A stretch of 64,000 nt of DNA from Betaproteobacteria bacterium (GCA_021730905.1 JAKFYK010000085.1:6884-70883); one strand, 5' to 3'; positions 1 through 64,000 are shown, counted from the stretch's first letter. Program-made: numbers and translations. Notes: generated from the letters alone by a model not told the origin.

Positions 1-1983
1 ATTGGTCGGATCGATCGCGTGGCCCATGGCCGCGGCCTTGTCCCAGTTCTCGCCAGCGCCTCCCGTCAACGCATTGAAATCCTTGGCCAGCTTGTTGAAA
101 GCGCCCTTATCACCGCGCGCGGCATAGACTTCCAGCAGCTTCAACTGCACGTCCTGACGCTGCGGATCCCTGCTCATGGCCTCCTTGAGGATTTCCTCTG
201 CTTGAGTATCGCGGCCATGATCGATATACACCTGTGCTTCTTCTATCGGATCCACCATGTCCGTCACGTTGGACACCGTGGGTGTTACGGCAGCAGCAGC
301 AGCAACGGCAGCCGTAGCCACGCCCGCAGCAGCAGCCGTATCCACGTTTCCGGTAAACGGTTCCGCCCTGGCCATTGCCGGTTCGTCGTCAACGACCTCT
401 TCGTCCTTCTTGCGGCGGCGCACCGCCCACAGCCCGGCCAGACCCGCAAGCACCGCGGCTCCACCGCCGATCGGCACAATGTTATCCATCACTGTATCCA
501 TGATGCCCGGCGCAGGAGGAGGCGGCGGCGGTGTAACGGCTTTGGCGGGGGCCTTCTTGGGCTCCGGCGGCACTGCCTTGGGTGCGGGTGCCGGGTCGGT
601 TTTAGGTGCTTCCGCAACGGGTTTTTCCGCAGGCGCAGGCGCCTCCGGTGCTTTGGCCTCGGGCTTGGGCGCTTCAGGCGCCTTGGCTTCGGGTTTCGGC
701 GCTTCCGGCGCTTTAGCCTCGGGCTTCGGTGCTTCGGGCGCCTTAGCGTCGGGCTTGGGCGGCGCTTTGGCGTCTGCCTTGGGATCGCCTTTGCCCGCCT
801 GCTGCGCGGCAGCCATGGTCGGGCTCTTCACCTCGGCCAGCTTCTGCATATCCTTTATGGTTTTTTCCAGTATCGCGACGCGCTCTTTGGATTCGGCGAG
901 CGCCTTGTCGCGCGCGGCGAGGTCTTCTTGCAGCGCCCGCACGCGATCAGCCGCGGCCTTGCCATCACCGCCCTTGCCCGCGGCGCCTTCACCTTTGGAA
1001 AGCACAACAACGTCTTTAGAACCGGACGGGGCAGCCTTATCTTCCACGCGCGCGGTGATTTTGCCTTTGGTAGCCGGCGCAGTCGCCGCCACCGCAGGCG
1101 CAGTATCCGCTACCTTCGCGCGATAGGCGTTCCAGTTGGTCGCGTGCACACGCACTTCCTGCGAAGCCTCGCCCGGGGCCATGCCCGCGAGCTGGTCGCG
1201 TTCAGGCACTTTGAGGATTTTTCCGGCCTTCACTAGGTTGATGTTGTTGTTGATAAAGGCATCGGGATTGGCACGCAGCAAGCCGATCATCATCTGATCA
1301 AGCGAAATACCTTCGGGTCTCATGCCTGCGGCAATCTGGCCGAGCGTATCGCCCTGCTTCACCGCATACTCGCTACCAGTGATCGGACGCGACGCCATGG
1401 GCGCGGCAGCGACAGGAGCCGGCGCGGCCGCGGGTTTCGCTGCGGGTGCCATGGCGGGCGCAGCCACAGCCGCCGGCGCGGGGGTTGCCACGGCGGCAGG
1501 CGGTTTCATCGCCGGCGCCGCTTGCGCCAGGGGGGCAGCGACTACGGGCGCGGTCACCGCGGGTGCGGGCGTGTCCATCCCGGGCGGATCCAGCAGCGCG
1601 GAATATTCACGCACTATTTTGCCACCCTGCCAAGCCAATTCCACAAGCATGTCGAGAAACGGTTCAGCGACGGGCCTGGTCGATGTCGCGCGTATGAACG
1701 GCCTGCCATCCGGACCGCGCTCGACCACAAGCCGCATGCCATTCAGCACCGGGTTGTATTGCAGGTTGGCGACGCGGTAAGCATCCGGCGCGGCAAGCCG
1801 CGCCGTCAGTGTCGCAAGTTCTTCTTTCGACACGTTGACCAGTTCGATCTCAGCCAAAAACGGCTGGCCGAGCTGCGACAACACGTTCATTCTCCCCAAC
1901 CCGGCTGCATCGACGATCCCCACATAGGGCATCGAAACGATCAGGCCTGCGGCCACCCATTTTTTGAGTTTGAATTCCCGCAC
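1..1983 (-). CDS. fimV: FimV/HubP family polar landmark protein (3' end runs off the left edge)
   Basis: Absent from the ORF track because there is no stop in the window. Manual translation from GTG at 1983 (AGAGG RBS upstream) gives MREFKLKKWVAAGLIVSMPYVGIVDAAGLGRMNVLSQLGQPFLAEIEL...REYSALLDPP, then LysM-like YAVKQGDTLGQIA...LLRANPDAFINNNINLVKAGKILKVP. Lies downstream of asd, as is typical. Confidence 0.9.
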   Translation of the reverse strand, partial: MREFKLKKWVAAGLIVSMPYVGIVDAAGLGRMNVLSQLGQPFLAEIELVNVSKEELATLTARLAAPDAYRVANLQYNPVLNGMRLVVERGPDGRPFIRATSTRPVAEPFLDMLVELAWQGGKIVREYSALLDPPGMDTPAPAVTAPVVAAPLAQAAPAMKPPAAVATPAPAAVAAPAMAPAAKPAAAPAPVAAAPMASRPITGSEYAVKQGDTLGQIAAGMRPEGISLDQMMIGLLRANPDAFINNNINLVKAGKILKVPERDQLAGMAPGEASQEVRVHATNWNAYRAKVADTAPAVAATAPATKGKITARVEDKAAPSGSKDVVVLSKGEGAAGKGGDGKAAADRVRALQEDLAARDKALAESKERVAILEKTIKDMQKLAEVKSPTMAAAQQAGKGDPKADAKAPPKPDAKAPEAPKPEAKAPEAPKPEAKAPEAPKPEAKAPEAPAPAEKPVAEAPKTDPAPAPKAVPPEPKKAPAKAVTPPPPPPAPGIMDTVMDNIVPIGGGAAVLAGLAGLWAVRRRKKDEEVVDDEPAMARAEPFTGNVDTAAAAGVATAAVAAAAAVTPTVSNVTDMVDPIEEAQVYIDHGRDTQAEEILKEAMSRDPQRQDVQLKLLEVYAARGDKGAFNKLAKDFNALTGGAGENWDKAAAMGHAIDPTN
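639..770 (-). repeat. In-frame 30-bp tandem repeat (about 4 copies) encoding PKP(E/D)AKAPEA in the FimV linker
   Basis: Translation KAPPKPDAKAPEAPKPEAKAPEAPKPEAKAPEAPKPEAKAPEAPAP. Copies differ mainly at synonymous positions. Confidence 0.85.
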
Positions 1984-2200
1984 AGCGCCACCTCTGAATT
2001 TCTAGGATATTTTTGGAATTATTAAATTAACATCAATCAGTTAGCGTTTCAAGCTAAGGTTTTCGATGAATATAGCGTTCTAACAGCACTACCTTTACTG
2101 CATTTTCGGTTTTCAGGTTCACGCAACCACTATCCATTGTGGATTGGATTACGGTAACGTATTCAACAGACTATGTGTATTTGTGAACAAAAAACAACAA

Positions 2201-3391
2201 TCAGGACGCCTTAGCCACCACTCTTGTATCACAAGTATTTGTTTCATTTGATATTTTACTTTTGTCGGCACCCAGCACGATGCGCAGCATGCGGCGAAGC
2301 GGTTCCGCTGCACCCCATAGCAGTTGGTCAGCCACGGTAAACGCCGACAAATACTCGCCGCCCATCGCCAGTTTGCGCAGCCGTCCGACCGGTATATGTA
2401 AACGGCCGGTCACGGCAGCAGGGGTCAATTGCCGCTCGCTTGCCTCGCGCTCGTTGGGCACTACCCGCACCCATTCGTTCGCCGAGGCGAGAATGCGCGC
2501 AATTTCCTCCAGCGGCAAATCACGCTTCAGTTTGATGGTCAGCGCCTGGCTGTGGCAGCGCATTGCGCCCACGCGCACGCACAGGCTTTCGATGGGCGTT
2601 ACCGCTTTGCCGAACGCGTCGCCACGACCGAGGATTTTGTTGGTCTCGGCACCGCCTTTCCACTCTTCAAGCGACATGCCGGTTTTCATGTCCTGATCGA
2701 TCCACGGGATCAGATTGCCGGCCAGAGGTACGCCACGGAAGTTTTCCATCGGCAGCGAGCCGTCGGTCTGCTTGCCCAGCACCTTGCGGTCAATGTCGAG
2801 GATCGATGACGCCGGATCCGCGAGCAAGTCCTGCACCGCGCCATGCACCAGCCCGAACTGCGTCAGCATTTCCCGCATGTGCTGTGCACCACCACCGGAG
2901 GCCGCCTGATACGTCATGCAGGTCATCCACTCCACCAGATCATGCTGAAACAATCCGTGCAGTCCCATCAGCATGCAGCTCACCGTGCAATTGCCGCCGA
3001 TATAGTTTTTGATACCCTTGGCCATCGCCGCCTTGATCACCGACAGGTTCACCGGATCAAGAATAATCACCGCGTCATCTTTCATGCGCAGCGTTTTGGC
3101 GGCATCAATCCAATAGCCGTTCCAGCCAGCCGCGCGCAGCCGCGGATAAATTTCGCTGGTGTAATCGCTGCCCTGACAGGAAATCAGGATGTCCATTGCC
3201 TTCAAATCGGCAACGCTTTTCGCGTCCTTGACCGTGCCAACCGGCTTGCCGATGTCCGGCCCTTTACCGCCCGCCCGTGAAGTCGAAAAGAAAGCAGGAT
3301 CGATCAAATCAAAATCGCGCTCGTCGCGCATGCGTTGCACGAGCACTGAGCCCACCATCCCGCGCCAGCCGATTAAGCCTACCTTATTCAT
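2201..3391 (-). CDS. asd: Aspartate-semialdehyde dehydrogenase
   Basis: [10 protein letters not shown] nucleotide-binding motif, GGNCTVS catalytic Cys, [14 protein letters not shown] near the C-terminus, about 20-aa C-terminal extension. Confidence 0.97.
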
Positions 3392-3419
3392 AAAAATACC
3401 AATTAAAACAATTAGTTAA

Positions 3420-4484
3420 CTAGAGAGCCGCCACCACCGCATCACCCATTTCCTGCGTGCCCACTTTTTTCGTGCCGTCCTCGTAAATATCCGCCGTGCG
3501 CAGCCCTTGCGCAAGCACGTATTTCACCGCGGCTTCTATACGATACGCCCATTCATCCATATTGAACGTATAACGCAGCATCATGGCTGACGACAATATC
3601 GTTGCCAGCGGATTGGCGATGTTCTTGCCTGCGATATCCGGCGCCGAACCGTGGCTCGGCTCATACAACCCCTTACTGCTGGCGTCGAGCGAAGCCGAGG
3701 GCAACATGCCGATCGAGCCGGTGAGCATCGAAGCCTCGTCCGACAGAATATCGCCGAACATGTTGCCGGTGACAATCACGTCGAACTGCTTGGGGCTGCG
3801 CACCAGTTGCATGGCCGCGTTATCCACGTACATATGCGACAGCGCCACCTGCGGATATTTCTTTGCCACGTCGTTGACGATCTCGCGCCAAAAGCGGCTG
3901 GTTTCGAGCACGTTTTCCTTATCCACCGAACACAGCTTTTTGCCACGCTTTAACGCCGTCTGAAAGCCAACCTCGGCGATGCGGCGGATTTCCGGCTCGG
4001 AGTACAGCATCATGTCGTAGCCTTCACGCTCGCCGCGCGCATTGTCGCGGCGTCCACGCGGCTCGCCGAAATAAATATCACCGGTGAGCTCGCGGATAAT
4101 CATGATGTCCAGCCCCGACACCACCTCGGGTTTCAACGACGACGCACCCACCAATTCGGGATACATGATCGCCGGACGCAGATTGGCGAACAAACCCAAT
4201 TCCTTGCGGATGCGCAAAATGCCCTGCTCCGGACGCTGCGCGCGCGGCAACGCATCGTATTTTGGTCCACCGACCGCGCCGCACAGTACGGCGTCGGCTT
4301 CCTTCGCGAGCTTCAATGATGCTGCGGGCAGCGGATCACCCGACGCGTCAAAGCCAGCGCCGCCAAACGGCGCTTCTCCCATCTCAAGCTTCAACCCGTC
4401 CTTGGCCAGCGCGCGCAAGACTTTCGTCGCTTGAGCAACGATTTCCGGGCCAATACCGTCACCGGCTAAGACTGCGATTTTCAT
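3420..4484 (-). CDS. leuB: 3-isopropylmalate dehydrogenase
   Basis: [54 protein letters not shown]. Start moved to ATG 4484. Confidence 0.97.
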
Positions 4485-4494
4485 TGGCAAATCC

Positions 4495-4548
4495 GTGAAG
4501 GAGTGAAGACGTGAATGGGGTGCCCCTTTCACTCCTTCACAACTTCAC
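4495..4548. repeat. Inverted repeat built from three tandem 8-mers per arm in the leuD-leuB spacer
   Basis: GTGAAGGA GTGAAGAC GTGAATGG ... CCTTTCAC TCCTTCAC AACTTCAC around a central GGGGTGCCCC. Confidence 0.8.
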
Positions 4549-4553
4549 AATCG

Positions 4554-5189
4554 TTAAAAAAGCCAGGGCTGCGCCACCTTATGTTTCGCCTCGAACGCGC
4601 GAATCTTGTCCGCATGCGCCAGCGTGAGCCCGATATCATCCAGCCCGTTCATGATGCAATGCTTGCGGAACGGATCAATCTCGAACTTGAAGCTTTGCCC
4701 GCCAGGCGTGCTCACGGTCTGCTGTTCCAGATCGACCGCCAACCGGTAACCTTCATTGGACGCCGTTTCCTTGAACAACTGATCGACGATTTTCGCGTCG
4801 AATTTAATCAGCAACAAACCGTTCTTCAATGAATTATTGAAGAAAATATCCGCGAAGCTCGGCGCGATCACCGCCTGAAAACCGAACTGCTGCAACGCCC
4901 ACGGCGCGTGCTCGCGTGACGAACCGCAGCCGAAATTCTCGCGCGCCAGCAGCACAGTCGCGCCTTCAAAGCGCTTTTTGTTGAGCACAAAATCCGGATT
5001 CAGCGGGCGCTTGGTATCGTCCTTGCCTGGCTCGCCACGATCGAGATAGCGCCATTCGTCGAACGCATTGGGGCCGAAGCCGGTGCGCTTGATCGATTTC
5101 AAAAACTGCTTGGGGATGATGGCATCGGTATCAACGTTGGCGCGATCCAGCGGTGCCACCAGCCCTTCCTTACGGATAAATTTTTCCAT
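4554..5189 (-). CDS. leuD: 3-isopropylmalate dehydratase small subunit
   Basis: MEKF...[33 protein letters not shown]. Start moved to ATG 5189. Confidence 0.97.
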
Positions 5190-5190
5190 G

Positions 5191-5319
5191 TTATCTATCG
5201 GACTTCCGTTGTATCGCTTCGCCCGCTTTTTCCATGTCCTTGCCAAAGCCGTGCATGGTATTGCAACCCGCCAGAACTACCGCCCACCACGCAATGAGTA
5301 TCACCGCAATTTTCCTCAT
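5191..5319 (-). CDS. Entericidin EcnA/B family small lipoprotein (42 aa)
   Basis: Manual translation [42 protein letters not shown]. Lipobox LAGC followed by the NTxxGxGKD signature, GGAGG RBS, located between leuC and leuD. Confidence 0.88.
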
Positions 5320-5330
5320 GATCGCCTCCA

Positions 5331-6737
5331 TCACTTGAAACTGCGCACATCAACGAAATGCCCGGCTATCGCGGCCGCTGCCGCCATTGCCGGACTCACC
5401 AAATGTGTTCTGCCACCCGCACCCTGCCGTCCTTCGAAATTGCGGTTCGAAGTCGATGCACAACGTTCGCCCGGCGACAATTGATCGTCATTCATGCCCA
5501 GGCACATCGAGCAGCCCGGTTCGCGCCACTCGAAACCTGCTTCAGTGAAAATCTTGTCCAGGCCTTCCTGTTCCGCCTGCGATTTCACCAGACCCGAACC
5601 CGGCACCACCATCGCCAGCTTTACATTGCCCGCCACTTTTTTGCCTTTGGCCACTTGCGCAGCAGCACGCAGATCCTCGATGCGCGAATTGGTGCAGGCG
5701 CCGATAAACACCTTATCGATGGCAATTTCGGTGATGGGCGTATTCGCCTTCAAGTTCATATACTTGAGCGCACGCTCCATCCACTCGCGCTGCACTTTGT
5801 CTTTTTCCTGCGCGGGGTCAGGCACGTTGCCGCCTACCGTCGTCACCATCTGCGGATTAGTACCCCAGGTCACCTGTGGCTGAATTTCGGCGGCATCCAG
5901 CGTCACCACGGTGTCGAAATGCGCGCCGTCGTCGCTCTTCAGCGTACGCCAGTAGGTTGCAGCTTTTTCCCATAGTGCGCCGGTGGGCGAGAACATGCGT
6001 CCCTTCAGATACTCGATGGTTTTTTCGTCGCACGCCACCATGCCGGTGCGCGCGCCGGCTTCTATCGCCATATTGCACAGGGTCATGCGGCCTTCCATCG
6101 TCAGGTCGCGTATCGCGCTGCCGGTGAATTCAATCGCGTGCCCGGTGCCGCCAGCGGTGCCGATCTTGCCGATCACCGCCAGCGCAATGTCTTTCGCCGT
6201 AACACCCAGACCGAGTTTGCCCTCGACTGCGATTTTCATGTTCTTGTATTTCTGCATCACCATGCACTGCGTCGCAAGCACGTGCTCCACCTCGCTGGTG
6301 CCGATGCCGAACGCCAGCGCGGCAAATGCGCCGTGCGTGCTGGTGTGCGAATCGCCGCACACCACCGTCATGCCGGGCAGTGTCGCGCCGTTTTCCGGCC
6401 CGATCACATGCACGATTCCCTGGCGTTTGTCGAGAAACGGGAAATAAACCTTGGCGCCGAATTCCTTGATATTCGCGTCCAGCGTTTCCACTTGCAGACG
6501 CGACACCGGATCGGTGATGCCCTTGTCCCAATCCTTGGTCGGCGTGTTGTGATCCGCCGTTGCAACTACCGACTCCACGCGCCATTGCGGACGCTTGGCG
6601 AGTTTCAGGCCTTCATAAGCCTGCGGGCTGGTGACTTCATGCACCAGATGCCGGTCGATATAAAGCAGCGCCGTGCCGTCTTTTTCGACATGCACCACGT
6701 GGGTGTCCCAGAGTTTGTCGTATAAGGTTTTTGCCAT
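5331..6737 (-). CDS. leuC: 3-isopropylmalate dehydratase large subunit
   Basis: [52 protein letters not shown]. Confidence 0.98.
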
Positions 6738-6835
6738 GAGTAGTTTGACCGGAATTTCAGATGTAAGTTGCTGTAAATATGTGATTATCTCACAGGAGCC
6801 GGCGCTCTAACCAGCGTGTGTCATTGCGCGCTCCA

Positions 6836-7981
6836 CTAGGCCTCGCTCAAATGTAATTTCCACCACAAAATCAACAACCCGGCGAGCGCCGCGCACGACG
6901 ACAGCGTAAATGTCCACGTCGGCCCCAGCCCCGCCCATGCATAACCGCTGGCAAATCCGCCGAGCGCGCCGCCCACGCCAAACGCAAAACTGCCATACAG
7001 CGCCTGCCCGCGCGCCTGATGCCGTCCGCGAAACAATTTATGAATCACGCCAATGGCTGCTGCGTGAAACGAACCAAACGTCGCCGCGTGCAAGGCCTGC
7101 GCCAGCACCAGCGCCATAAAGTTATCGATCAACCAACCGATCAGCAGAAACCGCAACACGGCACACGCAAAACTCGCGAGCAAAATTTGCCTCAGTGTGA
7201 ACGCCCGATACAAATGCGGCATCCACACAAAAATGCCGATCTCACAAATCACCCCCAGCGCCCACAGCCAGCCTGCCATCGACTTGCTGTAGCCGTGATC
7301 CACCAGATAAATCGTGTAGAACGTGTAATACGGCCCGTGCGCCACCGCCATTAGTGCCGCCGCCGTGACTAGCGCAATCACTTCCGGGCGCTTGAGGATG
7401 TCCCAGATCGGCTGCGTGTCCGAGGCATGCAATGGCGTCTTCGCGTCCGGCACAGCCCAGCACAATGCCAGCATGCACAGCATCAACGTCAACACTATCG
7501 ACAGCACCGCCTGCGGCGGCCGGTGATCGAGCAGATAACCCACGCCGATCACCGCGACAATAAAACCAACCGAGCCCCAAACGCGGATGCGCCCGTAGCG
7601 CGCGGTCTCGTCGCCCAGATGCGTGAGCGTCGTCGCCTCCACCAGTGGCAGTGCTGCGCTCCAGAAAAACATTACCGCCAGCAGCACCACGAACAACCAC
7701 GCGAACTGTGTGCTTGCGTATACGCCCAGCCACGCTACCGTGCCCGCCACACCCGCGAGGCGTGCAATATGCAAACCACTGGTACCGCGATCGGCCAGCC
7801 ATCCCCACAAGTGCGGCGCGACGATGCGCGTGAGTTGTGGCATCGACATCAGCACGCCGATCTCTACCGCTGACATGCCGACCGCATTCAGATACAACGT
7901 GAAAAACGGCGCGAACGCGCCGAGATAGGCAAAGTAAAAAAAATAAAAACCGGCGAGACGCCGGTAGGGTAAGGCAGGCAT
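6836..7981 (-). CDS. MFS transporter (MFS_1_like/HcaT-like)
   Basis: About 12 hydrophobic segments, YGRIRVWGSVGF motif. Confidence 0.85.
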   Translation of the reverse strand: MPALPYRRLAGFYFFYFAYLGAFAPFFTLYLNAVGMSAVEIGVLMSMPQLTRIVAPHLWGWLADRGTSGLHIARLAGVAGTVAWLGVYASTQFAWLFVVLLAVMFFWSAALPLVEATTLTHLGDETARYGRIRVWGSVGFIVAVIGVGYLLDHRPPQAVLSIVLTLMLCMLALCWAVPDAKTPLHASDTQPIWDILKRPEVIALVTAAALMAVAHGPYYTFYTIYLVDHGYSKSMAGWLWALGVICEIGIFVWMPHLYRAFTLRQILLASFACAVLRFLLIGWLIDNFMALVLAQALHAATFGSFHAAAIGVIHKLFRGRHQARGQALYGSFAFGVGGALGGFASGYAWAGLGPTWTFTLSSCAALAGLLILWWKLHLSEA

Positions 7982-8071
7982 GGCAACTGATATTTAATGA
8001 GTTACAAAATAATATAATAAAAACATATACTTACGAATAATTTTATGATTACCCCGCGCGTCAGAGCGGAG

Positions 8072-9043
8072 CTATTCCGCCTTGATCTTGGCGTCCCTGA
8101 TAACCTTGGCGTAGCGCGGAATTTCAGCGCGTAAAAAGGCCGCAAACGCCTCCGGCGTATTCGCGCTGATATCCACACCCATCGATACCAGCCGTTCGCG
8201 AGTCTGCGATTGATTCATAACCTGCGCCGCGTCACGCTGTATGCGGCTGACTATATCCGACTGCGTGCCAGCGGGCGCGAGCAATCCATACCAGGTCGCA
8301 ATGGAAAACCCCTTGAACCCGGATTCCTCGATGGTTGGAATATCAGGCATCAGCGGCGAACGGTTAGCGCTGGTGTTCGCCAGTGCGCGCAGCTTGCCGC
8401 TTTTGGCATGAGGCAGTGCCACCGGCAGGTTGCCGAACATGATCGGTATCTGGCCACCCAGCGTATCAGCGATCGCAGGGCCTTCTCCTTTGTACGGCAC
8501 GTGATTCATACGGACACCAAGCAGCGTATTCAATAACTCCCCCGTCATATGCGGCGTGGAACCGATACCGCCGGAGCCGTACGTCAGCACCCCTGCGCTT
8601 TTCTTTGCATACGCGGCAAATTCGCTGAATGTGCGCACCGGAAAAGAAGGATGCACCACCATCAATAACGGCGTCGATCCCATCAATGTAATCGGCGCAA
8701 AGTCCTTCAGCGTGTCGTAGGGCGCTTTGCCATATAACGCCGGTGCAACGGCAAGCCCCGACTGGAATCCCACCATCAGCGTATAGCCGTCCGGCGCCGC
8801 TTTCGCCACAAACTCGCCCGCGATCATGCCGGTTGCGCCCGGCCGGTTTTCCACTATCGCGCTTTGCCCCCACGTCTCGCTCAGGCGCTGCGCGACCACG
8901 CGTGTGATCACGTCCGTTGCTCCGCCAGCAGAGAGGCCAATCAGGATACGCACCGGCTTGACCGGATAATTTTGCGCAGCAGTGATACCGCTGCCAGCGA
9001 GAAACACGGCCATACCCACTGCAAGACTGCACCACTGTTTCAT
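8072..9043 (-). CDS. Bug/TctC family tripartite tricarboxylate transporter substrate-binding protein
   Basis: YPVKPVRILIG..AGG.TD, VENRPGA.G.IA, HVPYKGEGPAIADTLGG. Signal peptide from ATG 9043. Confidence 0.92.
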   Translation of the reverse strand: MKQWCSLAVGMAVFLAGSGITAAQNYPVKPVRILIGLSAGGATDVITRVVAQRLSETWGQSAIVENRPGATGMIAGEFVAKAAPDGYTLMVGFQSGLAVAPALYGKAPYDTLKDFAPITLMGSTPLLMVVHPSFPVRTFSEFAAYAKKSAGVLTYGSGGIGSTPHMTGELLNTLLGVRMNHVPYKGEGPAIADTLGGQIPIMFGNLPVALPHAKSGKLRALANTSANRSPLMPDIPTIEESGFKGFSIATWYGLLAPAGTQSDIVSRIQRDAAQVMNQSQTRERLVSMGVDISANTPEAFAAFLRAEIPRYAKVIRDAKIKAE

Positions 9044-9198
9044 ACCGTCACTCCTCTCAACGCACGACCTGCCAAATATCTTTGCTGCCCGGCACGAGCG
9101 CATGATTCATTGACAGGGCAAACAGGGTGCTCGCAATGCAGGCAATCACACCAATCCACAACGGAAAGAAACTATATCGTGTCTTCCTCACCCAGCAA

Positions 9199-9219
9199 CG
9201 GGAGACAGACAATCTCCCG
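9199..9219 (-). terminator. Possible terminator hairpin just after the aroC stop
   Basis: CGGGAGA-N7-TCTCCCG stem with only a weak U-tract. Confidence 0.3.
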
Positions 9220-9221
9220 AT

Positions 9222-10385
9222 TCAGGCCTCGTCCGGCTCGGGATTTTCCACCGCTGCGGCAGCACGTAGTTTCGCAATAGCATCCGCCGGCGCCAGCGCC
9301 GCGACCTTCGGCGTAGCGGTAACCACACCGGCATTCTGCGCGCGATGCCGCAATGCGTGATCCATCAGCGTCAGCGCCATCATCGCCTCGCAGATCGGCG
9401 TGGCGCGTATGCCCACGCACGGATCATGGCGGCCATGGGTTTCGATGGTGACAGCGTTGCCCTGTTTGTCGATGGTGCGGCGTGTAAGGCGGATGCTGGA
9501 GGTCGGCTTCACCGCGACATTCACCACGATGTCCTGCCCGGTGGAAATGCCGCCGAGGATGCCACCGGCGTTATTACTCAGGAATCCCTGCGGGCACATT
9601 TCATCGGAATGTTCGGTGCCCTTCTGCGACACCGCCGCGAAGCCCGCGCCGATTTCCACGCCTTTCACCGCGTTGATGTTCATCATGTTGTAGGCGAGAT
9701 CGGCATCAAGCTTGTCGTACACCGGCTCGCCCCAGCCCACCGGCACGCCGGAAGCGACGGTGGTGATCTGCGCACCCACCGAATCGCCGGACTTGCGCAG
9801 TTTGTCCATGAATTCTTCAAGCTGTGCCACCTGCGACGCATCCGCCACAAAGAACGGATTGTCGTACACGCCGTGCCATGACTTGAACGGAATCCTGATC
9901 GGCCCAAGCTGCGACATATAACCGCGGATCACCACGCCATATTTCTCGTGCAGCCATTTGCGCGCGATCGCGCCCGCCGCCACGCGCACCGCCGTTTCGC
10001 GCGCCGATTGCCGCCCGCCGCCGCGGTAATCACGAATGCCGTATTTCTGCCAATAGGTGTAGTCGGCGTGACCGGGGCGGAATTTATCCGCGATTTTCGA
10101 GTAATCCTTGCTCTTCGCATCGGTGTTGCGGATCAGCAAGGCGATCGGCGTGCCGGTGGTTTTTCCCTCGAACACACCGGAAAGAATTTCAACCTTGTCT
10201 TCTTCGCGGCGCTGCGTGACATGGCGCGAAGTGCCGGGCTTGCGCCGATCCAGATCGAGTTGGATGTCGGCTTCACTCAACGCCATGCCCGGCGGACAGC
10301 CATCGACCACGCAGCCGATGGCCGGACCGTGACTTTCGCCGAAGGAGGTGACACAAAAAAGTTTGCCGAGTGTGCTGCCGGACAT
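9222..10385 (-). CDS. aroC: Chorismate synthase
   Basis: [41 protein letters not shown]. Confidence 0.98.
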
Positions 10386-10453
10386 GATCGAAAAATCCGA
10401 ATGAAATCAAGCACTAGTTTAACACACGCAGCCTGGCTACCGCGTGTCTACCG

Positions 10454-11911
10454 TCAGGTCTTGTCGCCGCTATTGTCGTTACTTACGGACGACGTGGGCG
10501 TGGAACCTAACTGCTTCACCAAGCGCCACGCCATTACGCCCAGCACCAGCACGCCCAGGCCCAGCACACCCCACAGGCTCCAGCGTTTCCAGTCGATTTG
10601 CTCCTGCAAGCGCGCCTCGCCGCCGAGTTCCTTCTGTGGCTGCGCAGAGGTAGCCTGCACGTTGACGATGGGTTGCGTGCCGGTTTTCGCCGCGCGCACC
10701 GACGCACCCGCGTCTTCGCGATAACCCGGAATCAGCGATTCAATGGGCAGCGCTCCAGCCTGCGCGCCGCGATTGCCGTAGGCCAGCGTGAACGGCGATG
10801 TGCCGCGCGCGGCAAATACCAGTTGATGCGGCACCCAGCCTGCGTTCAACGTGGGCAGGCCGCCGCCCAGACCGCCGCCGCGCTGATCGACGCGGATCAT
10901 CCACCAGCGTTCGGACGACGCGCCCACCTGAATATCGGGGCTCGCCACTTCGCCGCCCGCTTGACGCAGCCGATAGGCCACGCCACGCGCGACACTGCGC
11001 CACGGCTGTTCAACGCTGCCGCGCGCAAGCACCTCGACCTGCACGACGGTGTTCGGCTCGGGCAACTCCAGACGCAGGCGGTCTATGGGAAATTGTCCTT
11101 TTAAATCAAATATATACTCACCAGCCTTTGCATCTGCTTTTGTATTTTGTACCGCGCTGAATTTTGCCCATTCACGCGGCGCTTCGATGAATTTTTCCGC
11201 AAGTTCGCCGCTGGCCGCGGTCATTTCCGGCGCGGCATTTTTCGCGCCCGCACTTGCGTAATCACTCACCCACGCGAGCCGCAGATATTTTGCTTTTTGT
11301 TGCGGCAACTCGACACGTTTTTGCTGCAAGCGCTGGCCGCCGACTTCCAAACTCAGCAGCGGCGCACCCGATGCCAGCGTGCGCCAGTTCGCGAGATCGT
11401 CGCTCGCATCGACGCGCAGCTTGCCGGAAAAACCTTCCGTGGCTTTCCAGTCAAGGTCGAGGGCGCGCAACGCGCGATCCTGTGCACTCATGTCGATAAG
11501 ATAAGCGACCGTTTCCTGCGCCGCGGCCGGTGCGCCGCTGGACTTCACATCCACACTCACCGCGCCGCTCGCGCTGCGACGCACGCTGATCGCCAGCCCG
11601 TCGATGCTCGCACCCGCCGGCGCTTTCAGCGGAAACAGCGTCAGCGGCGTGCTCAATCCTGCATCCACTTTTTCGGTACGGCGGGGACGGAACGCGTGCG
11701 GCACCACTTCCCCCGCACCGTTGAACACGCGCACGTCGCCAAGATCGCGGCGCGTCACACCCTGATAAACCGCCGGCGGCAGTGTCACGTCATACAAGGC
11801 TTCACTGCCGCTGGCTTCGATCTTCAGGCCGTAGGCATAATCCGCGGGCTTTTCGGCGGCAGAGGCAAAACTCACCATCAGAAAACCAGCAATAAGAACA
11901 GACGTTTTCAT
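10454..11911 (-). CDS. DUF3999 family exported protein with C-terminal TM anchor
   Basis: Start ATG 11911 overlaps the upstream stop (ATGA). Signal peptide MKTSVLIAGFLMVSFASA, DLGDVRVFNGAGEVVP, LVFAARG..PFTLAYG, C-terminal LWGVLGLGVLVLGVMAWRL. Confidence 0.8.
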   Translation of the reverse strand: MKTSVLIAGFLMVSFASAAEKPADYAYGLKIEASGSEALYDVTLPPAVYQGVTRRDLGDVRVFNGAGEVVPHAFRPRRTEKVDAGLSTPLTLFPLKAPAGASIDGLAISVRRSASGAVSVDVKSSGAPAAAQETVAYLIDMSAQDRALRALDLDWKATEGFSGKLRVDASDDLANWRTLASGAPLLSLEVGGQRLQQKRVELPQQKAKYLRLAWVSDYASAGAKNAAPEMTAASGELAEKFIEAPREWAKFSAVQNTKADAKAGEYIFDLKGQFPIDRLRLELPEPNTVVQVEVLARGSVEQPWRSVARGVAYRLRQAGGEVASPDIQVGASSERWWMIRVDQRGGGLGGGLPTLNAGWVPHQLVFAARGTSPFTLAYGNRGAQAGALPIESLIPGYREDAGASVRAAKTGTQPIVNVQATSAQPQKELGGEARLQEQIDWKRWSLWGVLGLGVLVLGVMAWRLVKQLGSTPTSSVSNDNSGDKT

Positions 11912-14676
11912 ACGCCCTCCGCAGTTTTTGCTTTCGGCGGCACCGGCGCGAAGTAGCCGATCACCATGCAGAACACGCCGACGCCGATAAATGACACGAT
12001 GCGTTCCACCGTACCGGTATTCGACAAATCCACCAGCGCCAGCTTGCCGATCACCACCGCCAGCAGCACCGCGCCAACAAACCACAACGCGCGCAGGCTG
12101 CGCTTGTTGGCAAAGAACATCGCGCCCAGCGCAAGCAGGCTCCAAAACAGTGAGAACGACGCCTGCACCAGCGTGGAATTCATCATCGCGTTAAAGCGGA
12201 ACGGAACGCCAGCGTAGTGATGCAAGCTGCGCAACAGCACGCCATTCAGTGCGATGAACAGCACGATGCCCAGCAGCGTGAGCGCCGTTGACGTGGCGGG
12301 CAGTTTCGCCCCGGGAATCTCCATGCGCCGCACCAGCAGGTACCACGTTGCCAGCGCCAGCAGTGCGCCGAACTGCGCGAGGTCGAGCGGATTGAGCAGG
12401 GGCACATACGGCAGCGGCGATGGATTGCCGTTGCTGATGAAGTTCGCGATGACGATCCAGCCCAGCAGAAACACCGCCAGCGGCAGCGCACCGAGATACA
12501 GATATCCACGCTGGTGATCACGCACCGGCCAGCCCAGCCAGGCACCGCGCGAGGCAAACAGCGCGATCAAAGCACCTGGCACCACCGCCCATGCGATCAG
12601 CGGCCACACACGCCGGCCTTCGACATAGTGATCGATCTGCCAGCCGAATTCCCACGATGCGACGATCGCCAGCAGCCAGAAACCTGCCGCGTGCCACCAA
12701 TCGGGCCACGTCGCGCGCTCGTATTCATCCGACCGGTGCATGCGCAGCACCGCAAGATGTACCGCAAAAGCGATGATCCAGCCCGTATATCCATAGTACT
12801 GGAACGGGTGGCGCACATTGTCAGTGGCAATGCCCAGCAACGTGCCCGCCATCAGCGGCAGCAGCGCCAGTGCCGCGTAACGCGCTGCGTTCCAGTGGAG
12901 ACGCTTCCACAAGGCCGCAAAGGCCGCGCACGAACCGGCGAAGAAAATCAGTTCGGGATTCCACGCCGCCTTGCCGCTCACATGCCGCTCGATTTCCAGC
13001 ACGCCGCCGCCCAGCCACCACAGCGCACCCCACACAAACAACGCGCGCGTCACCAGTCGTTCGTTTTCACTGACAACATCGTGCCGCCGCTCGGCGTAAA
13101 AGTTGATGAACAATGCGGCGACGCTCACCATCACACAGCCCAGGTAGCTTGCGTTCAATACCGGCAGCAAGTGTTCCGGTTCGGCAAAACGATTGAAATG
13201 TGCGAGAAACGACATTCCGGCCGCGATCTGCAGCAGCATGCCGAACGCGCGCGCCAGCACGCGGTTCTGGCGCACGCCCACCCACACAATGGCCGCGCCT
13301 TCCACTGCCCACACCGCCGAGGTCCAGCGTCCATCCAGCGCCAGCGGCACCGCCAGCGTGGCGAAACCGATGCCGAGTGCGAGGAACGATTCCACCAGCA
13401 ACCGCAACGAGTCGCGTTTTTTCGCGTTGAGCAGGGTGGCCAGCATCAGATACAGCGCGGCCACCGCCAGCGCGCTCCACGCTGCGCCAAATTCCATACC
13501 TTTGACCATCGCACTCTGCATGCCAAAGGCCACCAGCGGCACACCGAAAACGATGGTGCCATCGACGTAGTGCGTGAGTTTCGGCGACTGGCGCAATGCA
13601 AACAATATTGCAATCGCCACATACATCAGAAAAAACAAAATCAGGAAAGGCTCGGTGGTGGAAAAAAACTCGGGCCGGTAGCGATCCGTCCCCCACGCCA
13701 GTCCTATCAACGCGGTAAACGCAAACCCCACCAGATTGAGTTCGCGCCACGCCTTGAACCACGCGATAAACAGAATGCCCGCATTCAGCACCGCATAAAA
13801 ACTGAACAGCGCCACATGACTGCCGCCGCCGGTGGACGCCAGTATCGGCGCGAGAAAACCGCCCGCCGCACCGGTGATCGCCAGCGCTTTGGAATCCTGC
13901 ACGATGGCCAGCAGCGCCGAAAAAAACGCCATGCCTGCCAGCAGAAAAAACGCCAGCTCCGGCGGCACCAGTTTGTAGAGTCGCAGCGCCGCGAACACCG
14001 TGAGATAAAGTATGCCGACACCGCCGCCCTGCAGCATCAATGCGTAGCCCACGCGCTGGTGACGCAAGCGCCAGCCCAGCACCAGCAGCGAGATGCCACC
14101 GAGCGCCACACCCGCCAGCCGCAGTTCTATCGGCACAAAGCCGTGATCGGCGGCGTACTTGAGCAGGAACGACACGCCGATAAACAGCACCAGAATCCCC
14201 ACGCGCACCAGCGTGTTGCCGCCGAAAAAGAAGCTCCATAATGCAGAGGGTTCTTTCGGCTTGGCGGGTACGGCTGGCGCCCGCGCCATTGGCTTGGACA
14301 GTGCGGGCGACGCTGCGGCAGCCGCATCTACCGCAATCGCGGGTTGTTCAGATGCAACGGCAACCGCGACCGGCATCGGTACCTCCGGTAGCGGCGGCAC
14401 GTCGCTCAACACGGGCGCCGCGCCTGAAACCTCACCTCCAGCGGTCTCGGCAGGCGCCGTCTTAACCACCGCACCGCTCTCCAGCGCGTACACCCGCTCG
14501 GTCAGTTTTCCCACGGTCTCTTCAAGCGCGGCGATCCGTGTATCGGCTGCGCTTTTTTTGGACTTGCCCGACAGCAGCCCGCCGACAAATGCGCCTACGA
14601 CGGCGCCTATCACCGCGCCCTCGAAGCGGCCCATCGCCCCGATCACCGCGCCAACAATCATTCCGACGAACCACAT
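11908..14676 (-). CDS. DUF2339 family polytopic membrane protein
   Basis: FFGGNTLVRVGILVLFIGVSFLLKY, LQGGGVGILYLT, C-terminal KLALVDLS...ERIVSFIGVG, more than 20 hydrophobic segments. Confidence 0.88.
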   Translation of the reverse strand: MWFVGMIVGAVIGAMGRFEGAVIGAVVGAFVGGLLSGKSKKSAADTRIAALEETVGKLTERVYALESGAVVKTAPAETAGGEVSGAAPVLSDVPPLPEVPMPVAVAVASEQPAIAVDAAAAASPALSKPMARAPAVPAKPKEPSALWSFFFGGNTLVRVGILVLFIGVSFLLKYAADHGFVPIELRLAGVALGGISLLVLGWRLRHQRVGYALMLQGGGVGILYLTVFAALRLYKLVPPELAFFLLAGMAFFSALLAIVQDSKALAITGAAGGFLAPILASTGGGSHVALFSFYAVLNAGILFIAWFKAWRELNLVGFAFTALIGLAWGTDRYRPEFFSTTEPFLILFFLMYVAIAILFALRQSPKLTHYVDGTIVFGVPLVAFGMQSAMVKGMEFGAAWSALAVAALYLMLATLLNAKKRDSLRLLVESFLALGIGFATLAVPLALDGRWTSAVWAVEGAAIVWVGVRQNRVLARAFGMLLQIAAGMSFLAHFNRFAEPEHLLPVLNASYLGCVMVSVAALFINFYAERRHDVVSENERLVTRALFVWGALWWLGGGVLEIERHVSGKAAWNPELIFFAGSCAAFAALWKRLHWNAARYAALALLPLMAGTLLGIATDNVRHPFQYYGYTGWIIAFAVHLAVLRMHRSDEYERATWPDWWHAAGFWLLAIVASWEFGWQIDHYVEGRRVWPLIAWAVVPGALIALFASRGAWLGWPVRDHQRGYLYLGALPLAVFLLGWIVIANFISNGNPSPLPYVPLLNPLDLAQFGALLALATWYLLVRRMEIPGAKLPATSTALTLLGIVLFIALNGVLLRSLHHYAGVPFRFNAMMNSTLVQASFSLFWSLLALGAMFFANKRSLRALWFVGAVLLAVVIGKLALVDLSNTGTVERIVSFIGVGVFCMVIGYFAPVPPKAKTAEGV

Positions 14677-14707
14677 GGCTATCTCTCCATGTATTTGTTT
14701 TTAAACA

Positions 14708-16600
14708 CTACTTTTCGTCGCCGCGCAAACCGGCCACGATCTGCTGCAAGCCTTCAGGCGTGACCGCTTGCGGCGGCACCGGCACACCCACGCTCATGCC
14801 GATCTTCGCGAACAACCCGAGGCGAAACACACGCGTGACCAGCGATCCGCCCTGCCGTCCAAAAAAACTGCCCCACAACCCGCGCAGCGCAATCGGCACC
14901 ACCGGCACCGGCGTGCGATCGATAATGCGCTTGATGCCGCCGCGGAAAGGATTGATTTCACCGTCACTGGTCACGCGGCCTTCGGGGAAGATGCAGATCA
15001 GATCGCCCTCGGCGAGTCCCTTGGCAATTTCGTCGTAAGCGCGCTCCAGCATCTGCGGGTCTTCCTTCGCCGGCGCGATGGGAATCGAACGCGTCGCGCG
15101 AAAAATAAAACTGAGCAGCGGCGTGTTGAAGCGCTTGTGATCCATCACATAACGCGTCGGCCGGCGGCTGCCCGCCGCAATCACCAATGCATCGATGAAA
15201 GTCGGGTGATTGGCCACCAGCATCGCGGCGCCTTCTTCGGGAATATTGTCGAGTCCCTGTTTTTCCAGCCGATACACAGAATGAATCAGCAGCCACACCA
15301 GAAAGCGCATCAGGAATTCCGGCACCAGCTTGTAGATATAAAGCGCGACCAGTGCGTTGAGCAACCCGGTAAGCAAAAACAACTGCGGAATGCTCATGCC
15401 GAAACTCAAACCGAGTATCGCCACGCCTGCCGCGGCCACCATGAACAACGCGTTCATGATGTTATTGCCCGCGATGACGCGTGCCTGATGGCTGGGATCG
15501 CTGCGGCTCTGGATCAGCGCGTACAGCGGCACGATATAAAAGCCACCGAAGATGCCGATCATCAGCAGGTCAAACAGCACGCGCCAACTGCCGGCCTGCT
15601 GCAGGAATGCCATTGCTCCCAATGGTGCCGCGTGGCTGCCCGCGGGACTCGCAAAGAAAAGATCCACCGCGAATATCGTCAGGCCTATCGAGCCGAACGG
15701 CACCAGGCCGATTTCGATCTTGTGCCCGGACAATTTTTCGCACAGCAGGGAGCCGAGACCGATGCCCACGCTGAACACCGCCAGCAGCATCGTCACCACA
15801 TGCTCGCTGCCGCCAAGCACGTCCTTGGTGTAATTCGGGAACTGCGACAAAAACATCGCGCCGTAAAACCAGAACCACGAAATGCCGAGAATCGACAGAA
15901 ACACCGTGCGATTGGTGCGCAGGAATTTAAGATTCGCCCACGTTTCAGTGAGCGGATTCCAGTTGATTTTCAGCTCTGGCGACGGCGCCGGTGACAGCGG
16001 CACGCTGCGGCTCACCCAGTAACCGAGCACTGCAATCACGATGGCGGTCGCCGATACCCACATCGAGCCGGAAGGTTGCATACCAATCAGCGTGCCGCCG
16101 AGTATCGTGCCAAGCAGAATGGCGATAAATGTTCCGGCATCGATCAGGCCGTTGCCACCGACGAGTTCTTCCTTCTTCAGATGCTGCGGCAGATAGGCGT
16201 ATTTCACCGGACCGAACATCGTCGAATGCATGCCCATCATGAACAACGCGATCAGCAGCAACTCCAGATTGAGCCAGTAAAAACCCAGCGCGCCGACGAT
16301 CATGATGACGATCTCGAAGATTTTCACCAGCCGCGTGAGCAACGCTTTTTCGTATTTGTCGGCGAGTTGCCCCGCGGTCGCCGAAAACAAAAAGAACGGC
16401 AGAATGAACAACCCGGCACACAGATTCACCAGCAGCCCCGAACTCATCGTGGTCATGCTCGCCGCCTGAAAGGTGAGCATGATCACCAGCGCGTTCTTGT
16501 ACACGTTGTCGTTGAACGCGCCGAGAAACTGCACCCCGAAAAACGGCCCGAAGCGGCGCTGTTTCAGCAGGTCAAACTGGTTGGGTTGCGACATGCCCAC
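14708..16600 (-). CDS. MFS transporter fused to a PlsC-type acyltransferase (LplT/Aas-like)
   Basis: N-terminal QFLGAFNDNVYKNAL MFS region. C-terminal NHPTFID (HxxxxD) and IFPEG acyltransferase motifs. Confidence 0.9.
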   Translation of the reverse strand: MGMSQPNQFDLLKQRRFGPFFGVQFLGAFNDNVYKNALVIMLTFQAASMTTMSSGLLVNLCAGLFILPFFLFSATAGQLADKYEKALLTRLVKIFEIVIMIVGALGFYWLNLELLLIALFMMGMHSTMFGPVKYAYLPQHLKKEELVGGNGLIDAGTFIAILLGTILGGTLIGMQPSGSMWVSATAIVIAVLGYWVSRSVPLSPAPSPELKINWNPLTETWANLKFLRTNRTVFLSILGISWFWFYGAMFLSQFPNYTKDVLGGSEHVVTMLLAVFSVGIGLGSLLCEKLSGHKIEIGLVPFGSIGLTIFAVDLFFASPAGSHAAPLGAMAFLQQAGSWRVLFDLLMIGIFGGFYIVPLYALIQSRSDPSHQARVIAGNNIMNALFMVAAAGVAILGLSFGMSIPQLFLLTGLLNALVALYIYKLVPEFLMRFLVWLLIHSVYRLEKQGLDNIPEEGAAMLVANHPTFIDALVIAAGSRRPTRYVMDHKRFNTPLLSFIFRATRSIPIAPAKEDPQMLERAYDEIAKGLAEGDLICIFPEGRVTSDGEINPFRGGIKRIIDRTPVPVVPIALRGLWGSFFGRQGGSLVTRVFRLGLFAKIGMSVGVPVPPQAVTPEGLQQIVAGLRGDEK

Positions 16601-16630
16601 TCCCTTGCCTATTTTTATAAGTATTTGTTT

Positions 16631-18391
16631 TTAATATAACTTAACGGCGGCCTCGCGCGCACGGCGCTTGCGTATCGAGCGTATCGACAACACGCCCGCG
16701 ATGGCCACAAACCCGCCCAATGCCGGCGCCCACGGCGGGGTTTGCCGGTCCGTCAGCGTATCGGGTTCGATCAGTTCCCGCGGAAACGGCCGTGCATCCA
16801 CCGGCACGATTTTCCATTGCGATTTGTCTTCCGGCACGCGCTTCATGTATTCATCGATCGACGCCACCGGAAACGATCCGAATGCGCGGCTCGACGGAAT
16901 CTGCGGGATACGCACGAACACCAGCGCCTCAAGGTCTTCGCGCAGCAAGTTTTCCAATACGCCGGCACTCGTGCTCCCTCCCGCACTATTAATCACTCCC
17001 GCAATGCGCAATAAATCACGACCTGCCGCATCGTAAGCCACAGCAGGATACAAGCGTGTCTGCTCCTCGATGAGGTAGTCATACGCTTGCTTGCCGCTTT
17101 CGAAGCTCATGTCTGCAATCGATTTATAGGGATATGCCGCCACCGCCCTCACCACGCCAGTCGGTCCCTGCATGGGTATGTTCCAGCCCAGTGCGCGCAG
17201 CGTGTCCATGCTGATGCCGGCGCAGTTGGCGCTGGCGTGACGATACTCGAAATCGTGCCGGTAGAAGTGATGATACACACGCGAAATCGCGCCTTGATAG
17301 GCATAAGCCGCGCGGTCGTTTTTCAGCACCGCCACCAGCATATACGACGGACGGTACCACGACTGACCGCTGTTCAGATCCGTCATGTAATTGTCCATCG
17401 GCAGCATAGCGCCGGTGATGCCCTTCTCGCTGAACGAACCGAGGTTGTAGAAGTTATTCACCATCCAGTCGGCCATGTCGCTGCCTTTGCCGTGGCGCCC
17501 AGTGGCAATGGCGAAATGCCCGCCGTGCGCTTCGTCGTCATCGCCTTGAGCGCCGTTCAGCATGATGCCCATCACGGCGCGCCCCGACCAATCACGTGCG
17601 CTGCTGTCAGAGGCGCCCGAAGATTTTTCCCACAGCAGCCGCGTTTCAAAACGCTCATCCCTGGCATTGGCGTGCGTTCGCACCAGGCCGAGCAACGACT
17701 CGCCGGCTTGCAGCGGCTGCAGCTTAATCTGTTTTTCATCGATCACCCAGTCTTGCGGCCACATCGTGCGCGCAACGAAAGTATCCTGCTGCATCTCGCC
17801 GCGCATGCGCACAGGCCGCTGTAGAAAGAAAGCCTTGCTGCTGTCGTCGTAATAAGACAGATTGGTGTTGATTTTGGGCGTCACCCTGAACGGCATACTT
17901 GCACCGTCGCCCAGCGCTATGGCGTCACCGCCTGCGGAAAGCCTGGCATCCTTGGCCAGACTCGGTGCACCGATCCACAACATCTGCGGACGCGCCTGCT
18001 GTTCGTCCCCCGTTGCGCCGGCATGCCAGCGCCTGACGTCTTCCTGGGCGGCTACACCTCTGGAAAACCCGGCCATTTTGACGCCCGCCGCCGGCACCGC
18101 AACCAGATCATCGCGAAAATACCAAAGTGCCTGTTTCGGCGTCAGGCAATCGCTGCACGCGCCTTGGGTAATCCTGAAGTCCGAGCCTGGATACAAACCC
18201 AACACGGTAGCCGTCGCCGGGATTATCCTGGGCGCTGATGGCGTGGATTCCTGCCCGCGCGCGACGCCCGTGCCGATGAACAAACCCGCCACGACTGCCG
18301 CGAGTATCGCGGTGAGAATTCGTTGCAACATTATTCTTATGCCCTCCCGCCAGGCTGATGCGAAACGATACACCAAAAGGAGGCGGCTCAC
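16631..18391 (-). CDS. Hypothetical exported protein, putative permuted papain-like (NlpC/P60 superfamily) enzyme with C-terminal TM and basic tail
   Basis: Signal peptide (alternative start ATG 18331 with GGAGG upstream), CSDC, GDDDEAHGGHFAIA, FEYRHASANCAGIS, tail PPWAPALGGFVAIAGVLSIRSIRKRR. The fold call is inference. Confidence 0.65.
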   Translation of the reverse strand: MSRLLLVYRFASAWREGIRIMLQRILTAILAAVVAGLFIGTGVARGQESTPSAPRIIPATATVLGLYPGSDFRITQGACSDCLTPKQALWYFRDDLVAVPAAGVKMAGFSRGVAAQEDVRRWHAGATGDEQQARPQMLWIGAPSLAKDARLSAGGDAIALGDGASMPFRVTPKINTNLSYYDDSSKAFFLQRPVRMRGEMQQDTFVARTMWPQDWVIDEKQIKLQPLQAGESLLGLVRTHANARDERFETRLLWEKSSGASDSSARDWSGRAVMGIMLNGAQGDDDEAHGGHFAIATGRHGKGSDMADWMVNNFYNLGSFSEKGITGAMLPMDNYMTDLNSGQSWYRPSYMLVAVLKNDRAAYAYQGAISRVYHHFYRHDFEYRHASANCAGISMDTLRALGWNIPMQGPTGVVRAVAAYPYKSIADMSFESGKQAYDYLIEEQTRLYPAVAYDAAGRDLLRIAGVINSAGGSTSAGVLENLLREDLEALVFVRIPQIPSSRAFGSFPVASIDEYMKRVPEDKSQWKIVPVDARPFPRELIEPDTLTDRQTPPWAPALGGFVAIAGVLSIRSIRKRRAREAAVKLY

Positions 18392-19185
18392 GGCAACCTC
18401 ACAATCTGGCGTTGTGCCGCAGCGTCCGCGCGTTCCACGAAACGAATGACGGACTCCACCGTCACCGTGTGATAGCGCCCCGCCTGCATCTCGTCGTTCG
18501 AGTGATCTCCGAAATACACATTGGCCGCAAACAGCCTTGCGCCGATGCGTTCAAATGGCGCGATGCGGATTTCGGTAGGTGTGTAATCCTGCGCGCGCAA
18601 CCAGCGCTGCGCCTGCGCGCGGTTGCTCACCTCGCCAGGCGGCGCCATGGCGGCAGCAAGCTGTTCAAGCACCCATTGGTTCGAATTCTGATGACGCGTC
18701 GAATACGGATGAGCAATCAGACTGTAGCTGCGCTCATGCAGGGCCAACGGCACCGGCGTCGCCGCGACTGCCAGCAGCCACGCCTGCAATGCCGGCGCAG
18801 GCGTGACAATGATGGCTTCAAACGCGAACACGTCATCGAGAAAGAAATTGCCCAGCCCTTCGTCGAATAACGACGATGTGGCTGTACCGCATTGATTGAG
18901 CATATGGGTAAGATGCCAGCGCCCCTTGGGATGGTCGCGCAGCGCCAACGCCATATGCGAGTAACGCAGGCCGTGACGCGACATGTCACGGCCAACGCGG
19001 CCGACCAGCGCCACTTCCGCATCGCTGGCATCAAGCGCCCCGCGGGTACGCAGGGCGAGTTGTAACGCTTTTTGCACGGTGACGGCATCGGGCTGGATTT
19101 CCTGACAGCTACGCCCGGCATGCGCGGGCGTGCCCATAGTCATCACAACCAGCAGCGCTGCGGAAGCGTATCGAATCGTGCGCAT
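18388..19185 (-). CDS. DUF2145 family exported protein
   Basis: Signal peptide ending AHA, then GRSC, GRVGRDMSRHGLRYSHMALA, LNQCG, GLGNFFLDD, YSLIAHPYSTRHQNSNQWVLE. AAGGAG RBS. Confidence 0.85.
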   Translation of the reverse strand: MRTIRYASAALLVVMTMGTPAHAGRSCQEIQPDAVTVQKALQLALRTRGALDASDAEVALVGRVGRDMSRHGLRYSHMALALRDHPKGRWHLTHMLNQCGTATSSLFDEGLGNFFLDDVFAFEAIIVTPAPALQAWLLAVAATPVPLALHERSYSLIAHPYSTRHQNSNQWVLEQLAAAMAPPGEVSNRAQAQRWLRAQDYTPTEIRIAPFERIGARLFAANVYFGDHSNDEMQAGRYHTVTVESVIRFVERADAAAQRQIVRLP

Positions 19186-19196
19186 GTTGCGGCTCC

Positions 19197-19634
19197 TTAG
19201 CGGCTGTAGTTTGATTGGTGCAGCAGCGATTGACCGATCTCGTTCGGTATGAACGCAATGGCCTTGCCCGATGCCATGAGCACATAACCGACGCCGGTGG
19301 CCGACGCCTGAAGCGCGCTGCCGACCGCCACCGATGCCGCCGCGGCGCCGTTGACGAGCACCGTAGCTATCTCGCTACTGGCGTCGCCGGCGTTTTTCAC
19401 CACCACCGAAACGCCGCGCGCAGATTGTTCGACGCCGACAACGATCAGTTCGCCGCCCGCCACCAGCACGCCCACGCTGCCGGAAACCACCACCCCGGAA
19501 GCGGCGGACAGATGGTCGGATGCACGCGCGCTTGCGGTGCTGTCGGCGGCGCGCGCCACGGAGATGGTGGGCGCCGACAGCACGCCTAATGAAGCGCTCA
19601 GCGCCAGCGCGATCATTTTGGATTTAAGTTTCAT
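19197..19634 (-). CDS. Hypothetical small exported Ala/Ser/Val-rich protein (145 aa)
   Basis: ATG 19634 with AAAGGAG RBS, signal peptide, C-terminal GYVLMASGKAIAFIPNEIGQSLLH. Confidence 0.75.
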   Translation of the reverse strand: MKLKSKMIALALSASLGVLSAPTISVARAADSTASARASDHLSAASGVVVSGSVGVLVAGGELIVVGVEQSARGVSVVVKNAGDASSEIATVLVNGAAAASVAVGSALQASATGVGYVLMASGKAIAFIPNEIGQSLLHQSNYSR

Positions 19635-19687
19635 GTTTGCCGCTCCTTTCAGGTTTAAGTAAAAGACCAAACTGCTATCACCGATAA

Positions 19688-19722
19688 AACTATATAACCA
19701 ATTATTTAGTTATATTGATCAA
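19688..19722 (-). promoter_or_regulatory. Promoter/operator copy 2 (palindrome ATATAAC-N10-GTTATAT) upstream of the DUF2145 operon
   Basis: aactatataaccaattatttagttatattgatcaa, 29/35 identical to 20042-20076. TTGATC is -35-like on the minus strand. Confidence 0.75.
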
Positions 19723-19729
19723 AAAAATA

Positions 19730-20041
19730 TCAGACGTTATTGCGAATGTGGCCCAGCACGATTTCCATCGCCTCGATCAAAAAGTCTTTCGCGATCCAGA
19801 AATAAACTTCCTTGCCTTCTTTCACGCTTTCCAGCACGCCCGCCTCGCGCAGAATTTTCAAATGATGCGACACCGCCGAGCGCGACAGCGTCGCCACCTC
19901 GACTATCTGTCCGACATTCAAGCGCTCGCCCGGCTCAAACGTGAGCAGGATGCGTTGCCGGTGTTCGTCGCCCAGCGCGGTGAACACCTTGGAAATATTG
20001 CGCCACTCCTTGGGGATGGCTCGCATGTAGTCCTTATTCAT
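19730..20041 (-). CDS. ArsR/SmtB family transcriptional regulator (no cysteines)
   Basis: FTALGDEHRQRIL, LSRSAVSHHLKILREAGVL, KEGKEVYF winged HTH. Confidence 0.92.
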   Translation of the reverse strand: MNKDYMRAIPKEWRNISKVFTALGDEHRQRILLTFEPGERLNVGQIVEVATLSRSAVSHHLKILREAGVLESVKEGKEVYFWIAKDFLIEAMEIVLGHIRNNV

Positions 20042-20076
20042 AACTATATAATTAATTATATTGTTATATTTGTCAA
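20042..20076 (-). promoter_or_regulatory. Promoter/operator copy 1 directly abutting the arsR start (possibly leaderless)
   Basis: aactatataattaattatattgttatatttgtcaa. Perfect TTGACA on the minus strand, ATATAAT-N10-GTTATAT palindrome, no SD before the ATG. Confidence 0.75.
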
Positions 20077-20132
20077 GCAGCTATCCAAACAAAAGCGGTA
20101 TTTCGTTCTGAAATATTATTAACTATTTGTTT

Positions 20133-21593
20133 TTATTGATTATTTATTTTATGTAGCAACGCGACACCCCAGCCCACACCAAAGCCTGTGACATCGGTTC
20201 CCACGGCGCCCAAACCGCCCTTGCAACTGTGCGCAGACAAATCGACATGTATCCACGGACGCTTGTCGGTGAAGCGCTGCAACAACCGCGCGGCGAGGAT
20301 GTGATCGGCCTCGCCGTCCAATGTGCATTGCTTTACGTCAGCGATGGAGCTATCGAGCGCGGCATCGTAATCGTCATCCATCGGAAACACGCATACGCGT
20401 TCGCCCGACGTTACGCCTGCGGCGAGCGCGTCACGCGCGAGCGTTTCGTTGGCGGCGAAGATGCCGCTATAGCGCGAACCCAGCGCCACATGCATGCTGC
20501 CGGTGAGCGTGGCGAAATCCACCATCACATCGGGCTTGGTTCGTGCCGCCAGCGTCAAGGTGTCGGCAAGCACCATACGCCCTTCGGCATCGGTATGCAC
20601 GATTTCAATCGTCGTGCCGTTCAACGCGGTAATGACTTCGTTTTGTTTGTAGGCGCGCGGCGACAGATGATTTTGCGCGAGCGCCATCCAGCAATCGATA
20701 TTCACGGCGAGTTGCGCCCGCGTCGCCGCCAGCAGTATGCCCAGCGCCACCGCGGAACCGTTCATGTCTTCGTGCATACCCTGCATGTAGCGCGCGGGCT
20801 TAAGATTATGGCCGCCGGTGTCGAAGCAAATGCCCTTGCCCACCAGCGCCACATTCTTTTTAGCCGCGGGATGGCGGTACTGCAAATGCACGATGGCGGC
20901 GTCGCGCTCGTTGCTGCCCTGCGCCACCGCGCAAAATGCGCCGGCGCCCATTTTGCGCAGACGCTTGAAATCGTATTCTTCGCGCATCCAGCCGTATTGT
21001 TTGGCGAGCGCTTTCACGCGTTCCCGATACGCGCCCGGCGTCAGTTCGTTCGGCGGCAGCACTGTGAGTTCGCGGCACAGCACATTGCCTTCGGCCTGCG
21101 CGCGGATCGCGGCAAAACCATCCTGCGCGCGGCAGCCGTGGAGCGCGATACTGCGCAAATCATTATTTTGCTTTTTCTTTTTGCGCTCCGGCAATTTCGC
21201 GCCATTGACCCACGCGGTATATAGCGCGAGCTCTGCCGCCGCATGGCACTGCGCCGCATCGCCGAGAACAGCGATGGTGATCTCTGCTGGACTCTCGCCC
21301 AGCAACGACGACACCGCTTTGCGCATCGCCGTCTGCCGCTCGAACACCGATTGCGCGGCGTCGATCATCACCCATGCCACCAGCGCGCCGTTCGGAGCAT
21401 CCACGGTGACCGGCGACGTGGCGAGATCAGTCATTTTTTTCTTGCGGCGGCCAAGCGTGGCTTCCAGCGTTGCAAGATAAGGTGTGTGCACATCGGCTTT
21501 TGCGGACTTAGGCAATACCACCAGCAGATGCCTCGCGCGCCTGGCGGCAGATGCAGATAATAGGGCGGGGTGCTGTTCCAGTTTGGCTAACAT
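20133..21593 (-). CDS. M17 family leucyl aminopeptidase
   Basis: VGKGICFDTGG, K...EDMNGSA, HTDAEGR metal-binding and catalytic motifs. Confidence 0.93.
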   Translation of the reverse strand: MLAKLEQHPALLSASAARRARHLLVVLPKSAKADVHTPYLATLEATLGRRKKKMTDLATSPVTVDAPNGALVAWVMIDAAQSVFERQTAMRKAVSSLLGESPAEITIAVLGDAAQCHAAAELALYTAWVNGAKLPERKKKKQNNDLRSIALHGCRAQDGFAAIRAQAEGNVLCRELTVLPPNELTPGAYRERVKALAKQYGWMREEYDFKRLRKMGAGAFCAVAQGSNERDAAIVHLQYRHPAAKKNVALVGKGICFDTGGHNLKPARYMQGMHEDMNGSAVALGILLAATRAQLAVNIDCWMALAQNHLSPRAYKQNEVITALNGTTIEIVHTDAEGRMVLADTLTLAARTKPDVMVDFATLTGSMHVALGSRYSGIFAANETLARDALAAGVTSGERVCVFPMDDDYDAALDSSIADVKQCTLDGEADHILAARLLQRFTDKRPWIHVDLSAHSCKGGLGAVGTDVTGFGVGWGVALLHKINNQ

Positions 21594-21685
21594 GTTGAAT
21601 TTCCTTGCGAGATAGCCGGATTATAACGTCGCGGGTAGCACTTAATTTCGATTAAAATCGCTACTTCGATTTTCGACTGTGGACC

Positions 21686-22480
21686 ATGCGCCCTTACCTC
21701 GACCTGTTACGCCACGTGCTTGACCGCGGCACGCCCAAAAGTGACCGCACCGGCACCGGTACGGTGAGCGTGTTCGGCGCACAACTGCGCTTCGATCTCA
21801 ACGCCGGCTTTCCGCTGCTCACCACGAAAAAGGTGCATCTCAAGTCGATCATTCACGAACTGCTATGGTTCCTTAAAGGCGACACCAACGTCAAATATCT
21901 GAAAGACAACGGCGTTTCCATCTGGGATGAATGGGCAAAACCCGACGGCGAACTCGGTCCGGTGTACGGCTATCAGTGGCGCTCGTGGCCCGCGCCCGAC
22001 GGACGCCACATCGATCAAATTACCCAGGTGATCGACATGCTGAAGAAAAACCCGGACTCGCGGCGCATGATCGTGTCGGCGTGGAACGTCGCCGATCTCG
22101 ACAAGATGACACTGATGCCGTGCCACGCGTTTTTCCAGTTCTATGTCGCCGACGGCAGATTGTCGTGCCAGTTGTATCAGCGCAGCGCCGACATGTTTCT
22201 CGGCGTGCCGTTCAATATCGCGTCGTACGCGCTGCTCACGCTGATGGTGGCACAGGTGTGCGGTTTCAAGCCCGGCGATTTCGTGCATACCTTCGGCGAC
22301 ACGCACGTCTATCGCAACCATTTTGATCAAACACGCGAACAACTCTCGCGCACGCCGCGTGCGCTGCCGGTGATGAAGCTCAATCCGGCGGTGAAGAGCA
22401 TTTTCGATTTCAAATATGACGACTTCACGCTCGAAGGCTACGATCCGCATCCGGCGATCAAAGCGCCCGTGGCGGTGTGA
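21686..22480 (+). CDS. thyA: Thymidylate synthase
   Basis: [38 protein letters not shown]. Confidence 0.98.
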
Positions 22481-22557
22481 GGCGTGAATCGTGGGGCGTG
22501 AGGCGAAAAATCCAGCGGGCAGCGACGCGTCGCACCTCACGCCTCACGCCTCACGCG
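22477..22557. repeat. Inverted repeat built from four tandem 7-mers per arm spanning the thyA stop and folA start
   Basis: GTGAGGC GTGAATC GTGGGGC GTGAGGC ... TCGCACC TCACGCC TCACGCC TCACGCG. Confidence 0.85.
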
Positions 22558-23042
22558 TCTCATTGATCGTCGCGATGGGAAAGAACCGCGTAATCGGCGC
22601 CAACGGTACGATTCCGTGGCGGCTGCCCAACGAACTTCAACTCTTCAAGCGCGTCACCATGGGGCATCACATCATCATGGGACGCAAGACCTGGGAATCC
22701 ATCGGCCGCCTGCTGCCGGGACGCACCACGGTGATTGTCACGCGACAGAAAAACTATGCGGTTTCCGGTGCCACGATCGCAAATTCACTGGAATCCGCGC
22801 TGACCGCGTGCGGCAACGATAGCGAAGTGTTCGTGATCGGCGGCGGCGAACTGTATCGCGAGGCACTGCCCAGGGCGGACCGGCTTTATCTCACGATAGT
22901 CGATGCCACACCCGCGGGCGATATCTTAATGCCGGAATTCAATATGGCCGAGTGGCGGGAAGTGTCTTCGGAGAACCACGAGGCCGACGAAAAACACGCG
23001 CACGCTTACCGCTTCAACATCTACGACCGTGTGCGCGCGTAA
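22491..23042 (+). CDS. folA: Dihydrofolate reductase
   Basis: SLIVAMGKNRVIG..IPWRLP, IMGRKTWESIGRLLPGR, VIGGGELY. Start uncertain (GTG 22491 or TTG 22563). Confidence 0.95.
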   Translation: MGREAKNPAGSDASHLTPHASRVSLIVAMGKNRVIGANGTIPWRLPNELQLFKRVTMGHHIIMGRKTWESIGRLLPGRTTVIVTRQKNYAVSGATIANSLESALTACGNDSEVFVIGGGELYREALPRADRLYLTIVDATPAGDILMPEFNMAEWREVSSENHEADEKHAHAYRFNIYDRVRA

Positions 23043-23062
23043 TACCTGAATGCCTGTCGCGC

Positions 23063-24625
23063 TCACTTGACAGCAACGGAACCGCTTACCGTGGCGTTGC
23101 TGAACGTCTTCAGGTCATAGGACGATATAAGTCCATTGCGCGCCGCGCCGCCGATCACGAACCCGGTCGCGGAGCCGACGCCGACGCCGCAAGGCGTGCA
23201 GCTCACCACCAGATTGGGCGTGCCCGGCGCGCTGGCGAAACTCAGCAACGTTTGCGTGCCCGGCATATTGGCCACCCAACTGCGGCCGCTGCCATCCAGC
23301 ACGTTGAGCGTGTAGGCGGTAACGGTTGGAATGGCGCCGAAAGTCAGGCTGACCGACAACGATGCGGTTCCGCCAATGGCGCCCAGATTATTAATGGACT
23401 TGGTAAATCCCACGGTCGTCGAAAACGACGCTGAACCCGGCACTTGCAAGTCAGCAATCGAGGTGACGTTCGGCGTGCTCATGAAATGAAACGCCTGCAC
23501 CGGAAACGCGCCCGTTTCCGGCTTGAATCCGGTACCGCCCCCATAGATGCCCCAGTTGACCGGCGTGGCGCCAATCAGCGCCGAGCCCGAGTCAATCAGC
23601 GGGGCCACGCCGCGCGCGTAACGAAACCCGCTCGCATCGGCGATGAATAAAGGATTGTTCTGACCGCCCAGCAACACCAGCGTGTTCGAATTCGGGCCTA
23701 TCGCCGTTCCACCAGAGTTGGGTACGCCAAACGCGTAGAGGCCGCCTACGGCGGCGTAGCCCCGTTGCGCAACGCTGAGGTTTGACGCCGGATTGTTCAG
23801 ATCAAACTCACCGCCGGAAACGATGACTGCGTAGCGCAGCAGCATGCGCACCAGGCGCGCGCGCTGCTCATCGCCGTCGATCCAGTCGCCAACGCGGTCC
23901 ATGAATATCTCACGGCGCGTCGGTCCGCCATCGTCATCGCGTAATCCGCGAAGATCGGGCGGACCTATCGGCGTCGGCGCATTGCGCATGAAGCCCGGCA
24001 CCGAACTCAGGCGCAGCGGCGGCTTGCCCGGTATCGCGGACGCAAAGCCGGTTTCGTTCGGCCCCAGTTCAACCGTGCCCAGCGCATTCGCAATGAACGT
24101 GGAGCCAACATTAACCTTGTTGTACGCGCCCGGCTCGCCAATCACCGGCTCGCCCGGCGCGGGCGGCGCAATGTAATGCGGCTCGTGATCGGTGCCGCGT
24201 ATGCCGATGGTCGCCACCGGCGTGCGCACCAGATAATTTTCCTTGTTGCGCTTGCCGATGACGCCGGTGATGGTGCGGAATCCGCCGCGCACCAGCGACA
24301 TCACGCTGCGCTCGGACCCGTCTTCCTTGCCGTTCCAGTTGAAGTTTTGCACGGTCATGCGCGTATCGGGCCGTACCGCGATAAAGCCGTCGTCGGCCAT
24401 GCGTAACTGCATCGCGCCCGCTTGGCCCGTTACCAGCGTATCGCCTTCATTGACGATATCGCCTCGGGCGGCGTTGCGCGCCTTGCCGTCGGCGCCGATA
24501 ATTTGCGCTTCGCCGTTGGCGAAAATCACGGTCCCTGCCTGCGCCGCATGCGCTTGTTGCATCACAGCCACCATGCATACGGCCAGCACCAAAAGGATAT
24601 ATCGTAAGTATATGTTATTAAACAT
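23063..24625 (-). CDS. Secreted FecR-domain protein with a beta-rich C-terminal domain
   Basis: Signal peptide ...AHA|A, GDTLVTG, LVRGGFRTITGVIGK, VRTPVATIGIRGTD (FecR), C-terminal alternating beta-strand pattern. Confidence 0.85.
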   Translation of the reverse strand: MFNNIYLRYILLVLAVCMVAVMQQAHAAQAGTVIFANGEAQIIGADGKARNAARGDIVNEGDTLVTGQAGAMQLRMADDGFIAVRPDTRMTVQNFNWNGKEDGSERSVMSLVRGGFRTITGVIGKRNKENYLVRTPVATIGIRGTDHEPHYIAPPAPGEPVIGEPGAYNKVNVGSTFIANALGTVELGPNETGFASAIPGKPPLRLSSVPGFMRNAPTPIGPPDLRGLRDDDGGPTRREIFMDRVGDWIDGDEQRARLVRMLLRYAVIVSGGEFDLNNPASNLSVAQRGYAAVGGLYAFGVPNSGGTAIGPNSNTLVLLGGQNNPLFIADASGFRYARGVAPLIDSGSALIGATPVNWGIYGGGTGFKPETGAFPVQAFHFMSTPNVTSIADLQVPGSASFSTTVGFTKSINNLGAIGGTASLSVSLTFGAIPTVTAYTLNVLDGSGRSWVANMPGTQTLLSFASAPGTPNLVVSCTPCGVGVGSATGFVIGGAARNGLISSYDLKTFSNATVSGSVAVK

Positions 24626-24627
24626 AA

Positions 24628-25953
24628 TTATTTAAAGTCCCGTCGCAAGGTTAGCGACGCCTCGTAGCGGCTATAACCGTTGATATCGATGTTCGATGCG
24701 TTGCGTGTGTACGTCAATTGCGGCTTGAGCAACCACGCGCGATCGATGCGCCACACCAGCCCTGCGGCTACGTCCGCCTGTTTGTCGGTGCGCTGCTGAT
24801 CAAAAATAACGTTGCGCGACTGGAAGCGGCTAGTCTGATAGCCAAGGGAAGCAAACACATCGACATCAGTGCCCCAGCCTGTCTGCCCGCCGAGCCGCGC
24901 GCCCACCAGCTTGCGGTCGCCATCAATACGCTGACCGACATCGCGCTCGTAACCGGCGAACCCGCTCAACGAGACCGTGGCGCGCCGCGCCTGATCCACC
25001 ACATGCGTCAGGCCGGCGCCGGCCAGCGAGAGGTGGGTATCGTTTGCCACCTGCGTGTCGTCTTTGTAGCGCACATGGTTGGCAATGCCGAACACGCTGA
25101 GCTGCGTAGTGTTACTCAGCAACCGCCGCCATTCCGCATTGAGGCCCGTGGTCTCGCGATAGTACGCCCCGTCGAGGTAGTACTGCTGATAGGCCGCGCC
25201 AGCGCGTATCAGATTTTGCGCGTCGAACGCATGTTGTATGCCGCCGCGCACATCGAACTGGTTGTAGTTAAAGGTATCCGCATGCTGATTGATACGAAAT
25301 CGCGCATCCGCGCCGGCATATAGCGATGTATGGTTGTTAAGGTCATGCACGACTTCGCCGCCGCCGCCCATCGACATGAAGTTATCGGGCGTACGCTGGC
25401 TGGTCGGCGCGAGCTGCAGGCTGAATCCGAACACCGGCACGAAGATCTGCCCCTGGCTGGTGGCATTGTTGACGTTGGTGTCGCGTCCGCCGGTCAACTC
25501 CAGGTACCCCGTGGCGCGCGTCTTGCCTGCTGGTCCACCCTGGTCGATACGGGCAAGATAAGCTTCGACGGTTGCACGCGCGTTTGCAGGCGGATTCTGC
25601 GCGAGCACGAGATTGAATTCGTTGCGCGCACGCGCCGTATCCCCCAATGCGAAGTACGCGCGGCCCAGATCGAGACGCGCGCCGGCGTGATTGGGATTGA
25701 CGATGAGTGCGCGTTCCAGCGCGATGGTGGCTTTGTCGGCGCGGCCCGCTTCGAGCGCGGCCACGCCCAGCAGATAATCGAAATCCAGATTGCCCGCACG
25801 CGCGTCTTCGTGCGGCTCGAGTAGCCTTAGCGCTTCAGCGGCTTTGCCTGCCCGTATCAGCGCATCGGCCTGGCCGAGATCCGGAGACAACTGTGCGTGC
25901 GCCCATGAACAGGACAATACCGCCGCCAGCACCAGAATGACTCGCCGCAACAT
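24628..25953 (-). CDS. TPR plus outer-membrane beta-barrel protein, SLAM/DUF560-like
   Basis: Signal peptide, TPR region (FDYLLGVAALEAG...LERALIVNPNHAGARLDLGRAYF), GRDTNVN, barrel strands ending YSRYEASLTLRRDFK. Confidence 0.8.
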   Translation of the reverse strand: MLRRVILVLAAVLSCSWAHAQLSPDLGQADALIRAGKAAEALRLLEPHEDARAGNLDFDYLLGVAALEAGRADKATIALERALIVNPNHAGARLDLGRAYFALGDTARARNEFNLVLAQNPPANARATVEAYLARIDQGGPAGKTRATGYLELTGGRDTNVNNATSQGQIFVPVFGFSLQLAPTSQRTPDNFMSMGGGGEVVHDLNNHTSLYAGADARFRINQHADTFNYNQFDVRGGIQHAFDAQNLIRAGAAYQQYYLDGAYYRETTGLNAEWRRLLSNTTQLSVFGIANHVRYKDDTQVANDTHLSLAGAGLTHVVDQARRATVSLSGFAGYERDVGQRIDGDRKLVGARLGGQTGWGTDVDVFASLGYQTSRFQSRNVIFDQQRTDKQADVAAGLVWRIDRAWLLKPQLTYTRNASNIDINGYSRYEASLTLRRDFK

Positions 25954-25997
25954 CCCCCCCGCAGGTCAGCGCCCGACAATTGCCGAACAAAAGTGTT

Positions 25998-28235
25998 TCA
26001 GTCCCGCACGCAATCGACGTAATAACGCAACACGCCGCCGTTTTCTTTTACCAGCCCGTGAATGTCGGTTTCGAAGCCGGGGAATTTCTGATTGAACTCG
26101 CGCGCGAATTGCAAAAAACGCACGATAGTTGGATTGAAGCGTTCGCCCGGAATCAGTAATGGAATGCCCGGCGGATACGGTGTGAGCAGCACGCTCGTCA
26201 CGCGGCCTTCAAGTTTGTCGATTTCCACGCGCTCGATTTCGCGATGCGCCATGCGTGCCCACGCCTCCGCCGGCGGCATCGCAGGCTGCATGTCCGACAG
26301 ATACATCTCGGTAGTGAGGCGCGCCACGTCGTTGGCCTTATACACCTCGTGTATCTGATCGCATAGTTCGTGCAAACCGGTTTTTTCGTATTGCGTGTGC
26401 TTCGCCACGAATTCCGGCATCACGCGCCACAGCGGCTTGTTGCCCGCGTAATCATCCTTGAATTGCTGCAACTCGGTGACCAGCGTGTTCCAGCGGCCCT
26501 TGGTAATGCCGATGGTGAACATGATGAAGAACGAATACAGCCCGGTCTTCTCCACGATAATGCCGTTCTCGGCCAGGTACTTGGTCAAAACCGCCGCGGG
26601 GATGCCGGTCTTGGCAAATTTTCCGGTGACATCGAGCCCCGGCGTGATCACCGTCGATTTGATCGGGTCGAGCATGTTGAAGCCGGGCGCAAGATTACCG
26701 AATCCGTGCCAGCGCTCATTCGCGCGCAGCATCCAGTCGTCGCGGTTGCCGATGCCTTCTTCAGCGAGCCGCTCCGGCCCCCACACTTTGAACCACCAGT
26801 CCTTGCCAAATTCGGCGTCGATCTTGCGCATGGCGCGGCGGAAGTCGAGCGCTTCGAGTATCGATTCTTCCACCAGCGCGGCGCCGCCCGGCGGCTCCAT
26901 CATCGCCGCCGCCACGTCGCACGAAGCGATGATCGCGTACTGCGGCGAGGTGGACGTGTGCATCAGATAGGATTCGTTGAAAGTCTTTATATCCAGCTTG
27001 CGCTTCTGGCTATCCTGCACCAGGATTTGAGACGCCTGCGACAGACCCGCCAGCAGCTTGTGCGTCGATTGCGTGGAAAACACCATCGATTCCTTGCATA
27101 GCGGACGATCGCGCCCGATCGCATGCATGCCTTTGTAGAATTCGTGAAATGTCGCATGCGGCAACCACGCTTCGTCGAAGTGCAGGGCATCGACATTACC
27201 GTCGAGCATCTCTTTCAGCGTATCGACGTTGTAGACAATGCCGTCGTAAGTGCTTTGCGTCAGCGTCAGCACACGCGGCATGGTCTTGGATTTGCTGGCG
27301 AAAGGGTGCGCCTTGATTTTCTTCTCGATGTTTTCCCACTTGAATTCTTCGAGCGGAATGGGGCCGATGATGCCGAAGTGATTGCGCGTGGGCATCAGGA
27401 ACACCGGAATCGCCCCCGTCATGGTGATGGCGTGCAGGATCGACACATGGCAGTTGCGATCGACGATCACCACATCGCCAGGCGCCACCGTCGAATGCCA
27501 CACGATCTTGTTCGAGGTGGACGTGCCATTGGTGACAAAAAACAAATGGTCGCAATTGAAAATCCGTGCGGCGTTTCGCTCAGACGCCGCCACCGGGCCG
27601 GAGTGATCGAGCAGCTGCCCGAGTTCATCCACCGCATTGCACACGTCGGCGCGCAGCATGTTCTCGCCGAAGAACTGGTGGAACATGTGCCCGACCGGGC
27701 TTTTCAAAAAGGCCACGCCGCCGGAATGTCCCGGACAGTGCCACGAATACGAACCGTCCTGCGCGTAATGCGTAAGCGCTCTGAAGAAAGGCGGCGCGAG
27801 ACCATCGAGATAAGATCGCGTCTCACGCACAATATAGCGCGCAACGAACTCCGGCGTGTCCTCGAACATGTGAATGAAACCGTGTAACTCGCGCAGCACG
27901 TCATTCGGAATGTGGCGAGAAGTTTTGGTTTCACCATAGAGAAAAATCGGAATGTCGGCATTGCGAAAACGGATTTCCTCGACAAATCCACGCAATCCGG
28001 CAATGGTCGCGGAGGCGCCCTCGGCCGAAAACTCCTCGTCGTCCACCGACAGAATAAACGCCGACGCGCGGCTTTGCTGCTGCGCGAACGACGACAGATC
28101 GCCGTAGCTGGTAACGCCCAGCACTTCCAGGCCTTCTTCCTCGATGGCTTTCGCCAGCGCGCGGATACCGAGGCCGCTCACGTTTTCTGAACGGAAGTCC
28201 TCATCGATGATGATGACCGGGAAGCGGAACTTCAT
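25998..28235 (-). CDS. Arginine/lysine/ornithine decarboxylase (wing-domain type)
   Basis: WHCPGHSGG, DRNCH, HFDEAW, TQSTHK (PLP lysine), PYPPGIPLLIPGE. Confidence 0.95.
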   Translation of the reverse strand: MKFRFPVIIIDEDFRSENVSGLGIRALAKAIEEEGLEVLGVTSYGDLSSFAQQQSRASAFILSVDDEEFSAEGASATIAGLRGFVEEIRFRNADIPIFLYGETKTSRHIPNDVLRELHGFIHMFEDTPEFVARYIVRETRSYLDGLAPPFFRALTHYAQDGSYSWHCPGHSGGVAFLKSPVGHMFHQFFGENMLRADVCNAVDELGQLLDHSGPVAASERNAARIFNCDHLFFVTNGTSTSNKIVWHSTVAPGDVVIVDRNCHVSILHAITMTGAIPVFLMPTRNHFGIIGPIPLEEFKWENIEKKIKAHPFASKSKTMPRVLTLTQSTYDGIVYNVDTLKEMLDGNVDALHFDEAWLPHATFHEFYKGMHAIGRDRPLCKESMVFSTQSTHKLLAGLSQASQILVQDSQKRKLDIKTFNESYLMHTSTSPQYAIIASCDVAAAMMEPPGGAALVEESILEALDFRRAMRKIDAEFGKDWWFKVWGPERLAEEGIGNRDDWMLRANERWHGFGNLAPGFNMLDPIKSTVITPGLDVTGKFAKTGIPAAVLTKYLAENGIIVEKTGLYSFFIMFTIGITKGRWNTLVTELQQFKDDYAGNKPLWRVMPEFVAKHTQYEKTGLHELCDQIHEVYKANDVARLTTEMYLSDMQPAMPPAEAWARMAHREIERVEIDKLEGRVTSVLLTPYPPGIPLLIPGERFNPTIVRFLQFAREFNQKFPGFETDIHGLVKENGGVLRYYVDCVRD

Positions 28236-28346
28236 GCGTCTCTCCCTGCCGCTGGATCGCGCGGCCAGTGCGGCGGATTATACGGCGCGACAGCAGGAAA
28301 AAATGCGGTCGGATGGTCTTTTTTTGACCTGTCTTGCCGCCGCATC

Positions 28347-28919
28347 TCACTGCCAGATGATGCCACGCTCCTGATACTGCAGCCGGTCGCGCTCGCGCCG
28401 CAAATTCTGGTCGATGTCGGCTAGTTCATTGCGCAATCTGCGGCGCTCGTCGTCGGCCTGCGCGCCCTGCAGCCCCTGCATTTTCTGCAACCGCTGTTCG
28501 CGGCTACGGCGATTGCTCTCCAGGCTGTCGATGCGGCTGTGCGTCAGGTAAATCTCGCGACCATAGCGGTAAGGTTCAAGAAAGCCCGGCGCGAGATGCG
28601 GTGGGCATACATCGTAATAGGCCTGCCCCGCGCGCCCTGCCCGCAGACCATTGGCCGGCGTGCAGTAAAAGCCAAGACCCCGATCGTATCCAGCGAAGTA
28701 GCGTGCACGATCCACACCGATGCCGGCCTGCGCGCAGGCACGCGCATGCTCCTCGACGCGAGAACGCGGGCGTCCTTCGCCGCCATCCTTGTAGCCCACC
28801 TGCATCCAGTCAGCGCTGGCGCATTCGTCACGCGACATGGTTTCGCAGCCGCTCAGGGTAACGAGAACAGTAGGAATAAATACAAATAAAAACAAATGCT
28901 TATGGAGCATGATGCTCAA
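28347..28919 (-). CDS. DUF2799 family lipoprotein
   Basis: Lipobox LSGC, then MSRDECASADW..VGYKDG..G, GYDRGLGFYCTPANG...G..Y..VCP, C-terminal coiled coil. Confidence 0.85.
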   Translation of the reverse strand: MSIMLHKHLFLFVFIPTVLVTLSGCETMSRDECASADWMQVGYKDGGEGRPRSRVEEHARACAQAGIGVDRARYFAGYDRGLGFYCTPANGLRAGRAGQAYYDVCPPHLAPGFLEPYRYGREIYLTHSRIDSLESNRRSREQRLQKMQGLQGAQADDERRRLRNELADIDQNLRRERDRLQYQERGIIWQ

Positions 28920-28959
28920 GCTTACTGATAGCGCTGCGAGCTCAGAATATTCTCGCCGA

Positions 28960-30048
28960 TCAGGTATTCTGCACCACGATTTTCGGAAATGCCGCCGAGT
29001 GATCCTGTTGCTTCTCAGCGATTTTCACCGCCACACGGCGCGCAATTTGTTTATAGATTTGCGACGCGCGTCCGTCTGGATCGGCCACCACGGTGGGCGT
29101 GCCGGAATCGGCCTGCTCGCGAATGTGAATATCCAATGGCAGCGAACCCAGCAATTCCATATCGTAATCCTTGCCCATCTTCGCACCGCCGCCTTCGCCG
29201 AAAATGCGTTCTTCGTGGCCGCAATTCGAGCACACATGAATTGACATGTTCTCAACAATGCCGAGGATGGGAATACTCACCTTCTCGAACATCTTCAGCC
29301 CTTTGCGCGCATCGATCAGCGCGATGTCCTGCGGCGTGGTGACGATAATCGCGCCGGTCACCGGCACGCGCTGCGCCAGTGTGAGTTGAATATCGCCGGT
29401 GCCCGGTGGCAGATCGACAATCAGGTAATCCACATCGCGCCACTTGGTTTCGTTGAGCAATTGCTCCAGCGCCTGTGTCACCATCGGGCCGCGCCACACC
29501 ATCGGCGTTTCAACATCGATCAAAAACCCGATCGACATCGCCTGTATGCCGTGACCTTCCATCGGCTCCAGCGATTTGTTGTCCTTGGAAACCGGTTTAC
29601 CGCTAATGCCCAGCATCATCGGCTGCGACGGGCCGTAGATATCGGCATCGAGTACGCCGACCGTCGCACCCTCGGCTGCCAGCGCCAACGCGAGATTCAC
29701 CGCCGTCGTGCTCTTGCCCACGCCACCCTTGCCCGACGCAACCGCGATGATGTTCTTCACACCCGGCACCAGTTTCACGCCGCGCTGCACCGCATGTTTG
29801 ATAATGTTCATGGTGACGCTCACCGACACGTTGCCCATGCCCGGCAGCGTTTTCAGCCTGGCGATGATTTCGTCGCGTATCGGCGCAAGCTGGCTTTTTG
29901 CCGGATAGCCGAGCTGCACATCCAGCGTCACATTGTTGCCATCCACCTTGATGTTGCGCGCGGACTTGCTGGTGATGTAATCCTTGTGCGTATTGGGATC
30001 GACGAGCGTTTGCAGTGCGTCTTTGACCTGCTGTTCGGTGATGGCCAT
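28960..30048 (-). CDS. apbC: Iron-sulfur cluster carrier protein ApbC/Mrp
   Basis: SGKGGVGKST, DADIYGPS, DLPPGTGD, ENMS...CSNC. Confidence 0.96.
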   Translation of the reverse strand: MAITEQQVKDALQTLVDPNTHKDYITSKSARNIKVDGNNVTLDVQLGYPAKSQLAPIRDEIIARLKTLPGMGNVSVSVTMNIIKHAVQRGVKLVPGVKNIIAVASGKGGVGKSTTAVNLALALAAEGATVGVLDADIYGPSQPMMLGISGKPVSKDNKSLEPMEGHGIQAMSIGFLIDVETPMVWRGPMVTQALEQLLNETKWRDVDYLIVDLPPGTGDIQLTLAQRVPVTGAIIVTTPQDIALIDARKGLKMFEKVSIPILGIVENMSIHVCSNCGHEERIFGEGGGAKMGKDYDMELLGSLPLDIHIREQADSGTPTVVADPDGRASQIYKQIARRVAVKIAEKQQDHSAAFPKIVVQNT

Positions 30049-30201
30049 GTGCGTATTTTCCGGTTTGCGGTGAGCTGAACTGAGGGCGGAATTGTAATGA
30101 GAATTGCCCGTCGCGTGTGATTTACTGTAAGGGAATTACGGCGGGATTTGTTACAATTCAAGCTCTTAGCCAAGCCCGCCGCCACCCCGTCTGTATTTAC
30201 C

Positions 30202-32289
30202 ATGACCCAGCGCCGCATATTCGTCACTACCGCTCTGCCCTACGCCAACGGCGCGTTCCATATCGGGCACATCATGGAGTACATCCAGGCCGATATCTGG
30301 GTGCGCTTCCAGCGCATGCAGGGGCACGAAGTTCACTTCGTCGGTGCCGACGACGCGCACGGCGCGCCGATCATGATTGCCGCCGAAAAAGCGGGCAAGA
30401 CGCCACAGGAATTTGTGGCTGACATCTCGGCAGGCCGCAAACAGTATCTCGACGGCTTTCATATCCAATTCGACAACTGGCATTCCACCGAATCGCCCGA
30501 AAACACCGAACTGTCGCAGGATATTTACCGGCGACTCACGCAAGCCGGCCTGATTTATAAAAAACCCGTTGAGCAACATTTCGATCCGGTCAAAGGCATG
30601 TTCCTTGCCGACCGTTACATCAAAGGCGAGTGCCCGAAATGCCACGCGAAGGATCAGTACGGCGACGCCTGCGAAGTATGCAGTTCGGTGTACGCGCCGA
30701 CGGAATTGATCAATCCCTACTCAACGCTCTCTGGCGCGACGCCGGTGCTGAAAACGTCTGACCATTATTTCTTCAAACTCTCCGATGAAAAATGCATTGC
30801 CTACTTGAGAAAGTGGCTCGACGAACCGGGCCGCCTGCAGCCGCAAGTCGCCAACAAAGCGCGTGAATGGCTCGAAGGCAAAGATGATCAAAAGCTCGGC
30901 GATTGGGATATCTCTCGCGACGCGCCCTACTTTGGCATCCCGATTCCCGATGCGCCGGGTAAATATTTTTACGTGTGGCTGGATGCGCCGATCGGCTATC
31001 TCGCCAGTTTCAAGAACTACTGCGCGAAAGCGGGTATCGATTTCGAGAAATTCCTTGCTGATCCGCAAACAGAGCAGATTCATTTCATCGGCAAGGACAT
31101 CATCTACTTCCACACGCTGTTCTGGCCGGCGATGCTGGAATTTGCTGGCAAGCCCTACAAGACGTCAAAACTTTACGTTTATGTGCACGGCTTTATTCAG
31201 TTAGGTGGGGAAAAGATGTCCAAGTCGCGCGGCACTGGCCTCAGTCCGCTGCGCTATCTGGATGTCGGCATGAATTCGGAGTGGCTGCGCTATTACATCG
31301 CGGCAAAGCTTAATGGCTCGGTTGAGGATATCGATTTCAACCCTGATGACTTTATGGCGCGGGTGAATAGCGATTTGGTTGGTAAGTATGTGAATATTGC
31401 TAGTCGAGCGGCAGGATTTATTGCAAAACAATTCGATGGCGTACTGGATTTCCCAGATGAAGCGGAATCAGTAACCGTCGAACGACTGGCGCGCCTTCAA
31501 TTTGAACTCGACACAATCCGAGATTTCTATGAGCGACGGGAATTTGGACAGGCCGTTCGTCATATCATGGGCTTAGCAGATAGAGTTAACCAGTCATTCG
31601 ACGCTGCAAAGCCATGGGTACTCGCAAGAGACTCATCCAAGGCAAAAGAGCTTCACGGAGTATGCTCAAGAGCAATCGAAGCGTTTCACGCATTGACAGT
31701 CAGTCTCGCACCTATTCTGCCACGGACGGCCAGCATTGCATTCCGGGATTTTCTCAAGTTTGAAGAAAAACCAATATGGAAAGCGCATAACTTCCGACAA
31801 CACCGTATCGGTAGTTATCAACACTTGTCAAATCGCGTTGAGGAAAAACAACTTGATGCGTTATTTGAAATTCCAAAGGATACAAAACCAGTGACCGCAT
31901 CTACACCGCACGCCACCTCTCCCTCAAAAACCGAAGCAACTGCGAGCGTCGCCAGCGCCACGCACATTTCCATCGACGACTTCGCCAAGGTCGATCTTCG
32001 CATCGCAAAAATCACCAACGCCGAACACGTCGAAGGCGCCGACAAGCTGCTGAAGCTCACGCTCGATGTCGGCGTGCTCGGCACGCGCCAGGTGTTCGCC
32101 GGTATCAAGTCGGCTTATGACCCGGCGACACTGATCGGCAAACACACTGTCGTTGTCGCCAATCTCACGCCGCGCAAGATGAAGTTCGGCCTGTCGGAAG
32201 GCATGATCCTCGCCGCGAGCGGAGATTCACCTGGGCTGTTCCTGCTCTCGCCCGACAGCGGCGCGCAGCCCGGCATGAAAGTTAAGTAA
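30202..32289 (+). CDS. metG: Methionine--tRNA ligase
   Basis: [15 protein letters not shown], Zn knuckle CPKC...CEVC, KMSKS, C-terminal tRNA-binding domain. Start moved to ATG 30202. Confidence 0.98.
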
Positions 32290-32343
32290 CGCAAGTGAGT
32301 AACGTAAGTATTTGTTTTTATTTATTTTTAAAATTTTGCCACA

Positions 32344-33453
32344 ATGAAAATTCACAGCGTTGAAACGATCGCCATCGATATTCCGCTGAAGCAAAATTTC
32401 GGCGGCTCGACCTACAGCGTGCTGAAACGCAGCACGGTGATCACGCGGCTGCGCACGAAAGACGGTCTTACCAGCAACGTCTACAACGGCGACAACCGCA
32501 GCCACGCCGGAGAGATTGCGCGCATGGTGCGCGACGACTTATTTCCGCTGGTGAAGGGCATGGGCATTTTCGAGTACGAGCGCATCTGGGAAAAGCTGTT
32601 CGCGCTCACTACCGCGCAGGGCGACCGCAAGATTCTGATGGAAGCCATTTCCTGCATCGATTGCGCGATCTGGGACCTGATCGGCAAGGCGCGCGGCCAA
32701 AGCGTGCGCGAATTACTTGGCGGCTATCGTGACACGCTGCCAATTATTTCCATCGGCGGTTATTACATGCCGGGCAAAAAGCTCGCCGACTTCGGCAAGG
32801 AAGTCGAGTCGTACCGCAAAGCCGGCATGGCGGGTTGCAAGTTCAAGGTCGGTGGCCTGTCACCGGAAGACGATGCCAAGCGCGTTGCGGTCGCGCGCAA
32901 GGCTGTGGGCAATGACTTCATGCTGTGCGTCGATGCCAATCGCGGCTGGAACGCGCAGGACGCAATCCGATTTGCGGGCTTGATCGAGCATCTGAACATC
33001 GCGTGGTTTGAAGAGCCCTGCCACTGGTACGACGATGCAGCGATGATGGCGCGCGTGCGGCGCGCGATTCGCATGCCGGTCACCGCCGGCCAGAGCGAAA
33101 TCACTTGTCAAGGCGTGCGCCGCCTGCTGGACGCCGGTGCGGTGGACTACGTGAACTACGATGTGTCTGAAGGCGGCGGTGTCACCGACTGGCGGCGCGT
33201 GGCCGGGTTGTGCGCCACCGCCGGCGTGCAAATGGCGCATCACGAAGAATCGCAGATCGCATCGCAACTGCTGGCCGCTGTGCCACACGGCACTTACGCC
33301 GAATGCTTCGCGCATCCCGACCGTGATCCGGTGTGGCAGCATATGTGGGTGAATCGCCCGCCAGCGAAAAACGGATTATTCAAGGTATTGAACAAACCGG
33401 GCTTCGGCATCGAACTCGACGAAAAAATGGTGACACGCTACCGCGTCGCGTGA
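32344..33453 (+). CDS. Mandelate racemase/muconate lactonizing enzyme family protein
   Basis: IDCAIWDLIGK..G, KFKVG, VDANRGW, WFEEP, PGFGIELD. Confidence 0.9.
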   Translation: MKIHSVETIAIDIPLKQNFGGSTYSVLKRSTVITRLRTKDGLTSNVYNGDNRSHAGEIARMVRDDLFPLVKGMGIFEYERIWEKLFALTTAQGDRKILMEAISCIDCAIWDLIGKARGQSVRELLGGYRDTLPIISIGGYYMPGKKLADFGKEVESYRKAGMAGCKFKVGGLSPEDDAKRVAVARKAVGNDFMLCVDANRGWNAQDAIRFAGLIEHLNIAWFEEPCHWYDDAAMMARVRRAIRMPVTAGQSEITCQGVRRLLDAGAVDYVNYDVSEGGGVTDWRRVAGLCATAGVQMAHHEESQIASQLLAAVPHGTYAECFAHPDRDPVWQHMWVNRPPAKNGLFKVLNKPGFGIELDEKMVTRYRVA

Positions 33454-33511
33454 CACGCAATTCGTACAATTCGTTGCACGACTGAATCAACAACAAAAGG
33501 AAAACCATCTG

Positions 33512-34507
33512 ATGAGATCCATCGACATCCACGCCCACATCATCCCCGGTTCTCTGTGGAAGGCCGCCGACGCCGGCAAGGAATGGTTCGGCTACCGCCA
33601 TGAGCCCGGCGAAGGCCTCGGCACCATCGTGGGCGGCGGCATGCGCACCAACTTTACCTCGCCGAAGGTGCGCTACACCATCGCGGAACGGCTGAAGGAC
33701 ATGGATGAACAGAAGGTGGATGTGCAGGTGCTGTCGACACATATGCCGTTCGTCGGCTATCACCTTGACGCCGCACAGGGGCTAGCACTCGCGCGCGACG
33801 TAAACGACGAGATCGCCGCGGCAGTGCGCCAGGAACCGAAGCGCCTTGCCGGCCTCGCCACGCTGCCCGCGCAGGACGTCAAGTCTGCCATCGACGAACT
33901 GGAGCGCTCCGTGACTAAACTCGGACTGAAGGGCGCGACGCTCGACACGCAGGTAAACGGCGATCAATGGGATGATCCGAAGTTTCTGCCGCTGTTCAAA
34001 GCCGCCGAGCAGATGGGCGCGATGCTGTTTTTCCATCCGCAGCCGCAGAACAACTTCCTCGCGCAGCGGACGAAAAAACACGGATTGTTCAACAGCCTCG
34101 GCGTCATCCTCGACGATGCGATCGTCGCCGCGATCCTGATTTGCGGTGGCGTACTCGAAGCCTGTCCGAAAGTACGCATCTGCATCGCCCATGGCGGCGG
34201 CCCGACCTGCTACGCGATGGGCCGACTCGACCGCGGCTGGCACGGACGTCCCGAGTCGCGCGCTACGCCCAAACCGCCAAGCGCGTACCAGAAACAGCTT
34301 TACTACGACACCGTCACCGGCAGCGAAGAGGCGCTGCGCTTCCTGATCGATCAGGTGGGCGCCGACCGCGTGGTACTCGGCAGCGACTGGCCGTTTGTGC
34401 CGTGGCATCCTTCGCCTTCTGCATGGGTGCAGGGCTTGAAGTCACTCACGCAGGACGAGAAAGAAAAGATTTTGTCGGGCAACCTGGAGTCGTTGCTGGG
34501 ACTGTAA
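33512..34507 (+). CDS. Amidohydrolase_2 family protein (ACMSD-like decarboxylase/hydratase)
   Basis: IDIHAH, FFHP, IAHGGG, LYYDT, LGSDWPF. Confidence 0.88.
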   Translation: MRSIDIHAHIIPGSLWKAADAGKEWFGYRHEPGEGLGTIVGGGMRTNFTSPKVRYTIAERLKDMDEQKVDVQVLSTHMPFVGYHLDAAQGLALARDVNDEIAAAVRQEPKRLAGLATLPAQDVKSAIDELERSVTKLGLKGATLDTQVNGDQWDDPKFLPLFKAAEQMGAMLFFHPQPQNNFLAQRTKKHGLFNSLGVILDDAIVAAILICGGVLEACPKVRICIAHGGGPTCYAMGRLDRGWHGRPESRATPKPPSAYQKQLYYDTVTGSEEALRFLIDQVGADRVVLGSDWPFVPWHPSPSAWVQGLKSLTQDEKEKILSGNLESLLGL

Positions 34508-34555
34508 GCGGCTGAACCTGCCGTTCGATCCGGCGATGCGGGCAACTGTGACGAT

Positions 34556-35071
34556 TCAATCCCTTTTCATGCTGATCGCCGTCAGTATTCCCTGCATCAA
34601 TGCGAATGGCGTCGGCGGACAACCGGGCACGGCCACATCCACCGGAATCACATTCGACACGCGCCCGCGGCTGGCGTAGTTCTCGCCAAAGATGCCGCCG
34701 CAACACCCGCAGTCGCCGACCGCCACCACCAGTTTGGGATCGGGCGTGGCGTCGTAGGTGCGCTTCAGCGCCACTTCCATGTTACGCGACACCGGGCCTG
34801 TTACCAGCAGCATGTCCGCGTGGCGCGGACTGGCCACGAATTTAATGCCTAATCCTTCGAGATTGTAGTACGGACAATTCAACTGGTTGATCTCCAGTTC
34901 GCAGCCGTTGCACGAACCGGCATCAACATGGCGTATCGCCAGCGATCCGTGAAAACGTTCCAGCACCGCCGCCTGCAAACGGTCTACCGTCACGCGCAGC
35001 GCGTCATCCGGCAGCGGATAGGCTTCGGTCTTGATGCCGGTTTTGACGATCTGCTTGAATATGCGCAACAC
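34556..35071 (-). CDS. Ehr/Hyf small Fe-S subunit (NuoB/HyfI-like)
   Basis: VDAGSCNGCELE, SPRHAD, VGDCGCCGG, PGCPP. Confidence 0.9.
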   Translation of the reverse strand: MLRIFKQIVKTGIKTEAYPLPDDALRVTVDRLQAAVLERFHGSLAIRHVDAGSCNGCELEINQLNCPYYNLEGLGIKFVASPRHADMLLVTGPVSRNMEVALKRTYDATPDPKLVVAVGDCGCCGGIFGENYASRGRVSNVIPVDVAVPGCPPTPFALMQGILTAISMKRD

Positions 35072-35072
35072 G

Positions 35073-36647
35073 TCAGAGGTCCTGTCCCGCGTAGCTCAGG
35101 TTAAACGACTTATTGATCAGCGGAAAATCCGGCACGATGTTGCCGAGCACCGCGTGTTCCAGCAGTGGCCAGTTGTGCCACGACGGATCGCGCGGATGCA
35201 GCCGCGCGATGCGGCCTTCGCTGCCGGTTTCCAGCGCAACAAATACGTCGCCGCGCCAGCCTTCGACCCAGCCGATGCCGAGCTTGCCCGCCGGCGGTGT
35301 CGGAACCGGCACAACAATTTCGCCCAGCGGCAGGCGATCCACGATCAGCCGCAGCAGGCGGATCGATTCATGAATTTCCGTGAAACGCACCACCACTCGC
35401 GCGGCTACGTCGCCCGCACTGTGATTCGCGATCTTCACCTCAAGTTCGCGATAAGGCGTACAGGGATGCGTCACGCGCACGTCACATGCCTGCCCGCTCG
35501 CGCGCGCGGCCTGTCCAATCAAACCCAGCCGCGCGGCGAGTTCCGGCGTCACGCATCCGCAATCGACGAAACGGTCCTGCAACCCCGCGTGTTCGTCGTA
35601 GATGCGCTGCATGCGCCGCACGGTTTCTTCAATACGCGCGCATTCGTCACGCACACGCGTAACCCCGTCGTCGGGAAAGTCCCGTGCGACGCCGCCCGGC
35701 ACCATCACGTCCATCAGATAGCGATGGCCGAACAACGCTTGATTCAGCCGCAATACGTCTTCTTTCAGTATCAAGAATTGCGATAAACCGAATGCCAGCC
35801 CCGCGTCGTTGCCGAGAAAACCGAGGTCACCGAGATGATTGGCGATGCGCTCGCGCTCCAGCAGCAATGCGCGCAGCCACAGGGCACGCGGCGGCGGCGT
35901 GATGTCCGCCGCGCTTTCCACTGCCATCGCATACGCCCAGCCGAACGCCGCGGCGGAATCGCCTGACACGCGCGCCGCGAGCTTCGCGCCTTCCGCCAGC
36001 GACATCTGCTCGAAACGCTTTTCGATGCCCTTGTGCTTGTAGCCGAGGCGCTGCTCAAGGCGCAGCACGCGCTCGCCGACGATGGAAAAGCGGAAATGTC
36101 CCGGCTCTATGGTGCCCGCATGCACCGGGCCAACGGGGATTTCATGCACGCCGTCGCCGCTCACCTGCACGAACGGGTAAGCATCGGAAGGTGCTGTTAC
36201 GGCTATAAATTCTTCTTTTTTAACAAATACTTGCGTATCACCCACCTCTGCCGATTTACGCAGCGGAAATTCATCTTCGCGCCACCCGGTATGGCGCAAC
36301 CACTTGCGTTCATCCGCCGCACCTGTGGCGATCAACCCCAGCAGATCACGCGTTGCGCGCTGCATGCGGTTCGCTGCGGGAAACAAATCAGAAATGTCCG
36401 GATAAGCCATATCCGCCAACGGCAGCGTAATCACCGCCAGTTCCGTCCCGGCGACGAGTGCGGCATGCACGGCATAGCCGCCTGCCGTCTGCGTGTAATC
36501 GGAGCCCCACAGCGCCACCAGCCGCCCGCCGCCTACAACCGTCTGTTCGCACAGCGCGCGCCACTGCTGCGCATCCACGCGCGCATGGCGGATGCTGAAG
36601 GCAGCATGCAGCGCGTCAAATGCAATATCGGATGCATCGGTACTCAT
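35073..36647 (-). CDS. Ehr/Hyf large subunit (NuoCD/HyfG-like) lacking NiFe-binding cysteines
   Basis: VGPVHAGTIEPGHFRF, GYKHKGIEK, RVSGDS in place of RxCGxC, C-terminal DFPLINKSFNLSYAGQDL in place of DPCxxC. Confidence 0.9.
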   Translation of the reverse strand: MSTDASDIAFDALHAAFSIRHARVDAQQWRALCEQTVVGGGRLVALWGSDYTQTAGGYAVHAALVAGTELAVITLPLADMAYPDISDLFPAANRMQRATRDLLGLIATGAADERKWLRHTGWREDEFPLRKSAEVGDTQVFVKKEEFIAVTAPSDAYPFVQVSGDGVHEIPVGPVHAGTIEPGHFRFSIVGERVLRLEQRLGYKHKGIEKRFEQMSLAEGAKLAARVSGDSAAAFGWAYAMAVESAADITPPPRALWLRALLLERERIANHLGDLGFLGNDAGLAFGLSQFLILKEDVLRLNQALFGHRYLMDVMVPGGVARDFPDDGVTRVRDECARIEETVRRMQRIYDEHAGLQDRFVDCGCVTPELAARLGLIGQAARASGQACDVRVTHPCTPYRELEVKIANHSAGDVAARVVVRFTEIHESIRLLRLIVDRLPLGEIVVPVPTPPAGKLGIGWVEGWRGDVFVALETGSEGRIARLHPRDPSWHNWPLLEHAVLGNIVPDFPLINKSFNLSYAGQDL

Positions 36648-36650
36648 CGT

Positions 36651-38102
36651 TCATCCGATCAGCTTCGCCGCCGCCCGGTACCAGTCGGCAAGGTACGGCG
36701 GTATCCACAAGCCCAACATCAGCACGATGCCCAGATGCACGAACACCGGTATCAATGCCGGCGCGTGCGGCAGGCGTTTCGCGGTGGTGTCGCCGAACAC
36801 CATCGCCTGCACCCGTGAAAACATCGCGGCAAACGCCACGGCCAGCGATACCAGCAAGATCGGTGTGGCCCACGGTTGTTCGCGCATGGCGGTGGTCAAA
36901 ATCAGGAACTCGCTCGCGAACACGCCGAACGGCGGCATGCCGAGTATCGCCAGCGTGCCCAGCATCATGCCCCAGCCGATGGTGGGGTTGGTCACGATCA
37001 GGCCGCGTATCTGATCCATCACCTGCGTGCCGGTTTTCTGCGTGGCGTGGCCGACCGTGAAAAAGATTGCCGACTTGGTGAGGCTGTGCACTGTCATATG
37101 CAACAACGCTGCAAAAGTCGCCACCGGCCCGCCCATGCCGAAGGCGAACGTGGTGAGTCCCATGTGTTCAATCGATGAATATGCAAACATGCGCTTCACG
37201 TCTTTTTGCCGCGACAGAAAAAATGCCGCCACCACTACCGACAGAATGCCGAAACCCATCATCAGATTGCCGGCGAACGGCGTGCCGAGCGCGCCATCCA
37301 CCAGCACCTTGCAGCGCACGACGGCATACAAGCCAATATTAAGCAGCAGCCCCGACAGCACGGCGGAAATCGGCGTCGGGCCTTCGGCATGCGCGTCGGG
37401 CAGCCAGTTATGCAGCGGCGCCAGTCCCACCTTGGTGCCGTAACCTACGATCAGAAATACGAACGCCAACGACAACACCGTCGGCTCAAGATCACCTTTC
37501 ACCTGATTGAGATGCGTCCACAACAGCGCGTTGCCGCCGCCGCCCAGCACCTTTTCCGCTGCGAGATACAGCAATATCGTACCGAACAGCGCCTGCGCAA
37601 TGCCCACACTGCACAGAATGAAATATTTCCATGCCGCTTCGATGCTGGCCGGCGTGCGGTACAGACTTACCAGCAGCACGGTAGTCAGCGTCGCGGCCTC
37701 CAGCGCCACCCACAATATGCCCATGTTATTGGTCAGCAACACCAGCAGCATGGTGAACACGAACACCTGATACATGCAGTGATACAGCCGCAAGCGGCGC
37801 GCGGTGATCCTGCCGTGCTCCTGCTCGTTCAACATGTACGGGCGGCTGAATAATGCCGTGGTAAACGCGACAAACGTGGTGAGCGCCACCAGAAACACGT
37901 TAAACGAGTCGACAAAAAAGGCGTCGTTATACGCAAGCAGCGCACCCTCGCCGATCACGCGCGCCGCCAGCAGCGTCGAAGCGGCAAAAGTCATCAGGCT
38001 TACCAGCACATTGAGGCGCGAGGCCTGCGCGCGGTCGCCATAAAGCGCGAGCACCATCGCCCCTACCAACGGCGAACCCAGCGTAAAAACGATCTCGTTC
38101 AC
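36651..38102 (-). CDS. hyfF: HyfF-like antiporter-like membrane subunit
   Basis: EAAWKYFILC, GYGTKVGLAPLHNWLPDAHAEGPTPISA, KRMFAYSSIEH. Confidence 0.88.
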   Translation of the reverse strand: MNEIVFTLGSPLVGAMVLALYGDRAQASRLNVLVSLMTFAASTLLAARVIGEGALLAYNDAFFVDSFNVFLVALTTFVAFTTALFSRPYMLNEQEHGRITARRLRLYHCMYQVFVFTMLLVLLTNNMGILWVALEAATLTTVLLVSLYRTPASIEAAWKYFILCSVGIAQALFGTILLYLAAEKVLGGGGNALLWTHLNQVKGDLEPTVLSLAFVFLIVGYGTKVGLAPLHNWLPDAHAEGPTPISAVLSGLLLNIGLYAVVRCKVLVDGALGTPFAGNLMMGFGILSVVVAAFFLSRQKDVKRMFAYSSIEHMGLTTFAFGMGGPVATFAALLHMTVHSLTKSAIFFTVGHATQKTGTQVMDQIRGLIVTNPTIGWGMMLGTLAILGMPPFGVFASEFLILTTAMREQPWATPILLVSLAVAFAAMFSRVQAMVFGDTTAKRLPHAPALIPVFVHLGIVLMLGLWIPPYLADWYRAAAKLIG

Positions 38103-38779
38103 CGCTCGGATTCCTTGAGCTTTTCCATATGCTTCAGATCGAGACTGTCGAAAGCTTCACGCACCTGGAAAAAGAAAATACCGAGTATCAGCACACCCAC
38201 CATCACATCCAGCAGGATTCCCAGCTCAACCACCATTGGCATGCCGTACGTGGCGCTGGTCGCGGCGAAAAACAATCCGTTTTCCATCGCCAGAAAACCG
38301 ATCACCTGCGGCAGCGCTTTGCGGCGCGTAATCATCATCAGAAACGCCAGCAGCACCACCGCAATGGCAATGCCCAGCGTGCCGCGCGTAATGGTTCCAG
38401 CGAGTTGAGAAATTGGCAGTGCGAGATTGAAGGCAAACACCACCAGTACAATGCCCGCCAGCATGGTTGCAGGTATGTTAATCAGCGTCTCGACGTCCCA
38501 TGTGATGTCGAGCCGGCGGATCAGATAATGCAGAACCATCGGCAACACGATGACTTTCAGCAATATCGTGAAAAAAGCCGACACATAAAGTTCGCTGTGA
38601 CCCGTATACCAGGCGACGATCACGCTGTTGATCGCCAGCACCGCGCCCTGCCACGCAAACAGATAGATCAGCGACCGTATCCGCCGTTGCGCGAGCATCG
38701 CGAATGCGATCAGCAGCAGCAGAGATGCCATCAGATTGATCAGTTGGGCGGACATCGGCATCGCAGACATGGACATCAC
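38099..38779 (-). CDS. hyfE: HyfE-like membrane subunit
   Basis: LKVIVLP, QVIGFLAMENG, MPMVVELG, small polytopic protein. Confidence 0.85.
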   Translation of the reverse strand: MMSMSAMPMSAQLINLMASLLLLIAFAMLAQRRIRSLIYLFAWQGAVLAINSVIVAWYTGHSELYVSAFFTILLKVIVLPMVLHYLIRRLDITWDVETLINIPATMLAGIVLVVFAFNLALPISQLAGTITRGTLGIAIAVVLLAFLMMITRRKALPQVIGFLAMENGLFFAATSATYGMPMVVELGILLDVMVGVLILGIFFFQVREAFDSLDLKHMEKLKESER

Positions 38780-39733
38780 TCAAGCGCCCAGCAGCAGTCG
38801 CGTCAGCATGCCCAGCGCCGCGAGCATGAATGCCATACCCAGAAACTCTGGCGCGCGAAATATTCGCAGCTTCGCGGATATCGTTTCAAGCAGCGCGAGC
38901 CCGGCGCCGACGATGCCAAGCTTGATGATCAGCACCACTATGGCCGTCGGCAGCGCCTGCCATGCGCCCGCCTCGGCAATGCCCCAGGGCGCGAACAACG
39001 CGATGCCTATCGCACAGTAGGTGGTAAATTTGATCGCGGTGGCCCATTCAATCAGCGCAAGATGCCGCCCGGAATATTCCAGGATCAGCGCTTCATGAAT
39101 CATGGTGAGTTCCAGGTGCGTGGCGGGATTATCGATGGGAATGCGCGCGTTTTCTGCCAGTAGCACCATCACAAATGCTACCGCGGCAAACGCCAGGCTG
39201 GGATACAGCGCGAATTCCCGGTGCGCCAGCGTGTCCACAATGACGTTCAGTGAGCTCGATTGCACGATCAGCAGCGGCGTGAAAAACACCATCAGCAGCG
39301 CTGGTTCCGACAAACTCGCCACCAGCATCTCGCGCCGCGCACCAAGGCTGCCGAACGAGGTGCCGACATCCATAGCCGCCAGCGCCGAGAATACCCGCGC
39401 CAGCGCAAACACACCCACCAGCGCAATTACGTCGGCGGCCGGTGCAAACAGCAGATTGGTCTCGATGATCGGCACCACGCTCGCCGCGAGCACCATGCAG
39501 CCAAACTGGATATAGGGCGCGCTGCGAAACACCGCCGATGCGTTGTGCGCCAGCAACGCATCCTTGTCGAACAGCTTGAGCAGCACGCGGTACGGCTGCA
39601 GCAGGCCCGGCCCGCTGCGGTTCTGCAGCCATGCCCGGCACTGGCCGACCCAGCCCAGCATCAGTGGCGCGATCAGCACCACCAGCAGGGTTTGCGTAAG
39701 CTGCGACAGGAATGATGCAATCGTTGATAACAT
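38780..39733 (-). CDS. hyfC: HyfC/NuoH-like membrane subunit
   Basis: LQNRSGP.LLQPYR.L.KL, FGSLGARRE, ENARIPIDNPATHLELTMIHE. Start moved to ATG 39733. Confidence 0.88.
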   Translation of the reverse strand: MLSTIASFLSQLTQTLLVVLIAPLMLGWVGQCRAWLQNRSGPGLLQPYRVLLKLFDKDALLAHNASAVFRSAPYIQFGCMVLAASVVPIIETNLLFAPAADVIALVGVFALARVFSALAAMDVGTSFGSLGARREMLVASLSEPALLMVFFTPLLIVQSSSLNVIVDTLAHREFALYPSLAFAAVAFVMVLLAENARIPIDNPATHLELTMIHEALILEYSGRHLALIEWATAIKFTTYCAIGIALFAPWGIAEAGAWQALPTAIVVLIIKLGIVGAGLALLETISAKLRIFRAPEFLGMAFMLAALGMLTRLLLGA

Positions 39734-39744
39734 GAATATGACGA

Positions 39745-41757
39745 TCAGCGCACGAAGAGCAGCAACGCCAGCAGCGTTGCAAAGCTGTACAGCAAATACA
39801 GGTGAATGCGCCCGTGCTGCAAGATGCCTATCCACGACGCGACACGTTCATTCGCCCGCGCGACCGGCACATAGAGCCAGTGCCACAATCGGTCTTCGAT
39901 CGTATTGGCATACACCGGCGCTTTACTGAACGGATCCGGCATCTGCCGTCGCACGCTGAAAAAAGGCTCGAAGATCTGCGTAATCGGCTGGCCGAAACCC
40001 TCGGCGGTATCCTGCATGCGCGATGTCTGCTCGGGAAAGCCGCAATCCCATGCCGCGCCGCGCCGCACCCGGCCGTGATAAAACCCGCGCACCGTGAAAA
40101 ACGTCACCAGCAGCGTGCCAACGATACCCAGCAGGAACAGCAGCGGTCCGTAACTCGCGCGTTCCGCCGCCACTGGCGCAAACAGCAGCCAACTGTTGCC
40201 GGAAATCGCCGCGCTCAAGGTGAAATTCACCAGCGACAAGGTCACATGATCCAGCAGCAGTACGATCGCCATCGGAAACAGTCCAAGCGCGATACAGCCC
40301 GCAGCAAACCAAGCCATTCCAATACGCTCCCATATGCCCGCATCGCGCGCGCTGCTCAATTTTTCTTCGCGCTGCTGACCCAGAAAGATCACGCCGTAGA
40401 ATTTGACCATCACGTATCCCGACAGTGCGGCGGCCAATACCAGCGCGGCAGAACCGAGCGGCACCAGCATATTGAGGTACGGGTTGGGCAATCCGGGCGA
40501 AAACAAAAAGGCCTGTAACAACAGCCATTCCGAGACAAATCCATTCAGCGGCGGCAATCCCGCGATAGCCAGCGCGCCCACCAGCGACAACCCGGCAACC
40601 CATGGCATGTTGCGGATCAACCCGCCGAGCTTCCCCAGGTTGCGCTCTTGCGTGGAATGCAGCACCGAGCCGGTGCCTAAAAACAGCAGGCTCTTGAAAA
40701 ACGCATGATTGAGGCAATGATACAGCGTCGCTACCAGCGCGAGCGCCGCGAGATGCGGATTGCTGTAGGCGTGAAAAATAATGGCAAGCCCGATGCCCGC
40801 GACGATGATGCCGATGTTTTCGATGGACGAGTAGGCGAGCAGGCGCTTCATGTCGCTTTGCACGGCGGCGAACATCACGCCAAACAGCGCGGTCATCAAC
40901 CCCAGCACCAGCGCCACCACGCCCCACCACCAGATTTGTATGGGTAGCAGATCGAACGTCACACGCAGCAACCCATAGATCGCGGTCTTCAGCATCACAC
41001 CGCTCATCAGCGCCGACACCGGCGAGGGTGCCGCAGGATGCGCCTCGGGCAACCACACGTGCAAGGGCAGCAGTCCCGCTTTGGCGCCAAAGCCAAACAG
41101 TGCGAGCAGGAACGCAGTGCTTGCCCAGAATACCGACAGTTCACTGGAACGCAACGCATCAAACGTGTACTGCCCGGCGCCACCGTGCATCACGCCGAAA
41201 CACAGCAACAGGGCAATCGCGCCGATGTGAGCAATCAACAGATAAAGAAATCCGGCGCGGCGGATTTCAGCGATCTTGTGACTGGTGGTAACCAGAAAAT
41301 AGGACGACAGCGCCATGGTTTCCCACGCCACCATGAAAAGATAGGCATCGTCCGCCAGCATTACCATCACCATGCTGGCTAGAAATACGTGATATTGCAG
41401 GCACAAAAGACCGGGCACAGTGCCTTCGCCGCGGCGGAAATATCCCGCCGAAAACAACGATACGCCCAGCGCAACAGCGCCAACCAGCGCCACGAAAAAC
41501 GCAGACAGCGCATCCAGCCGCACATGGAAAGGCAAGTCCGGCAGGCCCAGCGGCAGCACCAGGGTAACCGCATCGATGCGTATGGAAAACACTGCCGCGA
41601 GCACCAGCAACGCGCCACCGATCGCGCCTATCGGAAACAGCACACGGCTCACAAAGCGCAGGCTGGTGGGGCGCAACAGGCCGGCTACACCGATCAGCAG
41701 CCAAAGCAGCACGACGCCCAGTATCAGGTCCAGAGGTGCAGCATCAAACGGATACAC
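39745..41757 (-). CDS. hyfB: HyfB-like antiporter-like membrane subunit
   Basis: WETMALSS, KAGLLPLHVWLPEAHPAAPSPVSALMSG, KRLLAYSSIEN, PPLNGFVSEW, WDCG. Confidence 0.9.
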   Translation of the reverse strand: MYPFDAAPLDLILGVVLLWLLIGVAGLLRPTSLRFVSRVLFPIGAIGGALLVLAAVFSIRIDAVTLVLPLGLPDLPFHVRLDALSAFFVALVGAVALGVSLFSAGYFRRGEGTVPGLLCLQYHVFLASMVMVMLADDAYLFMVAWETMALSSYFLVTTSHKIAEIRRAGFLYLLIAHIGAIALLLCFGVMHGGAGQYTFDALRSSELSVFWASTAFLLALFGFGAKAGLLPLHVWLPEAHPAAPSPVSALMSGVMLKTAIYGLLRVTFDLLPIQIWWWGVVALVLGLMTALFGVMFAAVQSDMKRLLAYSSIENIGIIVAGIGLAIIFHAYSNPHLAALALVATLYHCLNHAFFKSLLFLGTGSVLHSTQERNLGKLGGLIRNMPWVAGLSLVGALAIAGLPPLNGFVSEWLLLQAFLFSPGLPNPYLNMLVPLGSAALVLAAALSGYVMVKFYGVIFLGQQREEKLSSARDAGIWERIGMAWFAAGCIALGLFPMAIVLLLDHVTLSLVNFTLSAAISGNSWLLFAPVAAERASYGPLLFLLGIVGTLLVTFFTVRGFYHGRVRRGAAWDCGFPEQTSRMQDTAEGFGQPITQIFEPFFSVRRQMPDPFSKAPVYANTIEDRLWHWLYVPVARANERVASWIGILQHGRIHLYLLYSFATLLALLLFVR

Positions 41758-41890
41758 TGTGGTTGTCGCGGCTAGAGTGGGGCCCGGTACTGGTTCAACC
41801 GCACCGGGTAAGGGCGCATTGTAGTCTGTTTGCGGCGACCGAGAAAAGCCGCGGCAGAGGCCTGGATCAACTACGCAATCTCACCTACTG

Positions 41891-42319
41891 CTATGGCCGC
41901 AAATACGCATAACCCTCGCGCTGTTGCAGCCGCGTGATCTCCGCAACCCCGGAAGGCACGAACGTCACTTCCGGGATGAACCCTTTGCGTTCGAGCTTGC
42001 GGTTTCTCAGCGTGATCTCGCACACATCGAATTTCACGCCACGCGCCTTGAGTTCCTCCACGGGAATATGGTACGGATTGCCATTAACGTCTTTTTTGCC
42101 GTCCATCAAAAAATCCACACCCATCGCGTGCGTCACAACCACGATTTTCACTTTCGGATTCACTTCAAGGTGATTGTTGATATTGCGCATCGCTGCCGTG
42201 GCGTTGGCGGCATCATTCACGTGATAGACGACCTTGTCTTCCTGCGCCTGCGCTGCTCCCGCAAGCGCAAGAACACCGGCCATACCCGCCAGCAGCATTT
42301 TCAGAAATCCGATTTTCAT
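41891..42319 (-). CDS. Exported DsrE/DsrF-like family protein
   Basis: ATG 42319 with GGAGA RBS, signal peptide ...AQA, KVVYHVND, single Cys in FDVCEITL, VPSGVAEITRLQQREGYAYLRP. Confidence 0.82.
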   Translation of the reverse strand: MKIGFLKMLLAGMAGVLALAGAAQAQEDKVVYHVNDAANATAAMRNINNHLEVNPKVKIVVVTHAMGVDFLMDGKKDVNGNPYHIPVEELKARGVKFDVCEITLRNRKLERKGFIPEVTFVPSGVAEITRLQQREGYAYLRP

Positions 42320-42391
42320 ACGCATCTCCATCGAAATTTGTAGAATACCCGCACACCTTACGGCACACCGGCTTGAAGCGCAATCGTTCGC

Positions 42392-42664
42392 ATGCAAACC
42401 AGACACCTCGTCATCACCGGCCGCGTGCAAGGCGTGGGATTCCGCTACTACATGGAATATAAGGCGCGGCAATTCCACGTCACCGGCTGGGTGCGCAACC
42501 GCCGCGACGGCAGCGTCGAAGCCATGATTCAGGGCACGCCGGAAAACGTTGCGGCGATGATCGTGCGCGCGCATCGCGGACCGCCCAAGGCATCGGTTGA
42601 CGCGGTGGGCGTGAGCGAAGGCTCGGGAGAATTTTCGAAATTCGTCGCCCGCCCCACCGCATAA
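42392..42664 (+). CDS. acyP: Acylphosphatase
   Basis: ITGRVQGVGFR, GWVRNRRDGSVE, GPP. Confidence 0.93.
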   Translation: MQTRHLVITGRVQGVGFRYYMEYKARQFHVTGWVRNRRDGSVEAMIQGTPENVAAMIVRAHRGPPKASVDAVGVSEGSGEFSKFVARPTA

Positions 42665-42690
42665 CGCGTCAGCTTTGTGCGCCTGCGCAG

Positions 42691-43398
42691 CTACGCTCTC
42701 GCCGATGCTTGTTTCTGGATTTCAGCCGCGCGCGCGCGATGCTTCGCCGCCTCCTCCTTGCGCCCCAGCGCCTCGCAAACCTCGGCCAGATTATTCAAGG
42801 TATGCGCGACGCTCTGATTCATCGGCCCCAGGGTTTTTTCTTTCATCGCCAGCGCCCGGCGCAGATACAGTTCAGCCTCCTTGTAGCGCGCCTGCAACTG
42901 CAGATTGGCGCCCAGGTTATTCAGCGCGCTGGCGGTCTTCGGATCATCGCCATGCACTTTCTCGAAAATCGGCAGCACCGTTCGCTGCAATTTCTCGGCT
43001 TCGGCATACTTTTTTTGCGCCTGCACCACGTCGGCAAGGTTAAGCATGGTGAGCGCGGTGGAAGGATGCGCCGCGCCGAGCGCTTTTTCGCGTATCGCCA
43101 GCGCCCGCCAATAGTGCTTTTCGGATTCCTCGAAACGTTTCTGGAAACGCAGCACCAGTGCCAGATTGCCCAGACTGGCCGCGGTGTTTTGATGCGCGCT
43201 GCCAAAGGTTTTTTCAGCCTCTGCGATGGCATTGCGCGCGAGTTGTTCGGCCTGCTTCAGCGCGCCGCCCATCAGGTGCGGCATCACCTGATCGTTGAGC
43301 GCTTTCCACTCGTTCTCGCCGGCGCTTGCGGCCGTACTGAGCAGCATGCTCCAGGATAAAATAAATACCTTTAAAAACAAATACTTATTGATGTCCAT
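42691..43398 (-). CDS. Tetratricopeptide repeat protein (kinesin-light-chain-like 42-aa repeats), probably exported
   Basis: Repeats of the type HPSTALTMLNLA...Y.EAE.L..RALAIREKALG, N-terminal hydrophobic signal. Confidence 0.85.
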   Translation of the reverse strand: MDINKYLFLKVFILSWSMLLSTAASAGENEWKALNDQVMPHLMGGALKQAEQLARNAIAEAEKTFGSAHQNTAASLGNLALVLRFQKRFEESEKHYWRALAIREKALGAAHPSTALTMLNLADVVQAQKKYAEAEKLQRTVLPIFEKVHGDDPKTASALNNLGANLQLQARYKEAELYLRRALAMKEKTLGPMNQSVAHTLNNLAEVCEALGRKEEAAKHRARAAEIQKQASARA

Positions 43399-46300
43399 TG
43401 GAATAGATCAAGCGCACGTTCTCGGGCTTCAGCCACTCACCGAGCGACGCGATCAACTCGTCGCGCGGATGCACTTTCCAGTCCTCACCAAGGCTGATTT
43501 CACAGCGTGCATCCCCGCTGCAGTACTCGATGGCGACCGGACACGGGCCGTTCAGATGCGGCGTCAGCAGCGCGCGCAGCTTGTCGCCCGACGACTGGCC
43601 GTTGCAGCTGATCCTGAGTACGCGCGCAAATTGTTCGCGCGCCTTTTGCAGGTCGAACAGTTTCTCCGCAGAAATGCGCAGGCTTTGTGAAAATTCATCG
43701 AAAGTCACCTTGCCTTCGACCACCAGCAATTGGTCTTCTTTTAGCCAGTGGCGATGCTGCTCGAATAATTCATTGAACACCGTGAGCTCGAGGCGCGCGT
43801 AGCTGTCATCCAGCACCAGCACCGCCATGCGTCCGCGTCGTGTCATCTGGATGCGCTGGCTCACGATAATGCCCGACAGCATCACCGGATGCGGCTGGGG
43901 GCTGACCTGATCAAGACGCGTCGGCGCGAAACCCCGCAGTTCCCCTTCGTAGCTGCGGAAAGGATGTCCCGAAAAATAAAATCCCAGCGCAGCTTTTTCC
44001 TGTTTCAGCCGTTCAAGATCGTTCCAGCACGGCACGGCAGCCAGATGCACGGTCGGCCGATGATCTTCGACGTCGCCGAACAGATTGGTCTGGTTTGCGC
44101 TGCGGCTCGCCTGCTCCGCGCTTTCCAGCGCCATGCCTACCGACGCCAGCAACGCCGCGCGGTTGCCATCCACGCTGTCGAATGCCCCGGCACGCACCAG
44201 CGACTCAACCACCCGCCGGTTGACGACGCGCTTGTCGACGCGGTGACAAAAATCAAACAGGTCCCGGTACGGGCCGCCGCCCTCGCGCACCTCAATGAGG
44301 TGATTGATTGCGCCTTCGCCGGTGCCCTTGACTGCACCGAGTCCGTAACGGATGCGCTTTCTGTCCACGGGCGCAAAGCGATAACCACCGCTGTTGACAT
44401 CCGGCGCGAGAATTTCCATGCCGTTGGCCAGCGCATCTTCGTGAAACTGCTGCACCTTGTCGGTGTCGTTCATCACCGCCGACAAGTTGGCCGCCATGAA
44501 CGCCGCCGCGTGATGCGCCTTCAGATACGCGGTCTGATAAGCGACCAGCGCATAGGCCGCCGCATGCGACTTGTTGAAACCGTAGCCGGCAAACTTCTCC
44601 ATCAAGTCAAAAAGCTCGTCCGCTTTGCGCGGCGACAAGCCGTTCTTCGCCGCGCCCTCGGCGAAGATACTGCGCTGCTCGGCCATTTCTTCGGGCATCT
44701 TCTTGCCCATCGCGCGCCGCAGCAGATCGGCGCCGCCGAGACTATAGCCGCCGATGATCTGCGCCATCTGCATCACCTGCTCCTGATAAATCATGATGCC
44801 GTAGGACTCAGCGAGGATGTCTTTGACGCGCGGGTCGGGATATTCGAAGCGCTTGCCATGTTTACGGTCGCAGAACTCGGGTATCAGTTCCATCGGGCCG
44901 GGGCGATACAGCGACACCAGGGCGATAATGTCGCCGAAGCGGTCGGGGCGCGCGCGCTTCAAAAGATCGCGCATGCCGCGCGATTCAAACTGGAATATCG
45001 CCGTGGTGTTGGCCGTGGCGAAAATCCTGTACGAAGCCGCATCGTCCAGCGGCAGTTCATGCAGCGCCAGTTTCGAATCGGGATCAAGCTGCTTGACGTA
45101 ACGCACTGCCCAATCGAGTACCGTCAGCGTCGTCAAACCCAAAAAGTCGAACTTCACCAGTCCGATGGCTTCGACGTCGTCCTTGTCAAATTGGCTGACA
45201 GCAGAGTCCGATGCATCGGCCACATACAATGGGCAAAAATCGGTCAGCTTGCCCGGCGCAATCAGCACGCCGCCTGCATGCATGCCGACGTTGCGCGTAA
45301 GACCTTCGACTTTTTCGGCGAGCGCCAGCAGTTCCGCCACTTCTTCTTCGTTTTTTTCGCGTTCTTTCAGTTGCGGTTCCATCTCGCGCGCCAGCGCGAG
45401 TGTGATCAGTTTGCCGGGCTGAAACGGAATCAGTTTCGCCAGTTGATCGCAGAAGTTGTACGGCATTTCGAGCACACGCCCCACATCGCGCACCACCGCC
45501 TTGGCCGCCATCGTTCCAAACGTCACGATCTGCGACACGCTGTCCGCGCCGTAGCGCTGCTTGACGTAATCGATCACGCGATCGCGCCCGTCCTGGCAAA
45601 AGTCGATATCGAAGTCGGGCATCGACACACGTTCGGGATTCAAAAACCGCTCGAACAGCAGGTTGTAGCGCAGCGGGTCAAGGTCGGTAATGCCCAGACT
45701 GTACGCCACCAGGGAACCCGCACCCGAACCGCGCCCCGGCCCCACCGGCACGCCGTTGTTCTTGGCCCAATTGATAAAATCAGCCACGATCAGAAAATAG
45801 CCAGGAAATCCCATTTGCAAAATCGTTTTGATCTCGAACGCCAACCGCTCGATGTAACGCGGCCGCTCGCGTTCGCGTGCTTCTGCGTCCGGATACAACA
45901 CTTGCATGCGCTGGTTGAGACCCTCCTGCGCGCGCAGTTTCAGGTAATCATCGAGGCTTTCCTGGTTCGGCGTGGGAAACAGCGGCAGTTTGCTTTTACC
46001 CAGTTCCAGCACCAGATTGCAGCGCTTGGCGATTTCCACGCTGTTGGCAAGGGCTTCCGGCAGGTCTTTGAAAATATTGAATATTTCTTCCTGCGTCAAA
46101 AAGTACTGCTGCTCGGAATAAAGCTTCGGCCGGCGCTGATCCGACAGCATGTAACCCTCGGAAATGCACACACGCGCTTCGTGGGCCCGAAAATCATCGG
46201 CGCGCAAAAACTGCACCGGATGTGTCGCTACTACCGGCAATTTCACTTGCGCCGCCAACTTCAGCGTACGCTGCACGCAGGTTTCGACCGGCACCACCGC

Positions 46301-46846
46301 CGCACCCGCTGTCATCGCGCCCTCCCCCGGACGCTGCACTTCCATGTAAAAACGGCCGGGAAAAAGTTTTTCCCATGCGCGCGCGAGTCTGGCAGCGGCC
46401 TCGCTGCTGTCCGCGATCAGCGCTTGGCCGATATCGCCGTGGTGCGCACCGGATAACGCAATCAAGCCCCCGGTGCCCGACTCCATGAACCAGTCGCGCA
46501 GGATTTCCGCGCGGCCGCGATACTGGTTGGAGCGGTACGCGCGCGTCAGCAAACTGCACAGGCGCAAATAGCCCGCGTGGCTCTGTGCCAGCAGCAGCAA
46601 CCGGAACGGCTTGTCGCGATCCGTTTCATTCGTCAGCCACACATCGCAGCCGATAAGCGGCTTGACGCCCGCCGCGCGCGCCGCCGTATAAAACTTGACC
46701 ATGCCAAACACGTTCGACAGGTCGGTCAGCGCCAGCGCCGGCATACCGTCCGCGGCAGCCGCGGCAACAGCATCGTCGATGCGCACAATGCCGTCAACGA
46801 TGGAATACTCGCTGTGCAAACGCAGGTGTACGAACTTGGGCTGCAT
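43385..46846 (-). CDS. dnaE: DNA polymerase III subunit alpha
   Basis: FVHLRLHSEYS PHP domain, GPGRGSGAGS, RVSMPDFDIDF, FAGYGFNKSH. Confidence 0.98.
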   Translation of the reverse strand: MQPKFVHLRLHSEYSIVDGIVRIDDAVAAAAADGMPALALTDLSNVFGMVKFYTAARAAGVKPLIGCDVWLTNETDRDKPFRLLLLAQSHAGYLRLCSLLTRAYRSNQYRGRAEILRDWFMESGTGGLIALSGAHHGDIGQALIADSSEAAARLARAWEKLFPGRFYMEVQRPGEGAMTAGAAVVPVETCVQRTLKLAAQVKLPVVATHPVQFLRADDFRAHEARVCISEGYMLSDQRRPKLYSEQQYFLTQEEIFNIFKDLPEALANSVEIAKRCNLVLELGKSKLPLFPTPNQESLDDYLKLRAQEGLNQRMQVLYPDAEARERERPRYIERLAFEIKTILQMGFPGYFLIVADFINWAKNNGVPVGPGRGSGAGSLVAYSLGITDLDPLRYNLLFERFLNPERVSMPDFDIDFCQDGRDRVIDYVKQRYGADSVSQIVTFGTMAAKAVVRDVGRVLEMPYNFCDQLAKLIPFQPGKLITLALAREMEPQLKEREKNEEEVAELLALAEKVEGLTRNVGMHAGGVLIAPGKLTDFCPLYVADASDSAVSQFDKDDVEAIGLVKFDFLGLTTLTVLDWAVRYVKQLDPDSKLALHELPLDDAASYRIFATANTTAIFQFESRGMRDLLKRARPDRFGDIIALVSLYRPGPMELIPEFCDRKHGKRFEYPDPRVKDILAESYGIMIYQEQVMQMAQIIGGYSLGGADLLRRAMGKKMPEEMAEQRSIFAEGAAKNGLSPRKADELFDLMEKFAGYGFNKSHAAAYALVAYQTAYLKAHHAAAFMAANLSAVMNDTDKVQQFHEDALANGMEILAPDVNSGGYRFAPVDRKRIRYGLGAVKGTGEGAINHLIEVREGGGPYRDLFDFCHRVDKRVVNRRVVESLVRAGAFDSVDGNRAALLASVGMALESAEQASRSANQTNLFGDVEDHRPTVHLAAVPCWNDLERLKQEKAALGFYFSGHPFRSYEGELRGFAPTRLDQVSPQPHPVMLSGIIVSQRIQMTRRGRMAVLVLDDSYARLELTVFNELFEQHRHWLKEDQLLVVEGKVTFDEFSQSLRISAEKLFDLQKAREQFARVLRISCNGQSSGDKLRALLTPHLNGPCPVAIEYCSGDARCEISLGEDWKVHPRDELIASLGEWLKPENVRLIYSNGHQ

Positions 46847-46952
46847 GGCGCTATTTTAGCGGCTTGTAAGGAGTTACTGCATAATCACAGCTCAACCCGC
46901 ACCCGCTTTTCCCGAAGACTCCGTCGGGTACGCGCGCTCAAAGAAAAAGCAA

Positions 46953-47822
46953 ATGAAAACAAGCCGTTCCGAATTTCACGACATCCGCGGCATACGCCAT
47001 CACGTGCGACTGTGGGGTGACACCGGCAGTCCGGCGCTTTTTTTGCTGCACGGCTGGATGGATGTTTCAGCATCGTTTCAGTTTCTGGTGGACGAATTGA
47101 AGCACGATTGGCGGGTGATCGCGCCCGACTGGCGTGGTTTTGGGCTGAGTGACTGGACGCGCGAAGGCTACTGGTTCCAGGACTACTACGCCGATCTCGA
47201 CGCGCTGCTCGACCTTTATACGCCCGGGGAACCGGCGCGCATCGTCGGCCACAGCATGGGCGGCAATATTGCCTGCACCTACGCGGGCATACGCCCGGCG
47301 CGCGTGACAAAGCTGGCATCGCTCGAAGGCTTTGGCATGGGGCGCGCGCGTGCCGACATGGCGCCGGGGCGCTATCAGCGCTGGCTCGAAGAATTAAGAG
47401 CGCCGCCGTCCTTCCGCCCCTACACAACGTTCGATGCGGTTGCCGAACGCCTGATGAAGAACAACCCGCGGCTCACCCGTGACAAGGCGGATTTCCTGGC
47501 GCAGCACTGGGCGCGGCGCACGGACAGCGGCGAGATTGTGCTCAACTTCGATCCGCGCCACAAGATCGTGAACCCGATATTGAGCCGCCTTGAAGAGCTG
47601 ATCGAATGCTGGAAGCACGTGACCTGCCCCACGCTATGGGTGGTGACCAACGAGATCGATCCGCGCGGCTGGCGCAAGGACACGCCCACGCAAATGGCCG
47701 AGCGCAAAAACGCATTCAGGGACTTCCGCGAAGTCACCCTCGCGGATTGCGGACACATGATGCATCACGACCAGCCGGAACGGCTGGCCGCGATCATCGA
47801 GGCATTTCTGCTGCGGGACTGA
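46953..47822 (+). CDS. Alpha/beta fold hydrolase
   Basis: LLHGWMD, PDWRGFG, GHSMGG nucleophile elbow, GHMMHHDQP. Confidence 0.92.
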   Translation: MKTSRSEFHDIRGIRHHVRLWGDTGSPALFLLHGWMDVSASFQFLVDELKHDWRVIAPDWRGFGLSDWTREGYWFQDYYADLDALLDLYTPGEPARIVGHSMGGNIACTYAGIRPARVTKLASLEGFGMGRARADMAPGRYQRWLEELRAPPSFRPYTTFDAVAERLMKNNPRLTRDKADFLAQHWARRTDSGEIVLNFDPRHKIVNPILSRLEELIECWKHVTCPTLWVVTNEIDPRGWRKDTPTQMAERKNAFRDFREVTLADCGHMMHHDQPERLAAIIEAFLLRD

Positions 47823-47830
47823 GCCGCGCA

Positions 47831-47847
47831 CCGGGCGGGAAGCCCGG
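47831..47847. terminator. GC hairpin between convergent genes
   Basis: CCGGGC-GGGAA-GCCCGG with no U-tract. Confidence 0.35.
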
Positions 47848-47860
47848 CGCGGGTGACGCG

Positions 47861-48025
47861 TTAATCAGTAAAGATGTTGGGATACGCAAATCCGCCGGTA
47901 ATCAGCATAATGCTGACCTTGCCTATCCACGCGAGTTTCTCGGGGGCGGTCATTTCTGCAAAGGGTTTGCCGGTAAGGGATGCTGGCGCCGCGCTCCCCT
48001 GCGCAGTCGGTTGCTGGTCTTCCAT
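47861..48025 (-). CDS. Small hypothetical protein (54 aa), possibly membrane-associated
   Basis: Manual translation MEDQQPTAQGSAAPASLTGKPFAEMTAPEKLAWIGKVSIMLITGGFAYPNIFTD*. AGGAGA RBS 5 nt upstream. Fills an otherwise empty spacer. Confidence 0.7.
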   Translation of the reverse strand: MEDQQPTAQGSAAPASLTGKPFAEMTAPEKLAWIGKVSIMLITGGFAYPNIFTD

Positions 48026-48162
48026 GTGAATCTCCTGATTGAGAGTTTAAGAATGAATCGCCGCGCGCCGGCATTGAACGATGATCAGCAACGTACGATG
48101 CCGCGGGAGCAAGCCGCGCAACCATTCGGCAAGCAGTATTGCGCTACCCGCTTACCTCAACC

Positions 48163-49104
48163 TTACCGAGGCGCGCGCTCCTGGTGCTTGCGCATCTTGT
48201 CGGCATAGGCAAGATGCGTGCAGATCGCGCGTATCCCATCAATAACACGCGGCGACTGGCGCTGGATGCTGTCGGGCGCGATGTAACGCGCGGGAATGGT
48301 GCGCAGGGCCGCCAGCGGCATGCTCTCCCAGCGCGCACGAAATTCCGTCTCGCCGTTCGCGGATCCGCCTCCCAGCACCATATGAGGGCGCGCCGCCAGC
48401 ACGGATTCGAACGACACGGCCGGCGTCAGCACCGGCACGTCCGCGAACACATTTTTCCCGCCGCACAGCGTAATGGCGTCGCTGATCATATGCGCGCCGT
48501 TGACGGTGAGCAGCGGCTGATGCCAGATTTCATAGAACACGCGCAGGGGTTCCTGTGCGCCGGCTTTACTTCCGTAGCGCTCGCGCAAGCCGTGCAATTC
48601 GCGCTCGAAGCCGCTCGCTGCGCGCTCACCCGCAGCGGACGCGCCGGCGAGGATCGCCACATCGCGCAACAGTCGCGGAATATCCGCGAGCCGGGATACT
48701 TCGCTCACCCAAACGGCAATGCCCAATCGCTCCAGCTTCGCGATATCACCGGCTTGATTGCCGCTCTTCCATGCGAGCACGAGATCGGGTTTCAGCGTAA
48801 GGATGCGTTCGATATCCACGCGAGCGCCGTCGCCGACACGCGGCAGGCGTTTCGCTTCGGGCGGATAGTCGCTGTATTCACTAACCGCGATCAACCGCGA
48901 GCCGGCACCCGCGGCAAACGCGATTTCGGTGAGATGCGGCGCTATGGAAACAATGCGCGCAGCGGGTGCGGCGAGACGAAATACTTTGCCGCGATCATCG
49001 TGCGCTTCCGCTGGCGCAGCGCTTGCCGAAACGCACACGCAGTACAACATTGCGATTGCGCAAGCAGCTCGCATCGATGTCGCGGCTGCGAGCCCGCGCA
49101 CCAT
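48163..49104 (-). CDS. btuF: Cobalamin-binding periplasmic protein (BtuF-like)
   Basis: RIVSIAPHLTEIAFAAGAG, YSDYPPEAK.LP.VG, ERIL.LKPDLVLAW, GGKNVFAD. Start approximate. Confidence 0.85.
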   Translation of the reverse strand: MVRGLAAATSMRAACAIAMLYCVCVSASAAPAEAHDDRGKVFRLAAPAARIVSIAPHLTEIAFAAGAGSRLIAVSEYSDYPPEAKRLPRVGDGARVDIERILTLKPDLVLAWKSGNQAGDIAKLERLGIAVWVSEVSRLADIPRLLRDVAILAGASAAGERAASGFERELHGLRERYGSKAGAQEPLRVFYEIWHQPLLTVNGAHMISDAITLCGGKNVFADVPVLTPAVSFESVLAARPHMVLGGGSANGETEFRARWESMPLAALRTIPARYIAPDSIQRQSPRVIDGIRAICTHLAYADKMRKHQERAPR

Positions 49105-49114
49105 CGCGGGCAAA

Positions 49115-50185
49115 TCAGTCGCTGGATTCCGCCTTGAGCCGCCGCGCGCGCACGCCGGCGGCCAGCCCGTCGAACATAGCACGGGTTTCGTCCCAGCTGA
49201 TGCAGCCGTCGGTAATGCTCACGCCGTACGCGAGCGCTTTCCCCGGTACCAGATCCTGGCGGCCGGCTTTAAGATGGCTTTCCGCCATGATGCCGAAGAT
49301 GCGGCCGTCGCCGGCCTCGATCTGGCGCGCTACGTCCTGTCCAACATCGATTTGTTTTTCCGGCTTTTTGCTGCTGTTGCCGTGGCTGAAATCGATCATG
49401 ATGCGCGCAGGTATGCCCGCCTCGGCCAGCCCTTTGCCCGTGGCATCGACATCGGCCGCACTGTAGTTCGGCGCTTTGCCGCCGCGCAGAATCACGTGGC
49501 AGTCTTCGTTGCCGGAAGTGGAAACAATTGCCGAGCGGCCTTCCTTGGTCACTGACAGAAAGTGATGCGGCGCCTGCGCGGCGCGTATCGCGTCGAGGGC
49601 GATCTTGATATTGCCGTCGGTGCCGTTCTTGAAGCCCACCGGACACGACAGGCCGGAGGCCAGTTCGCGGTGAATCTGCGATTCGGTGGTGCGCGCCCCA
49701 ATCGCACCCCACGCCACCAGATCGGCAATGTACTGGGGCGTGATCATGTCAAGAAACTCACAACCCACCGGCATGCCCGAGGCATTCAGTTCCAGCAGCA
49801 ACTGACGCGCCACGCGAAGACCTTCGTTGATGTTGAAACTGCCGTCGAGCTTGGGATCGTTAATTAGGCCTTTCCAGCCCACCGTCGTGCGCGGCTTCTC
49901 GAAATAAACACGCATCACGATCAATAGATCGGCGCTCGCTTTATCCGCGTAATCCTTGAGCTTGCCGGCATATTCCTTGGCCGCCTTTACGTCGTGTATG
50001 GAGCACGGCCCCACGATTGCCAGCAGGCGGTCATCGGCACCGTGAATAATGCGGTGGATGGCCTGGCGTGTTTCAGCCACGGTTTTTGCCGCAGCGTCGG
50101 TGATGGCGAACTCGCCGAGCACTTTCGCAGGCGACACCAGTTCCTTGATTTCCTTGATACGCAGATCATCGGTTTGGTACGGCAT
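49115..50185 (-). CDS. aroG: 3-deoxy-7-phosphoheptulonate synthase, class I
   Basis: GPCSIHD, MRVYFEKPRTTVGWKG, AIGARTTESQIHRE, SITDGCI. Confidence 0.96.
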   Translation of the reverse strand: MPYQTDDLRIKEIKELVSPAKVLGEFAITDAAAKTVAETRQAIHRIIHGADDRLLAIVGPCSIHDVKAAKEYAGKLKDYADKASADLLIVMRVYFEKPRTTVGWKGLINDPKLDGSFNINEGLRVARQLLLELNASGMPVGCEFLDMITPQYIADLVAWGAIGARTTESQIHRELASGLSCPVGFKNGTDGNIKIALDAIRAAQAPHHFLSVTKEGRSAIVSTSGNEDCHVILRGGKAPNYSAADVDATGKGLAEAGIPARIMIDFSHGNSSKKPEKQIDVGQDVARQIEAGDGRIFGIMAESHLKAGRQDLVPGKALAYGVSITDGCISWDETRAMFDGLAAGVRARRLKAESSD

Positions 50186-50258
50186 GGCACTCTCAATTTA
50201 CTGTAAAAACAATAGATTATAACTGATATCGCTATGCAGCATTGTTACCAAAAAAAGG

Positions 50259-51737
50259 CTACTGGGCGGTGCCACCCACGGTAAGTCCGTCGATACGCAA
50301 CGTTGGCTGCCCCACACCCACCGGCACGCTCTGCCCCTCCTTGCCGCAGGTGCCCACGCCCGAATCGAGCGCCATGTCATTGCCGATCAACGCCACGCGC
50401 GTCAGCGCATCGGGGCCATTGCCGATCAACGTTGCGCCTTTTACCGGCGAGGTGACTTTGCCGTCTTCGATGAGATACGCCTCGGACGCCGAAAATACGA
50501 ACTTGCCGCTGGTGATATCGACCTGGCCGCCACCGAAGTTCACGGCGTACAACCCGTTTTTCACCGACGCGATGATTTCCTGCGGGTCCTTATCGCCGTT
50601 CAGCATGTAAGTGTTGGTCATGCGCGGCATCGGAATATGCGCGAACGATTCGCGCCGTCCATTGCCGGTGGGCGCGACTTTCATCAAGCGCGCGTTGAGA
50701 CTGTCCTGCAGATAGCCTTTCAGCACGCCGTCTTCGATCAGCACATTGCGCTGCGTCGGATTGCCTTCATCATCAATATTCAGCGAGCCGCGGCGGCGTT
50801 CGAGCGTGCCGTCGTCGACCACCGTCACGCCCGGCGAAGCCACGCGTTCGCCGATGCGCCCGCTGAACGCCGACGTGCCCTTGCGGTTGAAGTCGCCTTC
50901 GAGACCGTGGCCTATCGCCTCATGCAGCAGGATGCCGGGCCAACCAGAGCCGAGCACCACGGTCATGGTTCCTGCCGGGGCGGGTTTCGCATCAAGATTC
51001 ACCAGTGCCTGATCGACAGCTTTGCGCGCGTAATCCTGAAGCACTTCATCCGTGAAGTAGGCGTAATCAAAACGCCCGCCGCCGCCCGCGCTGCCCTGCT
51101 CACGCCGGCCATCGTGCTCGACAATGACTTGCAGCGACACGCGCACCAGCGGACGCACATCGGCGGCTTGCGCGCCATCGCTGCGCGCGACCATCACCAC
51201 TTCGTATTCGCCCGCGAGCCCGGCCATCACTTGTGTCACGCGCGGATCGAGGCTGCGCGCGTAGCGCTCCAATCGCTCAAGCAACGCCACTTTTTTCGGA
51301 TCCTCCAGGCTCGCCAGCGGATCGTGCGGCAGATACAGATTGCGCCCCTGGTTGCGCCGCGCCACCTGCGTCGCCTGCGCGCCCTGGGATCCGCCCTGGC
51401 GCGCGATGGCGCGCGTGGCTTGCGCCGCCGCTGTGAGTGCATCAAAGCTGATGTCGTCCGAATAGGCAAACGCGGTCTTTTCGCCGCTCACCGCGCGCAC
51501 GCCCAAACCCTGGTCGATGTTGAAGCTGCCGGACTTGACGATGCCTTCTTCAAGGCTCCACGACTCGCTGCGGCTGTACTGAAAATACAGATCGGCGTAA
51601 TCAACCTGATGCAACATGATCTGGCCGAACACCGTGTTGAGCTTGCTGTCGTTCAACGCGTACGGCGACAGCAACGTGTCGTACGCGGTTGAAAAATTAA
51701 TCGCGGGTGCTGCTGTGGCACTGGTGATAACTGACAA
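50259..51737 (-). CDS. tldD: Metalloprotease TldD
   Basis: [40 protein letters not shown] start with AAAGGA RBS. Confidence 0.97.
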
Positions 51738-51760
51738 AATAATCCTTTAAAAACAAATAG

Positions 51761-52621
51761 TTACATTAAAGTCCGATGGCTGAGCGCCGGGAGATTGCGG
51801 CGCAGCCCCTGCACATGCGACAAATCGATATCGGCGATCACCACGCCCGCACCGCGCGGCAAACGATCCAGCACCACGCCCCACGGATCGATGATCATGG
51901 TATCGCCATGCGTTTCGCGGCCGTTTTCATGATGACCGCCCTGCGCAGGGGCCACCACGTACGCCAGGTTTTCGATGGCGCGCGCGCGCAACAGCGTTTC
52001 CCAATGCGCGCGGCCGGTAGTCTCGGTGAAAGCCGACGGCACGAAAATGATGTCCACCTCTTTCATCGAGCGGTACAGCTCCGGAAACCGCAGGTCGTAG
52101 CAAATCGACAGCCCCAAGCGGCCAAACGGCGACGCCAGTGTCACCGGCTGATGGCCCGGCTCGATGGTGCGCTCCTCGTGATACCGCTCTTCGCCCATCT
52201 GAAAACCAAACAGATGAATCTTGTCGTAGCGCGCGACCTGCTTGCCCGTGTGGTCGTACACCAGGCAACTGTTGCGCACGCGGTGCGGATCAGCCGACAC
52301 CAGCGGCGCCGAGCCGCCAACAATCCACACGCCGTGGGTGCGTGCGGCCTCGGACAGGAACGACTGGATCGGGCCCGTGCCTTCCGTTTCGCGCACGGCG
52401 ACCTTGTCGGTGTCTTTCATGCCCATCATGCAAAAGTATTCCGGCAGCGCCACCAGGTCCGCGCCCTGCGCGGCCGCCATGGCTATCAGGCGTCCGGCTT
52501 CGGCGAGATTGTCTTCGACACGCGGCGCGGAAACCATTTGCAGCGCCGCCAGGCGCGCGGCGCCGGGCGCTTTGCTACGCGCGGTTGCTGAAGCGGGCGT
52601 TGGTGAAAATCGGGAGTTCAT
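51761..52621 (-). CDS. Carbon-nitrogen hydrolase (Nit1-like deaminated glutathione amidase)
   Basis: LPEYF, YDKIHLF, ICYDLRFPE, RARAIEN. Located between yhdP and tldD. Confidence 0.93.
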   Translation of the reverse strand: MNSRFSPTPASATARSKAPGAARLAALQMVSAPRVEDNLAEAGRLIAMAAAQGADLVALPEYFCMMGMKDTDKVAVRETEGTGPIQSFLSEAARTHGVWIVGGSAPLVSADPHRVRNSCLVYDHTGKQVARYDKIHLFGFQMGEERYHEERTIEPGHQPVTLASPFGRLGLSICYDLRFPELYRSMKEVDIIFVPSAFTETTGRAHWETLLRARAIENLAYVVAPAQGGHHENGRETHGDTMIIDPWGVVLDRLPRGAGVVIADIDLSHVQGLRRNLPALSHRTLM

Positions 52622-52678
52622 GTGAAGATTCTCAATGTACTAAAAGTCGTCGCACGATGCGCGGCAAACACGCCTCTG

Positions 52679-55600
52679 CTAATCAACGTTGCGCACGGAC
52701 TCCGGCCGCTGCGGCGGATTGATTTTGGTCACCACCGGATCAACCCAGTTGCCGGTAACGCTGTAATTGAATGTGACCATCTCGTCCAAGGGATCCTTGA
52801 GCAGCTTCTGCGCAATAAAGGCCGCCAGCCCGGCAATGGGCCCGCCCGCGATCGCCCCTATGATGGACACGCCGTCCGACACATGCGGATTGACTTTCAC
52901 GCGCAGATCCTGCGTTTCCTTGTTGATATCCACCGAACCGCCCATCACCACGCGCGCAGATGGGCCGGTAATGCGGAAATTTTCCGTGGTAACAATGCCG
53001 CGATCTATCTTGACCGCGCCCAGCACTTCGTCAAACGCGAAGCCATCACTGAATATATCGCGAAAATCCAGCGTCAGGCGCCGCGGCAGTGACTGCAGAC
53101 TCACGATACCCAGCAGTTTTGCAATGCCCGGCTCCATTTTGAGAAACTGGCCTTTCACTGCCTGCAACACGAAATTGCCCGACAGCGTCGGATAGTCGAG
53201 CTGCTGCGGTCCGCCGCTCCAACTGAGCGATCCGCCGATGGTCGCCATGCCGCGGCGCACGCCTTCCGGATAACCCAGCCGCGTCAACATTTTACCCACG
53301 TCCGTCATGTCCCAGCGCACATTGACCATAGTGCGCGGATTGGCCAGCCACGACTGCCACACGCCGTCTACAGTCAGTATGCCATCCGCGTTGGATACCC
53401 TGAGCTGCTCAATGCGCCAGTCGCGATCTTGCGGTGTTGCCTTTAACTCGAGCTTGCCCAGCATCTTGCTGCCCATCTGAAAATTTTCTGCCACGATGTC
53501 CAGCGTCGGCAGTTGTGGCGTCTCCGTGACTGCTGATTTTTCCGCGGCAGGCACAACGGCCGCAAACGGCGTGGCTGCAGGAATGATGAATTTCTTCATC
53601 CGCGCCACCAGCCGTCCTTTGCCCTGCGGGCTCCAGTCGGCGGTACCCTCGAATTCTTTCCCGCTTAATGTATAGCGCGTAGTCGCAGCATCGGGTTTCA
53701 TGCTGGTGATCGCGATGTCGCTGAATTTTCGATCATAGACTTCGAGTTCGCCGAACTTCACGTCCAGCGCCGCCAGGGTGTAACTGACACCGCCGCCATC
53801 GCTGCTGGCTATCTTCAGCCAGCCGTCAAGATTTGCCGATTTGAGCGCACCGCTAATCCACACGCCATCGCGCTCCAGCTCGCCCGCCACGCCACCACCC
53901 AGGCGTACCACGCCGCGGTCGATCACCATCCGCTTGCCTTCGGTGTGGCGGCTGAATCGCGCGCTGATAAGTTCGCCATACGTCACGCCCACCACATCCC
54001 GGTCGTTGCTGACAAAGCGCCGCTCCACACGCACCGGTATGGACTCCGACACAGTTTTCACGAACGGCGCGGGCAGATTGGAGGCAATGCCCTGCAACGT
54101 CGATTCCAGCACCACGTCCACGGTTTTCTTGCGCACACTGAGCGTACCGCGCCAGTCCGCCGCACCACGCACATAAGTGAGCCACGCCGGCCCGCCTGCT
54201 CGCCGCACCGTGTCGGGATTGACGCGCCCCTGCAGGCCGATGCGGATGGTGCCGTCGCGCTGCGTACTGCCGGATACCGTCATGGGCCCGCCGAAAAACG
54301 TCGCGGTGGCAGCCGGCACATTCACACCCGCTTCGGTAAATTCGAGTCTGCCGTTGACTTGTTCGAGCGGCGGCAGCGAAGGCTCCACGATGATCCTGTT
54401 GTTGACCATCTGGAAAGCGCCGACCACGCGTGTCTTGTCGAGACTCGCCAACGGCAACTCCAGTTTCAGGTCGAGCTTGCCCGCGCCTTCAGCCTGCATG
54501 CCATCGGTGAAATGTTCGATATACCCCGCCACCGGACTGGCAGCAATGAACTTGAGAAAATCCGGCGTGGGGCCTTCCGCTTCTCCGGTAACCGTCAGCA
54601 CACGTCCTGCCGGCTGCGACAGATCCGGCATTTCAGCATGCACCTTGGACAACCGCACACCGTAGATTGTGCCGTGCCGCGCGACGATGTCTATGCGCTT
54701 GCCGCGAAACGCGAGGTCGCCTTCGATGTTTTCGATGTTAGGCCAGCTTTCTCCATAGCGCAGCGCGCCGCCGGAAAGCTTGGCGGTAACGAAAAATGTG
54801 CCGCCCTTGTTGTCCGGAAACGGAAACTCACGCAGATCGCCCTTGACGCGGAAACTCACGTCGCCGGATGTTCCCGCGACGAATGCCGCCTCCATCCACG
54901 GCCGGGCGCCTTTTGCGACGGTAACCGGCAGATAGCGCATCACGCTGCGCGCATCAGCGCGCATCAGATTGCCGGTAAGATCAATGATGCCCGGCTGCTC
55001 CGGCACCGTGCGATAACTGCCGCTCAAGGTTCCCGCAAGATCGGCATTGTGGTACGACACGTTCGACAACTTCAATTCAAAACCTTTGCTGTCGCGCGCC
55101 CAGCCCGCGTGCGCGGTCAGCGTATCGAACTGCAGCACCTCCTTGAACAGATCAGGCAGATCCAGTTTCATCTCGCGCGCCGTCAGCTGCGTGGTACCGC
55201 CCTTTTCCGTTGCATCCAGATGCCCGCTGACGCCCTTTAGTCCCGGCAGCGCTCCGTAGCGATTAATTGCCAGATCCTCGAAGCGGCCGCGCGCGCTGTA
55301 TTTCGCGGGGTCAGGCAATGCGCCGTCCCACTTCGCCAGCACATCAAACAATCGGCCCTGCGGCGACAGCTCTGACAGCCGCTTGCGCGTCTCGTCGTCA
55401 ATCGGCAAATGATCTGCCAGCGAAATCAGCGGCGCGATATCAATGGCATTGGCCTTGATTTCACCTGCGGTCGGCTTGCCTTCCGGATTGATGGCCGCCT
55501 TGAGGGTAAAATCCATCGGCTGCAGTGTCAGGTTTCCGGAAGTGGTCAGCGCGAGCTGCGCCGTTGAAAATTCGACCGTTTTCGGCGTTTTTTTCCAGCC

Positions 55601-56575
55601 TAGGCGCCCGGAAAGATGCGACAGGTCGAGTTGGGGCAAGTCCTTGGCAAGCCGTGTGCGCACGTTGGACAACCGTACATCGGCGAGCAGTTCATGCACC
55701 GTCATCGCCCCGACACTTGCCCATGCGCGCACGGCGCCGGCGCCTTGCGAAAACTCGAAAGGAAAGGGTATCCATGTACGCCACGCCGCGATGTCCGCGT
55801 AATCAAGCTGCACGAAGACGCGTCCTTTCCATGCCGCAAGATCCCGCATGGACGCCCCCTCAAGGTCGCCGCGCAGATCGACCGCACTTGCCAGCTTCTC
55901 GGGCGGAATCGCCTTCAGGCCAAAACGATGGTGACGACCGCGATTGACCAGATGTGCTCGCACCTGCTGCAGCATCAATGTTGGCACGCCGCGCACCTCG
56001 TCGGTCCAGGCAATGGCCGCATTGTGTATTTCAATATCACGTTGTGCCAGCAGCCAGTCGGAAAAACCGCCCTCGCGGCTATCGCCGGACATTTCAATGC
56101 CCGCGACGGAAATGATGCCGCGCTTGTCGCGTCGGATATCCAGCGCCGGTTCATACAAATCAATGGAATGAAAGCGCGGGCTCCACGTCGGTATTGACAG
56201 CCACGACACCGTGCTATCCACGCGCTGCAATTTGAGCGCGGCACGCCCTGATTTGTCGTGCAGCACCACGGCTTCAAGCTTCAATTCGGGACGCAACCCG
56301 TCCCAGCTGGCGTCTATGCGCCCGATGGTCACGTGCTGCCCGACCGCCTTGCTCACGGATTGGGCAATCGTCCCCCGGTAACGCTCGATATTGGGCAGCA
56401 CCCAATAGCGCAACGCAAGCACCGACGCGGCGGCGATCAGAACCAGGGCGAGCACAATCCACACCAGCTTGTGCCACACCCACGCCGCGACGCGCATGGT
56501 GGCACCGCCGAGTCCGCTGGAAATTGCCTTTATCGTCACGCAATGCCTGTTAAAATATGAAAATGAAACAACCAC
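52679..56575 (-). CDS. yhdP: YhdP/AsmA-like phospholipid transport protein
   Basis: N-terminal TM followed by LRYWVLPNIERYR, C-terminal LPRRLTLDFRDIFSDGFAFD and Y.VTGNW.DP. The start may be downstream (e.g. ATG 56497). Confidence 0.92.
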   Translation of the reverse strand: MVVSFSYFNRHCVTIKAISSGLGGATMRVAAWVWHKLVWIVLALVLIAAASVLALRYWVLPNIERYRGTIAQSVSKAVGQHVTIGRIDASWDGLRPELKLEAVVLHDKSGRAALKLQRVDSTVSWLSIPTWSPRFHSIDLYEPALDIRRDKRGIISVAGIEMSGDSREGGFSDWLLAQRDIEIHNAAIAWTDEVRGVPTLMLQQVRAHLVNRGRHHRFGLKAIPPEKLASAVDLRGDLEGASMRDLAAWKGRVFVQLDYADIAAWRTWIPFPFEFSQGAGAVRAWASVGAMTVHELLADVRLSNVRTRLAKDLPQLDLSHLSGRLGWKKTPKTVEFSTAQLALTTSGNLTLQPMDFTLKAAINPEGKPTAGEIKANAIDIAPLISLADHLPIDDETRKRLSELSPQGRLFDVLAKWDGALPDPAKYSARGRFEDLAINRYGALPGLKGVSGHLDATEKGGTTQLTAREMKLDLPDLFKEVLQFDTLTAHAGWARDSKGFELKLSNVSYHNADLAGTLSGSYRTVPEQPGIIDLTGNLMRADARSVMRYLPVTVAKGARPWMEAAFVAGTSGDVSFRVKGDLREFPFPDNKGGTFFVTAKLSGGALRYGESWPNIENIEGDLAFRGKRIDIVARHGTIYGVRLSKVHAEMPDLSQPAGRVLTVTGEAEGPTPDFLKFIAASPVAGYIEHFTDGMQAEGAGKLDLKLELPLASLDKTRVVGAFQMVNNRIIVEPSLPPLEQVNGRLEFTEAGVNVPAATATFFGGPMTVSGSTQRDGTIRIGLQGRVNPDTVRRAGGPAWLTYVRGAADWRGTLSVRKKTVDVVLESTLQGIASNLPAPFVKTVSESIPVRVERRFVSNDRDVVGVTYGELISARFSRHTEGKRMVIDRGVVRLGGGVAGELERDGVWISGALKSANLDGWLKIASSDGGGVSYTLAALDVKFGELEVYDRKFSDIAITSMKPDAATTRYTLSGKEFEGTADWSPQGKGRLVARMKKFIIPAATPFAAVVPAAEKSAVTETPQLPTLDIVAENFQMGSKMLGKLELKATPQDRDWRIEQLRVSNADGILTVDGVWQSWLANPRTMVNVRWDMTDVGKMLTRLGYPEGVRRGMATIGGSLSWSGGPQQLDYPTLSGNFVLQAVKGQFLKMEPGIAKLLGIVSLQSLPRRLTLDFRDIFSDGFAFDEVLGAVKIDRGIVTTENFRITGPSARVVMGGSVDINKETQDLRVKVNPHVSDGVSIIGAIAGGPIAGLAAFIAQKLLKDPLDEMVTFNYSVTGNWVDPVVTKINPPQRPESVRNVD

Positions 56576-56608
56576 TTAGCGGGCTTTTTTCATTGTCGTC
56601 ATTCTACT

Positions 56609-59314
56609 GTGTTTTATCAGCCCGTGGAACCCATTAACGCGTCCGCAGCCCCGGACGTGGACGCAGCGGTCGCGCGCGCGCGACAGTTCAGCCGCTACTT
56701 CGAGCGTATTCTGACGGCAGAGCCGGGGCTGCTTCACCCTATAGACCTGCTGACGCCGTTCGAGGTTGCATGCGCTACCGCAGATGATGCGGCAGCGCTC
56801 ACGCGGGATGAGTTGCAGCAGATGTTGCGCCGCCTGCGCAAACAGGCAATGGCGACCCTGATCGTGCGCGATATGGCCGGTTGGGCGGACCTTGCGGAAG
56901 TCACGCAAACCATGACGCGGCTGGCCGAATGCACGATAACCGCCGCGCTCGACTGGGTGACCAACGATCTCGCGCACAGCACCGGCACGCCACGCGGTTC
57001 CACCGGCCGGCCTCAACAACTGCATGTGGTCGGCATGGGCAAGCTGGGCGGCGGCGAACTCAACGTGTCCTCCGACATTGATCTGGTCTTCGTCTATCCC
57101 GAAGACGGCGATACCGACGGTACGCGCGTGTTGAGCAACCACGAGTATTTCCTGCGCGCCGGGCGCGCGCTGATCGGATTGCTGGCCGAACTGACCACGG
57201 ATGGCTACGTGTTCCGCGTGGACATGCGTCTACGGCCCTACGGCGACAGCGGACCGCTGGCAACCAGCTTTGAGATGCTCGAAAACTACCTGATCACGCA
57301 GGGACGCGAGTGGGAACGCTATGCGTGGATCAAGGGACGCGTGATCACCGGCGAACAAGGTAACGAACTGATGGCGCTGGTGCGGCCATTCGTGTTTCGC
57401 CGTCATCTTGATTACAGCGCGCTCGCCTCGATGCGCGAGTTGCACAGCCAGATACGCCGCGAAGTGGAGCGCCGCGACAGGGCCGACAACATCAAGCTCG
57501 GTCGCGGCGGCATCCGCGAAATCGAATTCATCGCGCAGGTGTTTCAGTTGATACGCGGCGGACACGACGCGGCGCTGCGCCGGCAGCCGACGCTGGATGT
57601 GCTGGCACTACTTGCCGAACGCGGCCTGCTGCCGTCAGCCGTGGTTGCGGAATTGACGCAAGCCTATGTCTTTCTCAGGAATCTGGAGCACCGCCTGCAA
57701 TACCGCGATGATCAGCAGACGCATGCACTGCCCGTCAGCGCCGATGACCAGGCGGACGTGGCGCGCAGCATGGGTTATGCGGATTACGGCGCATTCATAC
57801 AGGTGTTGAGCGGCTATCGTGAAGCGGTAGCCCGGCACTTCGATGCCCTGTTTGCCGAAGCGCGCGCCGAACAACACGCGCTCGCGCCGCTGTGGATACA
57901 GAGCAGCGACACGCAATCCGGCACGGCCCGGCTCGGCGAACTGGGATTTCAGCGCGCTGCGGAGTTGCAGTCGCGCATCGCGCACATGCACGATTCCGCG
58001 CGCTACCGCCAGATGCCCGCGGGCAGCCAGTCGCGCTTTGACCGCCTGGTGCCACTGGCCATTGAAAGTGCTGCGGGCGGCGGCAATGCCGATGCGACAC
58101 TGGAGCGGCTGCTGGTATTTCTGGAGGGCATCAGCCGGCGGGAATCCTATCTCGCGCTGCTCGAAGAATATCCGCAGGCACGCGCGCAACTGACAGCGTT
58201 GATGCGTGCCAGCCCCTGGGTCGCGCAGTACCTGACGCAATATCCTATACTGCTGGACGAACTGCTCGATGCGCGCACGCTGAATACGCCGCCCGACTGG
58301 CCGGCGCTCGCCGCGCTGTTGCACGCCGCCGTAAACGACGCGGAGGACGATGCGGAACGGCAGATGGACGTGTTGCGCCATTTCAAGCACGCGCAAACCA
58401 TGCGTCTCGTCGCGCAAGACCTCGCGGGAACGCTGCCGCTGGAAACGCTGAGCGATCATTTGTCCGATCTCGCCTGCGTGATACTGGCCGAAACGGTGCG
58501 CCTGGCGTGGCAGGGCGTGCGACAGCGCCATCGCCCCGTACCGGCGTTCGCCGTCATCGGTTACGGCAAACTCGGCGGCAAGGAATTGGGCTATGCCTCC
58601 GATCTCGATCTGGTTTTTCTGTACGATGACGATGCGCCGGAAGCCGCCGAAAACTACGCTCGCCTGGCGCAGCGCATCAGCACCTACCTCACCAGCGTCA
58701 CAGCCGCTGGACAGCTGTACGACACCGATCTGCGGCTGCGGCCCGACGGCGCGAGCGGATTACTGGTAAGCACGCTGCCCGGGTTTCGCGATTACCAGAT
58801 GAAACAGGCGTGGGTGTGGGAACATCAGGCGCTGACGCGCGCGCGATTTACCGCCGGCGACACCGCCATCGGCGATGCCTTCGAAGCCATCCGCCGCGAT
58901 GTGCTGTGCCGCCCGCGTGACCTGCAGGCGCTGCGTGCCGAAATTGTGGCAATGCGCGAAAAAATGCATGCGGCCCACCCCAACCGCAGCGGCCTGTTCG
59001 ATGTGAAGCACGATCCCGGCGGCATCGTGGATGTTGAATTTATCGTGCAATATCTGGTGCTTGGCCAAGCACACCGGCACGCAGCGCTCGCAGGCAATAT
59101 CGGCAATCTTGCGCTGCTGAAGCTGGCCGCGCAGCTACAATTGATCGCCCCCGTGCCCGCGGATGCCGCGCATGCCGCCTATCGCGAGTTCCGGCGTCTG
59201 CAACATACGCTACGCTTGCAGGGAGAACGTTACGCCCGTGTCCCGCGCGAGTCTGTGGACCTGCACGCGGCGGCAGTGCGCACACTGTGGCAACACGTCA
59301 TGGCGAACGCGTAG
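56609..59314 (+). CDS. glnE: Bifunctional glutamine synthetase adenylyltransferase/adenylyl-removing enzyme
   Basis: Two NTase motifs, MGKLGGGELNVSSDIDL and YGKLGGKELGYASDLDL. Confidence 0.97.
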   Translation: MFYQPVEPINASAAPDVDAAVARARQFSRYFERILTAEPGLLHPIDLLTPFEVACATADDAAALTRDELQQMLRRLRKQAMATLIVRDMAGWADLAEVTQTMTRLAECTITAALDWVTNDLAHSTGTPRGSTGRPQQLHVVGMGKLGGGELNVSSDIDLVFVYPEDGDTDGTRVLSNHEYFLRAGRALIGLLAELTTDGYVFRVDMRLRPYGDSGPLATSFEMLENYLITQGREWERYAWIKGRVITGEQGNELMALVRPFVFRRHLDYSALASMRELHSQIRREVERRDRADNIKLGRGGIREIEFIAQVFQLIRGGHDAALRRQPTLDVLALLAERGLLPSAVVAELTQAYVFLRNLEHRLQYRDDQQTHALPVSADDQADVARSMGYADYGAFIQVLSGYREAVARHFDALFAEARAEQHALAPLWIQSSDTQSGTARLGELGFQRAAELQSRIAHMHDSARYRQMPAGSQSRFDRLVPLAIESAAGGGNADATLERLLVFLEGISRRESYLALLEEYPQARAQLTALMRASPWVAQYLTQYPILLDELLDARTLNTPPDWPALAALLHAAVNDAEDDAERQMDVLRHFKHAQTMRLVAQDLAGTLPLETLSDHLSDLACVILAETVRLAWQGVRQRHRPVPAFAVIGYGKLGGKELGYASDLDLVFLYDDDAPEAAENYARLAQRISTYLTSVTAAGQLYDTDLRLRPDGASGLLVSTLPGFRDYQMKQAWVWEHQALTRARFTAGDTAIGDAFEAIRRDVLCRPRDLQALRAEIVAMREKMHAAHPNRSGLFDVKHDPGGIVDVEFIVQYLVLGQAHRHAALAGNIGNLALLKLAAQLQLIAPVPADAAHAAYREFRRLQHTLRLQGERYARVPRESVDLHAAAVRTLWQHVMANA

Positions 59315-59320
59315 ATCGCC

Positions 59321-60643
59321 TTAATTCAGCCCGCGTGACACGCCATAGTCGGGCACGCCGCGGCGGCGGCGCAGCAGGCGATAGGCAATTACCTTGCCCT
59401 TGCCGCGCACATCCAGTGATTCCGGGCCGTCGAATTCGTACAACGCGTTCATGCATTCGTACGTCTTGACATCAACAAGCACGATGCCCTCATCGGCCTC
59501 ATCCGTCACGCGGCTCGCAAGGTTTACCGTGTCACCCCACAGATCGTAAATGAATTTCTTGATGCCGATCACGCCTGCCACCACCGGACCGGTACTGACG
59601 CCGATGTGCAATCTGAGACGCACCTCGCCGATCGGCGGCAGGGTTTCCATATAGTCAATCATGTCGAGCGCCATGCTCAACATGGCGTGCGTGTGTCCCA
59701 GATCATCCGTGGCCAGTTCCGGACCGCTGCGTTCAATCAGACCGCCCGCCACCATATAGGCATCGCCTATGGTCTTGATTTTCTCCAAACCATATTTTTC
59801 CGCCAATCCGTCAAAGTGCGAGAACACCTGGTTCAGCGATTCAACGATAACGATGGGAGGCTGGCCTCCCGACAATCGCGTGAAATCCTTGATGTCCGCG
59901 AACATCACGGTCACATTCGCAAAGCCATCGGCAATCGTCGCGTGACTGGCCTTCAGCCGCTCCGCAATGGTAGCCGGAAGTATATTCAGCAGCAGGCGTT
60001 CGGACTTATCCTGCTCCACCTGTAACAAAAAATGCTGCTCATTCAGCGCGGTTTGCAGTTTCTCGCGCTGGCGCATGAAATAGCTCACCAGCACGTAGAT
60101 GATGGACGACATGGCCACGAAGTTGAGCGCGAAGAACACCGCGATCGACTGCATGGTGACATTTTTCGGCAGCTCGCTCGCGAGATAGAAGTCAAATACG
60201 CCAGATACCGCGGCCAGAATGACATAAGCGACAAACCATGGGATCGATTCACGCGCGCCATAAACCAGGATCGCGCCGACCGGCGCCAGCAGCGCCCACA
60301 GCATCACGCCCGATGAACTCACATAACTGCCGATGCTCCATTGCATCACGAACGGCACGAACAAAAACAGGCTGACCTGGATAAGGCGGAAAATGTCGAA
60401 ATTGAGCGTCCACAGGTAAATCGCCAGCGAAATGGCCGTCGCCAGAATGTAGACGAACGGTACCGTCGCCGAAAATTTGATCCCCATCGCATGATAGATC
60501 ACCAGCCACAGCATCGAGCCGAGCCCCATCAGCGCGCTGGCGAAGATCAGCAGCGTCTTACGCAGCTTGTCCTGCTCGCTGTCCGAATCGGATATGACAC
60601 GGCTGCCGAGATCGTTCAACCGATGGCGAAGCCGCTGTATCAC
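59321..60643 (-). CDS. Membrane-anchored class III adenylate cyclase (about 6 TM plus catalytic domain)
   Basis: VMFADIKDFT, EKIKTIGDAY, YDLWGDTVNLASR. GTG 60643 with AGAGGAG RBS chosen as the start. Confidence 0.9.
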   Translation of the reverse strand: MIQRLRHRLNDLGSRVISDSDSEQDKLRKTLLIFASALMGLGSMLWLVIYHAMGIKFSATVPFVYILATAISLAIYLWTLNFDIFRLIQVSLFLFVPFVMQWSIGSYVSSSGVMLWALLAPVGAILVYGARESIPWFVAYVILAAVSGVFDFYLASELPKNVTMQSIAVFFALNFVAMSSIIYVLVSYFMRQREKLQTALNEQHFLLQVEQDKSERLLLNILPATIAERLKASHATIADGFANVTVMFADIKDFTRLSGGQPPIVIVESLNQVFSHFDGLAEKYGLEKIKTIGDAYMVAGGLIERSGPELATDDLGHTHAMLSMALDMIDYMETLPPIGEVRLRLHIGVSTGPVVAGVIGIKKFIYDLWGDTVNLASRVTDEADEGIVLVDVKTYECMNALYEFDGPESLDVRGKGKVIAYRLLRRRRGVPDYGVSRGLN

Positions 60644-60819
60644 ATCCGCTCCTCTGCTGTGTGTTGCACCTTGCTCAAGACACCCGCATTTTAATACAGC
60701 CCCTGTCCCGCTCACCATGATTTAGCGCAAACATTCGTGCTGCCGTCCGACAAGTTGCCATCCGTCGCCGGCAAATGCGCTAAAATAATGCTTCTAATCG
60801 ATCTCTGACGGAGCAATTC

Positions 60820-61746
60820 ATGTCGATGGCAGACCGTGATGGTCACATCTGGTACGACGGCAAGCTGGTGCCGTGGCGCAACGCCACCACCCACGTTCTT
60901 ACGCATTCGCTGCACTACGGCCTCGCGGTGTTCGAGGGCGTGCGTGCCTACCACACAGTCAAGGGCACGGCCATTTTCCGTCTGAGAGAACACACGCAGA
61001 GGCTGCTCAATTCGGCGCACATCTACCTGATGAAAATCCCCTACAGCATCGACACGCTGATGGACGCACAAAAAGAGGTGGTGCGCGCGAATAAACTGGA
61101 ATCGTGCTATCTGCGCCCGATCGCGTTCTACGGTTCGGAAAAAATGGGCGTGTCGCCCAAGGGCAACACGGTGCATGTGGCGATCGCGGCGTGGCCGTGG
61201 GGCGCGTATCTCGGCACAGACGCCATCGAAAAGGGCATACGCGTGAAAACGTCTTCCTACGCGCGCCACCACGTCAACGTGTCCATGACCCGCGCCAAGG
61301 TTTCCGCCACCTACGCCAATTCGATCCTCGCCAACCTCGAAGCCACCGAACACGGCTACGACGAGGGCTTGCTGCTCGATGTAGATGGTTTTGTCGCCGA
61401 AGGCTCCGGCGAAAATCTGTTCATGGTGAAAGACGGTAAAATTTACGAGCCGGAATTGACCAGCGCGCTGATCGGCATCACGCGGGACTCCGTCATCACG
61501 CTCGCGCGCGAGATGGGCTACACGGTGGCCGCCAAGCGCATCACGCGCGACGACCTGTATATTGCCGACGAAGCTTTTTTCACCGGCACTGCCGCTGAAG
61601 TCACGCCGATACGCGAGGTCGATGGCCGCACCATCGGCGGCGGGCAACGCGGCCCCCTCACCGCCAAACTGCAAAACGCATTCTTCGACTGCGTGAACGG
61701 CAAATCGGAAAAGCACAGCGACTGGCTGTCGCCGGTCGCTGCGTGA
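60820..61746 (+). CDS. ilvE: Branched-chain amino acid aminotransferase
   Basis: HSLHYGLAVFEG, YLRP, EGSGENLF, GITRD, FTGTAAEVTPI. Confidence 0.97.
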   Translation: MSMADRDGHIWYDGKLVPWRNATTHVLTHSLHYGLAVFEGVRAYHTVKGTAIFRLREHTQRLLNSAHIYLMKIPYSIDTLMDAQKEVVRANKLESCYLRPIAFYGSEKMGVSPKGNTVHVAIAAWPWGAYLGTDAIEKGIRVKTSSYARHHVNVSMTRAKVSATYANSILANLEATEHGYDEGLLLDVDGFVAEGSGENLFMVKDGKIYEPELTSALIGITRDSVITLAREMGYTVAAKRITRDDLYIADEAFFTGTAAEVTPIREVDGRTIGGGQRGPLTAKLQNAFFDCVNGKSEKHSDWLSPVAA

Positions 61747-61770
61747 ACACAGGGACGCGCGGGCAATACC

Positions 61771-61974
61771 ATGGCAGAGCAAACCGAAAACAAGTCAAGG
61801 CATATTGAAGTTACCGCAGCGGATTTGCCGCTGCACTGCCCGACACCGGCCATGCTGCTGTGGAATGCGCATCCGCGCGTATTCATGCCGATTGAGAAAA
61901 CGGGCGCGGCCTTGTGCCCGTACTGCGGCACCCAGTACACGCTCAAGGGCGGGCCGGCCAAGTCCGGTCATTAG
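61771..61974 (+). CDS. zf-CHCC zinc-finger domain protein
   Basis: LHCP...HPRVF...CPYCG. Confidence 0.9.
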   Translation: MAEQTENKSRHIEVTAADLPLHCPTPAMLLWNAHPRVFMPIEKTGAALCPYCGTQYTLKGGPAKSGH

Positions 61975-61992
61975 CCGGTAGCCATTCACACG

Positions 61993-63060
61993 ATGAAAAT
62001 CCTCGTCGTCGCCCCGTCCTGGGTCGGCGACACCGTGCTGGCGCAGCCGATGTTCAGACTGCTGCACCAGCGCCATGCGAATCTCTCGGTTGATGTACTT
62101 GCACCGCCCTTCACGCTGCCGCTGCTCGCGCGCATGCCCGAAGTGCGCCGCGGTATCGTCGCGCGTTTCGGCCACGGCGAACTGAAATTCGGCGAACGCC
62201 AGCGTCTTGCGCGCGAACTCGCAGCCGAGCGCTATGATCAGGCCATAGTGCTGCCGAATTCGCTGAAGTCGGCGCTGATTCCGCTGCTCGCAAAAATCCC
62301 GCTGCGCACCGGATTTCGCGGTGAAATGCGCTATGGCCTGCTCAACGACCTGCGACGCCTCGACGAGCAGGCGCTGCCAAAAATGGTGGAGCGTTTCGCT
62401 ACGCTGGCACTGCATCGCGGCGAAGCGTTGCCACAGCCGCTGCCCACGCCGCGCTTGTCAGTCGATCCGAGCAATATTGAAAAAATACTTGAAAAACAAA
62501 TACTTAACAAAAACCAGCCAATAGCCGTCCTGTGTCCCGGCGCCGAGTACGGTCCGGCCAAGCGCTGGCCCGCCGAGTATTTCGGCACGCTGGGCAAAGC
62601 ACTCGCCGCCGAAGGCTATGCGGTATGGCTGGTCGGCTCGCCCAAAGACGCCGCCATCGGCGACGACATCCTACGTGCCAGCGACAGCGCCTGCGTCAAT
62701 CTCTGCGGCAAGACATCACTCGAAGACGCCATCGATCTCATCGGCATGGCCGCGCTGGTCGTCACTAATGATTCCGGTCTGATGCACGTCGCCGCGGCGC
62801 TCGACCGGCCAACGCTGGCGCTCTACGGTTCCAGCAGTCCCGCCTTTACGCCACCGCTTTCGGATAAAGCCAAAATCGTCAAAATCGACATCGCATGCAG
62901 CCCCTGTTTCAAACGCGAATGTCCGCTCGGCCATTTCAACTGCATGCGCGAACTCACACCGGAGCGCATCGGCGCCGCGGTATCGTTGCTATCGGATCGC
63001 GATCGCAAGCCACAGAACACCCCTCGTCCGGCGCCGGTGGATTCCGCTACTCCACCTTGA
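61993..63060 (+). CDS. waaF: LPS heptosyltransferase II
   Basis: MKILVVAPSWVGD, PGAEYGPAKRWP, TNDSGLMHVAAA. Confidence 0.96.
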   Translation: MKILVVAPSWVGDTVLAQPMFRLLHQRHANLSVDVLAPPFTLPLLARMPEVRRGIVARFGHGELKFGERQRLARELAAERYDQAIVLPNSLKSALIPLLAKIPLRTGFRGEMRYGLLNDLRRLDEQALPKMVERFATLALHRGEALPQPLPTPRLSVDPSNIEKILEKQILNKNQPIAVLCPGAEYGPAKRWPAEYFGTLGKALAAEGYAVWLVGSPKDAAIGDDILRASDSACVNLCGKTSLEDAIDLIGMAALVVTNDSGLMHVAAALDRPTLALYGSSSPAFTPPLSDKAKIVKIDIACSPCFKRECPLGHFNCMRELTPERIGAAVSLLSDRDRKPQNTPRPAPVDSATPP

Positions 63061-64000
63061 TCCCCGCAACCTTGGCGGTTTCGCCCCATTTCCTGAGTTC
63101 TGCCTGCACCATCTTGCGCATCTGCGCCGCAGTCATGGTGACCGGTTCGGCCGCATCGGCCAGCAGGCGTTTTTTCGTATCCGGCTCGTTCACAATCGCA
63201 TTGATCAACGTGCGCAGTTTTTCCTGCGCACGCGCGGGCACCCCGGCGGGCACCACCATGCCCCACCACACGGCAACTTCATAGCCCGGATATCCCGACT
63301 CTCCAACGGTAGGAACATCGGGCAGCACTGGCGAACGTTTGTCAGCGCCTACCGCCAGCATTCTGATCAGGCCAGAGCGCACATGGGGCAGCACCTGCAG
63401 GATGGAAGTGAACATCACGGGTATGTTGCCTGCTATAACGTCGGTCATCGCGGGCCCGCCGCCTTTATAGGGCGTATGGACCATGTCGATGCCGGCTGCC
63501 TTTTTGAAAAGTTCGCCGCCAAAGTGGTTAAAACTGACTACGCCGGTCGAGGCATAGTTGATGATGCTCGGACGGGCCTTGGCGTCCGCCACCAGATCTT
63601 TCAGCGTCTTGTATGGCCCCTTTGGATTAACCACGATCGCGTTTGGCGAAGTGCCGATCATCGCTATCGGGTCAAACGATTTTTCCAAGTCATAGGGAAG
63701 CTTGCGCACCGCCCCGTTCATCACCCACGAGGTCGATACCATCAGCAACGTATAGCCATCTGGCGCGGAATTTGCCGCCATCTCCGCGGCGATGATGCCG
63801 TTGGCGCCGCCGCGATTGTCAACCACAACTTGTTCCTTCAGGCGATCAACGAGCTTGATACCGACATAGCGCCCCAACACGTCATTGCTGCCCCCCGGCG
63901 GGAACGGAATGATCAGGCGGATAGGCCGTTCCGGGTATTCCGCGTGCGCGGCAGCCGCGAACACGCCGGCAACAATACCAGCGCAAACGAAAAAAAACCG
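63047..64000 (-). CDS. Bug/TctC family substrate-binding protein (start probably beyond the right edge)
   Basis: YPERPIRLIIPFPPGGSND, DNRGGANG, HTPYKGGGPAMTDVIAG. Confidence 0.9.
   Translation of the reverse strand, partial: RFFFVCAGIVAGVFAAAAHAEYPERPIRLIIPFPPGGSNDVLGRYVGIKLVDRLKEQVVVDNRGGANGIIAAEMAANSAPDGYTLLMVSTSWVMNGAVRKLPYDLEKSFDPIAMIGTSPNAIVVNPKGPYKTLKDLVADAKARPSIINYASTGVVSFNHFGGELFKKAAGIDMVHTPYKGGGPAMTDVIAGNIPVMFTSILQVLPHVRSGLIRMLAVGADKRSPVLPDVPTVGESGYPGYEVAVWWGMVVPAGVPARAQEKLRTLINAIVNEPDTKKRLLADAAEPVTMTAAQMRKMVQAELRKWGETAKVAGIKVE

Follow-up and report, generated by a model that had tools for sequence, protein, structure and literature searches.

A 13-bp motif, AAACAAATACTTA, recurs in hundreds of copies over the genome of this betaproteobacterium, and the sequence evidence suggests, with a probability that we would place at about 0.6, that these copies form a cis-encoded lattice of candidate high-affinity sites for integration host factor (IHF). 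The anatomy of the sites, their copy number, placement, syntenic recurrence and taxonomic spread, and the DNABII gene complement of the respective genomes, are direct observations, from which we infer that IHF is the binder, that the sites are occupied and that the array makes up for the loss of HU. According to the usual view, the proteins of the bacterial nucleoid recognise degenerate sites or bind without specificity, which is why the folding of a chromosome is hard to read from its sequence. The candidate sites described here are explicit, numerous and countable, and are linked to a rare state, the possession of IHF-type DNABII genes only, with no normal HU.

Copy number and sites in the window

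The window, that is, the entire 64-kb stretch of DNA analysed, contains four exact copies of AAACAAATACTTA compared to none in any of 100 shuffles, in agreement with the contention of the initial annotation that this number is beyond chance; at up to two mismatches, there are 14 copies against a shuffle mean of 0.28 and a maximum of 2 (100 shuffles). The enrichment, originally noticed in the window alone, extends genome-wide and is thereby confirmed as a real property of this genome (G000; 5,108,166 bases), with 282 exact copies, 592 at one mismatch or fewer and 846 at two or fewer, the latter distributed strand-symmetrically (405/441). All coordinates reported in the initial annotation are correct, and all variants that it named, except for the one at 50207, are among the 14 window matches. 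The 50207 site and those that had been called weaker are present as written; the former fits the general pattern whereas the others are poorer matches. The sites are as follows.

2232..2244, minus strand: AAACAAATACTTG, one mismatch, within the last ~40 nt of the called gene 2201..3391(-)
3406..3418, plus strand: AAACAATTAGTTA, between 2201..3391(-) and 3420..4484(-), which are co-directional and 28 nt apart; oriented opposite to the genes
8021..8033, plus strand: AAACATATACTTA, in the gap between 6836..7981(-) and 8072..9043(-)
14688..14700, minus strand: AAACAAATACATG, in the 31-nt gap between 14708..16600(-) and 11908..14676(-, DUF2339)
16618..16630, minus strand: exact site, taking up the 30 nt that separate 16631..18331(-) from 14708..16600(-); the 13-mer adjoins the TAA stop of the upstream gene
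20120..20132, minus strand: AAACAAATAGTTA, immediately past the TAA stop of the M17 aminopeptidase gene 20133..21521(-)
24605..24617, minus strand: TAACATATACTTA, between 24628..25953(-) and the start region of 23063..24625(-)
28890..28902, plus strand: AAACAAATGCTTA, in the start region of 28347..28910(-), beside 28960..30048(-)
32305..32317, minus strand: exact site, between 30148..32289(+), encoding MetRS, and 32344..33453(+), of the enolase superfamily, which are 54 nt apart; oriented opposite to the genes
36221..36233, plus strand: TAACAAATACTTG, intragenic, in 35073..36647(-), at about residue 138
43375..43387, plus strand: exact site, its final TTA being the stop codon (TAA, minus strand) of dnaE, 43385..46846(-)
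50207..50219, plus strand: weaker site AAACAATAGATTA with a variable N4, in the gap between 49115..50185(-) and 50259..51737(-)
51751..51763, plus strand: AAACAAATAGTTA, its TTA being the stop codon of 51761..52537(-)
56566..56578, plus strand: AAACAACCACTTA, between the divergent genes 52679..56539(-), of the YhdP family, and 56609..59314(+)
62494..62506, plus strand: exact site, intragenic, in 61993..63060(+), which encodes a GT9 heptosyltransferase; translated as K-Q-I-L

The site at 36221 falls in the interdomain linker that follows the Complex1 30-kDa domain (24-137) and precedes the 49-kDa domain (294-446), and the one at 43375..43387 lies 9 nt from the start of 42691..43398(-). In the heptosyltransferase gene, codons for ...ARLGL... 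are replaced by those for ...KKQIL... without an indel, and a related 13-mer (at most two mismatches) is found at these codons in 10 of 11 same-clade loci.

Anatomy of the sites

The canonical 34-bp IHF site combines WATCAA and TTR with a pair of AA steps spaced by 9 bp and with 4-6 consecutive A in the 5' part (PMC1874591). The full element in G000 spans ~35 bp and includes all four of these elements in the geometry of the lambda H' site (A6, 8 nt, TATCAATTTGTTG), namely, an A-tract, followed by 8-10 bp that include an AA/TT step, and then by AAWCAA-ATAS-TTA. The WATCAA-type half-site is AAACAA in G000, with C at a frequency of 0.95 and the flanking A at 0.85-0.99; in G012, G031 and G129, the dominant core is the perfect consensus, AATCAA. 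Exactly 4 bp downstream, the TTR element takes the form of TTA (T 0.98, T 0.97, A 0.94), with G as the main alternative at the last base (14 vs 1 other). The steps 9 bp apart are the proline intercalation sites; the upstream one, scored as the bases at -5/-4, which precede the A4-A5 (CAA) step by 9 bp, is represented by AA in 343 sites and by TT in 320, out of 844. Runs of at least 4 A are present in 475/844 sites and those of at least 3 in 661/844, the last A of the run being located at -12..-9 in 533/844. Thus, the original observation of a core one mismatch away from the IHF consensus and preceded by a 5' A/T tract is strengthened by the presence of all four IHF-site elements at the H' spacing. 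The logo is asymmetric and shows no conserved sequence beyond about -19..+21.

Some features of the motif count against IHF. The N4 spacer is ATAC or ATAG in 413 of the 619 AAACAA-N4-TTA matches, a bias correctly noted from the window, and the consensus is sharp at every core position, unlike the degenerate IHF regulon sites of E. coli; this combination suggests a drive or a more specific reader. The strong preference of G000 for A at core position 2 (282 vs 15 for the consensus T) also argues against IHF.

Placement, orientation and spacing

In G000, 78% of the sites are intergenic. Co-directional gaps harbor 482 sites, 232 in the orientation of the genes and 250 in the opposite one, whereas divergent gaps contain 112 and convergent gaps 62; an additional 78 sites are located at least 90 nt inside confident genes. 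Some sites occupy protein linkers that were recoded without an indel. The fixed orientation and distance to genes that characterize a promoter or operator regulon are not observed, and in this respect the suggestion of a lattice rather than a regulon, with copies at more than promoters, is borne out by the distribution. Both orientations occur, as had been noted, and orientation shows no association with local GC skew (Fisher p 0.25), as it would for polar signals of the Chi or KOPS type, nor any dependence on that of the adjacent site (343 same, 328 different). None of the sites overlaps an Rfam family. Given the even orientation split, the lack of GC-skew polarity and the lack of Rfam overlap, an RNA, promoter or polar signal is disfavoured.

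Spacing was assessed on 45 contigs of at least 30 kb, with 555 sites and 510 gaps. The mean gap is 6.0 kb and the median 4.85 kb, and the CV is 0.80 compared to 0.99, 0.95 and 0.985 (sd about 0.04) under three random-placement nulls. Gaps under 1 kb account for only 4.9% of the total against 11-16% in the nulls, and therefore short gaps are depleted although the spacing is not periodic. Accordingly, the 'roughly even' spacing claimed in the initial annotation stands with regard to the depletion of short gaps but not with regard to periodicity or to the mean gap, given there as 4.3 kb. None of the 68 contigs of at least 20 kb is devoid of sites, and the longest stretch without one is a polysaccharide cluster of low GC content, which may be an acquired region.

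A specific association, which speaks for IHF, is seen at sigma-54-type intergenic promoters: in 8 of 25, a site separates the UAS-like repeats from the promoter and lies at a distance of 7-43 bp upstream from the -24 box. Sites are enriched in such gaps relative to other gaps (odds ratio 2.95, p 0.016), and among 181 sigma-54-like boxes, a site is found within 110 bp upstream of 12 and within 110 bp downstream of a single one. Small samples from other genomes do not show this link (0/14, 0/7, 1/8 and 0/21 boxes).

Dialects, taxonomic spread and DNABII genes

The motif is present in 19 of the 20 other genomes of the genus. Across the 21 genomes, the share of T at core position 2 varies continuously from 0.4% to 97%; G006, for one, holds both forms (218 A, 363 T), and in G010 both half-sites are kept while N4 is variable. 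Of the syntenic intervals derived from G012, 19 of 33 contain a G000 site, and of those derived from G010, 11 of 19, compared to 656 of 4740 gaps overall, and within the shared intervals the dialect differs, the sites being distinguished by point changes. The swaps, W for W at position 2 and S for S at position 9 (C in 282 copies, G in 131), appear to be those tolerated by minor-groove and indirect readout.

In the order Burkholderiales, arrays were detected in only 5 of 151 genomes. The 35-bp architecture is shared with another genus of the family (G129) and with another family (G031, G091, G142), and the two lineages, in which the 13-mer and its flanks are the same, occupy distant positions on the DnaE tree, separated by array-free families; the AU test rejects a single clade of array lineages (p 1.6e-84). 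A single optimum shared by unrelated lineages would be explained by a common protein such as IHF.

Four of the five array genomes encode only IhfA and IhfB, and the fifth also has a divergent HU-like gene (array and HU-like gene occur together in G091); likewise, at most two PF00216 genes are found in 4 of 5 array genomes and in 5 of 146 array-free ones. G000 encodes IhfA and its relatives both IhfA and IhfB; ihfB was not found in the G000 assembly, which is 92% complete. The array-free genomes G024, G072, G045 and G015 also have only IHF-type genes, so HU loss is not sufficient for an array. These array-free genomes, the missing ihfB, the HU-like gene in G091, the lack of both motif and ComEC in G015 and the sigma-54 link unseen in the small samples from other genomes all count against the IHF hypothesis.

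Hypothesis and alternatives

The hypothesis that appears to accommodate most of these findings is that each copy is a full-length, near-optimal binding site of the IhfA/IhfB heterodimer, which would sharply bend the DNA at roughly 700-850 positions per genome. These sites would have been placed wherever the sequence tolerated them, in tiny intergenic gaps, over shared stop codons and in protein linkers, while avoiding distances below ~1 kb, and together would constitute a cis-encoded lattice of bends, one per ~6 kb, that might organise or insulate the chromosome in lineages where, HU being missing, IHF is the sole normal DNABII protein. The combination of arrays with the lack of a normal HU gene implies that these uncultured bacteria may encode part of chromosome folding in the DNA sequence itself. 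A far more tentative generalisation, which we are inclined to doubt, is that the chromosome of a GC-rich bacterium that loses HU can acquire a hard-wired replacement, a lattice of several hundred optimal IHF sites, which is assembled by successive base changes in protein linkers and between genes, is maintained at about one per 6 kb and would fix nucleoid bends or the insulation of supercoils and transcription units; such a predictable, sequence-encoded chromatin organisation would have arisen at least twice in Burkholderiales, with the same 13-mer. If IHF does bind the sites, these genomes are a natural experiment on the extent of cis-encoded nucleoid architecture, on how point mutation creates a motif across a genome and maintains its sharpness, and on the normal role of HU.

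Could a competence machinery that prefers motif-bearing DNA generate the same pattern, with biased uptake and recombination raising the copy number and sharpening the consensus? Like the DUS of Neisseriaceae and the USS of Pasteurellaceae, the motif is lineage-restricted (though also present in an unrelated family), strand-symmetric, very sharp at all positions across hundreds of copies, split into species-level dialects that change inside shared syntenic intervals, and spaced more evenly than random, with short gaps depleted. It is also imposed, without indels, on tolerant protein segments, the recoding described for USS (PMC2817400). ComEC is encoded in 20 of 21 genomes of the genus and in all five other genomes checked, ComEA-like genes are present in 21 of 21, and G015 (97% complete) is both the sole genome of the genus without ComEC and the sole one without the motif; a possibly acquired origin of the site-free polysaccharide cluster would fit as well. 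However, ComEC is also found in the array-free G024, and therefore the gene repertoire does not distinguish between the explanations. The four IHF-site elements at the right spacing would be coincidental in an arbitrary receptor tag, and the 13-mer and flanks are identical in two lineages distant on the DnaE tree; moreover, the motif is an AT-rich word in GC-rich DNA, G006 has both A and T at position 2, sites are enriched upstream but not downstream of sigma-54 boxes, and the density is several-fold below the roughly 1 per kb of Neisseria and Haemophilus. A targeted literature search found no uptake sequence described in Burkholderiales, and we know of none outside Neisseriaceae and Pasteurellaceae; if the motif were one, it would be, to our knowledge, the first. 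On balance, we consider this explanation unlikely.

We also give little credence to another abundant reader of AT-rich DNA, an H-NS/MvaT-like silencer or a lineage-specific factor: the fixed N4 and the preference for A at position 2 in G000 do exceed the known reading of E. coli IHF, and several IHF-bearing genomes lack arrays, but the asymmetric 35-bp layout agrees with lambda H' element for element, and G010 retains the half-sites while N4 varies, as the IHF consensus allows. The high copy number and mostly intergenic location could be taken to indicate a selfish miniature repeat of the MITE or REP kind, spread by copy-and-paste without a cellular role, a scenario that we find very improbable. 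The logo has no inverted-repeat symmetry, no duplicated flank and, beyond about -19..+21, no conserved positions; the copy in the heptosyltransferase gene arose by substitution at constant length, with no length-changing insertion, terminal inverted repeats or target duplication; sites recur in syntenic intervals of other species, where the dialect changes by point mutations; and spacing is more even than random. Nor are there the imperfect palindromes, stem-loops and mosaics of REP/BIME elements, the logo being asymmetric and only 14 of 846 sites having a neighbour within 100 bp.

Relation to known systems

Compared to the canonical IHF sites (lambda attP H'; WATCAANNNNTTR with a 5' A-tract), the putative IHF sites described here have the same four elements at the same spacing, over 34-35 bp, and at 8 of 25 promoters occupy the classical position between activator sites and a sigma-54 promoter. 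The canonical sites, however, are scattered and degenerate, whereas here there are several hundred near-identical copies per genome, with N4 nearly fixed at ATAS and, in most species, A over T at core position 2, lying inside operons, sharing stop codons and extending into coding DNA. The IHF-binding REP clusters of E. coli (BIME-1/RIP/RIB) are likewise dispersed, mostly intergenic IHF-type repeats, often at gene ends (see PMC2817692), but here the flanking palindromic REP units and the mosaic structure are lacking, the copies originate and diverge in situ and not as mobile modules, and the copy number is several-fold higher. Similarly to the cyanobacterial HIP1, Chi, KOPS and matS, the motif is a short word kept far above chance genome-wide, but it is not palindromic like HIP1, not polar like Chi and KOPS, and not limited to one macrodomain. 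In practical terms, the motif tells native from recently acquired DNA in these MAGs.

Abundance and anatomy of the site

The AT-rich 13-mer AAACAAATACTTA is present at each of the four window positions reported in the initial annotation, and none of 100 dinucleotide-preserving shuffles contained a copy. When up to two mismatches are allowed, the window, which lies on contig C10, holds 14 matches against 0.28 expected; all the variants originally listed are among these 14 except the one at 50207, which also exists as written. The enrichment extends to the whole assembly of the source genome, G000 (5,108,166 bases, 59% GC, 182 contigs, 92% complete), with 282 exact copies, 592 copies at up to one mismatch and 846 at up to two, split 405/441 between the strands and represented at least once on each of the 68 contigs of at least 20 kb.

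Alignment of 844 sites delineates an element of about 35 bp, with information ending at about -19 and +21 relative to the core. An A-rich stretch from -16 to -9 (A frequency 0.65-0.82 from -14 to -11) is followed by a W-W step at -5/-4, TAA, the core A-A-A-C-A-A-A-T-A-[C/G]-T-T-A and some eight AT-rich bases. In leave-one-out counts the core is sharp at all positions (282 A to 1 other base at position 0; 282 T to 3 at position 7), with complement-type swaps accepted at two of them, A/T at position 2 (282/15) and C/G at position 9 (282/131). The bias of the central N4 towards ATAC and ATAG, already noticed in the window, holds genome-wide (282 and 131, respectively, of 619 AAACAA-N4-TTA matches).

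In PMC1874591, the canonical 34-bp IHF site combines WATCAA and TTR with two bases 9 bp apart, usually AA, that are the points of proline intercalation, and a tract of four to six A within the 5' half. The H' site of lambda attP is laid out as AAAAAA, 8 nt and TATCAATTTGTTG. The initial annotation recognized an IHF-like core with a 5' A tract, and the likeness goes further, with all four sequence elements present at the H' spacing: at 9 bp upstream of the A4-A5 step, 343 of the 844 sites have AA and 320 have TT, 475 of the 844 have an A-run of at least 4, and the A-run ends at -12 to -9 in 533. Close neighbours are rare, with just 14 of the 846 sites lying within 100 bp of another, and there are a few back-to-back inverted site pairs with a common A-rich side (TAAGTATTTGTTTTTAAACAAAT...).

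Inverted site pairs in G000
C16:70273-70300
C11:7647-7674
C63:8619-8645
C7:30064-30091

Placement, spacing and orientation

Placement was assessed against our own crude, hexamer-based set of 4922 gene calls (89.7% coding, starts approximate).

Placement of the 846 sites of G000
Intergenic, all: 656
Co-directional gaps: 482 (232 in the genes' orientation, 250 opposite)
Divergent gaps: 112
Convergent gaps: 62
Inside called genes: 178
Contig edges: 12

The impression from the window that the sites lie at gene ends, inside operons and inside ORFs, with no coherent set of promoters, is thus borne out by the near-equal orientations in co-directional gaps (232 and 250), the 62 convergent-gap sites and the 178 sites in genes. 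Co-directional gaps of 20-60 bp are occupied in about 20% of cases (172/862). The terminal TTA provides the stop codon of an opposite-strand gene in 53 sites, and the TAA immediately upstream is a stop codon in 16. Among the 178 in-gene sites, 67, which lie no more than 60 nt from a called start, may be miscalls, and 101 are deep; 78 sites lie at least 90 nt inside confident genes. Neither of the two intragenic window sites compared with Pfam domains interrupts a domain core: the one at 36221 is located in the linker of a protein that fuses Complex1 30-kDa and 49-kDa domains, and that at 62494 in a segment of a GT9 heptosyltransferase (Pfam match to residues 70-314) that is variable among relatives. 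Orientation and placement together rule out a promoter or operator reading. An RNA element is rejected as well, with no Rfam family overlapping a site and with strand symmetry arguing against it.

A distinct pattern is seen at sigma-54 promoters. In 8 of 25 intergenic sigma-54-type promoters of G000, the -24 box is preceded by a site at a distance of 7-43 bp; several of these sites have repeated activator-like sequences on one side and the promoter on the other, and the odds ratio relative to other gaps is 2.95 (p 0.016). Among 181 sigma-54-like boxes of this genome, a site is found within 110 bp upstream in 12 and downstream in 1. IHF acts at sigma-54 promoters from the same upstream position. 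In the small samples from other genomes, where most boxes probably lie in coding DNA, an upstream site accompanies 0/14 boxes in G129, 0/7 in G031, 1/8 in G012 and 0/21 in G010.

Are the sites evenly spaced, as they first appeared to be? The 510 gaps on the 45 contigs of at least 30 kb have a mean of 6.0 kb, a median of 4.85 kb and a coefficient of variation (CV) of 0.80, compared with 0.99 +/- 0.04 for uniform placement, 0.95 +/- 0.04 for one site per random gap and 0.985 +/- 0.043 for length-weighted gaps. The spacing is therefore more even than random, although not periodic, mainly because close pairs are avoided: gaps under 1 kb make up 4.9% of the total against 15.8%, 12.1% and 11.3% in the uniform, random-gap and length-weighted nulls, and gaps over 15 kb 4.9% against 7.1-7.6%. 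The longest site-free stretch of the genome, C1:55970-103948 (48 kb, outside the window, 55% GC versus 59%), encodes glycosyltransferases, sugar methyltransferases and an HldE-like kinase/cytidylyltransferase, a gene content that probably marks an exchangeable surface-polysaccharide locus.

The occurrence of both orientations without polarity, another feature of the initial annotation, was upheld: orientation does not follow GC skew (p 0.25), which rules out a polar replichore motif, and relative to the neighbouring site it is the same in 343 cases and different in 328. A search for a DnaA-box cluster (at least 4 boxes in 600 bp) beside a site turned up no cluster at all in this fragmented assembly.

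Evolution in place

Of 11 close loci (77-83% identity), 10 have the heptosyltransferase site at up to two mismatches and in the same codons; it is missing from the 29 more distant loci examined (L012-L040). The alignment is free of indels; where outgroups use GC-rich codons for ...ARLGL..., the clade has ...KKQIL... Relatives were read as samples of 190-400 kb each; for the congeners G012 and G010, 400-kb samples anchored on G000 were compared for synteny. A G000 site, mostly in matching orientation, is found in 19/33 (G012) and 11/19 (G010) of the syntenic intervals, against a background of 656/4740 gaps. The sequences show different preferred variants, or dialects: AATCAAATACTTA in G012, with 71 AATCAA-N4-TTA per 400 kb, and TAAAAACAA in G010, with sTTA kept, N4 variable and 25 copies per 400 kb. 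In 21 genomes of the genus, T accounts for as little as 0.4% and as much as 97% of copies at position 2, and G006 combines 218 A with 363 T copies, a pattern showing that both forms persist in one cell. In-place recurrence and the dialects exclude copy-and-paste spread; together with the logo and the indel-free intragenic copy, the syntenic recurrence with dialect change rules out a mobile repeat.

Taxonomic distribution

Of 20 other genomes of the genus, 19 contain the exact 13-mer, in 12-434 copies; the four other genera of the family searched first lack it. An order-wide scan of 151 genomes, among which G050, flagged as unpublished, was counted as ordinary, compared the pattern AAWCAANNNNTTA with its reversed control.

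Array-bearing genomes (matches to pattern/reversed control)
G000, source genome of the window: 686/88
G129, another genus of the same family: 442/13
G031, one genus of another family: 488/74
G091, same genus as G031: 620/67
G142, same genus as G031: 538/58

Beyond these five, none of the 151 genomes with at least 40 matches exceeds about 3-fold. G129 and G031 share the 35-bp layout and preferred N4 of G000. In a DnaE tree of 17 rows, from which G072 and G058 were left out, the second array family groups with family f49 (95/91), and the window's family falls elsewhere, in a clade that it shares with five array-free families (92/97). The AU test rejects uniting the array-bearing rows in a single clade (delta lnL 236, p 1.6e-84), a test of one protein with the group named after the tree was seen. 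The outlier of the genus, G015, lacks the motif, has 49% GC compared with about 59-61% in the three other congeners measured, and is the sister of G000 and G001 in the DnaE tree.

The complement of IHF and HU genes

The listing of IHF and HU paralogues proposed at the outset yielded a single PF00216 (DNABII) gene in G000, ihfA, on the 2.9-kb contig C178, downstream of a frame that we take to be pheT from the usual pheS-pheT-ihfA order; tblastn of the 92%-complete assembly found no second one. Of 16 other genomes of the genus, 14 have two such genes, G008 one and G015 three. Typing by sequence in five genomes (G000, G001, G002, G012, G015) gave IhfA and IhfB types, none HU-like, the third gene of G015 being an IhfB-like paralogue; with the remaining 12 assessed by counts, HU appears to be missing from all 17 genomes searched. 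Many genomes of the genus have a small ComEA-like gene at about 4.7 kb from ihfB, both on one contig (e.g. G001:C97, G007:C46, G003:C39, G009:C87). In G000, contig C71 ends some 1.5 kb from this gene, which may account for ihfB being unassembled.

In the order, at most two PF00216 matches are found in 9 of the 151 genomes, including four of the five array genomes versus 5 of the 146 others. By sequence, G129, G024, G031, G072 and G045 have IhfA and IhfB only, and G142 (82% complete) IhfB only; G041 and G093 were assessed by counts. G091 has IhfA, IhfB and the only HU-like gene in the array-bearing genomes (L224, C61:8345-8614), with an altered arm that reads GHNPRTH where GRNPxTG is the usual pattern; the gene is perhaps in decay, or perhaps a contaminant. 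G024, G072, G045 and G015 lack HU and yet are array-free, so the link between HU loss and the array is one-way only, and HU loss is ruled out as a sufficient cause. Just two or three independent origins underlie this link.

Comparison of IhfA proteins (L081, L094-L100, L115, L230-L232) shows that an aspartate in the stretch ...FQLRDKPQRPGRNP... is conserved where HU is present and replaced in most HU-less lineages: the genus has I, Q or V at this position, G091 and G031 have I or V, G072 has K and G045 has Q. The aspartate is kept in G129 and is E in G024.

Possible role of the array

So what could this array, with the anatomy, distribution and gene complement that we observe, be? The explanation that we favour, with a probability of roughly 0.6, is a cis-encoded lattice of high-affinity IHF sites, for which we infer binding, occupancy and an architectural effect. 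On this hypothesis, IhfA/IhfB would bind every site and sharply bend the DNA there; sites would accumulate by point mutation wherever tolerated and be held near the affinity optimum, with no need for any closer than about 1 kb. In lineages without normal HU, the lattice would furnish DNA bends at fixed positions, or barriers that separate transcription units. Insulation of transcription units by HU has been reported in E. coli (PMC4992867).

The initial annotation offered a DNA-uptake sequence as an alternative, and the sharp consensus with in-place dialect turnover is what molecular drive would be expected to produce. ComEA-like genes are present in 21/21 genomes of the genus and ComEC in 20/21, the lone exception, G015 (97% complete), being the lone genome without the motif. 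However, the array-free G024 has ComEC too, and the gene, found in array-bearing and array-free genomes alike and missing only from G015, does not discriminate between them. Given also the element-by-element match to the IHF site, the identical motif in unrelated lineages and the upstream bias at sigma-54 promoters, we regard uptake as unlikely. Nor is it probable that the protein reading these AT-rich sites is one other than IHF. The literature on IHF repeats, Burkholderiales uptake sequences and HU-less bacteria, at the level of listings and abstracts, yielded no description of the motif; a single paper, on Francisella and unrelated, contains the 13-mer or its complement.

Another observation in the window

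The window also contains an Rfam match to the Burkholderia sRNA Bcj11 at 15815-15936 (-), with 59.6 bits against a gathering score of 49, within a called MFS-acyltransferase fusion gene, 14708..16600(-).
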